Of a stretch of 57,743 bases of DNA, positions 1 to 57,743 are shown one piece after another. This DNA is from Nitrospirae bacterium JdFR-86 (lineage in GTDB: Bacteria > Nitrospirota > Thermodesulfovibrionia > Thermodesulfovibrionales > JdFR-86). The DNA lies in contig MTOV01000018.1 of assembly GCA_002011815.1 (NCBI GenBank), forward strand, positions 1 to 57,743, read 5' to 3'. The translations under genes and the position numbers were made by a program. Positions within the stretch are counted from its first letter, which is position 1; the number at the start of each line of letters is the position of its first letter. Under the pieces are notes generated by a model, which was given only the letters and a program-made list of their open reading frames with translations, did no database searches and was not told the DNA's origin.

Positions 1-37
1 CAAGATAAATGACAACGAACAACAATGCTTTATTCAT
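1..37 (-). CDS. 5' start of a gene running off the window (MNKALLFVVIYL..., signal-peptide-like)
   Basis: ATG at 37, 11 nt after the stop of the pentaheme cytochrome gene; hydrophobic N-terminus; truncated by the window edge. Confidence 0.5.
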   Translation of the reverse strand, partial: MNKALLFVVIYL

Positions 38-48
38 TGCCCTGCTGT

Positions 49-927
49 TCATTTTATATCAGTGCTGTTGGTTAATGAATTGGAATCAACATAATGGATT
101 CTATGGCAGCTGAGGCACCTTACCTTTCCGGGGTTGCTTGTGCCATCTGCTGAGTTATCAAGCACCATGTTGTTTGCCGGGTTCCCATCCACATCTCCGG
201 CATATCGATTGTTCCCCTGAGGGTCTGTCTGTGCCACACCGTTTGCATCCAGCGGGGCAGTAGAGTCATACCCCTGGGCATTAAATATCTCTCCAATGGG
301 ATGGCTGAAGATGGTAGTCCCATTGGCCAGAGAGGGGTCGCTTGCCTGGCTGTAACTCATCGCTCTGTAGTAATGGCAATCTTCACACATCTGGTTGTAC
401 TGGTCATCTATTCTCTGGAAATGTCTGTCCTTGGTTTCGCCGGCAGTGTATGTGGATGAAGAATAGGGGTCCCACGGCTCCTTACGCTGAGAGTGCTGGT
501 TATGACAGACAGAACAGGTAATGACATTATTATAATTTTGAAGCTTCGCCTTCAGTGCCACATTTGACAGGTCATTGGTATTTCTCAAGCCATAGGCATT
601 CGATGGGTCTGACAGAGTGGGCATGGTTGCGTTCCAGGCGTGTGAGGTGCCTCCCACCCCTGGAGAGGCCTGCATGGAGTCTGTAAAGGGCACTGCATTT
701 GCAAGCCCCCCGCTTGTATGACAGCTCAAGCACAGATTGGCATTTGAGGCATCCCGGGTAAGGCTTCCTCCAGGAGCATTATGAATTGTATGACAGCTGT
801 TGCACCGAACCCCAAACGAGGCATTATGCGGAGGGTCAATAGCCAGAGCACTCAGCAGCCCCACAAAAGACATAAACCCAACTGTTATAAGTGCTATCCA
901 AAATCCTCTACTAAGTGCAGCTCTCAA
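49..927 (-). CDS. Secreted pentaheme c-type cytochrome (doubled-CXXCH type)
   Basis: Signal peptide; five CXXCH motifs (CNSCH, CLSCH, CSVCH, CEDCH, CLSCH); SH/HP distal-His motifs. Confidence 0.88.
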   Translation of the reverse strand: MRAALSRGFWIALITVGFMSFVGLLSALAIDPPHNASFGVRCNSCHTIHNAPGGSLTRDASNANLCLSCHTSGGLANAVPFTDSMQASPGVGGTSHAWNATMPTLSDPSNAYGLRNTNDLSNVALKAKLQNYNNVITCSVCHNQHSQRKEPWDPYSSSTYTAGETKDRHFQRIDDQYNQMCEDCHYYRAMSYSQASDPSLANGTTIFSHPIGEIFNAQGYDSTAPLDANGVAQTDPQGNNRYAGDVDGNPANNMVLDNSADGTSNPGKVRCLSCHRIHYVDSNSLTNSTDIK

Positions 928-946
928 AACTTATCATGCCTCCGTA

Positions 947-3655
947 TTATTGAAAACGTCCCAGAGAAATCTTTGCACCACCTTTGGTGAAAGCCCTGAA
1001 CTCACCTTTTTTGACTCCATCATAACTGTAGAGCATGACCATACCACGATTGCGAGGAGATGCACCACTGCCAATGACAATCTCTGCTTTGCCATCATGC
1101 TCTATGTCACCCACAGCAAGGTTTATCCCTGTCCAGGAGTTAACAGTAAAACTCTTCAGAAGGCTGCCATCTAAAGTATAGGTCTTTATAACAGCCTGTC
1201 CAGTCCGTGGATGTCTGCTTATAGCCAGCACGACCTCCACAGAGCCATCACCGTTGAGGTCTCCAGCTCCAATAGCAGGCCTTTGCCTGACCAGTGGCAC
1301 CCTTTTACCCCTTCTGTCCTTTCTGGTGGAGACATCAAAGCCTCCAATGTGCTCCACCTTCCACTCTGCCGATGTGGTATTTATCTTCCAGAACCTTATC
1401 TCCAGGATATCATTGTCCACAGCATGCATGGTAACAAGTTCAAAGAGGCCGTCATCATCAACGTCTGCCATGACTACCTGTGCTTCATGCACCTCATCGT
1501 ATGTGCTGAAGGCTACCCCTGTGTCTATGACCTCCTTGCCATCGTATCTGTAAAGTTTAATCGTAGGGGAAGCCCTCTTTCCACGAGTCACTGCCACCAC
1601 TATTTCCTCAACTCCATCACCGTCCACATCTCCTGAGGCAAGATTTACAGGATATTTACCTTCGTTAAACTTGAGCTTAAATCCCTCAATGGGTGTACCA
1701 TCTGCCTCAAAACCGTGAACCTGTCTCTTTTCAGAGCCCTTCAGGCGTACAGCCACCAGTATCTCATCCATACCATCGCCATCTATATCTCCAACAGCAA
1801 AGTCCTCAAGTCTGTACTTTTTGGAAACCACTTTTAGTTTCCACTCAGGCGTTCCATGGATGTCAAAGAATTTCAATATTGCCCTTTTCTTCACAGGAGT
1901 CTCCGGAGCTACAACTATATGTGTAGCCGCCTCTGGAGACAAGTACTCACCGTTAATCTCTATTTCTTGTCCTGAATCAATTGTAAAGGTTCGACTTAAA
2001 GGTTTCAAATACCTTAATACATGACCGAATGTGATTGTATATGTGCCAGGAACAATCTCATCGTAGCTCCAGAACTTTCCACCACCTGAGTATTCTACAG
2101 GACCACTGAGCACAAAATTGGCCTCGTCAATATTGCTCTTTACAATAACTGTCCCTGCATATATAACCTTTAGATAAACATCTATCTCCACTGCACTGGC
2201 ACCCACTGCATTGATTGTTATCTTTCCAGTATATATCCCTGGCTCTAATGGGGCAACATGTTCATTTAATGAGGCCGTTATAGTGCTTGGAGTAGTTCCT
2301 GAAGGCTCCTGGATGCTCAACCAGGGCACAGAAGCCGAGGCACTCCAGAGAAGTGCCTTGCCCGTGGACGAAATGGTAATACTTTCAGAGGGATATGATA
2401 ATGCTCCCTTTTGATACTTAAAGCTTATTGCTGACGGGGCGACCACAAGCGAGGATGGTAAAGGCTTTACCTCCAGAGAGACCTTAAGAACCGAAGCTAT
2501 CCCGGAAGACATAGTGAATCTTATGTAAGATGTATAAGTGCCTGGTAGCAGATTTGCAGGGTCTACTGAAATCTGCACGGTCTGAGGTGCCTGCCCTTGT
2601 GTGGGCGAAACAGATATCCAGTCTTCGGAAACCGAAGCAGTCCAGGACAGAGGGGTATCAGAGTCAAGGGTTACATCGGTAGATGTAGGCTGTCCTCCTT
2701 CAAATAAGGAGAAAACAATCTCCGAAGGAGTTATGGAAAGCCATGAATAAGACCCTATGCCTAAAACCTCAACCCTCTGATTGCCATTGTTTGAAACAAA
2801 TAGTTTTCCAGCCTTGTCAAAGGCTACATCCAGTGGAACCTTAAACTGGCCTTCTGCACTACCAAAACTGCCAATATAACCGAGGAAAGTGCCATCCCTT
2901 TTGTCGTAAACTGCAACTACTGAGTGGTAGGCCTCCGCTATATATAGTCTGTCTAAGTCAACAGCTAACCCATGAGGACGAAGAAGCTTGTTGCCTCCCG
3001 TGCTCCAGAGACTTCCACCGCCCCCTATATCCCTTCTCCAGTTGCCGTCAAGGTCATACACCCTTACGCGGGCATAGTTATGGTCAGCCACATAAACCTC
3101 GGCTGAGACTTCATCTACCACTATGCCTGTGGGAAACCCAAACGCTCCAAAAGAAAAGAGATATTGTCCTGTGATGCTATTGTAGACCTTAACAGTCTTT
3201 TTTGAGCTGTCAACAACATATACCCTGCCTCTGCTACTTGTTGCTATATCGTTTGGCATCCCGAACTCTCCATCCCCTGAGCCCAGTTTGTAAAGAAGCC
3301 TTCCCTGGACGTCATATACTGAGACATCTCCATGCTTGGTGCCAACGAATACCCTTCCTGTCTCATCGACTGCTATTCCCAGTGGTCTCTTTACAGGGAA
3401 ATGGGTTATCTCTATTCCGTTGTTTGACAGTATATGAACCCTGTCATAGTAGCTATTGGTGATATAGACATTACCACTGGAATCTGTGGCAATTCTCACA
3501 ATATCCGCTTGTGGTAGGGGGAAATAGCCCAGCGTCTTGACGGTTGGCATTACAGCCCCTTCGGAGATTCCTCCCGAAAAGACTATAAACAGGACTACCA
3601 GCCACCTTATAATCATCCACAGTTTCATCCTTAATGGGGAGAAAGCAAGCTTCAT
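947..3655 (-). CDS. Secreted multidomain protein: NHL-repeat beta-propeller, two BACON-like Ig domains, PEGA-like segment, FG-GAP repeats
   Basis: P.GIAVD..G.VYV repeats; WTASVSEDWISVSP and WSASASVPWLSI BACON-like motifs; GDIDGDG/GDVDGDG/GDLNGDG Ca-binding FG-GAP motifs. Confidence 0.85.
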   Translation of the reverse strand: MKLAFSPLRMKLWMIIRWLVVLFIVFSGGISEGAVMPTVKTLGYFPLPQADIVRIATDSSGNVYITNSYYDRVHILSNNGIEITHFPVKRPLGIAVDETGRVFVGTKHGDVSVYDVQGRLLYKLGSGDGEFGMPNDIATSSRGRVYVVDSSKKTVKVYNSITGQYLFSFGAFGFPTGIVVDEVSAEVYVADHNYARVRVYDLDGNWRRDIGGGGSLWSTGGNKLLRPHGLAVDLDRLYIAEAYHSVVAVYDKRDGTFLGYIGSFGSAEGQFKVPLDVAFDKAGKLFVSNNGNQRVEVLGIGSYSWLSITPSEIVFSLFEGGQPTSTDVTLDSDTPLSWTASVSEDWISVSPTQGQAPQTVQISVDPANLLPGTYTSYIRFTMSSGIASVLKVSLEVKPLPSSLVVAPSAISFKYQKGALSYPSESITISSTGKALLWSASASVPWLSIQEPSGTTPSTITASLNEHVAPLEPGIYTGKITINAVGASAVEIDVYLKVIYAGTVIVKSNIDEANFVLSGPVEYSGGGKFWSYDEIVPGTYTITFGHVLRYLKPLSRTFTIDSGQEIEINGEYLSPEAATHIVVAPETPVKKRAILKFFDIHGTPEWKLKVVSKKYRLEDFAVGDIDGDGMDEILVAVRLKGSEKRQVHGFEADGTPIEGFKLKFNEGKYPVNLASGDVDGDGVEEIVVAVTRGKRASPTIKLYRYDGKEVIDTGVAFSTYDEVHEAQVVMADVDDDGLFELVTMHAVDNDILEIRFWKINTTSAEWKVEHIGGFDVSTRKDRRGKRVPLVRQRPAIGAGDLNGDGSVEVVLAISRHPRTGQAVIKTYTLDGSLLKSFTVNSWTGINLAVGDIEHDGKAEIVIGSGASPRNRGMVMLYSYDGVKKGEFRAFTKGGAKISLGRFQ

Positions 3656-3664
3656 GCCAAAACT

Positions 3665-4552
3665 TTATGGACAATCCGAGCTATGGCAAGCAACGCAAAG
3701 GGGGTCGTAGTTATCAACGCATGCCCCTCCCACGAGGAACTCACATGAATCCCCGAGGGCATTTTCATGATAAAGGTGTGGGTCATGGCAAGTGGAGCAC
3801 TGAACCCCATAATTATAACCTGCCTTATATCCTGGTTGGGTGATTTCAGAGCCCTCCTTGCCTGGGGTTCCACGATACTCTTGTGCGGTAGGCCTAAGAA
3901 GCACTTCATCGTTAGCAGGCGCAGTAGCTGTGCTCTCCCAGGGATATTTTAGCCGGGTGCTTGTTATACCAGCTGTACAATTGGCAATAGAGTCTGTTAT
4001 AAGTACGTCGTTCATAGGCACCGAAAATATATGGTGTGAAGGCGCAGTGCCAAGCCAACCAGGGCAGGCACTGGTCATACGTCCCTCACTGTCAAGGCAG
4101 GCGCCTGTCATAAGAACAGCCCCTGAAGCAAGCTCCCCTACGGCTACTGTCCCATCATGACAGCTCATACACAGCTTTGAGGCACCATCTATAGAGTGCG
4201 AGGGCATAGTCGTGGAATTAATAAGGTAAGAAGAAGTATTACTGAAATCAATAGTTGCTGTCGATAGTGTATGGTTCCACAACGGAGCATTTATAAGCGT
4301 AGTGTCTGTAATTGCATAATGGGGAGTGTGGCAAAATATACATATCCGTGTTTCGCTTTGCGCTTTTATAGGGCCTGGGCCAGAGATAGAAAGGTTGTGT
4401 TTATTGCTAGGGTCTGTAAGATTGCCTATCCCTCCTATTACAGCCTCTACCTCAGGATGCTGGCTATACTCTATTAAGAGGGCACCAAAGATACAAACCA
4501 AAAAGATTAGAATCGTTATAAATGTCTTTTTCCTGAGGCCATTGAATTTCAC
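3665..4552 (-). CDS. Tetraheme c-type cytochrome, OmcE-like layout
   Basis: KHNLS...ICIFCHTPH...PLWNH...LCMSCHDG...HH...VQCSTCHDPH...LCVACH; N-terminal TM/signal. Confidence 0.8.
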   Translation of the reverse strand: MKFNGLRKKTFITILIFLVCIFGALLIEYSQHPEVEAVIGGIGNLTDPSNKHNLSISGPGPIKAQSETRICIFCHTPHYAITDTTLINAPLWNHTLSTATIDFSNTSSYLINSTTMPSHSIDGASKLCMSCHDGTVAVGELASGAVLMTGACLDSEGRMTSACPGWLGTAPSHHIFSVPMNDVLITDSIANCTAGITSTRLKYPWESTATAPANDEVLLRPTAQEYRGTPGKEGSEITQPGYKAGYNYGVQCSTCHDPHLYHENALGDSCEFLVGGACVDNYDPLCVACHSSDCP

Positions 4553-4567
4553 TGTAAGTTCTCAACC

Positions 4568-4628
4568 TTTTTATAAAAATTTTATCTTACTTACCTTTAG
4601 AATAAAATTTTTATAAAAATGATGTCAA
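4568..4628 (-). promoter_or_regulatory. sigma70-type promoter (TTGACA-N18-TATTCT) overlapped by an 18-bp perfect inverted repeat
   Basis: Minus strand TTGACA at 4628-4623 and TATTCT 18 nt downstream; arms tttttataaaaattttat (4568-4585) and ataaaatttttataaaaa (4602-4619). Confidence 0.55.
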
Positions 4629-4700
4629 TATAATGTACTTAATATGTACCAGGAAAGAACAGGCGGATTTGAAAGATTTAGGGTTTGGGAGTATTCACAT

Positions 4701-5357
4701 TTATGTGTTTATTTTAATTATTCCCTTCTGAATGGCGAACTTAATCAAGCCTGAGCGGCTGCTGATACCGAGTTTTTCAGTGATATTAGTCTGGTGTGCA
4801 ATAACGGTTTTGACACTGATGTTAAGCATGTCAGCGATTTCCTTATGTGTATAGCCCTCGGCTATGAGTTTCAAGACCTGTTTTTCCCTGTCTGTAAGTT
4901 TTTCATACGGGTCTTCCATTGCAGGTTTATCCTTGCCGAGGTATCCGGCGACCACTTCTGATGCAATTGAGGGGTAGAGATAGAATTCTCCTCTGTTTAC
5001 TGCCCTTATCGCAGCGACCAGTTCACTTCCTACTGCCCGCTTGAGCAGGTACCCTGAGACCCCTGCTTTCAGGAAGCGTGATATATACTCTGTGTCATCG
5101 TACTGTGTAAGCACAAGTATTTTTGCACGGGGGGTTGTCTTTCCGAGTTCGATTGTTGCTTCCAGACCACCCAGCTTTGGCATTGCAATATCCAGCAAAA
5201 TAACATCAGGGTCGAATTTTTTTGCCTGTTCTATTGCCTCAAGGCCATCCGATGCCTCTGCAACTACCTCTATGTCATCGCAAAGTTTAAGGAATGCGCT
5301 GATGCCCTCTCTTACCAGAGCATGATCATCAGCAATCAACACTCTTATTTTAGACAT
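4701..5357 (-). CDS. NarL/LuxR-family response regulator
   Basis: REC domain (IADDH, LLDIAMP) and LuxR HTH (LTDREKQVLKLIAEG...EIADMLNISVKTV). Confidence 0.95.
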   Translation of the reverse strand: MSKIRVLIADDHALVREGISAFLKLCDDIEVVAEASDGLEAIEQAKKFDPDVILLDIAMPKLGGLEATIELGKTTPRAKILVLTQYDDTEYISRFLKAGVSGYLLKRAVGSELVAAIRAVNRGEFYLYPSIASEVVAGYLGKDKPAMEDPYEKLTDREKQVLKLIAEGYTHKEIADMLNISVKTVIAHQTNITEKLGISSRSGLIKFAIQKGIIKINT

Positions 5358-7209
5358 TTTCGCTTCTTGCAGGTTTTAATGGCAGCTTCACGTTCACCCT
5401 TGTGCCCACACCTAATATTGAGCATATTTGCAACTTTCCGTCAAGAATGGATGCTCTTTCTTTCATTCCCAGAAGACCCAGTCCTTTTTCTTTTCCTGAG
5501 GTGGATTTCAGTATTGAATGGACATCAAACCCCTTTCCATCGTCTTCTATGTCCACGTTGATTAAGGTGTCGGTCGTCTTTATCACAACGAAGACATTAT
5601 TGGCCTCTGCGTGTTTTGCAATATTTATGATTGACTCCTGTATTATTCTGAACAGTGTTATCTCGACCTGCGAGTCAAATCTTTTATTAGGCACGGTTTT
5701 CATGTTTAAGAAGTAATTTATTCCTTTTTCAGAGAGGTGTTTGTCGAGCAGCCACTTGATGGCTGCGTCAAGTCCGAGGTCGTCAAGGATTGAAGGTCTC
5801 AGGTTTTTGATGATATCGTGTATGTCGTCTATAATTTTTTCTACAAGCTGTTTCATTTCTTCTATCCTGTTGTCATCGATTCTTTCGGGGTACATTTTGC
5901 ACATGTCAAGTTTAATCAGGAGCACTGATATATCCTGAAGGATTTCGTCATGGAGTTCACGTGCTATTCTTTTCCTTTCGTCTTCCTGCGAAGTGATGAC
6001 CTGTTTTAACAGGGTTTGGACTTTTTGCTGTGCCTGTCGTATCTTCTTTGTTCTGTCCAGAACACGTTTTTCCAGCTCGGCACTATACCTCTTTAAGTTT
6101 TCGAGAGACTCTGCGAGTTTTATTCTCATGACGTCGAAGCTCTGGCTGAGGATACCGATTTCGTCGGTGCCGTGTTGGGCGATAGGCTTTGACAGCTCGC
6201 CTTTAGCTATCTGGTTGGTTGCCTTTGTCAGCTCTTTTATGGGGTTCACTATACTACGGTTTATCCCCATAGCCAGCAGGAATGCAGTTCCTACAAAGAT
6301 GACGCCGAGTGCAATAAAGGTTTTTCTAAGCTGGAGTGCAGGGGCAAAGATATCTTCCTTTGGTTCCTGTATTGATACACCCCAGGGTGCCAGTTCAAGG
6401 GGTGTAAATGTAAGTACGTTTGTGGACCTCTCCTTTTTTCCGGAATCATGGCACTGATGGCATGTCGCAACGCATTCTTTTTTTGAACTTATTACTGTGC
6501 TGAAAAATTTGTTGTAGTCGCAGTATGTCAGCGACCGGGCGGGTTTTGATGATGAGATAACTACCCCGTTGGAGTCAATGATGTCTATAAAGGTGTTTTC
6601 CCCTATGTCAATTAACTTGAGCATGTGCGTGAGGATGGGATTTGTAGGGTCGATTTCTCCTCCGGCAACACCAACGTAGTTGCCGTTTTTATCCTTTAAG
6701 GGCACCAGTACGAATAAGACCTTTCTTTTTGTAGTCTCGGTGGTGTAAATGTTCGATACGACCGGCTTGCCGGTGGCAATTATCCTGCTTATAGGTTCGA
6801 TGCTCAGCAGGTTGAGGTTTTTCTCTTCTATCTTTTCAGGGTAAGTTAAAAGGACATTTCCGCCCTTGTCCAGAAGGAAGATCCCATCTGTAAATATAGA
6901 GTACTTGTATGCTGTAGTGAGGGCTTCTCTTTCCGGGCCAAAATCATTGTCATCCAGATTAACACTGCCTGAGAGGGATATATCGTAGAGACGGTTTATG
7001 TTATCTTCTATTATACTGTCTATGTTGTTTCGGATGAGGCGAGCCAGTGCAAGTCTTTTATTCAGTGAGCTTTCTATACTTTTCTGGATGATGTAGTAGC
7101 TTACGATTCCAAAGCTTAATAATACAATCGACATGCTTAGGGTTATTGCCAGCGTGATTCTTTTTCGTAAACTCCCTCTTCTCCCCCCCATAGAGAAATT
7201 ATAAAACAA
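5350..7209 (-). CDS. Membrane sensor histidine kinase (Cache-like with CXXCH, HAMP, HisKA_3, HATPase_c); start may be the ATG at 7191
   Basis: Two TM helices, HAMP, ERKRIARELHD H-box, DDGKGF and GLGLLGMKER; CHQCH in the periplasmic region. Confidence 0.92.
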   Translation of the reverse strand: MFYNFSMGGRRGSLRKRITLAITLSMSIVLLSFGIVSYYIIQKSIESSLNKRLALARLIRNNIDSIIEDNINRLYDISLSGSVNLDDNDFGPEREALTTAYKYSIFTDGIFLLDKGGNVLLTYPEKIEEKNLNLLSIEPISRIIATGKPVVSNIYTTETTKRKVLFVLVPLKDKNGNYVGVAGGEIDPTNPILTHMLKLIDIGENTFIDIIDSNGVVISSSKPARSLTYCDYNKFFSTVISSKKECVATCHQCHDSGKKERSTNVLTFTPLELAPWGVSIQEPKEDIFAPALQLRKTFIALGVIFVGTAFLLAMGINRSIVNPIKELTKATNQIAKGELSKPIAQHGTDEIGILSQSFDVMRIKLAESLENLKRYSAELEKRVLDRTKKIRQAQQKVQTLLKQVITSQEDERKRIARELHDEILQDISVLLIKLDMCKMYPERIDDNRIEEMKQLVEKIIDDIHDIIKNLRPSILDDLGLDAAIKWLLDKHLSEKGINYFLNMKTVPNKRFDSQVEITLFRIIQESIINIAKHAEANNVFVVIKTTDTLINVDIEDDGKGFDVHSILKSTSGKEKGLGLLGMKERASILDGKLQICSILGVGTRVNVKLPLKPARSENV

Positions 7210-7247
7210 GAGTTGAAAATTGCAACTTTTGATTGATGGTTAAGGTT

Positions 7248-7997
7248 CTAACTGGTTTCCAAATTTTCATAGTGTATGTCCTGATGTTCGGTTATTATCT
7301 CTTCCAGTGGTTTGCCTTCGAGCCTTGCAAGTTCAATAGGATGTTCAGTGAGCATCCTTTCCTTTGATATATAACCTGTGAATATGCTTGTATCAAGTGG
7401 GGAGACGTCCGGACTGAATATGGAGTTGTAGATATGCCATACAGCGATAATGAGAAAGATAACCAGTGCCTGGTTTGTGTGCATGACCTTTGCAGCAGGG
7501 ATAATCTCTCCGGGCAGGAACCGCGTGATGAATGTCGGAAACCAGAGTATAATCCCTGTTACAATCATCAAAAGCCCGCCGATGAGGATTCCCCAGTATT
7601 CGAATTTTTGCTTGTAGTTGTAGCGGTCGCAGATTGCAGGGCGGCTTTCGATACCGAGGTAATATTTAATATTATGTATTGCGTCGGTAAAGTCTTTTTT
7701 ACTTATAATCATAGAGGGATGCCACTTTTTAAATGCAACGCCTATTATCCCGATTATAATGTGTATGGAGGTAATCAAGAGGAAGACTATCCCTGTAAAT
7801 CGATGGACTAATCTTGCATAATCAATACCTCCCATTTTGAAGATAAGCCACTGGGAGACGTCAAGCGAATAGAACTTCTGGGAAAGTCCTGTAACAACAA
7901 GAACCCCGAAGGTCAACATGACCGCCCAGTGCTCGATGATACGGAAGATGCTGAATCTTCTGATTTTATTTCCTTTTATCCTATCGATGTTTGCCAT
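7248..7997 (-). CDS. Cytochrome b membrane subunit (FdnI/HyaC-like)
   Basis: RIIEHW, LVHR, RYNYKQKFEYW, VMHT and WHIY heme-b His ligands in four TM helices. Confidence 0.88.
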   Translation of the reverse strand: MANIDRIKGNKIRRFSIFRIIEHWAVMLTFGVLVVTGLSQKFYSLDVSQWLIFKMGGIDYARLVHRFTGIVFLLITSIHIIIGIIGVAFKKWHPSMIISKKDFTDAIHNIKYYLGIESRPAICDRYNYKQKFEYWGILIGGLLMIVTGIILWFPTFITRFLPGEIIPAAKVMHTNQALVIFLIIAVWHIYNSIFSPDVSPLDTSIFTGYISKERMLTEHPIELARLEGKPLEEIITEHQDIHYENLETS

Positions 7998-8012
7998 CCC
8001 AATCCTCCTCTT

Positions 8013-9443
8013 TTATCTGTTTACTGCATATCTCCAGATATGCAATATGATTTGCAAAATGAGTCCTATCAGCAAGCCGGGTATGAATATCTGGTATATC
8101 GAGTTGACGATAAACACCAGCGGTGCCTTCTTCAGGGTTGGTTCGTAGTGTGAGAGCCAGGCAGCTGGAAAGTTTTTAGTTGCATCCTTGTGGCACTGCT
8201 GGCATCTCTTCAAAAGGTTGGCTTTTACCACAGCCGGGTCTGTATTTCTGGTGCTGATTATGTTGTGGCTGCCGTGGCAATCTGTGCAAACGGCTATCTG
8301 TCTTGCAGGTTTGTTGAATTCCTCTCTCTGTTTTTTGTAGAAGATAAGGGTAACCCCGTGAAAATCCGACAGGTAGGTTTTTACGACATTTGTTGAAAGC
8401 CCGTATTTGCTTACTATGGCTTCATTGGCATGACAGTTACTGCATATCTCAGGTATCTTCTCGCGATAATCTAATGCAAGCGCATCTGCTATATCGTGGG
8501 CTTTGTGACAATCCACACATACAGGTACATCACGATTGTGCATGTCAAACAGTGCTTTGCCATGGACACTTTTTGCATATATATCAAATATTCTCGGATG
8601 GCATCTCTGACATCTATGGGCTATAAGCGTTCTTTCCTTGCCGAAATCCAGGGTTAGATGAGAGCCATGGCAGTCGGTACATACAGGGGCTTTAAGGTTT
8701 CCCTGACTGAGTTTTATGTAATGGATGCTTTCCATGGTCTTGGTATATTTATCGAAGTGACAGCGTCTGCATGTCTCTGAATTAGCGATTGAGAAGTCGC
8801 GAAGACTCTTGAAATTTCTCTGGGGATGACGTGTGCTGGAAAAACCAAAGTGGCAGTCTGAACAGCTGAGCTTTCTATGTACGGAGGCTTTCAGTAATGA
8901 CGCATCTATTTTCAGGGATAAGGTCTCACCGTTGTTAAATTCCATGCTCAACTCGTAGGCATGGCATTTCAGGCAGTGCTGCTCTTCGGTCTTGAATGTT
9001 CTTTTACCCACGTGCACTATTGAGTGAGAGCCGTGGCAGTTGGTGCAGGGGTGTGGTTTACCTTCCTCTTCTTCGCTTAATACTTTGGCGTGGATGGGTG
9101 TTGCTTTGAGGTTCAAGTGGCAGCGCCGACATACAAGGGAGGATTTTATGATGTATTGTTTTTTGCTCCTGTATCGTCTTGACGGATGTTTTTCTGTGGA
9201 AAAGTCGGTATGGCAGTCAGAGCACGCCAGGGAGTTGTGAACAGAGACCATAAATTTTTTAGCATCCACATAAGCTTCTATTGATTCATTGTTTTCAAAC
9301 TTCTTGATTATTCCGTGTTTGGCGTGACATCTCAGGCACTCCTGGACTTCGCCTGAAAAGGCATCACTGGCAAAGCAGGCGAAGGTTACAAGAAATGCCA
9401 TTAATATGAAGATTATTTTCCCCCCTGCCGTTATGGTCATCAT
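8013..9443 (-). CDS. 13-heme c-type cytochrome with C-terminal membrane anchor
   Basis: 13 CXXCH motifs counted; signal peptide; C-terminal TM helix ending ILHIWR. Confidence 0.9.
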   Translation of the reverse strand: MMTITAGGKIIFILMAFLVTFACFASDAFSGEVQECLRCHAKHGIIKKFENNESIEAYVDAKKFMVSVHNSLACSDCHTDFSTEKHPSRRYRSKKQYIIKSSLVCRRCHLNLKATPIHAKVLSEEEEGKPHPCTNCHGSHSIVHVGKRTFKTEEQHCLKCHAYELSMEFNNGETLSLKIDASLLKASVHRKLSCSDCHFGFSSTRHPQRNFKSLRDFSIANSETCRRCHFDKYTKTMESIHYIKLSQGNLKAPVCTDCHGSHLTLDFGKERTLIAHRCQRCHPRIFDIYAKSVHGKALFDMHNRDVPVCVDCHKAHDIADALALDYREKIPEICSNCHANEAIVSKYGLSTNVVKTYLSDFHGVTLIFYKKQREEFNKPARQIAVCTDCHGSHNIISTRNTDPAVVKANLLKRCQQCHKDATKNFPAAWLSHYEPTLKKAPLVFIVNSIYQIFIPGLLIGLILQIILHIWRYAVNR

Positions 9444-9444
9444 C

Positions 9445-9540
9445 TTAATAACTCAGGACACAGAGACGAATATTTTTCTGACAGCTTACCCTTACGATTT
9501 CCTCATCATCGATGACGAGGATGTTTTTTTGTTTGCCCAT
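9445..9540 (-). pseudogene. Truncated response-regulator receiver remnant (31 aa)
   Basis: Manual translation MGKQKNILVIDDEEIVRVSCQKNIRLCVLSY*; the first 22 aa are a textbook REC N-terminus; ATG overlaps the kinase stop. Confidence 0.75.
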
Positions 9541-10445
9541 TACCTGCCCTCCTGAGTATTGTTCCATTGTGGTTGTTCTGCCGGCAGTCTGATTAAGAAA
9601 GTGGCACCTTTGCCGACTTCGCTTTTTACAGTGATATCCCCGCCGTGTTTTTTGATAATGCCGTAGCTTACAGGCAGACCAAGCCCTGTACCTTTGCCCA
9701 CAGGCTTTGTTGTAAAGAAGGGTTCGAATATCTTATTCATATGCTCAGGGGGAATTCCGGGTCCTGTGTCTGCGAATTCTATCTCGACGAACTGCTTGTT
9801 GGGGTCTGTTTCGTCTTTTACAATTCTGGTTGTTATTTTTATAGTGCCGACGTCATTCATTGCGTCCACAGCATTCGTAAGCATATTGAGGAAGACCTGC
9901 TGTATCTGATTCGGGTCTACGGTCACAGAGGGCAGGTTTTCAGCAAGGTTAAATACAAGTTGCACGTTGTGAAACTCTGCTTGATTCTTCACCATGGCGA
10001 TTGAGCTTTCAAGAAGGTCATTAATGCTTATCTGTATTTTCTCTGATGTGCCTTTCCGTGCGAATCCGAGCAGTCCTTTGATTATCTTTGAGCATTTGTT
10101 TGCCTGCTCGATGATGACATCAAGTGCCTCGGCATCCTGCTTGTCCTCTGGCGGAATGCGCTTGCGCATGAGGTGGGCAAAGGTGACGATGCCGGTCAGA
10201 GGGCCGTTCAGCTCATGGGCGATGCCTGCTGCCATCCTGCCGAGGGATGCCAGTTTCTCTGCATCGATGAGCTGTTCCTGCGCCTTTGTCCAGTCCTCCA
10301 TGTGCTCTCCGTATCTTTTTATATCCTGTGCCGCCGGATTAAATGTCTGTGCCAGAGGTTTTATCTCATCCCGTCTGTTTATCTCTGTCGGGTGGTCGAA
10401 ATCTCCCTTCATCCCTTCCTCCATGAAGGTAACTGGTTTTGACAC
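9540..10445 (-). CDS. N-terminally truncated NtrB-like histidine kinase (partial HAMP, HisKA, HATPase_c); possible pseudogene
   Basis: EKLASLGRMAAGIAHELNGPL, N box, DTGPGI, FEPFFTTK, GTGLGL; no TM or sensor domain; in-frame TGA a few codons upstream. Confidence 0.8.
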   Translation of the reverse strand: MSKPVTFMEEGMKGDFDHPTEINRRDEIKPLAQTFNPAAQDIKRYGEHMEDWTKAQEQLIDAEKLASLGRMAAGIAHELNGPLTGIVTFAHLMRKRIPPEDKQDAEALDVIIEQANKCSKIIKGLLGFARKGTSEKIQISINDLLESSIAMVKNQAEFHNVQLVFNLAENLPSVTVDPNQIQQVFLNMLTNAVDAMNDVGTIKITTRIVKDETDPNKQFVEIEFADTGPGIPPEHMNKIFEPFFTTKPVGKGTGLGLPVSYGIIKKHGGDITVKSEVGKGATFLIRLPAEQPQWNNTQEGR

Positions 10446-10511
10446 CCAGAGCGGGGAATGTCAGCCTGAGGCCAACACTCCCCTTGACTGAATAACAAAA
10501 AGTCAAACATG

Positions 10512-11750
10512 CTAATGAGACTCTTTATAGTCCGGGTGTTCACGCAAAACAGGCATTCTGTTCAAAATCCACCGGAAAATGAGAATGTGAATGGTGACGA
10601 GTGTTAGAACTATGACGACTTCCTGCCATGGCGGAACGATATGGCTCAGGTGGTGCGGCAGATTCCAGTTAAACGCAACTATTGAAACATTTATCCTGTT
10701 TACCAGAATCCCAAGCACAGCGTAGAAAGCTCCAAACCTGACAATACCGGTGCTTTCCTTCTTGACGCCGTATGTCAGGACGAGCGCAGGAAGGAGAACA
10801 AATCCCAGCATCTCCACGAGGAACCACTCACCGTAGGGCGTGCCCAGGAGCGCCCAGTTATTGTCGTGGGCTATGCCGATTACTTTCAGTGCAAAATAAA
10901 CGTATATACCGACACAGGTGCCTTTGCCAAGGCCAATGGTCAGTTTGTCAAGGCTTCCGAGGAAGGTGTCATCAGTTGCCTTTCTCAGGAAACGAGCGGC
11001 AAGAGTGCTCACGACGATTACCATAGCGAGGGCGGCATAGATGCTCGAACTTAGGAAGAATACCGGTATGTACGAGGAGTACCAAAGCGGGTGGAGCTTT
11101 CCAGGTGCAAGCAGGAAGAGGGCGCCGAGTGCGGACTGGTGGAGAGTTGACAATATTATGCCGGCGATGGTCATGGCAATGGTTATCATCGTTGCCCATT
11201 TGCGTACCCTTCTTGACTTCAGCCATTCCAATATGGCTGGGCTGAATTCAAGGAACTGCACTGTCAGGTAAGTAGCCACATGCCATGCTACAAGGAACAG
11301 GACAGAGGCCGTGCCAAACCCGACTATCATTGGGTAATATATTCGCCAGGGGCGGCCGATGTCTGTTAAAAGGTAGACCACAGCAAAGAAGTAGCCCATA
11401 AATCCTGTAAGAACTCCGAGTCTCACAAGGGGCTTATATCGTTTAAACCCGAAGATGTAGTAAGCTGTGGCCATCACAAATCCAGTGGCTGAAAGCGGGA
11501 CGCCGCCGAAGAGTCCCCAACCAAGTATAAGTCCCCATGGATATTCGTCTGATGCGTGAGTGACCGCAGCAAGACCATGTATAAAACGCAGTGCAATAAC
11601 CGGTATCCCAATGCTCAGTATAAGCATTGCAGCGATATTGAAAGGAGTAATGAGGTTTCTGCTGTATTCGGGCCAAGACATTCCTAAAAGCAGTTTGTCC
11701 ATGAACCATGATCTGAAGTTCTCTGTCCTAGTTAAGGTATCGTTGCCCAT
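10512..11750 (-). CDS. NrfD/PsrC-family (HmcC/HybB-like) integral membrane quinone-interacting subunit
   Basis: YPWG, DIGRPWR, LSTLHQSALGALF, KLHPLWYS, NRINV; about 10 TM helices. Confidence 0.9.
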   Translation of the reverse strand: MGNDTLTRTENFRSWFMDKLLLGMSWPEYSRNLITPFNIAAMLILSIGIPVIALRFIHGLAAVTHASDEYPWGLILGWGLFGGVPLSATGFVMATAYYIFGFKRYKPLVRLGVLTGFMGYFFAVVYLLTDIGRPWRIYYPMIVGFGTASVLFLVAWHVATYLTVQFLEFSPAILEWLKSRRVRKWATMITIAMTIAGIILSTLHQSALGALFLLAPGKLHPLWYSSYIPVFFLSSSIYAALAMVIVVSTLAARFLRKATDDTFLGSLDKLTIGLGKGTCVGIYVYFALKVIGIAHDNNWALLGTPYGEWFLVEMLGFVLLPALVLTYGVKKESTGIVRFGAFYAVLGILVNRINVSIVAFNWNLPHHLSHIVPPWQEVVIVLTLVTIHILIFRWILNRMPVLREHPDYKESH

Positions 11751-11768
11751 TTTCTCCCCCCTTTTTCT

Positions 11769-12743
11769 TTATTTTTGATTTTTTTCCTTTTCAAGTTCTT
11801 CCCTGTGACGCAGGGCTGCATAGATCATTCCAAAGAGAGCCGGCCAGACAGTAAATACCACCGGAACCGCAGAAAGAAACCCTTTAGTCTGTTCTATGAG
11901 TGGTTTCTTGGGAAGGTTTGCCGGGAAATCAAGTTGCTCGAACGGAACTCCGGAGATATACATCCAGCTTGTTCCTCCGACCTCATGCTCACCGTAAATA
12001 TGGTCGATGTACCTGTCAGGGTTCTTCATTATCTTTTCTCTTGCAAGTTTGATTAAATCACTTCTTTTGCCAAAGGTTATAGCTCCTACCGGACAGGCCT
12101 CTGCACATGCAGGCATGTCGCCGTTTTTGATTCTTCCGTAGCACAATACGCACTTTACGATTTTGGGTTCCAGAGGACTTGCATAATCATATGCTGGAAC
12201 GTAAAAAGGACACGCTATCATGCAGTAGCGGCAGCCAAAGCATTTTTCCGGGTCGTAGAGGACTGCACCTTCAGGAGTTTTCGTATAGGCGTGTATCGGA
12301 CAGGCTGAGGCACATGCAGGCTCGTTGCAATGATTACACTGAATCTTGCGGTAGATGGGCTTTCCTGCATCCTTTGGATTTTCATACCGGTTGACTACTG
12401 TGTAGGCTTGTACGGTAGGCCGCCTTTTTTCATTAAAGACAGACTTGTCGTCAAAGGGAACATCTGGTTTGGGCAGATTGTTCGCCTCGTTGCATGCCTC
12501 CTCGCAACTGCGACACCCCACGCATTCTGTTAAGTCAGTAAGACAGCCGTAGCGGTTGGGCCATCCGGTGAATTCCTTGTAGGCAGAGGCATCCTTGTAG
12601 CTTCCGATTAAGGAGATACCTCCGATGGCTGCTACGGTTCCTAAAAATCTCCTGCGGCTGATTTTCCTGGTGTTGTCTTTTTCGTTCTGGGGTTCTTCTG
12701 TTGTTCCTTCATCTCCGAGAGAGTTTTTTAGAATTTTATCCAT
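11769..12743 (-). CDS. 4Fe-4S ferredoxin subunit (HmcB/HybA/NrfC-like), Tat-exported, C-terminal anchor
   Basis: SRRRFL Tat motif; CVGCRSCEEAC, CNHCNEPACASACP, CFGCRYCMIACP, KCVLC...PACAEACP. Confidence 0.92.
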   Translation of the reverse strand: MDKILKNSLGDEGTTEEPQNEKDNTRKISRRRFLGTVAAIGGISLIGSYKDASAYKEFTGWPNRYGCLTDLTECVGCRSCEEACNEANNLPKPDVPFDDKSVFNEKRRPTVQAYTVVNRYENPKDAGKPIYRKIQCNHCNEPACASACPIHAYTKTPEGAVLYDPEKCFGCRYCMIACPFYVPAYDYASPLEPKIVKCVLCYGRIKNGDMPACAEACPVGAITFGKRSDLIKLAREKIMKNPDRYIDHIYGEHEVGGTSWMYISGVPFEQLDFPANLPKKPLIEQTKGFLSAVPVVFTVWPALFGMIYAALRHREELEKEKNQK

Positions 12744-12772
12744 AACCCACCCTCCTTATTTACTATTCCGAA

Positions 12773-13228
12773 TTATTTCCTCGCTTTCATTTTTTGCTTG
12801 GCATGGCAGGTCTCGGTGCATCCCTTGGGGTCAGTGCCCACACCGTTCATTCCCTTGTGACACTGAAAGCACGTGCGGTGGTATGCAACCTTTAGCCCTG
12901 GCATATTTGGATTTGCAGGGTCATAGATGGTATGACAGGTTCTACACGCCATGAAAGTGTTGACCACGGATTTTTTGAAAATAGACGAGCTGACTGAATG
13001 ACAACCCTTGCACGAGGATGCATTGCTGCCATGCTGGTGGTGACACGTCCCGCAGCCTTGCGACATAAAGATGTGTTTTGTGTGGTTGAATGTCACCGGT
13101 TCATATTTGTCTGCCAGACTGTCCAGTTTAAGAACCGCTGGAGCCTTTTCAGCTTTTCCTGTGCAGATGGATGCTATAAAAAGAGTGCAGAAGCTGATTA
13201 AAAAGACCAAGGTTACTGTTCTTTTCAT
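12773..13228 (-). CDS. Class III cytochrome c (c3-like), 5 heme motifs
   Basis: VTFNHTKH; CGTCHH, CKGCH, CRTCH, AYHRTCFQCH, CTETCH (CX3CH). Confidence 0.88.
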   Translation of the reverse strand: MKRTVTLVFLISFCTLFIASICTGKAEKAPAVLKLDSLADKYEPVTFNHTKHIFMSQGCGTCHHQHGSNASSCKGCHSVSSSIFKKSVVNTFMACRTCHTIYDPANPNMPGLKVAYHRTCFQCHKGMNGVGTDPKGCTETCHAKQKMKARK

Positions 13229-13246
13229 TTATCTCCCCTCCATATT

Positions 13247-13306
13247 TCAACAATTCCTGGTGAAAGATGTGGGGGGCTTGAGATTTCATTCACCAGGAAT
13301 TGTTGA
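13247..13306. repeat. 18-bp perfect inverted repeat with 24-nt loop (intergenic)
   Basis: tcaacaattcctggtgaa (13247-13264) and ttcaccaggaattgttga (13289-13306). Confidence 0.85.
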
Positions 13307-13336
13307 TTTCTTGCATTTCTCAGATATTTAAAAGGG

Positions 13337-13753
13337 TTATTTCTGTTCATCTTTCTCTGACTTAGTCTCTCCTTCCTTGTTCTCTTTCCCGGCCAAATAT
13401 GCCTCTGTGGGTCTCCATCCAAAGGATGCACTGCTGCCTGCCAATGACAGGACACCGTTGACAACCGAAGTGATAAGGACGAACACGAAACTGAAGGGCA
13501 GAATAATCACGTATGCCAGACCGATGAATGGAGCAGCCACCACCATGCCGATAGTCCTGAGGGTATTCCTGTACCCTGTTTCCTTGATGTACTGCGTGTC
13601 TTCCTTGAGTTCGTGTATCAGCGTCCTGAAAGGCTTCGGCTTCAGTATTTCCCAGTAAAGGAGGTATGCTCCGATGAACAGAAGCGAGACTATGTACTCC
13701 ACGCTTTTTACGTGGGTTAAAAAGTCAAACATTGTGTGCATTTTTACCTCCAT
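13337..13753 (-). CDS. Small membrane protein with HmcD-like N-terminus and FGWRP-motif C-terminus
   Basis: MHTMFDFLTHVKSVEYI...YW resembles HmcD-type N-termini; strong RBS (GGAGG); hydrophobic segments. Confidence 0.65.
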   Translation of the reverse strand: MEVKMHTMFDFLTHVKSVEYIVSLLFIGAYLLYWEILKPKPFRTLIHELKEDTQYIKETGYRNTLRTIGMVVAAPFIGLAYVIILPFSFVFVLITSVVNGVLSLAGSSASFGWRPTEAYLAGKENKEGETKSEKDEQK

Positions 13754-13801
13754 TCTTTATTTTGTAAGTTCAGACAAAACCTGTAGCCTTTTCCTGAAAA
13801 G

Positions 13802-14047
13802 TCAGCTCTTGTCCTTTTTCCCCCTCTTCTTGCCTGTTAGATATGCCTCTCTGGGTCTCCATCCGAAGGACACGGCATTTCTTATAAGGTTTAATGTCCC
13901 ACCTCCAATCTTTACTCCTATCAATGTGATTATCGCTGCAATGGCGATGAACGGCAGGAATATAACGTATACCAGTCCGAGAATCGGTCCTAAGAGCAAT
14001 AGAAGAAGTCCCTTTTCCTCCTTATCGTCTTCATAGTACGCCACCAT
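13802..14047 (-). CDS. Small membrane protein, paralog of the C-terminal half of 13337-13753
   Basis: GPILGLVYVIFLPF...FGWRPREAYLTGK versus APFIGLAYVIILPF...FGWRPTEAYLAGK; AAAGGAGGTG RBS. Confidence 0.75.
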   Translation of the reverse strand: MVAYYEDDKEEKGLLLLLLGPILGLVYVIFLPFIAIAAIITLIGVKIGGGTLNLIRNAVSFGWRPREAYLTGKKRGKKDKS

Positions 14048-14092
14048 TTATTTCACCTCCTTTCTTTTTTGCTCAATTACACGATATCAGAT

Positions 14093-14138
14093 GATTCAGT
14101 CCGGAGTGAATCGGTAGAAGTTCCTATTTTTATAGGAA
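14093..14138. promoter_or_regulatory. Two palindromes upstream of the Hmc-like operon (candidate regulator sites)
   Basis: gattca-g-tccgga-g-tgaatc (14093-14112) and ttcctat-tttt-ataggaa (14121-14138). Confidence 0.4.
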
Positions 14139-14233
14139 TTTTTTCTTAATTTAGCGGGATAATTTTATGAAATTGAAAAAAGGGTGGACTCTGGGCTGAT
14201 TTGCGGTGTGCAATGGACTCAGGGCAGTTGATT

Positions 14234-14779
14234 CTAGGTTTCATCAGGGTGGGGAATCATGCTTTCTGCAATCCTAATCAACTCCTGGGGCATTGATTTC
14301 ATGATAACGGTTATTTTGTATTTTCCTTCGTTCCATGAAATCTTGCTATACGGCTCGTCGTTTTTACAGATGCCGACCTCAAGCACGGCTTCCCTGCCTT
14401 TTAAAGGGTAGTGGATTGTTTCCCTGATGTGCGCTGCTTTTATTTTCATGTCAGGGGTGAAGTCTCCGGATGTGTCAGCCTGGGATATTATGAGTGCGAC
14501 ATCTCCCTTTTTGACACGTTTGAATTCCATTATTATTGCAGTGAAAGGTTTGCTCTGTGCCAGTATTTCTGCCGGAGGCCAGGAGAGACTTTGCGGAAAA
14601 TAGGATGGAACATAGAGGTCTCTTATCTTTAACTTCAGTCTGACGTCTTCGATGCTGTCATATTTTCTTATAGTGCCTTCCTGGATTGCCATTGGCACCC
14701 AGTTGATAATCTTCAGCGCTGCAATTAAGATTGCAATTATTACCGCAAACGAAAGGAAACTGCGCAGCCTCTTACGCAC
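14234..14779 (-). CDS. Hypothetical single-pass membrane protein
   Basis: N-terminal TM followed by a soluble domain (YVPSYFP); directly downstream of the M56 gene. Confidence 0.7.
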   Translation of the reverse strand: MRKRLRSFLSFAVIIAILIAALKIINWVPMAIQEGTIRKYDSIEDVRLKLKIRDLYVPSYFPQSLSWPPAEILAQSKPFTAIIMEFKRVKKGDVALIISQADTSGDFTPDMKIKAAHIRETIHYPLKGREAVLEVGICKNDEPYSKISWNEGKYKITVIMKSMPQELIRIAESMIPHPDET

Positions 14780-14787
14780 TTTTTACC

Positions 14788-15783
14788 TCAGACAACAAAG
14801 TAGTTTATTAAAACAATCGCAGCAAGTGTTATTATAAACGGAAGCCACTCGCTATTTGAATTATTGTGCACCTGTCCTCCTTGAAGCCTTTTAACCCTGC
14901 TTTTTAAGAGCATGTTATGGCTGTCCTCGATTGTTGTGCCTATGGTTGAAGTGGTCTTCATGTGTGCAAGGTTAGAGTCTTCGTGCTCATGGTAAAAGTT
15001 TTTAAGGGTTTCTGCCAGGGCATCGGGTTTTTGTGTGATAGACACTGCAATATCATCGCATATCTTTTCTTCCTCATGGACAATCCTTCTGAATTCCAGG
15101 AGAACTACAGGATTGAAGAACATTAATGTCCTGAAAAGAAATACTACCATAAGCAATGGTTTTTTGTTTCTTGCGATGTGTGCTATCTCATGGGCAATTG
15201 CTGCCTGTATCTGCTCAGTGTTAAGCACATTTATAAGCCCTGTGGACAGAAAGATTGCCGCATTTTTGTCGGTCCTGGAGAACAGCACAAATCTGTCGTC
15301 ATCAATTATAAAGATATCGGGTTTTTCTACAGGCAGGTCTGCCAATGCCTTGTTGACAACAGCGGCGTAATCGTCGTCCTCTTTTATTCCAGGCGGGACT
15401 TTCTGGGACTTGAAGGCATGTTTCCAGATAGGAATCATCTCCTGAATAAAGAAGACTAAAGCTGTAAAGAATAAAATAAGGACAAAGAACAGGCTCAGTG
15501 GAACCTTTCCAAACAGCTCCAGGTTCAGCCATCTGTTGGTGTCAAAGACCGACTCCAGTCTGAAGGAAATAGAGCCTCTCTCAGGGTTTATCATCTGGTA
15601 CATAGGGAATGAGAAGGTTGGGAATATAACAGATATGAAGAGGAATCTTTGTTTTATCAACGGGTTGGTGATGTCCCATATTTTTAATGCCCTGTCTATG
15701 ATAACGGCAGCTATCAGCGAGTGACAGAAGGCCTGAGCAATGTACATACCGGGGTAGGAATTGAAAAAGTCTGAAATATTCAC
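14788..15783 (-). CDS. M56/M48 (BlaR1-like) membrane zinc peptidase
   Basis: AHEIAH zinc motif, FFNPV, EEKICDDIA, multiple TM helices. Confidence 0.85.
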   Translation of the reverse strand: MNISDFFNSYPGMYIAQAFCHSLIAAVIIDRALKIWDITNPLIKQRFLFISVIFPTFSFPMYQMINPERGSISFRLESVFDTNRWLNLELFGKVPLSLFFVLILFFTALVFFIQEMIPIWKHAFKSQKVPPGIKEDDDYAAVVNKALADLPVEKPDIFIIDDDRFVLFSRTDKNAAIFLSTGLINVLNTEQIQAAIAHEIAHIARNKKPLLMVVFLFRTLMFFNPVVLLEFRRIVHEEEKICDDIAVSITQKPDALAETLKNFYHEHEDSNLAHMKTTSTIGTTIEDSHNMLLKSRVKRLQGGQVHNNSNSEWLPFIITLAAIVLINYFVV

Positions 15784-16034
15784 TGTCTGACCATTAGTAC
15801 TTAATAAATAGGCTCTCTGCGATGGGATTTTCTATAAGCCAAATATACCGCAGGTTGCGGGTGAAGGTCAATGTATGATTTATGGAATCCGCTGTTTCAA
15901 TATGAATCCGCACATTGATTTCTATTTGTAGTCCGCTGTTGTGAAACAGGTTTCCTGATTATCACTTGCAGAAAGAACCCTATACTCGGTCTGCTTGGGA
16001 CAGGTAAAAATTCAAGGATAGACCATTCAAAATT

Positions 16035-16109
16035 TAAAACCGTTACTAGGGCTGAAAGAGCCTTAGAGTCTTAAGGGTTAAGGTGGGTTCAAATCCCACG
16101 CGCTCCCGC
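16035..16109 (+). pseudogene. Degenerate 3' half of tRNA-Sec (att relic)
   Basis: Long variable-arm hairpin ctagggct-gaaag-agccttag; T-arm GTGGG-TTCAAAT-CCCAC; 8-nt acceptor strand GCGCTCCC plus G discriminator (8/5 fold); no 5' half. Confidence 0.65.
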
Positions 16110-16194
16110 TTTTAAAATCAATGGGTTAGCTTTAATTTGCCCTCGGAAACAGCCTCAAAAACCGTGAAAGTGTTAGCCCAGCCATGCTTAAATA

Positions 16195-16223
16195 TTGGAA
16201 ATTATAACGATATGTGTTATAGT
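16195..16223 (+). promoter_or_regulatory. higBA promoter with overlapping palindromic operator
   Basis: TTGGAA-N17-TATAGT; tataac-N7-gttata palindrome at 16203-16221. Confidence 0.55.
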
Positions 16224-16230
16224 GTAATAA

Positions 16231-16512
16231 ATGATACGGTCTTTTAAAGATAAAAAGACCCGTGAGTTGTATCTTACGGGCAGGAGTAAGGAATTTCCTG
16301 CCCCGGTCTGTAAAGTAGGGCTAAGGAAGCTGGATTATCTGAATGCGGCAACTCGTCTTGAAGACCTTATGGCTCCACCAGGAAACAGGCTTGAGCCGTT
16401 AAAAGGCAAGTATAAAGGCAAATACAGCATTAGGATTAATGAACAATATAGGATAGTTTTCAGGTTTGTTGATTCCGATGCTTACGATGTTGAGATTACG
16501 GATTACCATTAA
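16231..16512 (+). CDS. higB: HigB toxin (RelE/ParE superfamily)
   Basis: MIRSFKDK...PPGNRLEPLKG...YSIRINEQYRIVF...ITDYH. Confidence 0.93.
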   Translation: MIRSFKDKKTRELYLTGRSKEFPAPVCKVGLRKLDYLNAATRLEDLMAPPGNRLEPLKGKYKGKYSIRINEQYRIVFRFVDSDAYDVEITDYH

Positions 16513-16524
16513 GAGGAGGCAAAC

Positions 16525-16836
16525 ATGTTTGATTTAAAAAGGGTACCAACGCACCCCGGGAAAATCCTTAAAGAGGATTTCTTAATCCCCTTGGGGCTTT
16601 CGCAGACAGAACTGGCAAGGTATCTTAAGACCACGTTTAGGACTGTCAACGAGATACTGAATGAGAAGCGGGGTATTTCTCCTGACATGGCTGTCAGACT
16701 TTCCAGGTTCTTTGGCACGTCCGAGGAGCTTTGGCTGAATCTTCAGGATCAATATGACTTATACAAGGCAAAACAAAAAAGTAAGGATGTTCTGAAGGAG
16801 ATTAAGCCCTTTAAGGAACTCAAAATGGCTGTATGA
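16525..16836 (+). CDS. higA: HigA antitoxin (XRE HTH)
   Basis: PTHPGKILKEDFL...ISPDMAVRLSRFFGTS..LWLNLQ..YDL; toxin-first gene order. Confidence 0.93.
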   Translation: MFDLKRVPTHPGKILKEDFLIPLGLSQTELARYLKTTFRTVNEILNEKRGISPDMAVRLSRFFGTSEELWLNLQDQYDLYKAKQKSKDVLKEIKPFKELKMAV

Positions 16837-16846
16837 GTTCTACTTG

Positions 16847-16877
16847 CGGGGTATAGCTCAATTAAGATGGCAGAGCG
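16847..16877 (+). other. tRNA 5'-half-like fragment
   Basis: CGGGGTA-TA-GCTC-aattaagatggca-GAGC-G resembles an acceptor strand plus D-arm; no anticodon or T-arm follows. Confidence 0.35.
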
Positions 16878-17032
16878 GGCTATGGACATGAGAGTGTTAA
16901 GAGCTTGAGTGTTGAGGTTTCTAGACTATCGTTGTAGAAGAAAAGGGGAATTGTAGATATTGTCAAAAAAAGTATAAAACATGAAAACAAAACCTGATAA
17001 ACATTGAGTATTAGATATTTAAAGGTGATTTT

Positions 17033-17743
17033 ATGTATTTAGCTTATTTTGACGAAAACAAATACACAGATGATAATCCATATTTCATTGCTGGTGGTAT
17101 TCTCTTAAATGATGAAAATATAAGTGAGCTTGAAAATACTCTCAGCCAAATTCAATATAATTTTTTTGGTACCCGCATTCTGTCAAAGGATACTGAAATG
17201 CATGGTAAAGATATATTTCATGGGAAAGGTAATTGCAAAAGAAGATCTTTAAAAGATAGAGTTCAGTTATTTCAAGATATAGCATCTTTCCTTATTGATA
17301 ATAAAGTGCCATTAAGACTAGTTTGTATTGATGTTGAGGCTCATAGAGCAAAATATAAATATCCAGAACTGGAGTATCATTTAGGGCTGATGTTAATACT
17401 TGAACGTTTTTGTGACTATTTAGACCATGTAAATGATATAGGTATTGTTTTCGGTGATTATGAAAAAGATGAAATTGCTAAATCCGTTCTTGATTTTTCA
17501 CAATTTAAGATAAGAGGGAAAACGCCAATGTATTTCGGAAGACCATTGGGGCGTTTAGTTGACACCATCTACTTTACCCATTCCCACCATAGTCGTTTTC
17601 TTCAAGTTGCAGATATGATTGTTTTTTTAGCCGGACGATATGAAAATATTACTTCAGAACCAACTAAATGGCATGATAAGAAGATAAAAGAAGTGTGGGA
17701 TTCTATAAAAAAAGGAAACTATTATATTCAGCATTGGCCGTAA
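17033..17743 (+). CDS. DUF3800 family protein (RNase H-like fold)
   Basis: MYLAYFDE N-terminal motif, EMHG, IVFGD, S.FLQVAD C-terminal motif; AT-rich. Confidence 0.82.
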   Translation: MYLAYFDENKYTDDNPYFIAGGILLNDENISELENTLSQIQYNFFGTRILSKDTEMHGKDIFHGKGNCKRRSLKDRVQLFQDIASFLIDNKVPLRLVCIDVEAHRAKYKYPELEYHLGLMLILERFCDYLDHVNDIGIVFGDYEKDEIAKSVLDFSQFKIRGKTPMYFGRPLGRLVDTIYFTHSHHSRFLQVADMIVFLAGRYENITSEPTKWHDKKIKEVWDSIKKGNYYIQHWP

Positions 17744-17749
17744 AAAAGG

Positions 17750-17808
17750 AGCGACCAGTTCTCAAATGAGAAAGGCTCGCCTAAAGGAGCAAGCCACAAC
17801 CAGTCGCT
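17750..17808 (+). ncRNA. Candidate DUF3800-associated structured RNA
   Basis: AGCGAC-CA-GTT pairs with AAC-CA-GTCGCT, enclosing hairpins CTC-AAAT-GAG and GGCT-C-GC...GC-A-AGCC; starts 6 nt after the stop codon. Confidence 0.6.
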
Positions 17809-18248
17809 GTTTAATTATAACATAATAGAACATGTCCCAAAATTTGGGCATCGTGTGAAATAATAGTCAGGTCTTGCATGCCAACATATAGTTTACGAAC
17901 TGCAAACCTCGTCACCATCCCGTCAACAAGCCTTCCAAATTAACGTAAATATCTTGTCCTCAAGCTTCCATTCCCCACGCGCTCCCGCCATTTAAAATTA
18001 ATAATTTATGACATTCCACCGGCTATCCTCTGAAGCACCATTTAAGCGAAAGGCTGAAGTTGCGTCCGGATTATGCCCTCCTAACGTTTGCCTGTTTACA
18101 AAAAATATCTATAAATAGATATTTTTTACTGAATTAATATATGCTTATATAACTGTCATCCTGACGGGGCACGGTAGCCAGTGTTAAGTTAACGTCCGGT
18201 GTGGACAATAGAAATGGTTCTCTAAACACACTATTACATTAACAGAAA

Positions 18249-20351
18249 ATGAACGGACTCCCTTTTGCAGAACTAAGAGAGCCATACAGCTCGTTTCTTA
18301 ATGAGGGGCGCTGGAACGAGTATCTGAGCAGTCTCTGTGAAGACGGGCTCAAATGGTGGTTCAACATGGATACACCGGCAATCCTTGCCCATCTAATCCC
18401 GGTTGAGTCATTCCCTGTAGAGAAAACCTCCCTGCCGGAGAGACTGGTATTTCTGTCAGAAGCCGCCAAGCTCTCAATACCTGTTGAGAAGATGGATGCC
18501 TTCTTCAAACTCTTTATGGCTAAGGGGGATTTTGAGGCGGCATCTGCTGCCGCAGGTGCAGGCACTGCCTCTGTATGGGACAGCGGAAGGGAATTTCAGA
18601 GATATGCCCTCTGGTATGAGAGAATAAACAAACTTCTTAGGACAAAAGACCGCCTGTCTCCCCTTGCAGTATCCTCACTTTTAGGGTTTAAGGCTCTTGT
18701 GGAACTCACAGGCGAAGGGGATATAAAGAAGGCATATGAGACATATATGAAACAGCGCCTCTGGGCTGAAAAAGCCGGAGCACATTCACTCATGGTCTAT
18801 TTTGCTGCTGCCTGCTCATACTGCCTTATATGGATGGGAAGGCTTTCAGAGGCAGAAGTGATAATGACCGATGCCGAAGTCCTCTGCAGTACTCCGGATA
18901 CAAACCTTGTGGTAAGAATCTATTTTCAGACAACCCGCGGGCTTTTTTACTTTGTAAAAGGCAAGCCTGATAAGGCAGAGGAGATACTTAAGGGTGTAGT
19001 AAGTCTGCCGTTTTTTGAAGAGCTTCCCCCGCCTGCCTACTTTCTGGGCTATGGTCACCTGTTGCTTACCGTGGCAAACAAGGGGAAGGAACAAGCCATC
19101 GAGGCAATAGCACAAAAACTCCGTGCCCGTGCAATACCTGAGCAGAACTATTTCCACTACTCCTATCTTCACTACAACCTTGGCACAGCCTATCTGATGA
19201 TTGGCGAGCCCCACAAGGCTCTTGTCCATGGTAACGAAGCACTCGAGAGAGGGCGCTTAAGCAAAAGCCACGTTGCAGAGCAGATACCTGCCCTTGTCTT
19301 TGGTCAGGCTCTTTCAGATATGAACAAGAACGACAGGGCATTAGAGCATTTCCTTCAGTGGCTTAAGCGGTGGAAAAAGAGCGGCTTCTTTATCCTTGCC
19401 TCATCAGGAGCTTTTGAGATTGCCTGCCTTTATCTCAAAATGGGGATGATAGACAAAGCAAGGGAGTACTTCAAAAAGGCATCAACTCTAATGCCGGAGG
19501 GTGAGAAGATTGCCCATCTGAACCGTTCTGAGGAATTTTTCAAGAAGATAGAGAGTTCATTATATCCTTCTGAAAAACACATAGATGTGATTACAGACCT
19601 TGAGAGAATGCCTGTCTGCATTACCACTTTTGGAGACCTCCAGATAAGGGTAGGCGAATCAGTAATTTATGACCGTAAGTGGAGGGGCGGCCGCACCAAG
19701 ACACTCCTTAAAGCCCTTATTGTGTTCGGAGGCACAAAGGTCTCGTACAACCTCCTTATTGACACCCTCTGGCCTGACACAGAGGGTGATATCGCAGAAA
19801 ACAACCTCAAGGTGGCTGTGTCAAGGCTAAGGAGGATTGGTTGCCGCCGGGGAGAAAAACCCATACAGTGGATACTTGTCAAGCAGAGGAAGATTTCCCT
19901 GGCACGACCGCTGTGTGCAGTGGATTCTATAATCTTCAAGGAGACGGTAGACAGGGCACTCAAAGAAAGAAAGGACATTGCACTTTTGATGAAGGCACTC
20001 GATTTGTACCGTGATGACTTCCTTGCCAGAGACCAGAGCGAGACATGGATCATAAGACACCGTGAGATCCTGAGGGAGGATTTTGTAAAAGGGGCAATCC
20101 TTCTTTATGAACTGTGCAGGGAAAGCGGTGATATCAATGAGTCCCTGCCTTATCTTTATCGTGCAGTTGAGCGTGACCCTTTAGATGAAGAGATATATTC
20201 CGTTTTGATGGAGTTGTACTTGGAGCTTGGTTATCCGTCAAAAGCTATTCAGACCTACAAACAGGCTGAGGAAATCCTGAAAAAGGAACTGGATATTGCC
20301 CCTGGTCCAGCACTTCAGGCACTTGCCCGAAAGGCTGGAATGAAGATATAA
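18249..20351 (+). CDS. SARP/BTAD-family transcriptional regulator (TPR-like N-terminus, wHTH, BTAD)
   Basis: ITTFGDLQI, LLKALI, LIDTLWPD, NLKVAVSRLRR, ALDLYRDDFL, RDPLDEEIY..LM, ELDIAPG. Confidence 0.88.
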   Translation: MNGLPFAELREPYSSFLNEGRWNEYLSSLCEDGLKWWFNMDTPAILAHLIPVESFPVEKTSLPERLVFLSEAAKLSIPVEKMDAFFKLFMAKGDFEAASAAAGAGTASVWDSGREFQRYALWYERINKLLRTKDRLSPLAVSSLLGFKALVELTGEGDIKKAYETYMKQRLWAEKAGAHSLMVYFAAACSYCLIWMGRLSEAEVIMTDAEVLCSTPDTNLVVRIYFQTTRGLFYFVKGKPDKAEEILKGVVSLPFFEELPPPAYFLGYGHLLLTVANKGKEQAIEAIAQKLRARAIPEQNYFHYSYLHYNLGTAYLMIGEPHKALVHGNEALERGRLSKSHVAEQIPALVFGQALSDMNKNDRALEHFLQWLKRWKKSGFFILASSGAFEIACLYLKMGMIDKAREYFKKASTLMPEGEKIAHLNRSEEFFKKIESSLYPSEKHIDVITDLERMPVCITTFGDLQIRVGESVIYDRKWRGGRTKTLLKALIVFGGTKVSYNLLIDTLWPDTEGDIAENNLKVAVSRLRRIGCRRGEKPIQWILVKQRKISLARPLCAVDSIIFKETVDRALKERKDIALLMKALDLYRDDFLARDQSETWIIRHREILREDFVKGAILLYELCRESGDINESLPYLYRAVERDPLDEEIYSVLMELYLELGYPSKAIQTYKQAEEILKKELDIAPGPALQALARKAGMKI

Positions 20352-20399
20352 ACCTGCCTCTGCCGTTCTAACTGCACAATCTGCAAAAAATCCCAACTG

Positions 20400-20429
20400 T
20401 GTAACCAAACCTGTTACCTTTTTGTAACC
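20400..20429 (+). promoter_or_regulatory. Three heptamer direct repeats TGT(A/T)ACC, candidate SARP binding site
   Basis: TGTAACC at 20400, TGTTACC at 20412, TGTAACC at 20423 (12 and 11 bp period), upstream of the lipoprotein gene. Confidence 0.6.
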
Positions 20430-20511
20430 TCCTGTGTGATATAGAAAAAGCGTAAAAGAGCTAGAGGGCTTCAGTGATTAACCTTAATTAAATTTGAAAA
20501 AGGAGGTAACG

Positions 20512-22146
20512 ATGAGGACAGGCAGGTTATTGGTTTTTGTATTATTATGTTTCTTAATGCTTACTGCATGCGGAGACGACGACGGAGGCACAACCACCAC
20601 AGGGACGACTACAGGAAGCTCTGATACCACTGCACCGGCAGTCAGCTCTATATCCCCTGCTGACGGTGCAACAGGCATCGAGCCCAACACCACAGTAACA
20701 GCCACCTTCAGTGAAAACATAGACTGCGCAACAGTCAGCACCTCAACATTCACCCTGAAGAAAGCCGGCAGCACTGTCTCAGGCAGTGTAACCTGCAATA
20801 ACGATACCGCTGTATTCACCCCGTCAGGTGAGCTTGCCTTTTCCACTCAATACACTGCCACGGTTACAACCGGCATCAAGGACACAGCAGGCAATGCCCT
20901 TTCTGCTGACTACTCATGGAGTTTTACCGTGAGGGATGGAATCTGGGGAACTGAAGAGATTATCGAGACAGGCAGTGAAGGTGCTGAATATCCTCAGGCA
21001 GCAATAAATGCAGACGGAAAGGCAGCGGCTGTGTGGAAACAGTGGGACGGCTTAGCATACAGCATCTACGCAAATGTTTACGACGGGGCAGCATGGGGAA
21101 CTGAAGAGATTATCGATGCAGGCAGTGGAGATGCTGCATATCCTCCTCAGGTGGCGATAAATGCAAACGGAAAGGCAGTGGCTGTGTGGGATCAGTGGGA
21201 CGGCACGGCATACAACATCCACGCAAATGTTTACGACGGGGCAGCATGGGGAACTGCGGAGATTATCGATGCAGGCAGTGGAGATGCCTACACGCCTCAG
21301 GTGGCAATGAACGCAGACGGAAAGGCAATGGCTGTGTGGAGACAGAATGACGGCTCAGTATACAGCATCTACGCAAATGTTTACGACGGGGCAGCGTGGG
21401 GAACTGCGGAGATTATCGAGACAGGCAGTGGAGATGCCTACACGCCTCAGGTGGCAATAAATGCAGACGGAAAGGCAGTGGCAGTGTGGCAGCTGTGGGA
21501 CGGCACGACAGGCAGCATCTACGCAAATGTCTATAACGGGACATCATGGGGAACTGAAGAGCTTATCGAGGCAGGCAGTGGAACTGCTGGACAGCCTCAG
21601 GTGGCGATGAACGCAGACGGAAAAGCAGTGGCTGTGTGGAGACAGAATGACGGCTCAGTATACAGCATCTACGCAAATGTTTACGACGGGGCAGCGTGGG
21701 GAACTGCGGAGCTTATCGAGACAGGCAGTGGAGGTGCTGCATCTCCTCAGGTGGCGCTGAGCGCAGACGGAAAGGCTGTGGCTGTGTGGCAGCAGTGGGA
21801 CGGCTCAGCATACAGCATCTATGTAAATGTGTATAACGGGACATCATGGGGAACTGAAGAGCTTATCGAGACAGGCATTGGAGATGCTGCATCTCCTCAA
21901 GTGGCAATGAACGCAGACGGAAAGGCAGTGGCTGTGTGGCAGCAGTGGGACGGCACGGCATACAACATCTACGCAAATGTGTATAACGGGACAGCATGGG
22001 GAACTGCGGAGCTTATCGAGACAGGCAGTGGGGATGCTGACTATCCTCAGGTGGCAATAAATGCAAACGGAAGGGCAATGGCTGTGTGGCAGCAGTTTGA
22101 AGGCTCAAGCTCAACACTCAGTATCTATGCGAATGTGTATAAGTAA
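20512..22146 (+). CDS. Lipoprotein with SbsA/Big_5 Ig-like domain and eight 50-aa repeats (probable 8-bladed beta-propeller)
   Basis: AGGAGG RBS; lipobox LTAC; DTTAPAV.SISPADGA...ATFSE...IKDTAGNAL...WSFT; repeat WGT.E.IE.GSG.A..PQVA.NADGKA.AVW.Q.DG..Y.IYANVY. Confidence 0.88.
   Translation: MRTGRLLVFVLLCFLMLTACGDDDGGTTTTGTTTGSSDTTAPAVSSISPADGATGIEPNTTVTATFSENIDCATVSTSTFTLKKAGSTVSGSVTCNNDTAVFTPSGELAFSTQYTATVTTGIKDTAGNALSADYSWSFTVRDGIWGTEEIIETGSEGAEYPQAAINADGKAAAVWKQWDGLAYSIYANVYDGAAWGTEEIIDAGSGDAAYPPQVAINANGKAVAVWDQWDGTAYNIHANVYDGAAWGTAEIIDAGSGDAYTPQVAMNADGKAMAVWRQNDGSVYSIYANVYDGAAWGTAEIIETGSGDAYTPQVAINADGKAVAVWQLWDGTTGSIYANVYNGTSWGTEELIEAGSGTAGQPQVAMNADGKAVAVWRQNDGSVYSIYANVYDGAAWGTAELIETGSGGAASPQVALSADGKAVAVWQQWDGSAYSIYVNVYNGTSWGTEELIETGIGDAASPQVAMNADGKAVAVWQQWDGTAYNIYANVYNGTAWGTAELIETGSGDADYPQVAINANGRAMAVWQQFEGSSSTLSIYANVYK
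20944..22143 (+). repeat. Intragenic tandem repeat, 8 units of about 150 bp
   Basis: tggggaactg unit starts at 20944, 21094, 21247, 21397, 21547, 21697, 21847, 21997. Confidence 0.92.
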
Positions 22147-22196
22147 GCCTTTTAGTGCATCCTGCATCATGCAGATGCCGGCAGTGGTGCGATAAA

Positions 22197-22397
22197 ATGC
22201 CCGCAAGTCAGAGAGAGGATAGATTCAGGGAAGAAGACGGGAAGGAGGTTTACCTTCTCAGGATATTCAGAAGGGGCAAAAAGCCAGGTGAGACCCTTGT
22301 GGGAACAGTAGAGGAAATAAGGGGCAGAAGAAAGGGAAAATTCAAGACAGGAAAGGAGCTTCTGGACTGGTTGATGAATAACGCCCCTGACAGGTAA
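22197..22397 (+). CDS. Small hypothetical protein
   Basis: YLLRIFRR...LVGTVEEI...FKTGKELLDWL compact domain; in-frame ATG at 22197. Confidence 0.55.
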   Translation: MPASQREDRFREEDGKEVYLLRIFRRGKKPGETLVGTVEEIRGRRKGKFKTGKELLDWLMNNAPDR

Positions 22398-22436
22398 GTT
22401 GTACCCCCGCAGGGGTGAAAACAATGGGAGGGTGGC

Positions 22437-22650
22437 ATGAATAACAGGGGGCTGAACGCAATACTGGGCATGGCAGTTGGCGGACTGCTGATTAAGTTTG
22501 GCTCGCAGGCAAAAGGCAGGGGCAGTGCTTCGGCTGATGACTACTGGTATTACGACTCCAGTTGAGACTGAAGAGCATGGGGGCTCGGTGGAGGGCGGTG
22601 GCGGAGAGTCCGGCGGTGCAGGTGCATCAGGGGACTGGGATGACGATTAA
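22437..22650 (+). pseudogene. Frameshifted remnant with a Gly-rich tail (GGGGESGGAGASG...DWDDD), TPM-protein-like C-terminus
   Basis: Short hydrophobic ORF, then Gly-rich codons broken by a stop and frameshift. Confidence 0.35.
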
Positions 22651-22685
22651 CCCCTGAAATTTTTAAAAGAGAGTTAAGGTTTCTG

Positions 22686-22780
22686 TTGCTTTTTGACGCC
22701 AAAAAGTGGTAAGATTCAAAAAGGAGTTTATTATTCCTTCAGTTTGTTGAGTTTTGAAGAGTGGGCTGTCCCACTCTTTT
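22686..22780 (+). promoter_or_regulatory. rimP promoter and rimP leader hairpin
   Basis: TTGCTT-N18-TAAGAT with extended TG; aagagtggg-ctgt-cccactctt followed by a T-run just before the ATG. Confidence 0.7.
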
Positions 22781-22788
22781 GTTTTGTT

Positions 22789-23247
22789 ATGGATAGGGTT
22801 GAAGATAAAGTATATGAACTGGCGGCTCAGGTAGCCCGTAATCTCGGGTTTGACCTTGAAGGTGTGGAACTTTTAGGTCGGGGCAGAAAAACGCTCTTAA
22901 GGATTGTTATTGACAAGGAAGGAGGCATAACCCTCGATGACTGCGAGGCATTCAGCAAGGACATCGAGGCATTACTTGACGTTGAAGACCCTATCGAGGG
23001 CTCTTATACTCTTGAGGTCTCATCCCCTGGTTTGGACAGACCTCTGAAAAACCTGAGGGATTTTAAGAAACATATGGGAAAACTCGTAAGAGTTGTAACA
23101 AAGGAAAAAGTGGACGGACAGAGCTTTTTCATCGGAAGAATAGCCGGGGTGGAAGAAGACCACGTAAAACTTTCGCTTAAAAACAAGCAGATAGAGATTT
23201 TTTTTGATAATATATCAAAGGCAAAACTTGAGATAGAGATAAAATGA
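22789..23247 (+). CDS. rimP: Ribosome maturation factor RimP
   Basis: LRIVIDKEGGITLDDC, YTLEVSSPGLDRPL; ATG at 22789 preferred over the upstream TTG. Confidence 0.95.
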   Translation: MDRVEDKVYELAAQVARNLGFDLEGVELLGRGRKTLLRIVIDKEGGITLDDCEAFSKDIEALLDVEDPIEGSYTLEVSSPGLDRPLKNLRDFKKHMGKLVRVVTKEKVDGQSFFIGRIAGVEEDHVKLSLKNKQIEIFFDNISKAKLEIEIK

Positions 23248-24374
23248 CAAAAGACATCTTTTATGCAATTGAGCAGATAAGCAGGGAAAAGGGCATCCCG
23301 AAGGATGTGCTTATAGGGGCGATAGAGTCTGCCCTGCTTTCAGCCGCAAGAAAAAGATACGGCGGAAGGACGAACGTGCATGTGAAGATTGATGAAAAAG
23401 CGCACGCCATAACCCTCTACGAAACAAAAAAGATTGTAGAAGAAGTTACAGACAAAAACGAGGAGATATCAGTAGAAGAGGCAAAGGCTATAGACCCTGA
23501 AAAAGGGCTTGGCGACGAGGTGGACATTCCTCTTGACTTCCAGGATTTCGGAAGGATTGCTGCACAGACTGCAAAACAGGTTATATTCCAGCGTGTCAGG
23601 GAAGCGGAGCGCGATGTCATATACAACGAGTATAAAGATAAGGTAGGGCAGATTATCAGCGGCACGGTGATGAGAAAGGAAAAAGGCATCTACTATGTCA
23701 ACATCGGAAAGACAGAGGCCATATTGCCGCAAAGAGAAACACTCCCCGGAGAAAACCTTAAAAGGGGAGACATGATTAAGGCATATATTCTGGACATCAG
23801 GGTTACCTCAAAAGGACCTGCCATAATCATATCGAGGACAGACCCCCAGTTCGTGGCAGCACTTTTCAAAATGGAAGTGCCTGAGATAAGTGAAGGGCTC
23901 GTTGTGATTAAAAACGTTGTCAGAGAGCCAGGGGAAAGGACAAAGATTGCTGTATATTCCACTAATACCTCTATTGATCCAGTGGGTGCATGCGTGGGCA
24001 TGAAAGGCACAAGGGTTCAGTCTATCGTCCGTGAGCTTAAAGGCGAAAGGATAGATATTATTCCGTGGACTGACGACCTTAGAATGCTCATTGCAAGGGC
24101 ATTGAGCCCTGCCACTGTCGAAAGAGTGGGTATCAATGAGGAAGAAAAGACCGCAATGGTAGTCGTAAGCGACCAGCAGTTGTCCATTGCTATCGGCAAG
24201 AGAGGACAAAACGTCAAGCTTGCTATGAAGCTTACAGGGTGGGATATAGATATAATCAGCGAGTCCGAATACTCCAAGATAAAGATGGAAGAGGCCGAAA
24301 AGACCTTCGGCGAGTCGGTGCAGGCACAGTCACAGTCACAGGAAGAAGAAGACACACCATCAGTGGATGGTTAA
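23244..24374 (+). CDS. nusA: Transcription termination factor NusA
   Basis: FGRIAAQTAKQV, REPGERTKIAV, DPVGACVGMKGTRV, AIGKRGQNV. Confidence 0.97.
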   Translation: MTKDIFYAIEQISREKGIPKDVLIGAIESALLSAARKRYGGRTNVHVKIDEKAHAITLYETKKIVEEVTDKNEEISVEEAKAIDPEKGLGDEVDIPLDFQDFGRIAAQTAKQVIFQRVREAERDVIYNEYKDKVGQIISGTVMRKEKGIYYVNIGKTEAILPQRETLPGENLKRGDMIKAYILDIRVTSKGPAIIISRTDPQFVAALFKMEVPEISEGLVVIKNVVREPGERTKIAVYSTNTSIDPVGACVGMKGTRVQSIVRELKGERIDIIPWTDDLRMLIARALSPATVERVGINEEEKTAMVVVSDQQLSIAIGKRGQNVKLAMKLTGWDIDIISESEYSKIKMEEAEKTFGESVQAQSQSQEEEDTPSVDG

Positions 24375-26454
24375 AGACCTCTCAGATTACGAAATTCAAT
24401 ACATAAAGGGTGTAGGACCCCGCAGGGCAGCCCTCCTCAAACGCCTTAATATACGAAATGTCAGAGACGCCATGTTTTATCTCCCCTACAGGTATGAAGA
24501 CAGAAGGAATATCAAAAAGATACGTGATATAAACTCCGGGTTTCTGCAAACAGTCGTCGGCAAAGTCATCGCTGCCGAGGTTATAGACCTGCCACACAGC
24601 AGGCATAAGATTTTTGAACTCACAGTCTCCGACGGAAGCGGACTCATTAAAGGCAAGTGGTTCAACCAGCCGTTTATGAAGAAGAGGTTTAAAATCGGTC
24701 AGGAGGTCGTCCTGAGCGGGGTTGTCAAATACGGGTATCGCGGTATAGGACTTGAGATGGACAACCCGGAGTATGAATTTGCCAGCGATGACGAAGATGC
24801 CCTTATACACACCGCACGCATTGTGCCTGTATACAGGGCAACTGAAAACCTCAGTTGCAGACAGTTAAGAAACATAATATTCAATGTCCTTAAGACACAC
24901 CTGCATGAAGTCACCGACCCTGTTCCTGAGGATATCCTGAGGAGAAACAACCTTCCCGGACTTGCAGAAAGCATCATGAACTCGCATTTTCCGCAGGCAG
25001 ACATTGATGTGGACAGTCTTAACAACTGGAGGACGGATTACCAGAGAAGGCTTTCCTTTGATGAGCTTTTTATGCTCGAACTCGGTCTTGCAATCCTTAA
25101 AAAAGGAAAGAGCCGGCAGAAAGGCATAGAGTTCAATGCAAAAGGCACACTCGTTGAAAAGCTCCTCCGGATGCTTCCCTTTAGCCTGACTTCTGCACAG
25201 AAAAGGGCTTTTAATGAAGTATTAAAGGACATGAGGAGTCCTTATCCCATGCACAGGCTCATTCAAGGAGACGTGGGTTCAGGCAAGACTGTTGTGGCTT
25301 TGATGGCAGTGCTCGTTGCTGCAGAATGCGGCTATCAGTCCGCTTTTATGGCTCCTACAGAGATACTTGCCGAGCAGCATTATATAAATATTCATCGTCT
25401 GGTGGAAGACCTCGGACTTAAAATCTGTCTTCTTACAGGGAGCGTAAAAGACAGGCCTCTGGATGAGATAGCTTCAGGTAAGATAGATTTAGTCGTAGGC
25501 ACGCACGCACTTATACAGGAAAGCGTGAGGTTTGAAAAGCTCGGTCTTATCGTAATAGACGAACAGCACCGTTTTGGTGTGATGCAGAGGGCTGTGCTCA
25601 GAAAAAAGGCTTTAAACCCTGATGTCCTTATAATGACCGCTACGCCGATACCACGGACACTGGCAATGACCCTTTACGGCGACCTCGACTGCTCTGTCAT
25701 AGACGAACTTCCTCCCGGAAGAACACCTGTAAAGACCATGCTCTTCAAACAATCTGAAAAAAAACAAATATACGAGGCAATAGCCTCTGAGGTTAGAAAA
25801 GGCGGACAGGTGTATGTCGTATATCCTGTTATAGAAGGCTCTGAAAAGGTAAACCTCAAGTCTGCAATAATGGGAAAAGAGGCTTTGGAAAAGGTCTTCC
25901 CTGATATGACTGTTGCACTCATACACGGCAGGATGAAGCCTCAGGAAAGAGAATCCGTAATGGCTGACTTTAAGGACGGCAAGATTGATATACTTGTAAG
26001 CACAACGGTTATAGAGGTAGGGGTAGATGTGCCTAATGCATCCATGATGCTCATAGTGCATGCCGAAAGATTCGGTCTTTCTCAGCTTCATCAGCTAAGG
26101 GGCAGGGTCGGCAGGGGAAACAGGCAGTCCAGTTGTCTGCTCCTTGCCTATGAACCGCTTGGAGAAGAGGCAAGAAGAAGACTTGATGTCATGACACGCA
26201 CAACCGACGGCTTCAGGATAGCAGAGGAAGACCTTGATATAAGAGGGCCAGGTGAATTCCTCGGCACAAGACAGTCAGGAATGCCAGACTTAAGCATAGC
26301 CAACCTCGTAAGAGACTCAATGATGATTGAGCCGGCAAGGACAGAAGCATTCTCTTTAATAGAGCAAGACCCGGAATTGAAAAATTTTCCTGCACTCAAG
26401 GCATCGCTTGAGAGATTCTGGCACGGCAAAATCGAGATTTTTAAAACAGGGTAG
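24367..26454 (+). CDS. recG: ATP-dependent DNA helicase RecG
   Basis: QGDVGSGKT, DEQHRFG, TATPIPRT, QLHQLRGRVGR, DLDIRGPGE. Confidence 0.97.
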   Translation: MVKDLSDYEIQYIKGVGPRRAALLKRLNIRNVRDAMFYLPYRYEDRRNIKKIRDINSGFLQTVVGKVIAAEVIDLPHSRHKIFELTVSDGSGLIKGKWFNQPFMKKRFKIGQEVVLSGVVKYGYRGIGLEMDNPEYEFASDDEDALIHTARIVPVYRATENLSCRQLRNIIFNVLKTHLHEVTDPVPEDILRRNNLPGLAESIMNSHFPQADIDVDSLNNWRTDYQRRLSFDELFMLELGLAILKKGKSRQKGIEFNAKGTLVEKLLRMLPFSLTSAQKRAFNEVLKDMRSPYPMHRLIQGDVGSGKTVVALMAVLVAAECGYQSAFMAPTEILAEQHYINIHRLVEDLGLKICLLTGSVKDRPLDEIASGKIDLVVGTHALIQESVRFEKLGLIVIDEQHRFGVMQRAVLRKKALNPDVLIMTATPIPRTLAMTLYGDLDCSVIDELPPGRTPVKTMLFKQSEKKQIYEAIASEVRKGGQVYVVYPVIEGSEKVNLKSAIMGKEALEKVFPDMTVALIHGRMKPQERESVMADFKDGKIDILVSTTVIEVGVDVPNASMMLIVHAERFGLSQLHQLRGRVGRGNRQSSCLLLAYEPLGEEARRRLDVMTRTTDGFRIAEEDLDIRGPGEFLGTRQSGMPDLSIANLVRDSMMIEPARTEAFSLIEQDPELKNFPALKASLERFWHGKIEIFKTG

Positions 26455-26463
26455 GAGGGTTTT

Positions 26464-26778
26464 ATGTTGGGCAGACTGAAGGATAGCTTCGATGCAGGAG
26501 TCGAAAAAATCAGGTGGTTTTCGTCTCTGTTTAGCGAAAGGCTGAAGGTAGAGATGGCTGTTATGAAACTTCTCAAGCAGGCGAATGACCTTAAAAAGAA
26601 GAGGGATGAGCTGACAAGGACGATAGGAGAACGTGTGTTTGAGCTTAGAAACCGGCAGCACGTAAGTTTGCTGAAAGACGCGAAAATAAGACAGGCGATA
26701 AAAGAGCTTGAGAAACTCGATTCCGAGATTGAAGAGCTTAACAGCAGGGTCTCGGATATAGGAAAGGTTGAGGACTGA
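26464..26778 (+). CDS. Hypothetical coiled-coil protein
   Basis: GGAGG RBS; operonic between recG and pilD. Confidence 0.7.
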   Translation: MLGRLKDSFDAGVEKIRWFSSLFSERLKVEMAVMKLLKQANDLKKKRDELTRTIGERVFELRNRQHVSLLKDAKIRQAIKELEKLDSEIEELNSRVSDIGKVED

Positions 26779-27551
26779 TGATTGAGTATACGGCAATTGT
26801 CTTATTCGGTCTTATAATCGGTTCTTTTCTGAATGTAGTCATCTGGAGGATGCCGAGGGGACAGTCAATAATAAGCCCGTCCTCAAGGTGTCCTTCCTGC
26901 AGCACGCCGCTCAGGGCGTGGGACAACATACCTGTGCTGAGTTATATTCTTCTCAGGGGCAGGTGCAGGTATTGCGGTGCAAGGATTGCGTTCAGATATC
27001 CTCTGGTCGAGTCGCTTAATGCATTGCTTTATGCAATGGTGCTTTACCGTTTCGGCATAGGCTGGCATATGCCTTTTTACCTTGCGTTTGTGTCTTCTTT
27101 GATTGTCATTACGTTCATAGACCTTGACTTCCAGATAATTCCGGACAGCATTACCCTTACGGCAATCCCCCTCGGACTCGTTGCAGGCTCGTTGATACTT
27201 CCGGATCCTTTCTCAAGGATGGAGCTTTTGGGATACAAGGCTTCGTTTATTGGCGCTTTGAGCGGCTTTGGACTTTTTTATGCTGTTGCTGTTCTCAGCC
27301 GGGGAGGCATGGGAGGCGGTGACATAAAGATGATGGCAATGGTCGGCGCTCTGCTCGGATGGAAAGGCGTGCTCCTTACTACACTTCTGGGAAGCTTTTC
27401 AGGCTCTGTGATCGGAATCTTCTTTATGGTATTTAAAGGAAAAGGAAGAAAAGCGAAAATTCCGTTCGGTCCTTTTATTGCATTGGGCTCGATTATAACA
27501 CTCTTCTGGGGACAGGAGATTTTTTACTGGTATCTCTATGTCGGACGCTAA
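26778..27551 (+). CDS. pilD: Prepilin peptidase (A24)
   Basis: GSFLNVVIWRMP, CPSC...CRYC, GMGGGDIK, IPFGPF. Confidence 0.95.
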   Translation: MIEYTAIVLFGLIIGSFLNVVIWRMPRGQSIISPSSRCPSCSTPLRAWDNIPVLSYILLRGRCRYCGARIAFRYPLVESLNALLYAMVLYRFGIGWHMPFYLAFVSSLIVITFIDLDFQIIPDSITLTAIPLGLVAGSLILPDPFSRMELLGYKASFIGALSGFGLFYAVAVLSRGGMGGGDIKMMAMVGALLGWKGVLLTTLLGSFSGSVIGIFFMVFKGKGRKAKIPFGPFIALGSIITLFWGQEIFYWYLYVGR

Positions 27552-28767
27552 TCTCTATATAATTCAGGCTCTTACTATCGGCATTATACTGCTTCTTGCA
27601 CTCTATATTGTCGTGTTGATTTACCTGAGGATGAGAAGAGCACGCAAAAAAACAGAGGGGACATCAGAGGTCGGCTTTGTCGTGGATACGTTTCATGAGC
27701 TTGTCTCTGCCCTGAAGGCAAAAGAAAAAGAGCTTGAAATCTTAAGAAAAAAAGCAGAGGAAAAGGCAGGGATAATCGAAGGCTACAACGAAAACATACT
27801 CCAGAGCGTCCCAAGCGGGGTGATAAGCCTTGATAAGGAATGGAAGATAGTAAAGGTGAACTCTTCGGCTGAGAGAATCCTTCAGGTGAAAGCCGAGGAT
27901 ATAATCGGGAAAGGCTTCAGGGAGGTCTTCGGCAGTCTTGATGCAGAAGGAACGGTTCAGCGTGGTGAAGCCCAGTATGTGACAGGCTCAGGCAAGAGGA
28001 TCTGGCTTGGTTTTACTCTTTCGCCACTGCTCGATGCAGACAAAAACACCATAGGTCAGCTTTTTGTCTTTACTGATTTAACAGAACTCAAGGCGCTTGA
28101 AGCGCAGGCAGAACTCAGGCAGAGGCTTTCAAGCCTCGGCGAAATGGCTGCAGGCATCGCCCATGAACTCCGGAACCCGATGGGCGTAATCGCTGGTTAT
28201 ATGCGACTCCTTGAAAAGAAAGTAGACCCGTCAGTCCAGCACATAGTAGACGCAGTGTCAAAAGAAGTCGCTGCCATGGACAGAATTATCACAGAGTTCC
28301 TCTCCTTTGCAAAGCCAAAAGAACTCGACCTCTCGGATGTAAACCTTTTCAGTCTCATAGAAAGCACTGTAGAAAACACTGTTGATGAAAAGCACGGTAT
28401 AGAGGTTCTGGTTGACGTTGACAAAGCGTTTACCCTTCAGGCAGATGAAGTCCTTTTAAGACAGGCGTTTGCAAACCTTCTTCAGAATGCCGTTGAAGCG
28501 ATGAGCGCCGGAGGAAAGATTTACATCAATGCAGACGTTGGTGACCAGTCCGTAACTGTATCCATTACTGATACAGGTTACGGCATACCTGAAAACATAA
28601 AAGACAGGATATTCCTTCCGTTTTATACCACAAAGGAAAAGGGCACCGGCCTTGGTCTTGCCATAGTGCATAGAATCATTACAAGCCACGGGGGAAACAT
28701 CGACGTCGAAAGCAGTGATAAGGGAACAACTTTCAGAATAAGGCTTCCCCTGAAAAAAGCAGAATAA
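27538..28767 (+). CDS. PAS-domain sensor histidine kinase (PilS/NtrB-like)
   Basis: TM helix, PAS, AGIAHELRNPM, NLLQNA, GTGLGL. Confidence 0.9.
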   Translation: MSDANLYIIQALTIGIILLLALYIVVLIYLRMRRARKKTEGTSEVGFVVDTFHELVSALKAKEKELEILRKKAEEKAGIIEGYNENILQSVPSGVISLDKEWKIVKVNSSAERILQVKAEDIIGKGFREVFGSLDAEGTVQRGEAQYVTGSGKRIWLGFTLSPLLDADKNTIGQLFVFTDLTELKALEAQAELRQRLSSLGEMAAGIAHELRNPMGVIAGYMRLLEKKVDPSVQHIVDAVSKEVAAMDRIITEFLSFAKPKELDLSDVNLFSLIESTVENTVDEKHGIEVLVDVDKAFTLQADEVLLRQAFANLLQNAVEAMSAGGKIYINADVGDQSVTVSITDTGYGIPENIKDRIFLPFYTTKEKGTGLGLAIVHRIITSHGGNIDVESSDKGTTFRIRLPLKKAE

Positions 28768-28772
28768 AAGAT

Positions 28773-29420
28773 TTATGCATTCATGAGTGCAACCACCCAG
28801 AGGATAAAAGACATGACAAAACAGCAAATGCCATAGACAGCAGGTCTTTTTCTTACCCTCAGGTTTCTGTCGAATCCTTTAAAGATAATAAATATGATTG
28901 ATGCCACCCAGCCTGTAAAGCCGACTGCAGAAAGCATACTCCATAGAGGACTTGGCGCTCTGTCTGTCTTGAGAACATAAAGATGTTTTTCAATTTCTTT
29001 TTCAAACTCATCAGGGCGTATAGCCCCTTCTTTGAGCAGGATTTCTGTGTTAAGCCTTGCGATTTTCTCATCGCATTTGTCTATCCAGTGTTTCTTTGGA
29101 GTAAAGAGGCTTCTTGATGCGTAGAGGGAGCTTCTTAGAGAAGAATAAGCTGCGTTAGCCCTTTGAAGTTGCCCTTTTTTTTCAAACATTTCACCCATCT
29201 GCCATAGCCGTTGTGCGGCTTTTTCCGTATAAGGCGAAAACGGAATATAAAAATGCATTGAGGTGGTGTATTCCCTTACTGCAAGCTTCCAGTTGGATTT
29301 CTTGTAGTGGTTTTCAGCCTTAATGAAGTGGTTTCTCTGGAGGTAAAAAACCCTTCCTGAGACAAAAGTCAGTATGATGAAAAAGACGATTAACCCTTTA
29401 AACAGCGAACTTTTCGGCAT
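28773..29420 (-). CDS. Hypothetical membrane protein
   Basis: 215-aa ORF; N-terminal TM, helical region, two C-terminal TMs. Confidence 0.7.
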   Translation of the reverse strand: MPKSSLFKGLIVFFIILTFVSGRVFYLQRNHFIKAENHYKKSNWKLAVREYTTSMHFYIPFSPYTEKAAQRLWQMGEMFEKKGQLQRANAAYSSLRSSLYASRSLFTPKKHWIDKCDEKIARLNTEILLKEGAIRPDEFEKEIEKHLYVLKTDRAPSPLWSMLSAVGFTGWVASIIFIIFKGFDRNLRVRKRPAVYGICCFVMSFILWVVALMNA

Positions 29421-29545
29421 TTTCCCAAATTATACCACCTGTTACTGGCAGAAGCACGTAAGCTTGATGAACCTTTGTTAAATATGTATAATAACAGCCT
29501 CAACTCCGCTTTCGATTCAATCCCGGGGGGGCTTAGAAACAATCA

Positions 29546-30865
29546 ATGAACAGACAGCTGGTCATACTCTCCAGCGACAGCGAAACTGTGTCAAATATCA
29601 GGAAGGCGCTTGAGCCGCTATGCTGTGGAATAACAGTGAAGCAGAGGCTTTCATCCTGCCTGAAGGCAATAAAAGGCTCGGAACTTATACTTCTTGACCT
29701 GTCTGACAAAGACACCTCTGTTTTAAACGAGATAAAGTCATATCATCCAGAGGCTCTGGTGCTTGTAATAGTGTCAGACGGCTGTAGTACCAAAGCCTAT
29801 GAAGACGGGGCACTGTGTTGTCTGGAAAAGCCAGTGGATTTGCTCGAGCTGAAAGTAACTGTCCGGAATGCCTTTACGCTTATGGAACTCAGGCAGGAAG
29901 TCGGGATGCTTAGAAGCGCTGAGGTTCCAAAACTCATAGTAGGGAAAAACCTCAAAATGCTAAAAGTCCTGAAACAGATAGAAAAGGCAGCGGCAAAAGA
30001 CACCCCTGTGCTTATATCAGGAGAGGAAGGCACAGGAAAAGAAGTGGTTGCAAAGGCAATACACTTTACGAGCGCACGAAAAACAGGGCGTTTCGTATTA
30101 GTTGAAAACTCTGACAGACTCGAGGAGGAACTCTTTGGAAAAATCTCTGACAGGGGTGTGCTGCCAGGCAAGATTATAAATGCAGAAGGAGGCACCTTAT
30201 TTCTTAAGGAATGCGACAAGATGACTCCAGAGTTCAGAAAAAAACTTTCAAGATTCATAAAAGACAAGCAGTTCAGCCCTGTTAACGGCACAGAGGAAAC
30301 GAAGGCTGACGTCAGAGTCATCTGTGCAGTCAGTTCCATTGAAAAAGAAGACCCTTTCTGCCGGAACTTTCCTCAGGAGATAAAACTTCCCCCGCTCAGA
30401 CAAAGACGGGAAGACATAATCCCCCTTGCCGAACACTTCCTTAAGATGTCGGAGAAGACCTTTTATGAGGGTCCAAAAAGCCTTTCTAAAGACGCAAAAA
30501 AAGCCCTGCTTGAATATCACTGGCCAGGCAATGTGAGTGAGTTGAAAAAGACCATAAGAAAGGCTTACGTGCTTTCAAGGAATAACATAATAGAAGACCA
30601 TCACCTTGCCTTTGAAGACGGCTCTTCGTCTTATTCAATAAAAGAGTTCCTCGAAGATAAATTGAAAAAATATATAAAAGAGATGACAAAGCTCGGAAGC
30701 TCAGGCATTTACGACACCGTGGTCTCTGAAGTAGAAAAAGCATTAATAGAGCTGGTGCTTAAAGAAACCGGCGGAAATCAGATAAAAGCAGCGAAGACCC
30801 TCGGCATAAACAGAAATACATTAAGAATGAAGATAAAAAATTACAAGATAAAAAACCCTTTCTAA
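29546..30865 (+). CDS. NtrC/Fis-family regulator with degenerate REC and AAA+ domains
   Basis: GEEGTGKE, WPGNVSEL, GNQIKAAKTLGINRNTL; no GAFTGA; Walker B reads LFLKE. Confidence 0.85.
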   Translation: MNRQLVILSSDSETVSNIRKALEPLCCGITVKQRLSSCLKAIKGSELILLDLSDKDTSVLNEIKSYHPEALVLVIVSDGCSTKAYEDGALCCLEKPVDLLELKVTVRNAFTLMELRQEVGMLRSAEVPKLIVGKNLKMLKVLKQIEKAAAKDTPVLISGEEGTGKEVVAKAIHFTSARKTGRFVLVENSDRLEEELFGKISDRGVLPGKIINAEGGTLFLKECDKMTPEFRKKLSRFIKDKQFSPVNGTEETKADVRVICAVSSIEKEDPFCRNFPQEIKLPPLRQRREDIIPLAEHFLKMSEKTFYEGPKSLSKDAKKALLEYHWPGNVSELKKTIRKAYVLSRNNIIEDHHLAFEDGSSSYSIKEFLEDKLKKYIKEMTKLGSSGIYDTVVSEVEKALIELVLKETGGNQIKAAKTLGINRNTLRMKIKNYKIKNPF

Positions 30866-30892
30866 GCGCAGACCGACGCCTGATAATCTTAG

Positions 30893-31684
30893 TTATTCCA
30901 TTTTTGTATCTTTAAGTGCATCTTTGCATGGGCATTCTCTTTTGCCTGGGATAAGCGGGAATATTTCTTTCAGAAGATGTTTTATCTTTTCGTTTGACTC
31001 TTCCATTTTCTTAATGACTTCCACTGTGGTCAGTTTTTTTCCGGAGATGCCTGCTGCGTGGTTTGTAACCACTGCAATGGCTGAAAAGCAGATTTCAAGC
31101 TCTCTTGCAAGTGCTGCTTCAGGCATGCCTGTCATTCCGATTACGTCTCCGCCTATCATGCCGAAGAATTTTATCTCTGCTTTGCTTTCGAGTCTTGGTC
31201 CGTTGACACAGACGTAAGTGCCGCTTTCTCTAAGCTCTATGCCGGCTTTCTCTGCCGCCCTGAGGATGCTCTCTCTTAGTTCCGGGCAGTAAGGCTCTGT
31301 AAAGTCTATATGCACGACCTCGCTGTCACCATAAAAGGTAGAAGGTCGTGCTCCCTGAACCATGTCGATAATCTGGTCAAGCAGGACTATGTCACCGGGC
31401 TTGAATCCAGTGTTTATTCCGCCTGAGGCATTGACGGATATGATGCGTTCTACTCCAATTTCTCTGAATCCCCAGATGTTTGCCCTGTAGTTTATTCTGT
31501 CCGGCGGTATGTGATGGGGCAGACCGTGTCTTGGAAGAAAGGCAATCTCGATACCTGAGATGTCCACTATCCTGTAAGGGGCAGACGGCTTGCCAAACGG
31601 AGTGGTTATGGTTTTTTCTCCAACCGTGCGAAAGCCTGAAATCTCATAAAGCCCACTTCCTCCTATGACACCTATCAATGGCAT
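30893..31684 (-). CDS. mtnP: S-methyl-5'-thioadenosine phosphorylase
   Basis: IGGSGLY, TPFG, PRHG..H..PP..INYRANI, GPRLES, GMTGMPEA. Confidence 0.9.
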   Translation of the reverse strand: MPLIGVIGGSGLYEISGFRTVGEKTITTPFGKPSAPYRIVDISGIEIAFLPRHGLPHHIPPDRINYRANIWGFREIGVERIISVNASGGINTGFKPGDIVLLDQIIDMVQGARPSTFYGDSEVVHIDFTEPYCPELRESILRAAEKAGIELRESGTYVCVNGPRLESKAEIKFFGMIGGDVIGMTGMPEAALARELEICFSAIAVVTNHAAGISGKKLTTVEVIKKMEESNEKIKHLLKEIFPLIPGKRECPCKDALKDTKME

Positions 31685-31722
31685 GATATAATAGTAACTT
31701 AAAGAATATTTAAAGGCAAACG

Positions 31723-33105
31723 ATGCTTGATTCAGAACTCCTGGGAAAAGTTATAAAAAAGGCTCTGTCCTGTGGCGGAGATTATGCTGATGTGTTCGTC
31801 GAATGGAGAAAACCCACGCATATCCAGCTTGAAGGAGACAAGATAGAGAGGATTCTCTCCGGAGTAGAGCAGGGAGTCGGCATAAGAGTAATTTATAACG
31901 GAAAGACCGCCTATGCCTTTAGTAACGACCTGACTGAAAAAACACTCATTGAAGTGGCTGAGACTCTGAGCAGAGCAGTTAAAAATAACAAGGTCTCACA
32001 TGATATAGACCTCAGAAAGAAAAAACCGGAGACGGAATTTCATATAAAACTTCCTCCTGACTCTGTGCCAATGGAAAGGAAGATAGGGCTTGTAAAGGGT
32101 GCAAACAGGGTCGCAAGGGGTTATGACAAGCGGGTAAAGCAGGTGAAAGTCATTTATGGAGACTCTGTTCAGCGTGTTCAGATAGCCACTTCAGAAGGCA
32201 ATATAGCAGAAGATGAACGCATACATACAATCGGGGTGGTTCAGGTGGTTGCCGAGGAAAACGGTGTTATACAGACAGGGTATGAACCACACGGCGGATT
32301 TATCGGCTTTGAGCTTTTCGATGAGGTTTCACTTGAGGATGCGGCTTTGAAGGCAGCAAAGCGTGCCGTTATGATGCTTATGGCAAGGAAGGCACCAGGC
32401 GGCAGGATGCCTGTGGTCATATCCTCTGAAGCCGGAGGCACAATGATACACGAAGCCATAGGTCACGGTCTTGAGGCAGACCTTGCAGGACAGGGACTTT
32501 CCAAATACACAGGTAAGATTGGGCAGCAGGTGGCATCCAGTCTTGTTACAGTTATAGATGATGCAACGCTTTCAGGCAAAAGAGGCTCTTTCAGGTTCGA
32601 CGACGAGGGCACCCTGGCACAGAAAACAATCCTTGTAAAAGACGGAGTGCTTCTCGGATATATGTATGACAGGCTTTCAGCCATGCGGGAAAACGTCTCA
32701 TCCACAGGCAACGGAAGAAGACAGTCATATCAATATAGACCTATTCCAAGGATGACAAATACATTTATTGCACCAGGGAGCTCTTCACCTGAAGAGGTCT
32801 TGAAATCAACCCCAAAGGGGATTTTTGTCAAAAAGATGGGAGGTGGGCAGGTAAACACCGTAACCGGAGATTTTGTCTTCGATGTGCAGGAGGGTTATCT
32901 GATAGAGGACGGCACAATAGGTGAGCCTGTAAGAGGGGCAACCCTTACTGGAAACGGGCCTGAAGTGCTTAAATCCATAGATATGGTTGCCTCAGACCTC
33001 GGCTTTTCTATAGGCACATGCGGCAAGGACGCGCAGGGAGTCCCTGTCTCAGATGCCATGCCAACTATAAGAATACCCGAAATGGTCGTGGGCGGAGAAC
33101 TCTGA
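31723..33105 (+). CDS. tldD: TldD metalloprotease
   Basis: HEAIGHGLEAD, FDDEG, STGNGRR, PRMTNT, CGKDAQGVPV. Confidence 0.93.
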   Translation: MLDSELLGKVIKKALSCGGDYADVFVEWRKPTHIQLEGDKIERILSGVEQGVGIRVIYNGKTAYAFSNDLTEKTLIEVAETLSRAVKNNKVSHDIDLRKKKPETEFHIKLPPDSVPMERKIGLVKGANRVARGYDKRVKQVKVIYGDSVQRVQIATSEGNIAEDERIHTIGVVQVVAEENGVIQTGYEPHGGFIGFELFDEVSLEDAALKAAKRAVMMLMARKAPGGRMPVVISSEAGGTMIHEAIGHGLEADLAGQGLSKYTGKIGQQVASSLVTVIDDATLSGKRGSFRFDDEGTLAQKTILVKDGVLLGYMYDRLSAMRENVSSTGNGRRQSYQYRPIPRMTNTFIAPGSSSPEEVLKSTPKGIFVKKMGGGQVNTVTGDFVFDVQEGYLIEDGTIGEPVRGATLTGNGPEVLKSIDMVASDLGFSIGTCGKDAQGVPVSDAMPTIRIPEMVVGGEL

Positions 33106-33188
33106 AAAGTGTGTCTGTAACTACACAGTTGATGAAGACAAACAACACTCTCCGGTAAGAAACCCTTGATTTTAAAGGGCTTTAAATC

Positions 33189-33204
33189 TGGCATTTTACT
33201 TGCT
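33189..33204 (+). promoter_or_regulatory. sigma54 -24/-12 promoter upstream of lpxC
   Basis: TGGCAT-TTTAC-TTGCT with exact GG-N10-GC spacing. Confidence 0.65.
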
Positions 33205-33223
33205 TAAAAATATTATATTAGAG

Positions 33224-34105
33224 ATGAGTTTCCAGAGGACTTTAAAAAAAGAACTGGTGTTTGAAGGCAAAGGGCTTCATACAGGGGAGCATGCGGTTGT
33301 CAAGCTCAAGCCTGCTCCGAAGGACACCGGTATAGTCTTCTGCCGTACAGACAAGGGTGCTGTCATAAGCGCCAATGTCAATTCAGTGAGCGACACTGCA
33401 TTTGCAACCACTCTGGGGTCAAACGGCACAAAGATAAAGACAGTAGAGCATATCCTTGCAGCTGTCTCAGGTCTTGGCATAGACAACCTCATCATCGAGG
33501 TTAATGGTCCTGAAATCCCGATACTCGACGGCAGCTCCGCAAAATTTGTAGATATGATATTAAAAGGCGGAATTGCAAGGCAGTCGTCCGAACGGCTGTA
33601 TATAGAAGTGCTAAAACCAATAGTCTTTAAGGAAGGCAAGACAGAAATAACCGCCCTGCCTTACGAGGGCAGAAGGATTACCTGCCAGATTCATTTCAAA
33701 CACCGCATCTTAGGCCATCAGAAGATGAGTGTCGAGCTTGAGGAGGAGAGCTTTATCAAGGAACTTGCCCCTGCAAGAACATTCGGGTTTCTGAAGGATG
33801 TGGAGTATCTCAGGGCTAAAGGGCTGGCAAAAGGCGGTTCTTTGGAAAATGCGGTCATTCTCGGCGAAGACGGGGTGATTAACGATTCCGGCTTGAGATT
33901 CGAGGATGAGTTTATAAGACACAAAATACTGGATTTTATCGGAGACCTGTCTCTTCTCGGATTCCCGGTATACGGACATATCTTGGCTACCAGACCCGGA
34001 CATACTGCCAATATGAAGTTTATTAAGAAATTTCTTTCGTGTTCAGACTGCTGGCGGATTGTCTCAGGGGCTGAGAGACATCGCAAAGAAGCCGTATTTT
34101 CCTAA
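33224..34105 (+). CDS. lpxC: UDP-3-O-acyl-N-acetylglucosamine deacetylase
   Basis: QRTL, GLHTG, TVEH, EIPILDGS, ARTFGF, RHKILDFIGDL. Confidence 0.96.
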   Translation: MSFQRTLKKELVFEGKGLHTGEHAVVKLKPAPKDTGIVFCRTDKGAVISANVNSVSDTAFATTLGSNGTKIKTVEHILAAVSGLGIDNLIIEVNGPEIPILDGSSAKFVDMILKGGIARQSSERLYIEVLKPIVFKEGKTEITALPYEGRRITCQIHFKHRILGHQKMSVELEEESFIKELAPARTFGFLKDVEYLRAKGLAKGGSLENAVILGEDGVINDSGLRFEDEFIRHKILDFIGDLSLLGFPVYGHILATRPGHTANMKFIKKFLSCSDCWRIVSGAERHRKEAVFS

Positions 34106-34195
34106 AAAACCAATTATTTCAAAGGGTTTTAATTTCCAGCTTGATTTTTCCCTGAAATCGGCTTTTAATATAGGGTATGAAAGCCTAAAAGGAGA

Positions 34196-34219
34196 GGCTG
34201 GGGAATTTCTTCCCCAGCC
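34196..34219 (-). terminator. Rho-independent terminator after the histone-like gene
   Basis: ggctggggaa-tttc-ttccccagcc 10-bp stem; pyrimidine/T tract on the minus strand. Confidence 0.7.
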
Positions 34220-34225
34220 GTTAGC

Positions 34226-34390
34226 TTATTTTTTCTTTTTTGTTGTCTTCTTAGCAGTAGTCTTTTTCTTGGCGGTCTTCTTTGAAGCCGCCTTTTTTGT
34301 TGCTTTCTTAGCAGTGGTCTTCTTTTTGGCAGTAGTCTTCTTCTTAGCGGTGGTCTTCTTCTTGGCAGCGGCTTTCTTCTTAATAGCCAT
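34226..34390 (-). CDS. 54-aa Lys/Ala/Thr-rich histone H1-like protein (missing from the ORF track)
   Basis: MAIKKKAAAKKKTTAKKKTTAKKKTTAKKATKKAASKKTAKKKTTAKKTTKKKK; AAAGGAGGTG RBS; terminator follows. Confidence 0.85.
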   Translation of the reverse strand: MAIKKKAAAKKKTTAKKKTTAKKKTTAKKATKKAASKKTAKKKTTAKKTTKKKK

Positions 34391-34437
34391 CAAATCACCT
34401 CCTTTCTACTGCCCCGCAGCTATGGGGACACTTATGT

Positions 34438-34989
34438 TTAAACCCTGCCGATGAGCGAGATCCTTTTGCCTGAAAGGATTCGCTTTAGGGCTGAATCCCT
34501 TTTTTTCCTTTTCAGCTTGTATTCCTCTTCTTCCATCTCGGTACAGTTTATCCTGCAGCCGAATTTCCTCTCTATGTCTTTTAATTCTTTCTGTATAGAT
34601 GTTTCGGCTCCTATGACCATAAGGTCAACTCTGTCAACATCTTCACCTTCGGCATAAGGACCGTAGATGAAAGCGGCTCTTGCACCGGCTGCTCTCAGCA
34701 CTGCTTTTAGTGCACCGGGCAAGCCAAGGGATTTTGTTATAAGGTTTTTGAGTTCGGAATAAAGAGGTGATTCTTTGTTTGCCTGAAAGTATTTAAGATT
34801 GGCGACTCTTTCGCTGAAGACAATACCCATCTTTTCGAGGTTGTCGAGCTCCCGCTTAACTCCGGAGGGATTTTTTCTGAGGAGTTTGGCTATTTCTCTG
34901 ACGTAAAACTTTTCATCAGGACTGTTCAGCAGAAGCGATAGAACATCAGCCCTTATAGAAGATGAGAATAAACTTTTTAACATCCTCAT
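34438..34989 (-). CDS. wHTH plus degenerate minimal nucleotidyltransferase-like protein
   Basis: LFSSSIR...FYVREIA...ELDNLEKMG wHTH; FIYGPYAEGE...VDLMVIG. Confidence 0.75.
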   Translation of the reverse strand: MRMLKSLFSSSIRADVLSLLLNSPDEKFYVREIAKLLRKNPSGVKRELDNLEKMGIVFSERVANLKYFQANKESPLYSELKNLITKSLGLPGALKAVLRAAGARAAFIYGPYAEGEDVDRVDLMVIGAETSIQKELKDIERKFGCRINCTEMEEEEYKLKRKKRDSALKRILSGKRISLIGRV

Positions 34990-35210
34990 CGTTAGAGAGT
35001 TATAACATAACGAGTATTTTTTGTCAACGAAAAAATTAGATTTTGAAACAAAAGATTCATTTTTTTAAACGATGCCATTTGGAGAACAATCGTTCCAAAT
35101 TTGGAATCATGAATAATATCTCTCTCTGAACTCCTTTTTTCCAAGTGCAGAAGGCACAGGGATTCGTTTGAATTGACATCGTTCTACAAGTCGTGTAAAT
35201 TCTTAATATC

Positions 35211-36515
35211 ATGTCAGAGGCTGGTTTGACAGGCAAGGCAGCAATAGCCAGTATCAAAGCGAGACTAAGGCTCCTCAGGGCGCTGACTACCTTTATAATG
35301 ATCACACTCATCGCCATTATAATCAGATACCTTTATGCGCCTGCAAATGATGTCTTCGGTTTCCTGCCGGACGTGTCAGTAGCCGTGATACTGCTGATAA
35401 TTGCCATGCTCGTTGTGATAGGGTTTTACCTGTCGGGGGTGCTTACGAAGCAGATAGTCTCGATTATTGACCAGCACAGCAAAAGGCTCAATGACATGCT
35501 CAATATTACAAAAGAAATAAGGGAAGAAATCTACGGAGACATATTGCTTGAGAAGATAATGGACTATTCCTTGAGTATTACAAAATCTGAAGCAGGGTCC
35601 ATTCTTCTGCTTGACGATGACCAGAATCTTGTCTTTAAGCTTGTCAGGGGGAGCAAGGTGGATGAGCTTACTGGCAGGGTTGTTCCGAAAGGCAAGGGCA
35701 TAGGCGGATGGGTTGCAGAGCACGGAACACCACTTTTTGTCGAGGATGTGAGTAAAGATGAAAGATTTGACCCGACCATGGACGAGATTATCGGATATAA
35801 GACCCGTTCGATACTCTGTGTACCCCTGAGGACAAAAAGCAACACTATCGGTGTGGTAGAGCTTCTGAACAAGAAAGAGGGCTTTTACACAGATAGCGAT
35901 GTTGAGCTGGTGGGCTACTTTGCCGACCACGCTGCCATATCTCTGGAGAGGGCGAGGTTTTACGAAGACCAGAGAAATTATGAGATACATCTTACTGATA
36001 TATTGCTCGATACCATCGACCGTTTCATTCCTGAAAAGCTCGGGCATTCAAAAAGGGTTGCGAAGTACGCCAATATAATTGCAAAAGCGATGGATATGCC
36101 GGAAGAAAGGAAAAGAAGGCTCTATTTTGCCAGCCTTCTCCATGATATAGGTTTCCTGAAGATAGCCCCCACCGAGAGTTTTATGAAAGAGAGGTTTATG
36201 GTGCATCCCAATGTAGGCTATGAAATGTTGAATCCAATCAGCTTCTACAAGGATATTGCTCCGTATATTCTTCATCACCACGAAAGGTATGACGGCTACG
36301 GCTATCCGGATAAACTTAAAGGGGATGATATACCCCTTGAGTCGAGGATAATAGCGATTGCAGAGGCGTTTGACTCTATGGTGAGCAAGTTTTCTTACCG
36401 GGTGGCTGTTAATTTTGAAGTAGCGGTGGAAGAACTGAAGCGTAATGCCGGCTCACAGTTTGACCCTGAGCTGGTCAAATTGTTTGTCGAAAATGTTCAG
36501 GAACCGATAGAGTAA
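35211..36515 (+). CDS. Membrane GAF plus HD-GYP phosphohydrolase
   Basis: Two TMs, GAF (GIGGWVA, SILCVPL), HSKRV, LLHDIG, HHERYDGYGYP. Confidence 0.9.
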   Translation: MSEAGLTGKAAIASIKARLRLLRALTTFIMITLIAIIIRYLYAPANDVFGFLPDVSVAVILLIIAMLVVIGFYLSGVLTKQIVSIIDQHSKRLNDMLNITKEIREEIYGDILLEKIMDYSLSITKSEAGSILLLDDDQNLVFKLVRGSKVDELTGRVVPKGKGIGGWVAEHGTPLFVEDVSKDERFDPTMDEIIGYKTRSILCVPLRTKSNTIGVVELLNKKEGFYTDSDVELVGYFADHAAISLERARFYEDQRNYEIHLTDILLDTIDRFIPEKLGHSKRVAKYANIIAKAMDMPEERKRRLYFASLLHDIGFLKIAPTESFMKERFMVHPNVGYEMLNPISFYKDIAPYILHHHERYDGYGYPDKLKGDDIPLESRIIAIAEAFDSMVSKFSYRVAVNFEVAVEELKRNAGSQFDPELVKLFVENVQEPIE

Positions 36516-37572
36516 TCTGTTTTTGAAGTTTAAGGCTAAGGGCTCTTGGGTCTTTTTCCCCTCTATAGACATTAAGGAGTTCGTCCGCAATGCTTTTTGT
36601 ATTTCTGTAGCATTCCATTCTTGCCTGTTCGATGTGCTGCCACTGGTTCGTCTTAAGAAACTTTCTGAAGGCGTTCTGAATCTGCTCTGTGAGTATCTTC
36701 CTGTAGCCGCTTAGAAACACAATGTAGAAGGCAAGGGAGCCTGTGTTCTTTTCATCGATTATATATCTGAGCGTTCCTTTTTCAGATGTATCAGCAAGGA
36801 TGTCTTTTACTGCCCTTACAAATATTTGAGTTTTGCTCCGGATGATTAAAGACATCATTTCCGTCCATTCTGGCCCTATCTTTTCGGTCTCGAATGCCTC
36901 GCCCAGTTCATGATGGATGTAAGAGCGCAGTTCAGGTTCAGAGACCTCTTCGAGCATCCTGTCAAATGCCTCTGAGTCCATGTCTGCATCAACCCCGTAG
37001 GAGGAGAATGCCACTGCCAGCGCCCCCTTGGCTTTACCTGCCCTGAACTCCTCGAATTTTTCCCATATGAGCACTTTTGTGGCGTCTTTCCTTGCAAGTA
37101 TGGTTCTGCCTTGAAGCATTGCCGGATGTAAAGAAAGGTCTCTTACATATTCTTTTCCTGATATGTAAATGTTATATCCTTCGATTGTTTCCTGTCCGAT
37201 AAGCTCAGAGAGGAAAAACACAGGCTTCATATAAAGACCATAACCAGCTCCGTAAAAGATGTTTTCTTTCTTTAAAGCGTTGTTTATCCCTTCTGTGTCG
37301 AATGGTGCGAATTCCTTCTGGTTTATTGTCAGTGTTGAAAACTCTGTATCTGCAAGGCTTTCCCAGAGGCTTTCTTTTTGACCTATCCAGTTGGATATGT
37401 CCTTTTCATCGGTTTTTTCCCAGGGCTTGATGTTTTTTTCAAATCTGTAGAGTTCTCTGAGTCTGAGGAGCAGACCGCATATGGAGTAAAACCCCCAATA
37501 ACGGGCGTCCGAGATGTCACAGTTTCTCTTTACCTGTGGGATGAGTTCATTTAAAATACGCCCCGCCCTCAT
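36475..37572 (-). CDS. Sfum_1244-family protein
   Basis: QVKRNCDISDA..G.YSICGLLLRLR.LY, GYG..KP.FF, HELGE. Confidence 0.75.
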   Translation of the reverse strand: MRAGRILNELIPQVKRNCDISDARYWGFYSICGLLLRLRELYRFEKNIKPWEKTDEKDISNWIGQKESLWESLADTEFSTLTINQKEFAPFDTEGINNALKKENIFYGAGYGLYMKPVFFLSELIGQETIEGYNIYISGKEYVRDLSLHPAMLQGRTILARKDATKVLIWEKFEEFRAGKAKGALAVAFSSYGVDADMDSEAFDRMLEEVSEPELRSYIHHELGEAFETEKIGPEWTEMMSLIIRSKTQIFVRAVKDILADTSEKGTLRYIIDEKNTGSLAFYIVFLSGYRKILTEQIQNAFRKFLKTNQWQHIEQARMECYRNTKSIADELLNVYRGEKDPRALSLKLQKQITLSVPEHFRQTI

Positions 37573-37592
37573 AATTTAGGTTAAAATGAAGC

Positions 37593-38366
37593 ATGAGAAA
37601 TATCAAGCTGACGCTTCAATATGACGGAACAAACTATCACGGATGGCAGAGCCAGAAAAGAGAGGGCACCATCCAGTCCACTGTTGAAGAATGTATTCTA
37701 AGACTTACAGGCAGCAGGTCGAAACTAAGGGGAGCAGGCAGAACAGATGCAGGGGTTCATGCCCTTGAGCAGGTAGCGTCTTTCAGCACGGCATCAGGGC
37801 TTGATATTAACACCATAAAAAGGGCACTTAATGCAATGCTTCCTCCGGATATAAGGATTACCTCTGTGTCCGAAGTGGACGGGTCGTTTCATCCCAGGTA
37901 CAGTGCAGTGGGCAAGAGGTATTTCTATCTCATCGCAAACATGAATTATGTATCTCCGTTTATTGAAAGGTTTATCTGGAGAGTGCCACAGAGGCTTAAC
38001 ATCAAGGACATGGCAAAGGCAGGCAGGCTTCTTGTGGGAAGGCATGATTTCAGAGGATACATGGCTTCGGGTTCATCAGTGAAAGACACTATAAGGGAGA
38101 TAAAAAGACTTACAGTGAAGGAGATGGACAGTATTGAGTTTCTCTCTGTTTCACTTAAAGGCAGGTTTATAAAAGTCACGGTTGAGGGTGACGGGTTTCT
38201 CAGGCACATGGTAAGGAATATCATCGGCACGCTTGTTGAGGTTGCAAAGGGCAAGAGGAAGCCTGAGTCGGTTCTGGACATAATCGCTTCAGGTGACAGA
38301 AAATTAGCCGGGCCTACAGCACCGGCTAACGGCTTGTTCCTTGAAAAAGTGCTTTATACTTTTTAA
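37593..38366 (+). CDS. truA: tRNA pseudouridine(38-40) synthase
   Basis: YDGTNYHGWQ, AGRTDAGVHA, FLRHMVR, TAPANGL. Confidence 0.96.
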   Translation: MRNIKLTLQYDGTNYHGWQSQKREGTIQSTVEECILRLTGSRSKLRGAGRTDAGVHALEQVASFSTASGLDINTIKRALNAMLPPDIRITSVSEVDGSFHPRYSAVGKRYFYLIANMNYVSPFIERFIWRVPQRLNIKDMAKAGRLLVGRHDFRGYMASGSSVKDTIREIKRLTVKEMDSIEFLSVSLKGRFIKVTVEGDGFLRHMVRNIIGTLVEVAKGKRKPESVLDIIASGDRKLAGPTAPANGLFLEKVLYTF

Positions 38367-38926
38367 GGGAGGAACTCTTCTTCTCTTTCGACTGCTTCGA
38401 GCTCCTCGCGTTTTTCCTGACAGTCTCTGCAGCATATTGCAAAAGGCAGTATTTTCAGTCTCTCAGCGTTTATCTCTTCGCCGCAGTCCTCGCATATACC
38501 GTATGTGCCTTCTTCGAGTTTTCTCAGAGATTCGTCTATCTTCAAAAGGGTTTCTCTGTGTGTGCCGAGCTTTCTGAGGTTGATGTCTTCTGAAAGGTCG
38601 ATAACTGACCAGTCTCCCTCATCGAGCGCAGTCTCAACGAGCTGCCGGTTTTCGCCTTTTATGTATTTTGCTATCTCTGTCTGTGCTTCCTTTACTATGT
38701 TTTCCCTTTTCTCGATAAGGAGTCTTCTTAGTGTTTCTTTTGCGTTTTCTGCTTTTGCCTTTTTGGCTTGAGTGGTCTTTGCCTTTTGCGCAGACATAGC
38801 CTTCTTCTTAACTGTGGTTTTTACCGCAGTTTTCTTTTTCTTGGCAGAAGTCTCTAGTGAAGATTTCTTGGATGCCTTCACGGACTTCTTCTTTGCAGTC
38901 TTTTTTGTTCCTTTTTTTGTTGGCAT
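38363..38926 (-). CDS. DksA/TraR-family C4 zinc-finger protein with Lys-rich N-terminal extension
   Basis: DEGDWS coiled-coil tip; GTYGICEDCGEEI..ERL..LP.A.CCRDCQ. Confidence 0.88.
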   Translation of the reverse strand: MPTKKGTKKTAKKKSVKASKKSSLETSAKKKKTAVKTTVKKKAMSAQKAKTTQAKKAKAENAKETLRRLLIEKRENIVKEAQTEIAKYIKGENRQLVETALDEGDWSVIDLSEDINLRKLGTHRETLLKIDESLRKLEEGTYGICEDCGEEINAERLKILPFAICCRDCQEKREELEAVEREEEFLP

Positions 38927-39075
38927 TATTTTTTCTCTGCTGTTGTTTCTTCTTCCTTTCCTTTTTCTTTGTAGACTTCCTGGATGCTTCTTACCTTGAT
39001 GCCTGCCTGTTGCAGCGCCTTCTGGATGTCTACTGCTTTTGCGTCTTCGACCTTAAGGACAAAATTAACGTTCAT
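38926..39075 (-). CDS. 49-aa hypothetical protein (missing from the ORF track)
   Basis: MNVNFVLKVEDAKAVDIQKALQQAGIKVRSIQEVYKEKGKEEETTAEKK; GGAGG RBS inside the frr 3' end; TAA overlaps the dksA-like ATG. Confidence 0.75.
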   Translation of the reverse strand: MNVNFVLKVEDAKAVDIQKALQQAGIKVRSIQEVYKEKGKEEETTAEKK

Positions 39076-39076
39076 C

Positions 39077-40940
<1,864 letters not shown>

Positions 40941-40944
<4 letters not shown>

Positions 40945-41804
40945 TCTTTAACCTCCTCTTCTGCTTTGGTTTCTACTTTGGTTTCTTCGGCTTCCTCGAC
41001 TTTTGTCTCTGTTTCAGGTTTTTCTGAAGTGACTGTTTCGGTCTTTTCTGCGGTCTCTACTTCTGCTTCTGCCTTTGCTTCTTCAGCTGCTTGTGCTGCG
41101 GCTTCCTCAGCCTTTAATTTTGCCATTTCCTCTTTGCCTTCGATAATCGCATCTGCAATCTTTGATGAGATAAGTGCAATGGCTCTTATTGCATCGTCGT
41201 TTCCCGGGATGACGTAGTCTATTTCATCCGGGTCGCAGTTGGTATCCACGACTGCGACTATCGGGATGGAGAGTTTTCTTGCCTCTGCGACTGCTATTTT
41301 CTCTTTTTTCGGGTCTATTATAAAGACTATGCCCGGAAGTTCAGTCATGTCTTTAATGCCGCTTAGGTTCTTCTCAAGCTTCATTCTTTCTTTTTCATAG
41401 GCGGCGACTTCTTTTTTGGTTAAGAGGTTGTATGTTCCGTCCTCTTTCATCGTCTCAATTTTCTTGAGCCTTTCTATGCTTTTCTTGATAGTCGTAAAGT
41501 TTGTGAGCATGCCGCCGAGCCATCTCTGGTTTACGTAGTAAGCGCCTGCTCTTTTAGCCTCTTCTGCTATGGCGTCCTGTGCCTGTTTCTTTGTCCCCAC
41601 GAAGAGTACAGACGTGCCTTTGGCTGCCTCCTCTTTGACAAAGTTATAGGCGGTTTCCAAGCCTTTCATTGTCTTCTGGAGGTCGATGATGTAAATATCG
41701 TTTCTTTCGCCGAAGATATAGCGTTTCATCTTCGGATTCCAGCGCTTGACCTGATGTCCGAAGTGGACACCAGCCTCCAGAAGTTCCTTCATCGTAACAA
41801 CCAT
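40941..41804 (-). CDS. rpsB: 30S ribosomal protein S2
   Basis: [33 protein letters not shown]. Confidence 0.98.
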
Positions 41805-41825
41805 ACGTGTGTCCTCCTTACATTG

Positions 41826-41936
41826 GTTAATCCTCCGCCCATCCCCTTTTTACTCCGGATGGAGACCACCAAGGGGGGTGTCAGGGCGTGTGTTTTCCAG
41901 GGTTTGGAGTGTATCATAAAAAGCCTTTTTTTGCAA
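41826..41936 (-). promoter_or_regulatory. rpsB promoter and rpsB (t44-like) leader
   Basis: TTGCAA-N17-TACACT; leader ACACACG...GGAGGATTAACC. Confidence 0.6.
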
Positions 41937-42035
41937 GGGTATAGGGCGTAAATGCAGGTTAAATCTCTAAAAAATCCTGAAATCAGCCGTTTGATGGCTG
42001 TAATTCGGGCTTTTTTGGCATGGTAGAGGCTCTAA

Positions 42036-42107
42036 AGCCGGGGATGGGGGTCGAACCCACGACCTGCTGATTACGAATCAGCTGCTCTACCACTGAGCTA
42101 CCCCGGC
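42036..42107 (-). tRNA. tRNA-Thr(CGT), CCA not encoded
   Basis: GCCGGGG-TAGCTCAGTGGTAGAGC-A-GCTGA-TTCGTAA-TCAGC-AGGTC-GTGGGTTCGACCCCCAT-CCCCGGC-T. Confidence 0.96.
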
Positions 42108-42146
42108 TTGAACTACTATTTTACTACAAGACAAAGACACAGTGGG

Positions 42147-42257
42147 ATTAAAATATTCTGTTAGGGTTCGCAGGCTCTACAGCTCCGCTTTTTAGTGGAT
42201 ACTCTTTCAGCGCTTGCAAAATTAAAATATTCTGTTAGGGTTCGCAGGCTCTACAGC
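42147..42257. repeat. Perfect 37-bp direct repeat pair separated by a 37-bp unique spacer (orphan CRISPR-like mini-array)
   Basis: attaaaatattctgttagggttcgcaggctctacagc at 42147-42183 and 42221-42257; no cas genes in the window. Confidence 0.7.
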
Positions 42258-42267
42258 CGCAGAACCG

Positions 42268-44237
<1,970 letters not shown>

Positions 44238-44264
44238 TTAGGAAATTTTCTCCGTAAAAAGGTT

Positions 44265-44720
44265 TTATTTTAAAAAGCTCAATATTTTTGATACTGCTTC
44301 TTCTGCGTCCGAAGCCTCGATGATTCCTTTAATCTGCCATGTGTTTATCCCTACTACAGGCTTGTTCATCTGAAGCGAGAAGGCTATCTCAGAGAGTGTT
44401 CCGTATTCTCCGCCTACAGCTACGACTGCATCTGCCGTGCGCGCTATGATTACATTTCTTCCAATGCCAAGACCTGTGGCAACAGGAATGTCTATGTAGT
44501 CATTGGCGCTTTCCTTGCTGTCCTGAGGCAGCACTCCTACCGTAATGCCGCCTGCTGCCTTTGCACCCCTTGAGGCGGCTTCCATAACGCCGCCGAGTCC
44601 GCCGGTCAGAACGACAATGCCGTTTTGCGCAAGAAGTCTTCCGACTTCTTCAGCCTCTTTAAGAATCGCTTTGCTTGTCTGCCTGCCGCCAATGACTGCA
44701 ACGAATTTTTTGGTGTCCAC
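44265..44720 (-). CDS. TIGR00725/LOG-family Rossmann-fold protein
   Basis: TGGLGGVMEA, GVLP, RN.II, GGEYGTLSE. Confidence 0.88.
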   Translation of the reverse strand: MDTKKFVAVIGGRQTSKAILKEAEEVGRLLAQNGIVVLTGGLGGVMEAASRGAKAAGGITVGVLPQDSKESANDYIDIPVATGLGIGRNVIIARTADAVVAVGGEYGTLSEIAFSLQMNKPVVGINTWQIKGIIEASDAEEAVSKILSFLK

Positions 44721-44817
44721 AGCCCAGAATATATTAAATGCCGGATTTTTTTCAACTTACAGTGCTGCGTGATTGTGTTGTTGATAATAGGTATGATTCC
44801 AAGTAAAATAAACTATT

Positions 44818-45723
44818 ATGCGAAAGAAAACCAAAAAGAAAATAAGAAAAGCAATATTGCCTGCTGCCGGATTAGGCACGAGATTTTTACCTGCTACAAA
44901 AGCTTCGCCGAAAGAGATGCTTCCTATCGTTGACAAACCAATGATACAGTATGCAGTCGAGGAGGCACTGACATGCGGAATAAAAGAGTTCATTATAATC
45001 ACCGGCAAGCACAAACGCGCGATAGAAGACCATTTCGACTCTGCCCATGAACTTGAGGAAACTCTCAAAAAGACAGGAAAAGAGAGCCTTCTTGAAGAGA
45101 TAAACAGACTGAAAAACATAGACTTTGCCTATATAAGACAGAGAGCGGCTCTTGGGCTCGGACATGCTGTCCTGTGCGCCAAACCCTTTGTAAAGGATGA
45201 ACCCTTTGCCGTTCTCTTAAGCGATGACATCATACCACCGGATGAAACACTCCTTTCTGATATGATGAAGCTGTACGAAAAGGTGAATTGTCCTGTGGTT
45301 GCCCTTCAGAGGGTTGAACGCTCTGAGATACATCGCTATGGCGTAATAGACGGAACAGAAGAGAAAAAAGGAGTGTATAAGATCAAAAACCTTGTGGAAA
45401 AGCCTTCGGCTAAGGAAGCGCCTTCTGACCTTGCAATAATAGGAAGATATATACTCGTGCCAGAGATATTCAGTGTGCTGGAGAAAGCAACACCAGGAAG
45501 AGGCGGTGAGATTCAGCTTACCGACGCCCTTAAAACTCTTCTGAAGAATCAGCCTATATACGGATATGTATTCAACGGTAAAAGATACGATGCGGGAGAC
45601 AAACTCGGTTTCCTTATGGCAACAGTTGACCTTGCGCTTAAAAACCCTTCTGTATCCGAAGGATTCAAAAACTATATACTTCAGACAGCATCAAGACTGG
45701 AAAATCTGAACAGAAAGCAATGA
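44818..45723 (+). CDS. galU: UTP-glucose-1-phosphate uridylyltransferase
   Basis: [40 protein letters not shown]. Confidence 0.96.
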
Positions 45724-45731
45724 GGAGTAAA

Positions 45732-48158
45732 ATGGCTGAAATTGCAGAAAAAGAAGAAAAAGAACTTATTATCCCTGACGAACTGCCTGTTCTGCCTGTA
45801 AGGGATATCGTTGTATTTCCCTATATGATACTGCCTTTGTTCGTCGGCAGGGATATGTCCATAAAGGCGATAGACAATGCATTAAGCACAAATAAAATGA
45901 TAATGCTTCTTACGCAGAAGGATTTGCGTGTGGAAACCCCTACGCCTGACGACCTTTATTCCATCGGAGTAGTGGGTCTTATAATGAGAACCCTTAAATT
46001 GCCGGACGGCAGAATTAAGGTGCTCGTTCAGGGACTGAGTAAGGCAAGGGCAGTGGAGTTTCCACAGAAAGAGCCTTTCTATACGGCGACTATAGAGAAA
46101 ATAGTCGAGGAAGCACCTGCTGAGGTCACTATAGAAATAGAGGCGCTGATAAGGACAGTGAAAGAACAGCTTGATAAAGCCGTCTCTTTAGGGAAGCATA
46201 TACTTCCTGACATCATGGTCGTTATCGAAAACCTCGAAGACCCAGGCAGGCTTGCAGACCTCGTTGCCTCAAACCTCGGACTTAAAACTGAACAGGCACA
46301 GGAAGTCCTCGAGATAACAGATCCGGTTAAAAGACTGAAAAGAGTAAGTGACATCCTGAACAGGGAAATAGAACTTCTCATAGTCCAGCAGAAGATACAG
46401 ACCGAGGCAAGAGGCGAAATAGATAAGACACAGAGAGAATATTTCCTCAGAGAACAGCTTAAAGCCATACAGAAGGAACTCGGTGAGATAGACGAAAGAG
46501 CAGAGGAAATAAAGGAATTCAAGCAGAAAATAGAAGAAGCAAAGATGCCTGAAAAGGTAATGAAAGAGGCTGAAAAACAGCTTAAGCGTTTGCAGAAGAT
46601 GCATCCTGACAGCGCAGAAGCGGCTACCGTCAGAACATATCTTGAATGGATGGTTGAACTGCCGTGGTCAAAATCCACAAAGGACAGACTCAATATAAAG
46701 GCAGCAAAGAAAGTGCTCGATGAAGACCACTATAATCTTGAAAAAGTAAAGGAACGAATACTCGAATATCTCAGCGTTAGAAAACTCAAGGAAAAGATGA
46801 AAGGTCCAATACTCTGCTTTATAGGACCGCCGGGTGTGGGCAAGACATCTCTTGGAAAGTCCATTGCAAGAGCGCTCGGAAGGGAATTTGTAAGAATGTC
46901 CCTGGGTGGCGTAAGAGACGAAGCAGAAATCCGGGGACACAGAAGAACCTATGTAGGTGCGCTTCCAGGCAGGATTATTCAGGGAATAAAGCAGGCAGGG
47001 ACAAACAACCCTGTCTTCATGCTCGATGAGGTGGACAAAATAGGCATGGACTTCAGGGGAGACCCGTCAAGCGCACTGCTTGAAGTGCTTGACCCTGAAC
47101 AAAATAATGCCTTTGTCGACCACTATCTCGCAGTGCCTTTTGACCTTTCAAACGTCATGTTTATAACTACAGGCAATATGGTCGATACCATACCCGGTCC
47201 GCTTAGAGACAGAATGGAGACGATATTCCTCTCAGGCTATACAGCAGAGGAAAAGCTTGGTATTGCAAAGAACTACCTGCTTCCAAAACAGCTTGAGGAG
47301 CACGGCATAACCAACAGGATACTGAAGGTGTCGGACCAGGCGCTCCTGATGATAATCACACAGTATACAAGAGAGGCAGGCGTCAGAAACCTCGAAAGGG
47401 AGATAGCAAATCTTTGCAGAAAAGTAGCGAAAGAGATAGCAGAGGGAAGGAAAAAGAGCTTTTTCATCACTGCAGGAAACCTCAGCAAGTATCTTGGTGT
47501 GCCAAAGTATCTGCCAGAGGAAGAGATGCTTAAGGACGAGGTTGGCGTTTCCACAGGTCTTGCGTGGACAGAGACAGGCGGAGACATAATCTACGTGGAA
47601 GCCACCACCATGAAAGGCAAAGGCAGTCTTACGCTTACAGGGCAGCTCGGCGATGTCATGAAAGAGTCAGCTCAGGCGGCATTAAGCTATGTAAGGTCAA
47701 GGGCTAAGAGCCTCGGCATAAAGGATGAGGTATTTGCAAAGACAGACCTGCACATACATGTGCCTGCCGGTGCTATACCAAAAGACGGTCCTTCTGCCGG
47801 AATTACAATGGCTACAGCCATTGCATCCGCCCTTACAGGCAGACCAGTTGACAGAAAGATAGCCATGACCGGCGAGGTTACACTCAGAGGAAGGATTCTG
47901 CCAGTAGGCGGTCTTAAAGAAAAATCTCTTGCCGCAAAAAGAGTAGGTATAGAAAAGATAATTATTCCAAAAAGGAACGAAAAAGACCTCGAGGATATAC
48001 CGAAATACATAAAAAAGGATATACAGTTTATCCTCGTGGATACCATGGATGAAGTGCTCCGGCATGCACTAAAGAGAGTCAATTCGAAAAAGAAGAAATC
48101 CACAAAGAAGAAGTCCACGACTGCAAAAAGCACAAGTCTCAGAAAAACCAAAGGATGA
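45732..48158 (+). CDS. lon: Lon protease
   Basis: [27 protein letters not shown]; Lys-rich C-terminal tail. Confidence 0.97.
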
Positions 48159-49132
48159 AACTGTCTGAAAAAGGCGAGCTTTCCCTATTAGAGGCAATCA
48201 GGTCTAAATTCCCCACAAGGTCAAAAACAGTCATCACAGGCATAGGCGATGATGCCGCTGTCCTTAAACCAGACCTCCTTGTTACCACTGATATGATGCT
48301 TGAAGGTGTGCATTTTGATTTACGGCTTATCACGCCGTTTCAGCTCGGGTTTAAGCTCATATCGGTAAATGTCAGCGATATATATGCAATGGGTGGAAGA
48401 CCCAGTTTTATTCTCCTTGGTATTGCTGTTCCTGGCAGGACAGAGGATGCATTCATCCAGAGGTTCTTTGACGGCGTAAAGGCTGCCATAAGATTATATA
48501 AGCTTTCTCTTGTTGGAGGAGATGTCTCATCATCCAAAAAGGACATGGTTGTCTCTGCAACGCTCCTTGGATACGCAAAAAAGCCAATAGGGCGTTCCGG
48601 TGCAAAACCCGGTGATAGAATATACGTAACAGGAAACCTCGGAGATTCAGCGTGCGGTCTTGAACTTCTTAAAAAGATAAACAGACAGGTGGAATTTGAC
48701 AAGCCGCTTAACAGCCCTCTCAGGTGGAATGTGATGAAGCCTCTTCTTAAGAAGCACCTTATGCCACAGGCAGTAAATCCAGGAAAGTTTGCAAAAGCCG
48801 CCACTGCAATGATAGACCTTAGCGACGGGCTGTTCATAGACCTGACAAGACTCTGCATCGAAAGCAACGTCGGAGCAAAAATTTATAAAAGCAGAATCCC
48901 TGTTTCAAATAGTATGAAAACTGCATCCGCCTTCCTCGGATTAGACCCGTTCAGGCTTGCTGTGGCAGGTGGCGAGGACTATGAACTCCTTTTTACTGCC
49001 CCTCCGCGGAAAAGACCCGGCGCAATATGCATAGGCGAGATTACAGAATCAGGAATGCTTGTTGTAGATGAATATGGTGCAGAAAAACCATTTGCGCCTG
49101 AAGGCTATCAGCACTTTAAATTAAAGAAATAA
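48155..49132 (+). CDS. thiL: Thiamine-monophosphate kinase
   Basis: [35 protein letters not shown]. Confidence 0.95.
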
Positions 49133-49284
49133 GACTGCCACCAAGATAGCATCAATCCTGCCAGCCCTTTTTCTTTTCTGTTGTTGTTTCCGTATTTCAG
49201 TGTAATTGTTTAAATAAGTGCGACTGGATGTTATAATGCAGGGCTACTGATTTTTTGTAGTCTGATTGGCAGTATCTTTAAAAC

Positions 49285-49731
49285 ATGGCTGGCAGAGTAA
49301 GGTTCATTGACAGAATCAGGGCTATATTAAGCATCGGGGATACACCGCATAAGATAGCTATCTCGTTTGCTATAGGTATATTCCTGGGCATGTCCCCTTT
49401 GATTGGTCTTCATACGGTTCTGGCACTTGCTGCGGCATGGATATTCAGGTTAAACAGACTCGTTATTCTTTCAGGAGTGTATGTTACCAATCCGTGGAGC
49501 GTTATACCAATATATACTTTTTGCACATGGGTTGGCACACTGCTTCTGGGAATAGATGATGTGCTGCCTACTGTGGACTGGCGGCATATGACAATGAGCA
49601 GTGTCTTTGGAGACCTCAGATACATACTCCTGCCATTTGTCGTCGGCTCTACAGTAGTGGGGCTTTTCTCTTCAGTCCTGAGTTATTTTGTCATCAGAGC
49701 AATGGCAGAAAAAGCGCACAGAGCAAAATAA
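49285..49731 (+). CDS. DUF2062-family membrane protein
   Basis: TPHKIAISFAIGIF.G..P..G, RLN, TNPW. Confidence 0.8.
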   Translation: MAGRVRFIDRIRAILSIGDTPHKIAISFAIGIFLGMSPLIGLHTVLALAAAWIFRLNRLVILSGVYVTNPWSVIPIYTFCTWVGTLLLGIDDVLPTVDWRHMTMSSVFGDLRYILLPFVVGSTVVGLFSSVLSYFVIRAMAEKAHRAK

Positions 49732-49890
49732 AAAACACTGCAGAATGCACTTCTCTATAAGGTTGTAAAGTATACACGTTTTTTTGGTATGATTAACAGG
49801 CTCGTTTGTATTAAAATAGAGCGTCTTCGGGAATGATGATTTTTGGTGGGAAAAGATCATAGTCCCTGATAAACAGAGAGACAGGGATAG

Positions 49891-52800
49891 ATGGAAGAAA
49901 GATCCAACGTCCTGAGTAGGCATAAGGCTCTTGCGTTGGGCCTACTGGTTCTTTTTGGACTCTATCTTACGAGCCTTTACAATTATCTTCTTTTCCATGG
50001 TCTTGCCGAGTTATTTGCAATTGTTGTTGCCTGCAGTATATTCGTGCTTTCTTGGAATGCCCGCCGGTTCATAGAGAACAATTATTTTCTGCTTATAGGT
50101 ATAGCGTATCTGTTTGTCAGTGGTATTGATGTATTGCACATCCTTGCCTACAAAGGTATGAGTGTGTTTCACGGGAAAGGGAATGAGACTAATCTGTCTG
50201 CCCAACTCTGGATTGCAGGACGCTATCTCGAGAGCTTTTCCCTGCTGATTGCGCCCCTGTTTGTTGGGAGACGTTTAAATACAGGTTTTGTGTTTGTCGG
50301 ATATACGGCTATGGTTGCGTTCTTGGTCGGTTCTATATTCGCAGGCGTGTTCCCTGAATGTTTTATAGAGGGCAAAGGACTGACTACGTTTAAAAAGACC
50401 AGCGAGTATGTTATCTCCTTTATCCTTGTGGCTGCAGTGTTTCTTTTACTCCGTAAACAGAAGGAATTCGACAGGAGTGTGCTCAGGCTGTTGATTGCAT
50501 CTATTGTCATGACCATGACTTCGGAGTTGGCGTTTACGTTTTATATTCATGCCTATGGGTTTTCCAACCTTGTGGGGCATTTTCTGAAGATAATCTCTTA
50601 TTATCTTATTTACAAAGCGATTATCGAGACAGGTCTGATTAAACCTTACAATCTTCTTTTCAGGAACCTGAAACAGAGGGAAAAGGCACTCAGGAACGAA
50701 AGGGATTTTGCAGAGAGCCTGCTTAATACAGCACAGGTTATTGTGCTGGTGCTGGATAACAGAGGCAGGATTATTTATTTCAACCCTTATATGGAAGAAG
50801 TTTCAGGGTATCGTCTGGACGATATGCGTGGCAGTGACTGGCTTGATGTATTTTTGCCACAACAGTATCAGACAGATGGCAGAGAGTTGTTTCTGAAGGC
50901 AATAAGCGGTGTCCAGATACGCGGAGGCGTTATTCCGCTTGTTACAAAAGACGGACAAAGACGCGAAATAGAATGGAATAACAAGCCCCTTCAAGATGTT
51001 GAGGGCAACACGATTGGTCTGCTTTGTGTTGGGCAGGATATAACTGAGCGAAAGCATGCAGAGGAAACTCTGCGTAATACTCTTAAAGAAGCGCAACAAC
51101 GCAGGGCAGAAACTTTAGCGCTGCTTGAAAGCTCCCGTGCAGTGCTCGAATACCATGACTTTAGGGATGCGGCATATTCGATATTCCAGTCCTGCAAGAA
51201 GTTGACCGGAGCTACCGCCGGATATGTCGCGCTGATGAATGAAAACGACGCAAAGGTTGAAATTCTGTTTCTGGATTCAGGCGGGCTTCCCTGCTCAGTA
51301 GACCCTTCGCTTCCAATACCCATACGGGGACTCAGGGCAGAAGTATATCATGCAGGAAAGGTAATCTATCACAATGACTTTGCAAGCAGTGAATGGGCGA
51401 AGTTTTTACCAAAAGGGCATGTAGAACTCGAAAATGTTTTATTCGCACCCCTTGTAATTAAAGGCAAGGTAGCAGGTCTGCTCGGTATTGCAAACAAACC
51501 CGGCGGGTTTACAGAAAACGATGCACGGATGGCATCGGCTTTTGCCGAGCTTGCCGCAATCGCATTGCACAATAGCTGGACACTTGAATCGCTCGAAAGC
51601 AGTGAAGAACGCTTCCGCTCAGTGGCACAGAGCGCAAATGACGCAATAATCTCTGCTGACAGTCAGGGAAACATAATCTTCTGGAACCAGGGAGCAGAAA
51701 ACATCTTCGGCTACTCAACTGAAGAAGCAGTAGGCAAATCCCTTACCTTTATAATGCCGGAAAGATTCAGGGAAAGTCATCAGAAAGGAATAGACAAAAT
51801 GGTTTTGACCGGAGAGTCAAAGGTGATAGGAAAGAGTGTTGAACTGGTCGGTCTGAGAAAGGATGGAAACGAATTTCCCCTGGAACTGTCACTTGCAAGC
51901 TGGAAGACAAAAGAAGGAGTGTTCTTTACAGGCATTGTCCGCGACATTACCGAACGCAGACAGGCAGAAGAAGAACTGGTAAAGCACCGTGAACAACTCG
52001 AACAACTGGTGGATGAGCGAACCGCAGAACTGATGTCAGCAGTCGAACTCCTTCATGAAGAAATCACCGAGCGAAAAAGAGTGGAAGAAGAGCTTTTAAG
52101 GGCACAAAAACTTGAGTCACTGGGGATTTTAGCAGGTGGCATTGCACACGATTTTAACAATGTCCTGACTGCTATCTTAAATAACATATATATTGCAAAG
52201 ATGCTCGTAGGGCCTGAAAGCGAAGTCTTTAAGAGACTGGGAAGAGCAGAGAAAGCTGCACTCAGGGCGCAGACCTTAACACGTCAGTTGCTTACGTTCT
52301 CCAGAGGTGGAACACCGGTTAAAAGGGCAGCCTCAATCAAAGAATTGATAGAAGAGACTACTGATTTTGCATTAAGGGGTTCTAATGTCAAGTGCGAATA
52401 TTCATTTTCAGAAGACCTCTGGCCTGTTGAGATAGACGAGGGGCAGATAAGTCAGGTAATAAGCAATCTTGTTATAAATGCACAGCAGGCAATGCCTGAC
52501 GGAGGAGTTATTAAGATGTATGCAGGAAATGTTATTGTAAACGATGGAGATGTCCCCTCGCTCAGAAGGGGAAGATATATAAAACTGTCTATCAAAGACA
52601 CCGGGGTCGGTATACCGGAAAAACATCTCCCGAAGATATTTGACCCTTTCTTCACAACAAAACGGGAGGGCAGTGGTCTGGGGCTTGCGACTACCTACTC
52701 GATAATCAAAAAGCACGATGGACATATTACCGTGGAATCTGAGGTGGGCTCTGGAACTACCTTTGATATCTACCTGCCTGCTTCACAGAGAAGACTCCTG

Positions 52801-53223
52801 ACCGGCAGGCTTGAGAAAGGAAAACCCTTTAAAAATGACATCAGGAAGACAAGAATACTGGTGATGGACGATGAACCGGACATTAGAGAGTCCCTTAGTG
52901 CTGCACTGAACTTTTTCGGATATGAAGTGGATTTCGCCGGCGACGGCGCCGAGGCAATTGATTTATACAGAAAAGCCAAGAACTCAAATCATCCTTTTGA
53001 TGCCGTTGTCATGGACTTGACTATCCCAGGCGGTATGGGCGGAGTAGAGGCAATTAAAAAACTTATCCAGATAGACCCGAATGTCAAAGCAATCGCCTCA
53101 AGCGGTTATGCAAATGACCCGATAATGTCAGAGTTCAAAAACTTCGGGTTTAAAGGCGTTATCACCAAGCCATATAGAGTCGAGGAACTGGGCAGACTTC
53201 TGCACGAAATTATCACACAGTGA
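49891..53223 (+). CDS. Hybrid histidine kinase (MASE3, PAS, GAF, PAS, HisKA, HATPase, REC)
   Basis: NYLLFH..AELF MASE3 start; GGIAHDFNN; C-terminal REC (VMDDE, VMDLTIPG). Confidence 0.92.
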   Translation: MEERSNVLSRHKALALGLLVLFGLYLTSLYNYLLFHGLAELFAIVVACSIFVLSWNARRFIENNYFLLIGIAYLFVSGIDVLHILAYKGMSVFHGKGNETNLSAQLWIAGRYLESFSLLIAPLFVGRRLNTGFVFVGYTAMVAFLVGSIFAGVFPECFIEGKGLTTFKKTSEYVISFILVAAVFLLLRKQKEFDRSVLRLLIASIVMTMTSELAFTFYIHAYGFSNLVGHFLKIISYYLIYKAIIETGLIKPYNLLFRNLKQREKALRNERDFAESLLNTAQVIVLVLDNRGRIIYFNPYMEEVSGYRLDDMRGSDWLDVFLPQQYQTDGRELFLKAISGVQIRGGVIPLVTKDGQRREIEWNNKPLQDVEGNTIGLLCVGQDITERKHAEETLRNTLKEAQQRRAETLALLESSRAVLEYHDFRDAAYSIFQSCKKLTGATAGYVALMNENDAKVEILFLDSGGLPCSVDPSLPIPIRGLRAEVYHAGKVIYHNDFASSEWAKFLPKGHVELENVLFAPLVIKGKVAGLLGIANKPGGFTENDARMASAFAELAAIALHNSWTLESLESSEERFRSVAQSANDAIISADSQGNIIFWNQGAENIFGYSTEEAVGKSLTFIMPERFRESHQKGIDKMVLTGESKVIGKSVELVGLRKDGNEFPLELSLASWKTKEGVFFTGIVRDITERRQAEEELVKHREQLEQLVDERTAELMSAVELLHEEITERKRVEEELLRAQKLESLGILAGGIAHDFNNVLTAILNNIYIAKMLVGPESEVFKRLGRAEKAALRAQTLTRQLLTFSRGGTPVKRAASIKELIEETTDFALRGSNVKCEYSFSEDLWPVEIDEGQISQVISNLVINAQQAMPDGGVIKMYAGNVIVNDGDVPSLRRGRYIKLSIKDTGVGIPEKHLPKIFDPFFTTKREGSGLGLATTYSIIKKHDGHITVESEVGSGTTFDIYLPASQRRLLTGRLEKGKPFKNDIRKTRILVMDDEPDIRESLSAALNFFGYEVDFAGDGAEAIDLYRKAKNSNHPFDAVVMDLTIPGGMGGVEAIKKLIQIDPNVKAIASSGYANDPIMSEFKNFGFKGVITKPYRVEELGRLLHEIITQ

Positions 53224-53283
53224 ATAGTTGATGTTGACCAAGGTATTAGACTCTGCTTATGCTGTTTCCGCTATAATATTCAG

Positions 53284-54570
53284 ATGAACGTTTTTCTTCT
53301 GAGTCTTGGCTGTCCAAAGAATTCAGTAGATTCTGAAAAACTCCTCAGGGGCTTGACAGAAAAGGGTTTTGGCTCTACAGCCCTGCCTGAAAAGGCTGAT
53401 ATTGTTTTCATCAATACATGCGGTTTTATAGAAGAGGCAAAAAGAGAATCCATAGAAGAAATACTGAAACTTGCAAAGATAAAAACCGGTAACCAAAAAC
53501 TCATAGTCTTCGGCTGCCTTGCACAAAGATACAGGGATGAACTCCTGAAAGAAATACCGGAGATAGATGCAGTCTATGGTGTCGGAGAAGAAGAAAAAAT
53601 CATAAATGCAACAATGAGCCTTTCCAATAAAAAACGCAGTGCTTTATCAAAAGCCAAGACCGTATCATCCGTTAAGACGCATCTTCCCTATGCATATATC
53701 AAAATTGCAGAAGGCTGCAGCCGTCAGTGCACATTCTGCGTTATACCCTCCATAAGGGGAGAGTTTAAGAGCCGTAATCCTGAAATAATATTAAAAGAGG
53801 CAGAGTCCTGCATAAAATCCGGTGTTAAAGAACTCATACTCATTGCTCAGGACTTAACAGGCTTTGGCAAAGACCTCAGAGACTACTCGCTTGAAACACT
53901 TCTTAAAGACATTGCCTCTATAAGCGGTGACTTTTGGATAAGACTGCTTTACCTGTATCCCACCGGAGTGAATAAAAAACTCCTTGAGGTGATTGCAACC
54001 GAGCCGAAGATATGTAAGTATATAGACATACCGTTTCAGCATTCCGAGGACAGAATACTTCGGCTGATGAAACGCGGTGGCTCAAGAAGGCAATATATGA
54101 GACTTGTTGGCGGGATAAGACAGGCAGTGCCTGATGCAGCATTGCGAACAGCATTTATAGTGGGATTCCCAGGCGAGACAGATGAGGATTTTCACGGGCT
54201 TTTGAATTTTATACAGAAGGCAAAGTTTGAAAGGCTCGGTGTCTTTAAGTATTCAAAAGAAGAGGGCACTCCTGCAGCATCCATGAAAGGACATGTCCCA
54301 AAGAGGATAAAAGAAAAAAGATATCACGAGATAATGAGACTACAAAGAGAAATCTCGCTTGACAGGAACAATGCCCTGGTCGGCAAACGTATGAGGGCGA
54401 TTATAGAGGACTCTGACAGCAGAAAGGCTGTCGGAAGAATATACTCTCAGGCACCTGAGATAGACGGCGTTACATTTATTAAAGGCAGGGGGCTGAAAAA
54501 AGGTGATTTCGTGGAGGTGGAGATAACAAAGGCTTATGAATACGACCTTGAAGGAGTAGTGGTTACATGA
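53284..54570 (+). CDS. rimO: Ribosomal protein S12 methylthiotransferase
   Basis: LGCPKNSVDSE, NTCGFI, KIAEGCSRQCTFC, APEIDG. Confidence 0.95.
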   Translation: MNVFLLSLGCPKNSVDSEKLLRGLTEKGFGSTALPEKADIVFINTCGFIEEAKRESIEEILKLAKIKTGNQKLIVFGCLAQRYRDELLKEIPEIDAVYGVGEEEKIINATMSLSNKKRSALSKAKTVSSVKTHLPYAYIKIAEGCSRQCTFCVIPSIRGEFKSRNPEIILKEAESCIKSGVKELILIAQDLTGFGKDLRDYSLETLLKDIASISGDFWIRLLYLYPTGVNKKLLEVIATEPKICKYIDIPFQHSEDRILRLMKRGGSRRQYMRLVGGIRQAVPDAALRTAFIVGFPGETDEDFHGLLNFIQKAKFERLGVFKYSKEEGTPAASMKGHVPKRIKEKRYHEIMRLQREISLDRNNALVGKRMRAIIEDSDSRKAVGRIYSQAPEIDGVTFIKGRGLKKGDFVEVEITKAYEYDLEGVVVT

Positions 54571-55406
54571 GGGGAAAGATACCTTATATACATATAGTGT
54601 TGTTTGTACTTACGCTGTTTTCCACTGTTATAGCCGGTGCACTTCAAAAAGGAGTGGATATTTTTAAAGAGCCTTACAGGCTGGTGGAGGGTATTCCGTT
54701 TTCACTGACACTGATGCTTATACTGCTCAGTCATGAGCTTTCCCATTATTTTGCATCAAAGTTGCACCGCACGAAAGCCACGCTTCCTTATTTTATACCT
54801 GCTCCGTCCATAATAGGCACATTCGGTGCTTTTATAAAAATGAAGTCCCCGATTGTTACGAGGAAGGCGCTGATAGACATAGGTGCATCAGGACCTATAA
54901 TTGGGTTTGGCGTGTCAGTGGTTGCCTCTGTAGTCGGACTTATGAATTCAGAGGTTATTGTTTCCTCTGGCGAGGAATATGCATTGAGTCTTGGGGATTC
55001 GCTTCTGTTTGCCTTTCTGGCTAAGGTAGTGCTTGGTGTAACGCCGGAGGGGTATGACATACTTCTTCATCCTATTGCCTTTGCCGGCTGGATAGGGCTT
55101 TTCGTTACCTCTCTGAATCTGCTTCCGATAGGACAGCTTGACGGCGGGCATATCGCCTTTGCCCTGTTTGGCAATGTGCACAGGTTTGTTTCTATGGCAC
55201 TTGTGATTGCTCTGGCAGTGCTGGGCTTTTTCATCTGGACCGGCTGGGGACTGTGGGCGTTCCTCATGATTATACTCGGACTCAGACACCCGCCTGTAAT
55301 GTACTGGGAAACCCCGCTTGACCCTAAAAGAAAATTCATAGGCTGGCTTGCACTTACTATATTCATCCTGACATTCATCCCTGCGCCGTTTACCCTCAAG
55401 ACATAA
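54567..55406 (+). CDS. Site-2 protease (M50 family)
   Basis: HELSH, GTFGAFI, NLLPIGQLDGGH. Confidence 0.92.
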   Translation: MRGKIPYIHIVLFVLTLFSTVIAGALQKGVDIFKEPYRLVEGIPFSLTLMLILLSHELSHYFASKLHRTKATLPYFIPAPSIIGTFGAFIKMKSPIVTRKALIDIGASGPIIGFGVSVVASVVGLMNSEVIVSSGEEYALSLGDSLLFAFLAKVVLGVTPEGYDILLHPIAFAGWIGLFVTSLNLLPIGQLDGGHIAFALFGNVHRFVSMALVIALAVLGFFIWTGWGLWAFLMIILGLRHPPVMYWETPLDPKRKFIGWLALTIFILTFIPAPFTLKT

Positions 55407-55451
55407 AAGCGTCTCCTTCCTCACTACAGATTTGCAGTTCTCTCTAAAACT

Positions 55452-55580
55452 CCACCCTATATAGTGGTTTTACCTGCTTAAAAACACAAAATATAGGAAG
55501 TGAAAAAAATTTTTATTTTTTTTCTTGACAATAACCCCTCACTTCAATATATTTAAGTGGTATAAAGTGGTAAAAAGTGG
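55452..55580 (+). promoter_or_regulatory. mraZ regulatory region: two NrdR-box-like sites, sigma70 promoter, three MraZ repeats
   Basis: Boxes at 55452 and 55484; TTGACA(55525)-N17-TATATT; AAGTGG repeated at a 10-bp period (GTGG at 55557, 55567, 55577). Confidence 0.7.
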
Positions 55581-55585
55581 GGGAA

Positions 55586-56038
55586 ATGTCATCATTTTCA
55601 GGTAAATATTACTACACGGTAGACCCTAAGGGAAGGATAATGATACCTGCCCCTTTCAGGGAGATAATCAGTGCGAATTATGGTCCTAAGCTTTACATAG
55701 CGAATGCTGCTTTTGAAAAGTGTCTGCATATTTATCCGCAGGAGGAGTGGTTTAATCTTCAGGAGAAGGTGCGGAGACTGCCCAAGATGGACGAAGCCGT
55801 GACATTTTTCATGCGGAGGGTGATTGCCTCTGCTGTAGAGACCACGGTGGACAAGCAGGGCAGGGTGCTGATACCAGCGGCTCACAGGCAGGACTCAGGG
55901 ATAAACGGCGATGTGGTTATCGTAGGGCAAATAGAAAAAATAGAGATATGGGACAAGGCTTTGTGGGATGAGGCTACTGACCCGTCAAGGGTCGATGTCA
56001 AGGCATATAAGAAGACGCTTAGTGAGTTTGGATTGTAA
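55586..56038 (+). CDS. mraZ: Transcriptional regulator MraZ
   Basis: FSG.Y..TVDPKGR..IP, VDKQGRVLIP, EIWD; ATG at 55586. Confidence 0.95.
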   Translation: MSSFSGKYYYTVDPKGRIMIPAPFREIISANYGPKLYIANAAFEKCLHIYPQEEWFNLQEKVRRLPKMDEAVTFFMRRVIASAVETTVDKQGRVLIPAAHRQDSGINGDVVIVGQIEKIEIWDKALWDEATDPSRVDVKAYKKTLSEFGL

Positions 56039-56041
56039 GCA

Positions 56042-56917
56042 ATGAAGATTGTTCATCTCCCTGTGATGTTAAGGGAGGTGATTGAGTTACTTAACCCTCG
56101 TGAAGGAGGGGTATATGTTGATGCGACAGTCGGAGCAGGGGGGCATTCAGAAGAAATACTCAGGCATATCGGCAAAAAAGGCATGCTCATCGGAATTGAC
56201 AGGGATGAAGACGCACTCAAGGAGGCAGCAGAAAGGCTTAAGAACAAGAGGTGCATATTGAAAAAAGCAAGATTTTCAGAAATGGATGAAGTGCTGAAAA
56301 CTATAGATGTGGATTCAGTTGACGGTGTGTTGTTTGATTTCGGCATCTCGATGCTTCAGGTGAAAACTCCGGAAAGGGGATTCAGTTTTCATTCTGATGA
56401 CCTGCTTGACATGAGAATGGACAGGGCACAGACACTTACAGCCGAGGACATTGTTAACTCCTATCCTGAGAAGGAGATAGAGAGAATCCTCCGGAACTTT
56501 GGTGAGGAAAGGCGTTCGGCAAGGATAGCAAAGGCTATTGTAAGGCAGAGGCAAAAGGCACGAATACGCACATGCAGACAGCTGGCAGAGCTCATCGCCA
56601 GTGTCTCAGGCAAAAAGGGAAGGCTTCATCCTGCCACCAGAACTTTTCAGGCTTTAAGGATTGCAGTTAATGACGAGCTGAATGAAATCGAAAAAGGGCT
56701 TGATGCAGCACTCAGGGTTTTACGTTCCGGAGGCAGGCTTGTGGCGATTTCGTATCATTCCCTTGAGGACAGGGCTGTCAAAAACTTCATGAAAGGCTCT
56801 GCGGCTCAAGGTCTTGTAAAGATACTTACGAAAAAACCTCTGACACCTGAAAAACAGGAAATAGTGCGGAATCCCTCGGCAAGAAGTGCAAAGCTGAGGG
56901 CAGCGGAGGTGTTGTGA
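56042..56917 (+). CDS. rsmH: 16S rRNA m4C1402 methyltransferase
   Basis: HLPVM, DATVGAGGHS, RTFQALRIAVN, SYHSLEDR, RSAKLR. Confidence 0.97.
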   Translation: MKIVHLPVMLREVIELLNPREGGVYVDATVGAGGHSEEILRHIGKKGMLIGIDRDEDALKEAAERLKNKRCILKKARFSEMDEVLKTIDVDSVDGVLFDFGISMLQVKTPERGFSFHSDDLLDMRMDRAQTLTAEDIVNSYPEKEIERILRNFGEERRSARIAKAIVRQRQKARIRTCRQLAELIASVSGKKGRLHPATRTFQALRIAVNDELNEIEKGLDAALRVLRSGGRLVAISYHSLEDRAVKNFMKGSAAQGLVKILTKKPLTPEKQEIVRNPSARSAKLRAAEVL

Positions 56918-57231
56918 TTTATCCCAGACGCAGAAGTATGTTATCATATTTTATAAAACCTTTCCTTTATGTTCTCCTTCTGTTGAGCATCTTTGGTCTT
57001 GTGTGGCTTCGTTCGAGCATTATTTCTATGGAATATCGCATAGGCGAGATGCAGAAACAGAAGGCAGAGGCACTTAAAGAGAAGAAGACGCTTGCCGCGG
57101 ACCTTGCTGCCTTGCTTTCCATACAGAATATGGAGGGCAAGAATCTTGTTTTCCCGGACCGGCAAAGGGTCTTCTATGTAAAAAGGGATAAAGGGGGAAT
57201 CCCTTATATAGTATCTCTCAGGAGAAAGTGA
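56914..57231 (+). CDS. ftsL: FtsL-like cell-division protein
   Basis: TM plus coiled coil, in the canonical position between rsmH and ftsI. Confidence 0.7.
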   Translation: MIYPRRRSMLSYFIKPFLYVLLLLSIFGLVWLRSSIISMEYRIGEMQKQKAEALKEKKTLAADLAALLSIQNMEGKNLVFPDRQRVFYVKRDKGGIPYIVSLRRK

Positions 57232-57243
57232 TTTTGGCTTTTG

Positions 57244-57743
57244 ATGAACAAAAGGGCGATAATTCTTAGTACAGCCGTTGTTTTCGGCTTCGTCCTTGTG
57301 GTGTTGCGTCTTGCCGATCTTATGCTCATTAATCACGACAGACTTGCGGCAAAGGCAAGACTTCAACACCTCGGAGAAAAAGACATACAGGTAAGAAGAG
57401 GGAATATATATGACAGAAGAGGAAGGGAACTGGCTGTGAATCTTGATGTGGAGTCTGCCTACTGCGACCCGCTTCAGATAGAATCGCCGCGAAAAGCAGC
57501 GTCAGTGTTGGCAAAAGTTACGGGAAAGAGCTACAGGACGATTCTGAAAAGAGTCTCGTCGAAAAGAAGGTTTGCCTGGATTCAGAGAAAGCTCGATGCT
57601 GATACAGCCAGAAAGTTAAAGAGTCTTCAGATAAAAGGGCTTGGGTTTATGCCAGAGGTCAAGAGGTTTTATCCAAGCGGCACGCTTGCCTCGCATGTGA
57701 TTGGTTTTGTCGGCATTGACAATCAGGCGCTTGAGGGAATAGA
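57244..57743 (+). CDS. ftsI: Penicillin-binding protein FtsI, 5' part (truncated by the window)
   Basis: MNKRAII...RRGNIYDRRGRELA...KRFYPSG.LASHVIGF...GIE. Confidence 0.9.
   Translation, partial: MNKRAIILSTAVVFGFVLVVLRLADLMLINHDRLAAKARLQHLGEKDIQVRRGNIYDRRGRELAVNLDVESAYCDPLQIESPRKAASVLAKVTGKSYRTILKRVSSKRRFAWIQRKLDADTARKLKSLQIKGLGFMPEVKRFYPSGTLASHVIGFVGIDNQALEGI

Follow-up and report, generated by a model that had tools for sequence, protein, structure and literature searches.

Does the gene series at the start of contig MTOV01000018.1 of Nitrospirae bacterium JdFR-86 encode one complete quinone-to-surface electron conduit within 14 kb, as an initial annotation proposed, or do separate systems adjoin there? 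The window, that is, the whole 57,743-nt stretch of DNA analysed, begins at the contig end. We hold with fair confidence that two separate units, which are neighbours in the JdFR-86 genome, give the best account of the stretch, and a single built-in wire from quinone to surface was not shown.

Gene content of the two units

All genes were on the minus strand, as annotated, and form two adjacent units, Unit A (4701-15783) and Unit B (1-4552). Unit A is an island of 11 genes. Its c3, Tat Fe-S and NrfD proteins make up a module of Hmc/Nhc type, and its anchored 13-haem cytochrome forms a CbcBA/CbcL-type module together with a di-haem cytochrome b; it also encodes a sensor kinase bearing a haem motif and, with it, a NarL-type regulator, as well as a membrane protease and small membrane proteins. 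Unit B encodes an OmcE-like tetrahaem cytochrome, a propeller protein with NHL and FG-GAP parts and a pentahaem cytochrome, and also holds the 5' start of a fourth gene. The features are as follows:

14788..15783, minus: M56/M48-type membrane metalloprotease with HExxH (Pfam Peptidase_M56, 5e-10; M48, 2.5e-8), first island gene
14234..14779, minus: membrane-anchored protein, 181 aa, DUF4367-like (no Pfam match; nearest cluster in an Atlas feature search 'DUF4367 domain-containing', score 0.97, 211 shared features, a lead only)
14109..14128, minus: operator-like 20-nt site, consensus AATAGGAACTTCTTCCAATT, ~21-22 nt ahead of a -10-like hexamer, upstream of the 81-aa gene
13802..14047, minus: small membrane protein, 81 aa, C-terminal FGWR motif (sequence, synteny)
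13337..13753, minus: small membrane protein, 138 aa, paralogous to that of 81 aa, weakly HmcD-like (synteny)
13247..13306, minus: perfect inverted repeat of 17-18 nt with ~25 nt between its arms, in the gap ahead of the c3 gene (sequence)
12773..13228, minus: c3-type cytochrome, 4 CxxCH and a C-terminal CxxxCH
11769..12743, minus: Tat-signal 4Fe-4S dicluster protein, HmcB-like (NCBIfam, Pfam, N-terminal RRRFL motif)
10512..11750, minus: NrfD-family integral membrane protein, HmcC-like (Pfam NrfD, NCBIfam HmcC)
9540..10445, minus: histidine kinase without sensor part, HisKA, HATPase and half a HAMP domain (Pfam)
8013..9443, minus: 13-haem cytochrome c, 476 aa, signal peptide, 13 CxxCH, C-terminal membrane helix with conserved His
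7248..7997, minus: di-haem cytochrome b, FdnI/HydC type, PF01292 (Pfam 1.5e-12; NCBIfam formate dehydrogenase gamma, 74 bits)
5350..7209, minus: sensor kinase, dCache with CHxCH haem-c motif, HAMP, HisKA_3, HATPase (Pfam; 1 CxxCH, periplasmic part)
4701..5357, minus: NarL/LuxR-type response regulator (Pfam Response_reg and GerE)
4599..4628, minus: sigma-70-like promoter match TTGACA-18-TATTCT (consensus scan only), in the 148-nt gap ahead of the OmcE-like gene
3665..4552, minus: OmcE-like tetrahaem cytochrome, secreted (4 CxxCH, conserved AEA cleavage-like site)
947..3655, minus: secreted propeller protein, 902 aa, NHL propeller, BACON domains and FG-GAP propeller (Pfam)
49..927, minus: pentahaem cytochrome, secreted, unnamed family (5 CxxCH)
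1..37, minus: fourth gene start, 12 codons, hydrophobic N-terminus, running off the contig

The CxxCH counts agreed with the annotated haem numbers (13, 4 in c3, 4, 5 and the kinase motif). The annotated lack of a catalytic reductase, hydrogenase or molybdoenzyme subunit also held, as Pfam and NCBIfam gave no match to a hydrogenase, molybdopterin or any other catalytic family across 49-15783. Because one 9,616-nt unitig spans 72-9687 in runs X1 and X2, both of which may be the source sample, the junction of the units is not a scaffolding artefact. Three features came to light beyond the initial annotation: the sensor-less kinase, the reach of the island to 15783 and a repeat at position 1, past which a 381-nt unitig extends 280 nt.

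Within the first module of Unit A, the c3 cytochrome matched the final domain of HmcA (48.6 bits) and TmcA (33.7 bits), each score falling far short of its NCBIfam cut-off, and its four CxxCH were present in 45 of 45 distinct orthologues. The Fe-S protein scored 414.7 bits against HmcB (cut-off 420) and 215.6 bits against HybA, the NrfD-family protein 441.3 bits against HmcC (cut-off 550) and the 138-aa protein 19.3 bits against HmcD (cut-off 34). The genome has only two NrfD-family genes (PF03916), one DsrP-like and the other in the island; the island protein would interact with quinone, judging by its family. In the second module, 13 CxxCH were conserved in all 17 orthologues of the 13-haem cytochrome and the helix His in 16 of them, with 581 relatives among the searched genome contigs. 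His23, His65, His173 and His188 of the cytochrome b, one of only three PF01292 proteins in the genome, were invariant in 93/93 aligned ORFs. Both modules thus belong to families of the quinone-exchanging kind, as annotated, and are predicted from these families to react with quinone. Unit A would join the menaquinone pool to the periplasmic c-type cytochrome pool via two different membrane modules, the first of c3, Fe-S and NrfD proteins (Hmc-Nhc type) and the second of the 13-haem anchored cytochrome and di-haem FdnI-type cytochrome b (CbcBA/CbcL type), and these could act separately.

The haem-c dCache kinase, as a periplasmic sensor, and the NarL-type regulator would probably turn Unit A on. 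The haem motif of the kinase lies at residue 250; of 68 orthologues, 39 keep it in that position and 29 lack it. The regulator shares 60-85% identity with the relatives' copies. The operator-like site would overlap the -35 region upstream of the first gene for a small membrane protein. Allowing up to 6 mismatches, it occurred in 43/52 Nitrospirota intergenic regions downstream of the DUF4367-like gene, often in tandem at ~22-nt spacing among related loci, and the regulator probably controls the island via this predicted operator. A PWM scan of the genome yielded it as the sole strong match (28.0 bits; next best 17.5). No second strong copy was found genome-wide, including ahead of the OmcE-like gene and the other cytochrome clusters, which argues against the suggested co-regulation of both units.

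The tetrahaem protein of Unit B is an OmcE homologue by sequence and fold, which bears out the annotated presence of an outer or extracellular-type cytochrome. A phmmer search of PDB retrieved 7tfs_A (E 6.2e-12) and 9yuq_N (E 4.1e-7), and the AF2 model (pLDDT 78) matched 7tfs in Foldseek (E 6.7e-6, TM 0.58 by target). Its non-motif His52, His78 and His259 were invariant and His174 was conserved in at least 90%. This is a very large family, with 2,949 cluster representatives at E <= 0.001, in which polymerisation is known for few proteins; the JdFR-86 protein may be extracellular and polymerising. The propeller protein, in whose N-terminus no lipobox cysteine was found, would probably aid assembly or anchoring. 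At E <= 1e-5 the pentahaem cytochrome had 298 relatives, whose only name was 'CXXCH/cytochrome c3 family', and no clear solved-structure relative was found. The gene that follows it in relatives encodes a signal peptide and 10-22 haems. Unit B would supply a candidate filament subunit, the propeller protein, the pentahaem cytochrome and one more secreted protein, whose gene is cut off by the contig end; as far as sequence can tell, the unit represents the distal part of an extracellular cytochrome cluster of OmcE type.

Conservation and neighbourhood

The comparison set consisted of 99 other loci, in which orthologues appeared in conserved order, which marks the genes as real. In the 19 loci from relatives, the cytochrome b gene was found in 19, each time next to the 13-haem gene, HmcB/C genes in 14, the kinase-regulator pair in 18 and an adjoining M56 gene in 15; the numbers for the 80 named genome loci, many of which are cut by contig ends, were 75, 35, 52 and 50, respectively. 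The DUF4367-like gene accompanies the M56 gene in related loci. Synteny of Unit A extends across the order, and other phyla share its cytochrome c/b core, the pair occurring with M56, DUF4367-like and kinase-regulator genes in Acidobacteriota, Chloroflexota, Myxococcota and Tectomicrobia loci as well. Since the 81-aa protein is retained in all four loci without Hmc-type genes (L016, L024-L026), it belongs with the cytochrome c/b module. No kinase occupied the place of 9540-10445, between the HmcC-like and 13-haem genes, in any of the 19 relatives' loci, and this gene is a lineage-specific insertion.

The tetrahaem, propeller and pentahaem genes followed the island in 0/19 and 0/80 related loci, so co-conservation of the units is not supported. 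OmcE-cluster genes of any kind flanked the island in one of the 99 loci (G001, with a whole OmcE-type cluster directly downstream) and a pentahaem-like gene in one more; the neighbourhood of the two units is almost unique to the JdFR-86 genome. Because an OmcE-type cluster follows the island in G001 too, some functional pull between the units is suggested. The 902-aa propeller type was paired with the pentahaem type in L066, L067, L068, L069, L071 and L044.

The canonical cluster of relatives and of contig C1 of the genome runs barrel, SurA, NHL, OmcE-like, 7-haem, OmcE-like, NHL and giant cytochrome. It fits the OmcE cluster definition in the accessible part of PMC13712944, which also mentions OmcE-type clusters in Nitrospirota, at odds with the annotated view that such systems are poorly described in this lineage. 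The relatives' orthologue of the OmcE-like gene lies between the NHL lipoprotein and 7-haem genes of this cluster; that slot is empty on C1.

Relation to known systems

By described features, not alignment, the closest systems to the cytochrome c/b module are CbcBA (Cbc5, GSU0593/GSU0594) and CbcL (GSU0274) of G. sulfurreducens. As described in the available part of 10.1101/2021.04.15.440034, they share a periplasmic multihaem c with a C-terminal His-bearing membrane helix, a multihaem gene directly upstream of a PF01292-type di-haem cytochrome b, the lack of a catalytic subunit, and relatives in Anaeromyxobacter-like and Chloroflexi genomes. The island cytochrome has 13 haems, whereas CbcA has 7 and CbcL 9; all four haem-b His lie within the island cytochrome b, against a stated three in CbcB; in place of the sigma-54 regulators BccR and GSU0596, a dCache kinase with a haem motif and a NarL-type regulator would exert control; and the island is found in a sulfate reducer. 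CbcBA may have a nearer counterpart in a smaller pair on contig C4, made up of a 7-haem cytochrome and a cytochrome b.

The first module resembles Desulfovibrio Hmc/Nhc in its Tat Fe-S and NrfD-type subunits, close to HmcB/HmcC, in a c3 like the last HmcA domain and in a small HmcD-like membrane protein. The Hmc and Nhc cytochromes have 16 or 9 haems (Nhc as generally known), whereas that of the island has 4-5. Unlike Hmc, the island has no HmcE or HmcF and its HmcB/HmcC/HmcD matches are all below curated cut-offs; unlike both, it fuses this module with a cytochrome c/b module in one operon. Geobacter Cbc4 (CbcSTU, GSU0068-0070), compared by description, likewise combines a tetrahaem, a four-cluster Fe-S and an integral membrane subunit, and the accessible part of 10.1101/2025.04.14.648717 proposes it as a quinone-cytochrome c oxidoreductase; CbcS, however, is a membrane-anchored NapC/NirT-type protein and the island cytochrome is c3-like.

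Unit B resembles the OmcE nanowire clusters (G. sulfurreducens, PDB 7TFS; Desulfuromonas soudanensis, PDB 9YUQ; PMC13712944) in that a beta-propeller protein and multihaem cytochromes adjoin an OmcE homologue, which has four haems by its CxxCH motifs and four further conserved His; in the relatives and on C1, a SurA-like chaperone and a candidate large outer-membrane barrel are present as well. In contrast, Unit B is the distal part only, without a barrel; its 902-aa propeller has BACON and FG-GAP domains and no lipobox, whereas lipoproteins are described for OmcE clusters; and the clusters of this order, whose filaments are putative, add giant 10-30-haem cytochromes. By description, JdFR-86 also resembles Desulfovibrio ferrophilus IS5, likewise a sulfate reducer, whose outer-membrane cytochrome clusters (DFE_448-451, DFE_461-465) encode multihaem cytochromes together with NHL-repeat beta-propellers and are proposed to take electrons from solids; the part of PMC5815863 at hand names Proteobacteria, Thermodesulfobacteria and Aquificales, not Nitrospirota.

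Direction of electron flow and alternative explanations

Both dsrA and aprA were above cut-off in the genome, by which the organism is a sulfate reducer. Since its only NrfD-type proteins are the DsrP-like one and that of the island, inward flow is most likely, and we lean towards a Qrc-like role for the island, in which cytochromes of the periplasm or the cell exterior pass electrons through it to menaquinone for use in sulfate respiration. The reverse, quinol oxidation by the island for outward transfer, is possible, if doubtful; flow may also be reversible. For this sulfate reducer, taking up electrons is no less likely than reducing metals or electrodes.

It seems unlikely that the island serves ordinary periplasmic electron handling, from hydrogenase or formate dehydrogenase via c3 to menaquinone, with no extracellular role and with the three downstream genes encoding unrelated periplasmic or cell-surface proteins. 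Nhc, Hmc and Qrc of Desulfovibrio work in this way, HmcB and HmcC are the best family matches, and the genome has sulfate reduction genes, a [NiFeSe] hydrogenase and a formate-dehydrogenase-like selenoenzyme. However, that hydrogenase is adjoined by its own PF01292 cytochrome b, and hydrogenase, molybdoenzyme or other catalytic genes flank the island in only 3/99 related loci. Moreover, the genome is rich in multihaem cytochromes (including 45-, 30- and 17-haem ones) and contains a complete cluster of OmcE type, candidate barrel included. The c/b core is also present in phyla that presumably do not reduce sulfate as a rule.

A single co-regulated 14-kb conduit, from quinol through inner-membrane modules and periplasmic to surface cytochromes, reducing metals, electrodes or a partner, is quite unlikely. 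The genes share one strand with short gaps, and no minus-strand terminator-like site was found in the gap between the regulator and OmcE-like genes, so read-through may join the units. The OmcE homologue, the G001 arrangement and Geobacter CbcBA, described in the accessible part of 10.1101/2021.04.15.440034 as a quinol oxidase that serves extracellular acceptors of low potential, also favour such a conduit. Yet OmcE-cluster or pentahaem-like genes lie beside the island in only 2/99 other loci, the operator-like site is not repeated, the OmcE-like gene is preceded by its own promoter-like match, and dsrA and aprA imply a cytoplasmic terminal acceptor. No outer-membrane component was found in the window, the candidate barrel being on contig C1, and a conduit complete in 14 kb is not supported. 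Every part of an extracellular electron-transfer chain is present in the genome, but support for one co-regulated 14-kb conduit is partial.

That the three Unit B genes are a decaying or displaced rearrangement fragment without a working role is highly improbable: although the C1 slot is empty, the truncated kinase was inserted only in JdFR-86 and the contig-end repeat also occurs in an unbinned paralogous 4.5-kb unitig, all three frames are intact with complete haem motifs and conserved His, a promoter-like match lies upstream, and G009 and G008 keep the order of OmcE-like and 902-aa propeller-type genes, G009 with the pentahaem gene as well.

Gene content of the two units

The initial annotation had read positions 49-14047 as one putatively complete, possibly co-regulated conduit from quinone to cell surface. 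The genes on which this reading rested are real: from 49 to 15783 all of them lie on the minus strand with short gaps, and the haem-motif counts and families were as claimed. They are considered here as two units, a conserved island (Unit A, 4701-15783) and a group of OmcE-type genes (Unit B, 1-4552).

Unit A, minus strand, M56 protease
14234-14779, minus strand, 181-aa DUF4367-like protein
13802-14047, minus strand, 81-aa small membrane protein
13337-13753, minus strand, 138-aa small membrane protein
12773-13228, minus strand, c3-type cytochrome with four CxxCH and one CxxxCH
Unit A, minus strand, Tat Fe-S protein, HmcB-like (NCBIfam HmcB model 414.7 bits, cut-off 420)
Unit A, minus strand, NrfD protein, HmcC-like (NCBIfam HmcC model 441.3 bits, cut-off 550)
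Unit A, minus strand, 13-haem cytochrome c with a C-terminal membrane helix
Unit A, minus strand, PF01292 cytochrome b (Pfam 1.5e-12)
Unit A, minus strand, dCache-HAMP-HisKA_3 kinase whose periplasmic part has one CxxCH, and a NarL-type regulator
3665-4552, minus strand, tetrahaem cytochrome, OmcE-like
947-3655, minus strand, 902-aa NHL/BACON/FG-GAP protein
49-927, minus strand, pentahaem cytochrome (cyt5)
1-37, minus strand, start of a further gene

The reported absence of a catalytic subunit was borne out by Pfam and NCBIfam, which gave zero catalytic-family matches in 49-15783. Nor do homologous loci consistently pair with a catalytic enzyme, as hydrogenase or molybdoenzyme genes flanked only 3 of 99 loci. 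The proposed co-conservation of the sub-clusters did not hold, since none of the 19 loci from relatives and none of the 80 best scan loci has the three Unit B genes 3' of the island. In addition, an outer-membrane component is absent from the window and the candidate operator of the island has no copy before the OmcE-like gene. We conclude that the window holds neither a complete nor a demonstrably co-regulated conduit.

Comparison with the Hmc/Nhc, CbcBA and OmcE clusters showed that the tested features are present only in part. HmcA has 16 haems, whereas the c3-type cytochrome has four CxxCH motifs and reached 48.6 bits with the NCBIfam HmcA model (cut-off 400); HmcB and HmcC have close relatives here, but these fall below the equivalog cut-offs (414.7 versus 420 and 441.3 versus 550 bits), and the HmcE and HmcF families are absent among the 15 proteins of 49-15783. 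The nine-haem NhcA of NhcABCD was not matched either (NCBIfam nine-haem cytochrome c, 45.9 bits; cut-off 640). With CbcBA (Geobacter Cbc5) the island shares a di-haem four-helix b-type cytochrome, its helices being read from sequence. The cytochrome c has a C-terminal anchor with a His (16 of 17 orthologues) and 13 haems, where CbcA has seven, and a dCache/HisKA_3 kinase with a NarL-type regulator stands in place of the sigma-54-type regulators BccR and GSU0596. CbcA, CbcB and CbcL are compared here by description; no Geobacter locus is among the best 80 of the 581 relatives of the 13-haem cytochrome. Cbc4 is also close to parts of the stretch. As defined in the available text of PMC13712944, an OmcE cluster comprises two multihaem cytochromes, two beta-propeller lipoproteins, OmcE and a large beta-barrel. 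The window has an OmcE homologue with four CxxCH motifs and four further haem-ligand His, but its NHL and FG-GAP propeller protein lacks a lipobox Cys in the N-terminus, and no barrel is present in the window, which is cut at position 1; a candidate lies on another contig, C1. The NHL-propeller cytochrome clusters of D. ferrophilus IS5, set side by side by description in the accessible part of PMC5815863, also resemble parts of the stretch.

Conservation and candidate operator of the island

Of 40 related genomes, 24 contain a match to the 13-haem protein at E <= 1e-100, among them every one of the 10 genomes in the same family. When 19 of these loci were cut out and the 15 proteins of the window were mapped onto them, a kept order was observed: M56 protease, 181-aa, 81-aa and 138-aa proteins, c3, HmcB-like, HmcC-like, 13-haem cytochrome, cytochrome b, kinase and regulator. 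Cytochrome b was present in 19 of 19 loci, the kinase-regulator pair in 18, the M56 protease in 15 and HmcB/C in 14 (the latter genes are absent in L016 and L024-L026, and L029 is cut). A search of one-genome-per-species contigs returned 581 relatives of the 13-haem cytochrome, and the island is thus widespread. Among the best 80, cytochrome b lay beside the cytochrome c in 75, the kinase-regulator pair was found in 52, M56 in 50 and HmcB/C in 35; it should be noted that many of these loci end at contig ends and that three repeat loci already counted among the 19. Loci labelled Acidobacteriota, Chloroflexota, Myxococcota and Tectomicrobia likewise combine the c/b pair with M56, the 181-aa protein and the kinase-regulator pair, whereas the Hmc-type trio is mostly confined to Nitrospirota.

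Conservation extends to the residues. Each of the 17 orthologues of the 13-haem cytochrome retains all 13 haem motifs, and 16 of them the anchor-helix His; four His of cytochrome b are present in every one of 93 aligned ORFs, and the CHxCH motif of the kinase stands at the same position in 39 of 68 orthologues. A second kinase at 9540-10445, which lacks a sensor part, is an insertion seen only here among the mapped loci.

Between the 181-aa and 81-aa genes lies a 20-nt element (consensus AATAGGAACTTCTTCCAATT; 14109-14128 in the window), which was found at six or fewer mismatches in 43 of 52 Nitrospirota loci, frequently in tandem with a spacing of ~22 nt, and whose end lies ~21-22 nt ahead of a -10-like hexamer. 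With a weight matrix built from 37 distinct sites, the island site scored 28.0 bits in a whole-genome scan and the second-best genome position 17.5; nothing comparable was detected ahead of the other cytochrome clusters or in the gap preceding the OmcE-like gene, and this gap shared with other gaps no words longer than 8-mers. As the element is present at the island and has no comparable second copy in the genome, the island appears to have its own candidate control site, the partner of which would most simply be its own NarL-type regulator. Since both the candidate operator and a haem-based sensor accompany the island, its regulation is directly testable.

Several smaller features were also observed in and around the island. 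Both small membrane proteins (13337-14047) share a C-terminal FGWR motif, which recurs in 43 of 88 ORFs matched by the 81-aa protein and 39 of 87 matched by the 138-aa protein, and the 81-aa type remains with the cytochrome c/b pair where the Hmc-type genes are absent. A perfect 17-18-nt inverted repeat with arms ~25 nt apart (13247-13306) occupies the gap between the 138-aa and c3 genes and might fold as a hairpin in the transcript or serve as an intra-operonic protein site. The stretch immediately upstream of the island (15784-17743) carries a tRNA-like 3' fragment, a HigB/HTH toxin-antitoxin pair and a DUF3800 gene on the plus strand, and resembles the margin of a mobile insertion; ARAGORN detected no tRNA in the tRNA-like stretch within 15784-16230.

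OmcE-type genes and their junction with the island

The tetrahaem protein resembles solved OmcE chains both by sequence (7tfs_A, E 6.2e-12; 9yuq_N, E 4.1e-7) and by structure: the only significant Foldseek match of its AlphaFold model (36 sequences; pLDDT 78.3) was 7TFS, 'Cryo-EM of the OmcE nanowires from Geobacter sulfurreducens' (E 6.7e-6; TM 0.58 by target). The second entry, 9YUQ, is the OmcE bundle of Desulfuromonas soudanensis according to the text available of PMC13712944. Among the 36 sequences, the non-motif residues His52, His78 and His259 are invariant and His174 is conserved in at least 90%; with the four CxxCH motifs, these four His supply the eight ligands needed by four bis-His haems. 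With 2,949 cluster representatives at E <= 0.001, this is a very large family.

The pentahaem cytochrome had no solved relative by sequence (best E 1.3), and only one di-haem stretch of it aligned with the OmcE profile (hhalign probability 84%). Its AF2 model (pLDDT 69.7) gave no Foldseek match at E <= 0.001, and the best VIA-align Z scores (3.6 for 7tfs_A, 3.1 for 6r2q_A and 2.2 for 6qvm_A) all lie below the meaningful level. In its family, six non-motif His are conserved against five haems (His34, His96, His145, His209 and His278 invariant; His49 in at least 90%), one of them within a DPPH motif that immediately follows the predicted site of signal cleavage. Such a surplus His close to the start of the mature protein may be comparable to the inter-subunit ligand of cytochrome filaments.

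An order of ~900-aa NHL gene and cyt5-type gene recurs in five further loci (L066, L067, L068, L069 and L071), where the next gene encodes a cytochrome with 6 to 22 haem motifs, some cut at contig ends. In the window, an ORF with a hydrophobic start opens 12 nt past the cyt5 stop and leaves the contig at position 1. The cluster that recurs in relatives runs from a candidate barrel through a SurA-like chaperone, a 342-aa NHL protein, an orthologue of the OmcE-like gene of the window, a 7-haem cytochrome, a second OmcE-like gene and an ~900-aa NHL/FG-GAP protein to a giant 17-23-haem cytochrome. One relative, G009, has barrel, SurA, NHL, OmcE-like, NHL-902-type and cyt5 genes in a single row. 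Some Nitrospirota examples of OmcE clusters are mentioned in the part of PMC13712944 that was accessible. The genome of the window has such a cluster at C1:394000-432900 (L152, L153), with a candidate barrel, SurA-like chaperone, NHL lipoprotein (342 aa; lipobox IASC), 7-haem cytochrome, OmcE-like gene and 921-aa NHL/FG-GAP protein, together with 30- and 11-haem cytochromes, and then TPR, ABC-2 transporter and ResB/CcsA cytochrome maturation genes. The candidate barrel (685 aa; C-terminal WW) has no Pfam match and was placed by Atlas among porin/PEP-CTERM outer-membrane clusters (0.94-0.95). The first OmcE-like slot is vacant on C1, and the corresponding gene is found in the window. Overall, candidates for extracellular electron transfer at the inner membrane, in the periplasm, at the outer membrane and outside the cell are all encoded in the genome.

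Among the relatives, genes of an OmcE-type cluster flank the island in G001 only, where the whole cluster begins immediately behind the regulator gene; one Myxococcales locus has a cyt5-like gene at a distance of 4 kb. We conclude that the adjacency of Units A and B is a lineage-specific rearrangement. A 9,616-nt unitig from X1 and X2, two runs possibly of the source sample, covers 72-9687 and spans the junction, which is thus genuine in at least the sample that is the likely source. In runs X3 and X4, none of the pieces listed bridges 4553-4700. A sigma-70-like match but no terminator-like site was found in the gap preceding the OmcE-like gene; judged from sequence, read-through from the island is thus possible.

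Position 1 is a contig end, as the window covers contig C12 from its first base to base 57,743, and this end is a repeat. A 381-nt unitig (X1, X2) covers 1-101 and extends 280 nt past position 1, at a depth close to the sum of two incoming unitigs. One of these (4,476 nt) is absent from the binned genome and has approximately the depth of the genome; in it, a stretch 93-95% similar to 3911-4000 is connected to another resembling 72-171. This piece probably represents a paralogous cytochrome gene whose 3' end is the same, which would explain why the contig breaks here. The other contigs of the genome contain neither the first 31 bases nor a copy of 1-1000.

Host physiology and possible direction of electron flow

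The genome (2.1 Mb, 25 contigs, completeness rating 100%) encodes dsrA (555.6 bits) and aprA (962.7 bits), both above curated cut-offs, and therefore the host is a sulfate reducer. The genome further encodes a hydrogenase of the [NiFeSe] type and five molybdopterin enzymes, one of them with a TGA in frame. In the one-genome-per-species scan, the nearest relatives of the 13-haem cytochrome were metagenome-assembled genomes labelled Nitrospirae/Nitrospirota or Thermodesulfovibrionales. An all-frame scan of the genome revealed at least two CxxCH motifs in 29 ORFs, including ORFs with 45, 30 and 17.

NrfD proteins and FdnI/HydC-type cytochromes b react with quinones, by family, and Qrc in Desulfovibrio passes electrons from periplasmic cytochromes into menaquinone. 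The genome has only two NrfD-family genes (the HmcC-like gene of the island and C2:215479-216321) and three PF01292 genes (beside the hydrogenase, in the island, and on C4 beside 7- and 6-haem cytochromes); thus, the island is one of few routes between free periplasmic cytochromes and menaquinone. For a sulfate reducer, the useful direction would be Qrc-like, from periplasmic or extracellular cytochromes to menaquinone, and an FdnI-type module running inward would also conserve energy. Geobacter CbcBA runs the opposite way, near -0.2 V, as given in the available text of 10.1101/2021.04.15.440034. We slightly favor inward or reversible flow through the island, and regard outward flow as possible but less likely.

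A broader and decidedly speculative proposal, which as a whole we consider improbable, is that the island supplies the inner-membrane link that has been missing from an electron-uptake chain in uncultured sulfate-reducing Thermodesulfovibrionia. OmcE-like filaments and giant cytochromes would gather electrons supplied by minerals or by a syntrophic partner, menaquinone would be reduced on the cytoplasmic side by the FdnI-type 13-haem/cytochrome b module, and the NrfD-type module would re-oxidize or balance the pool on the periplasmic side, such that the resulting periplasm-to-periplasm redox loop might conserve energy. The periplasmic haem-c sensor would switch the whole island via the 20-nt operator, and the adjacency in the genome of the window and in G001 could be a first step toward a single regulon.

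The movement of electrons between surface and quinone in sulfate reducers outside Desulfobacterota is poorly known. Searches of the literature on CbcBA in Nitrospirota, which yielded only the OmcE paper, and on multiheme extracellular electron transfer in Thermodesulfovibrionia retrieved no description of the island, and as a gene combination it seems not to be in print; in the text available, the papers found on a Thermodesulfovibrionales-ANME partnership (among them PMC7565565) do not concern these genes. New here are the operator-like site, the cross-phylum core of cytochrome c/b, M56, DUF4367-like protein and kinase-regulator, the anatomy of the OmcE-type clusters within this order, and the rarity of their juxtaposition with the island. 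That such a cluster adjoins the island in two genera suggests the hypothesis that inner-membrane Cbc-type modules and nanowire-type cytochromes cooperate in Nitrospirota, which, if true, would be relevant to corrosion, syntrophy and electron uptake from minerals in sediments of marine and subsurface settings.

Two other regions of the genome, both outside the window, were also observed. At C2:214165-224933, a 3-haem ORF and an NrfD-family gene resemble part of dsrMKJOP; cytochrome ORFs with 4, 45 and 17 haems come next, and it is striking that a 45-haem protein adjoins this putative sulfite-reduction membrane complex. At C4:144635-146889, a smaller PF01292 cytochrome b, a paralogue present in nearly all relatives, lies between a 7-haem and a 6-haem ORF. 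The 7-haem ORF (316 aa) resembles both ends of the 13-haem protein, and judged by size its pair with this cytochrome b may be a truer counterpart of CbcBA than the pair in the island.
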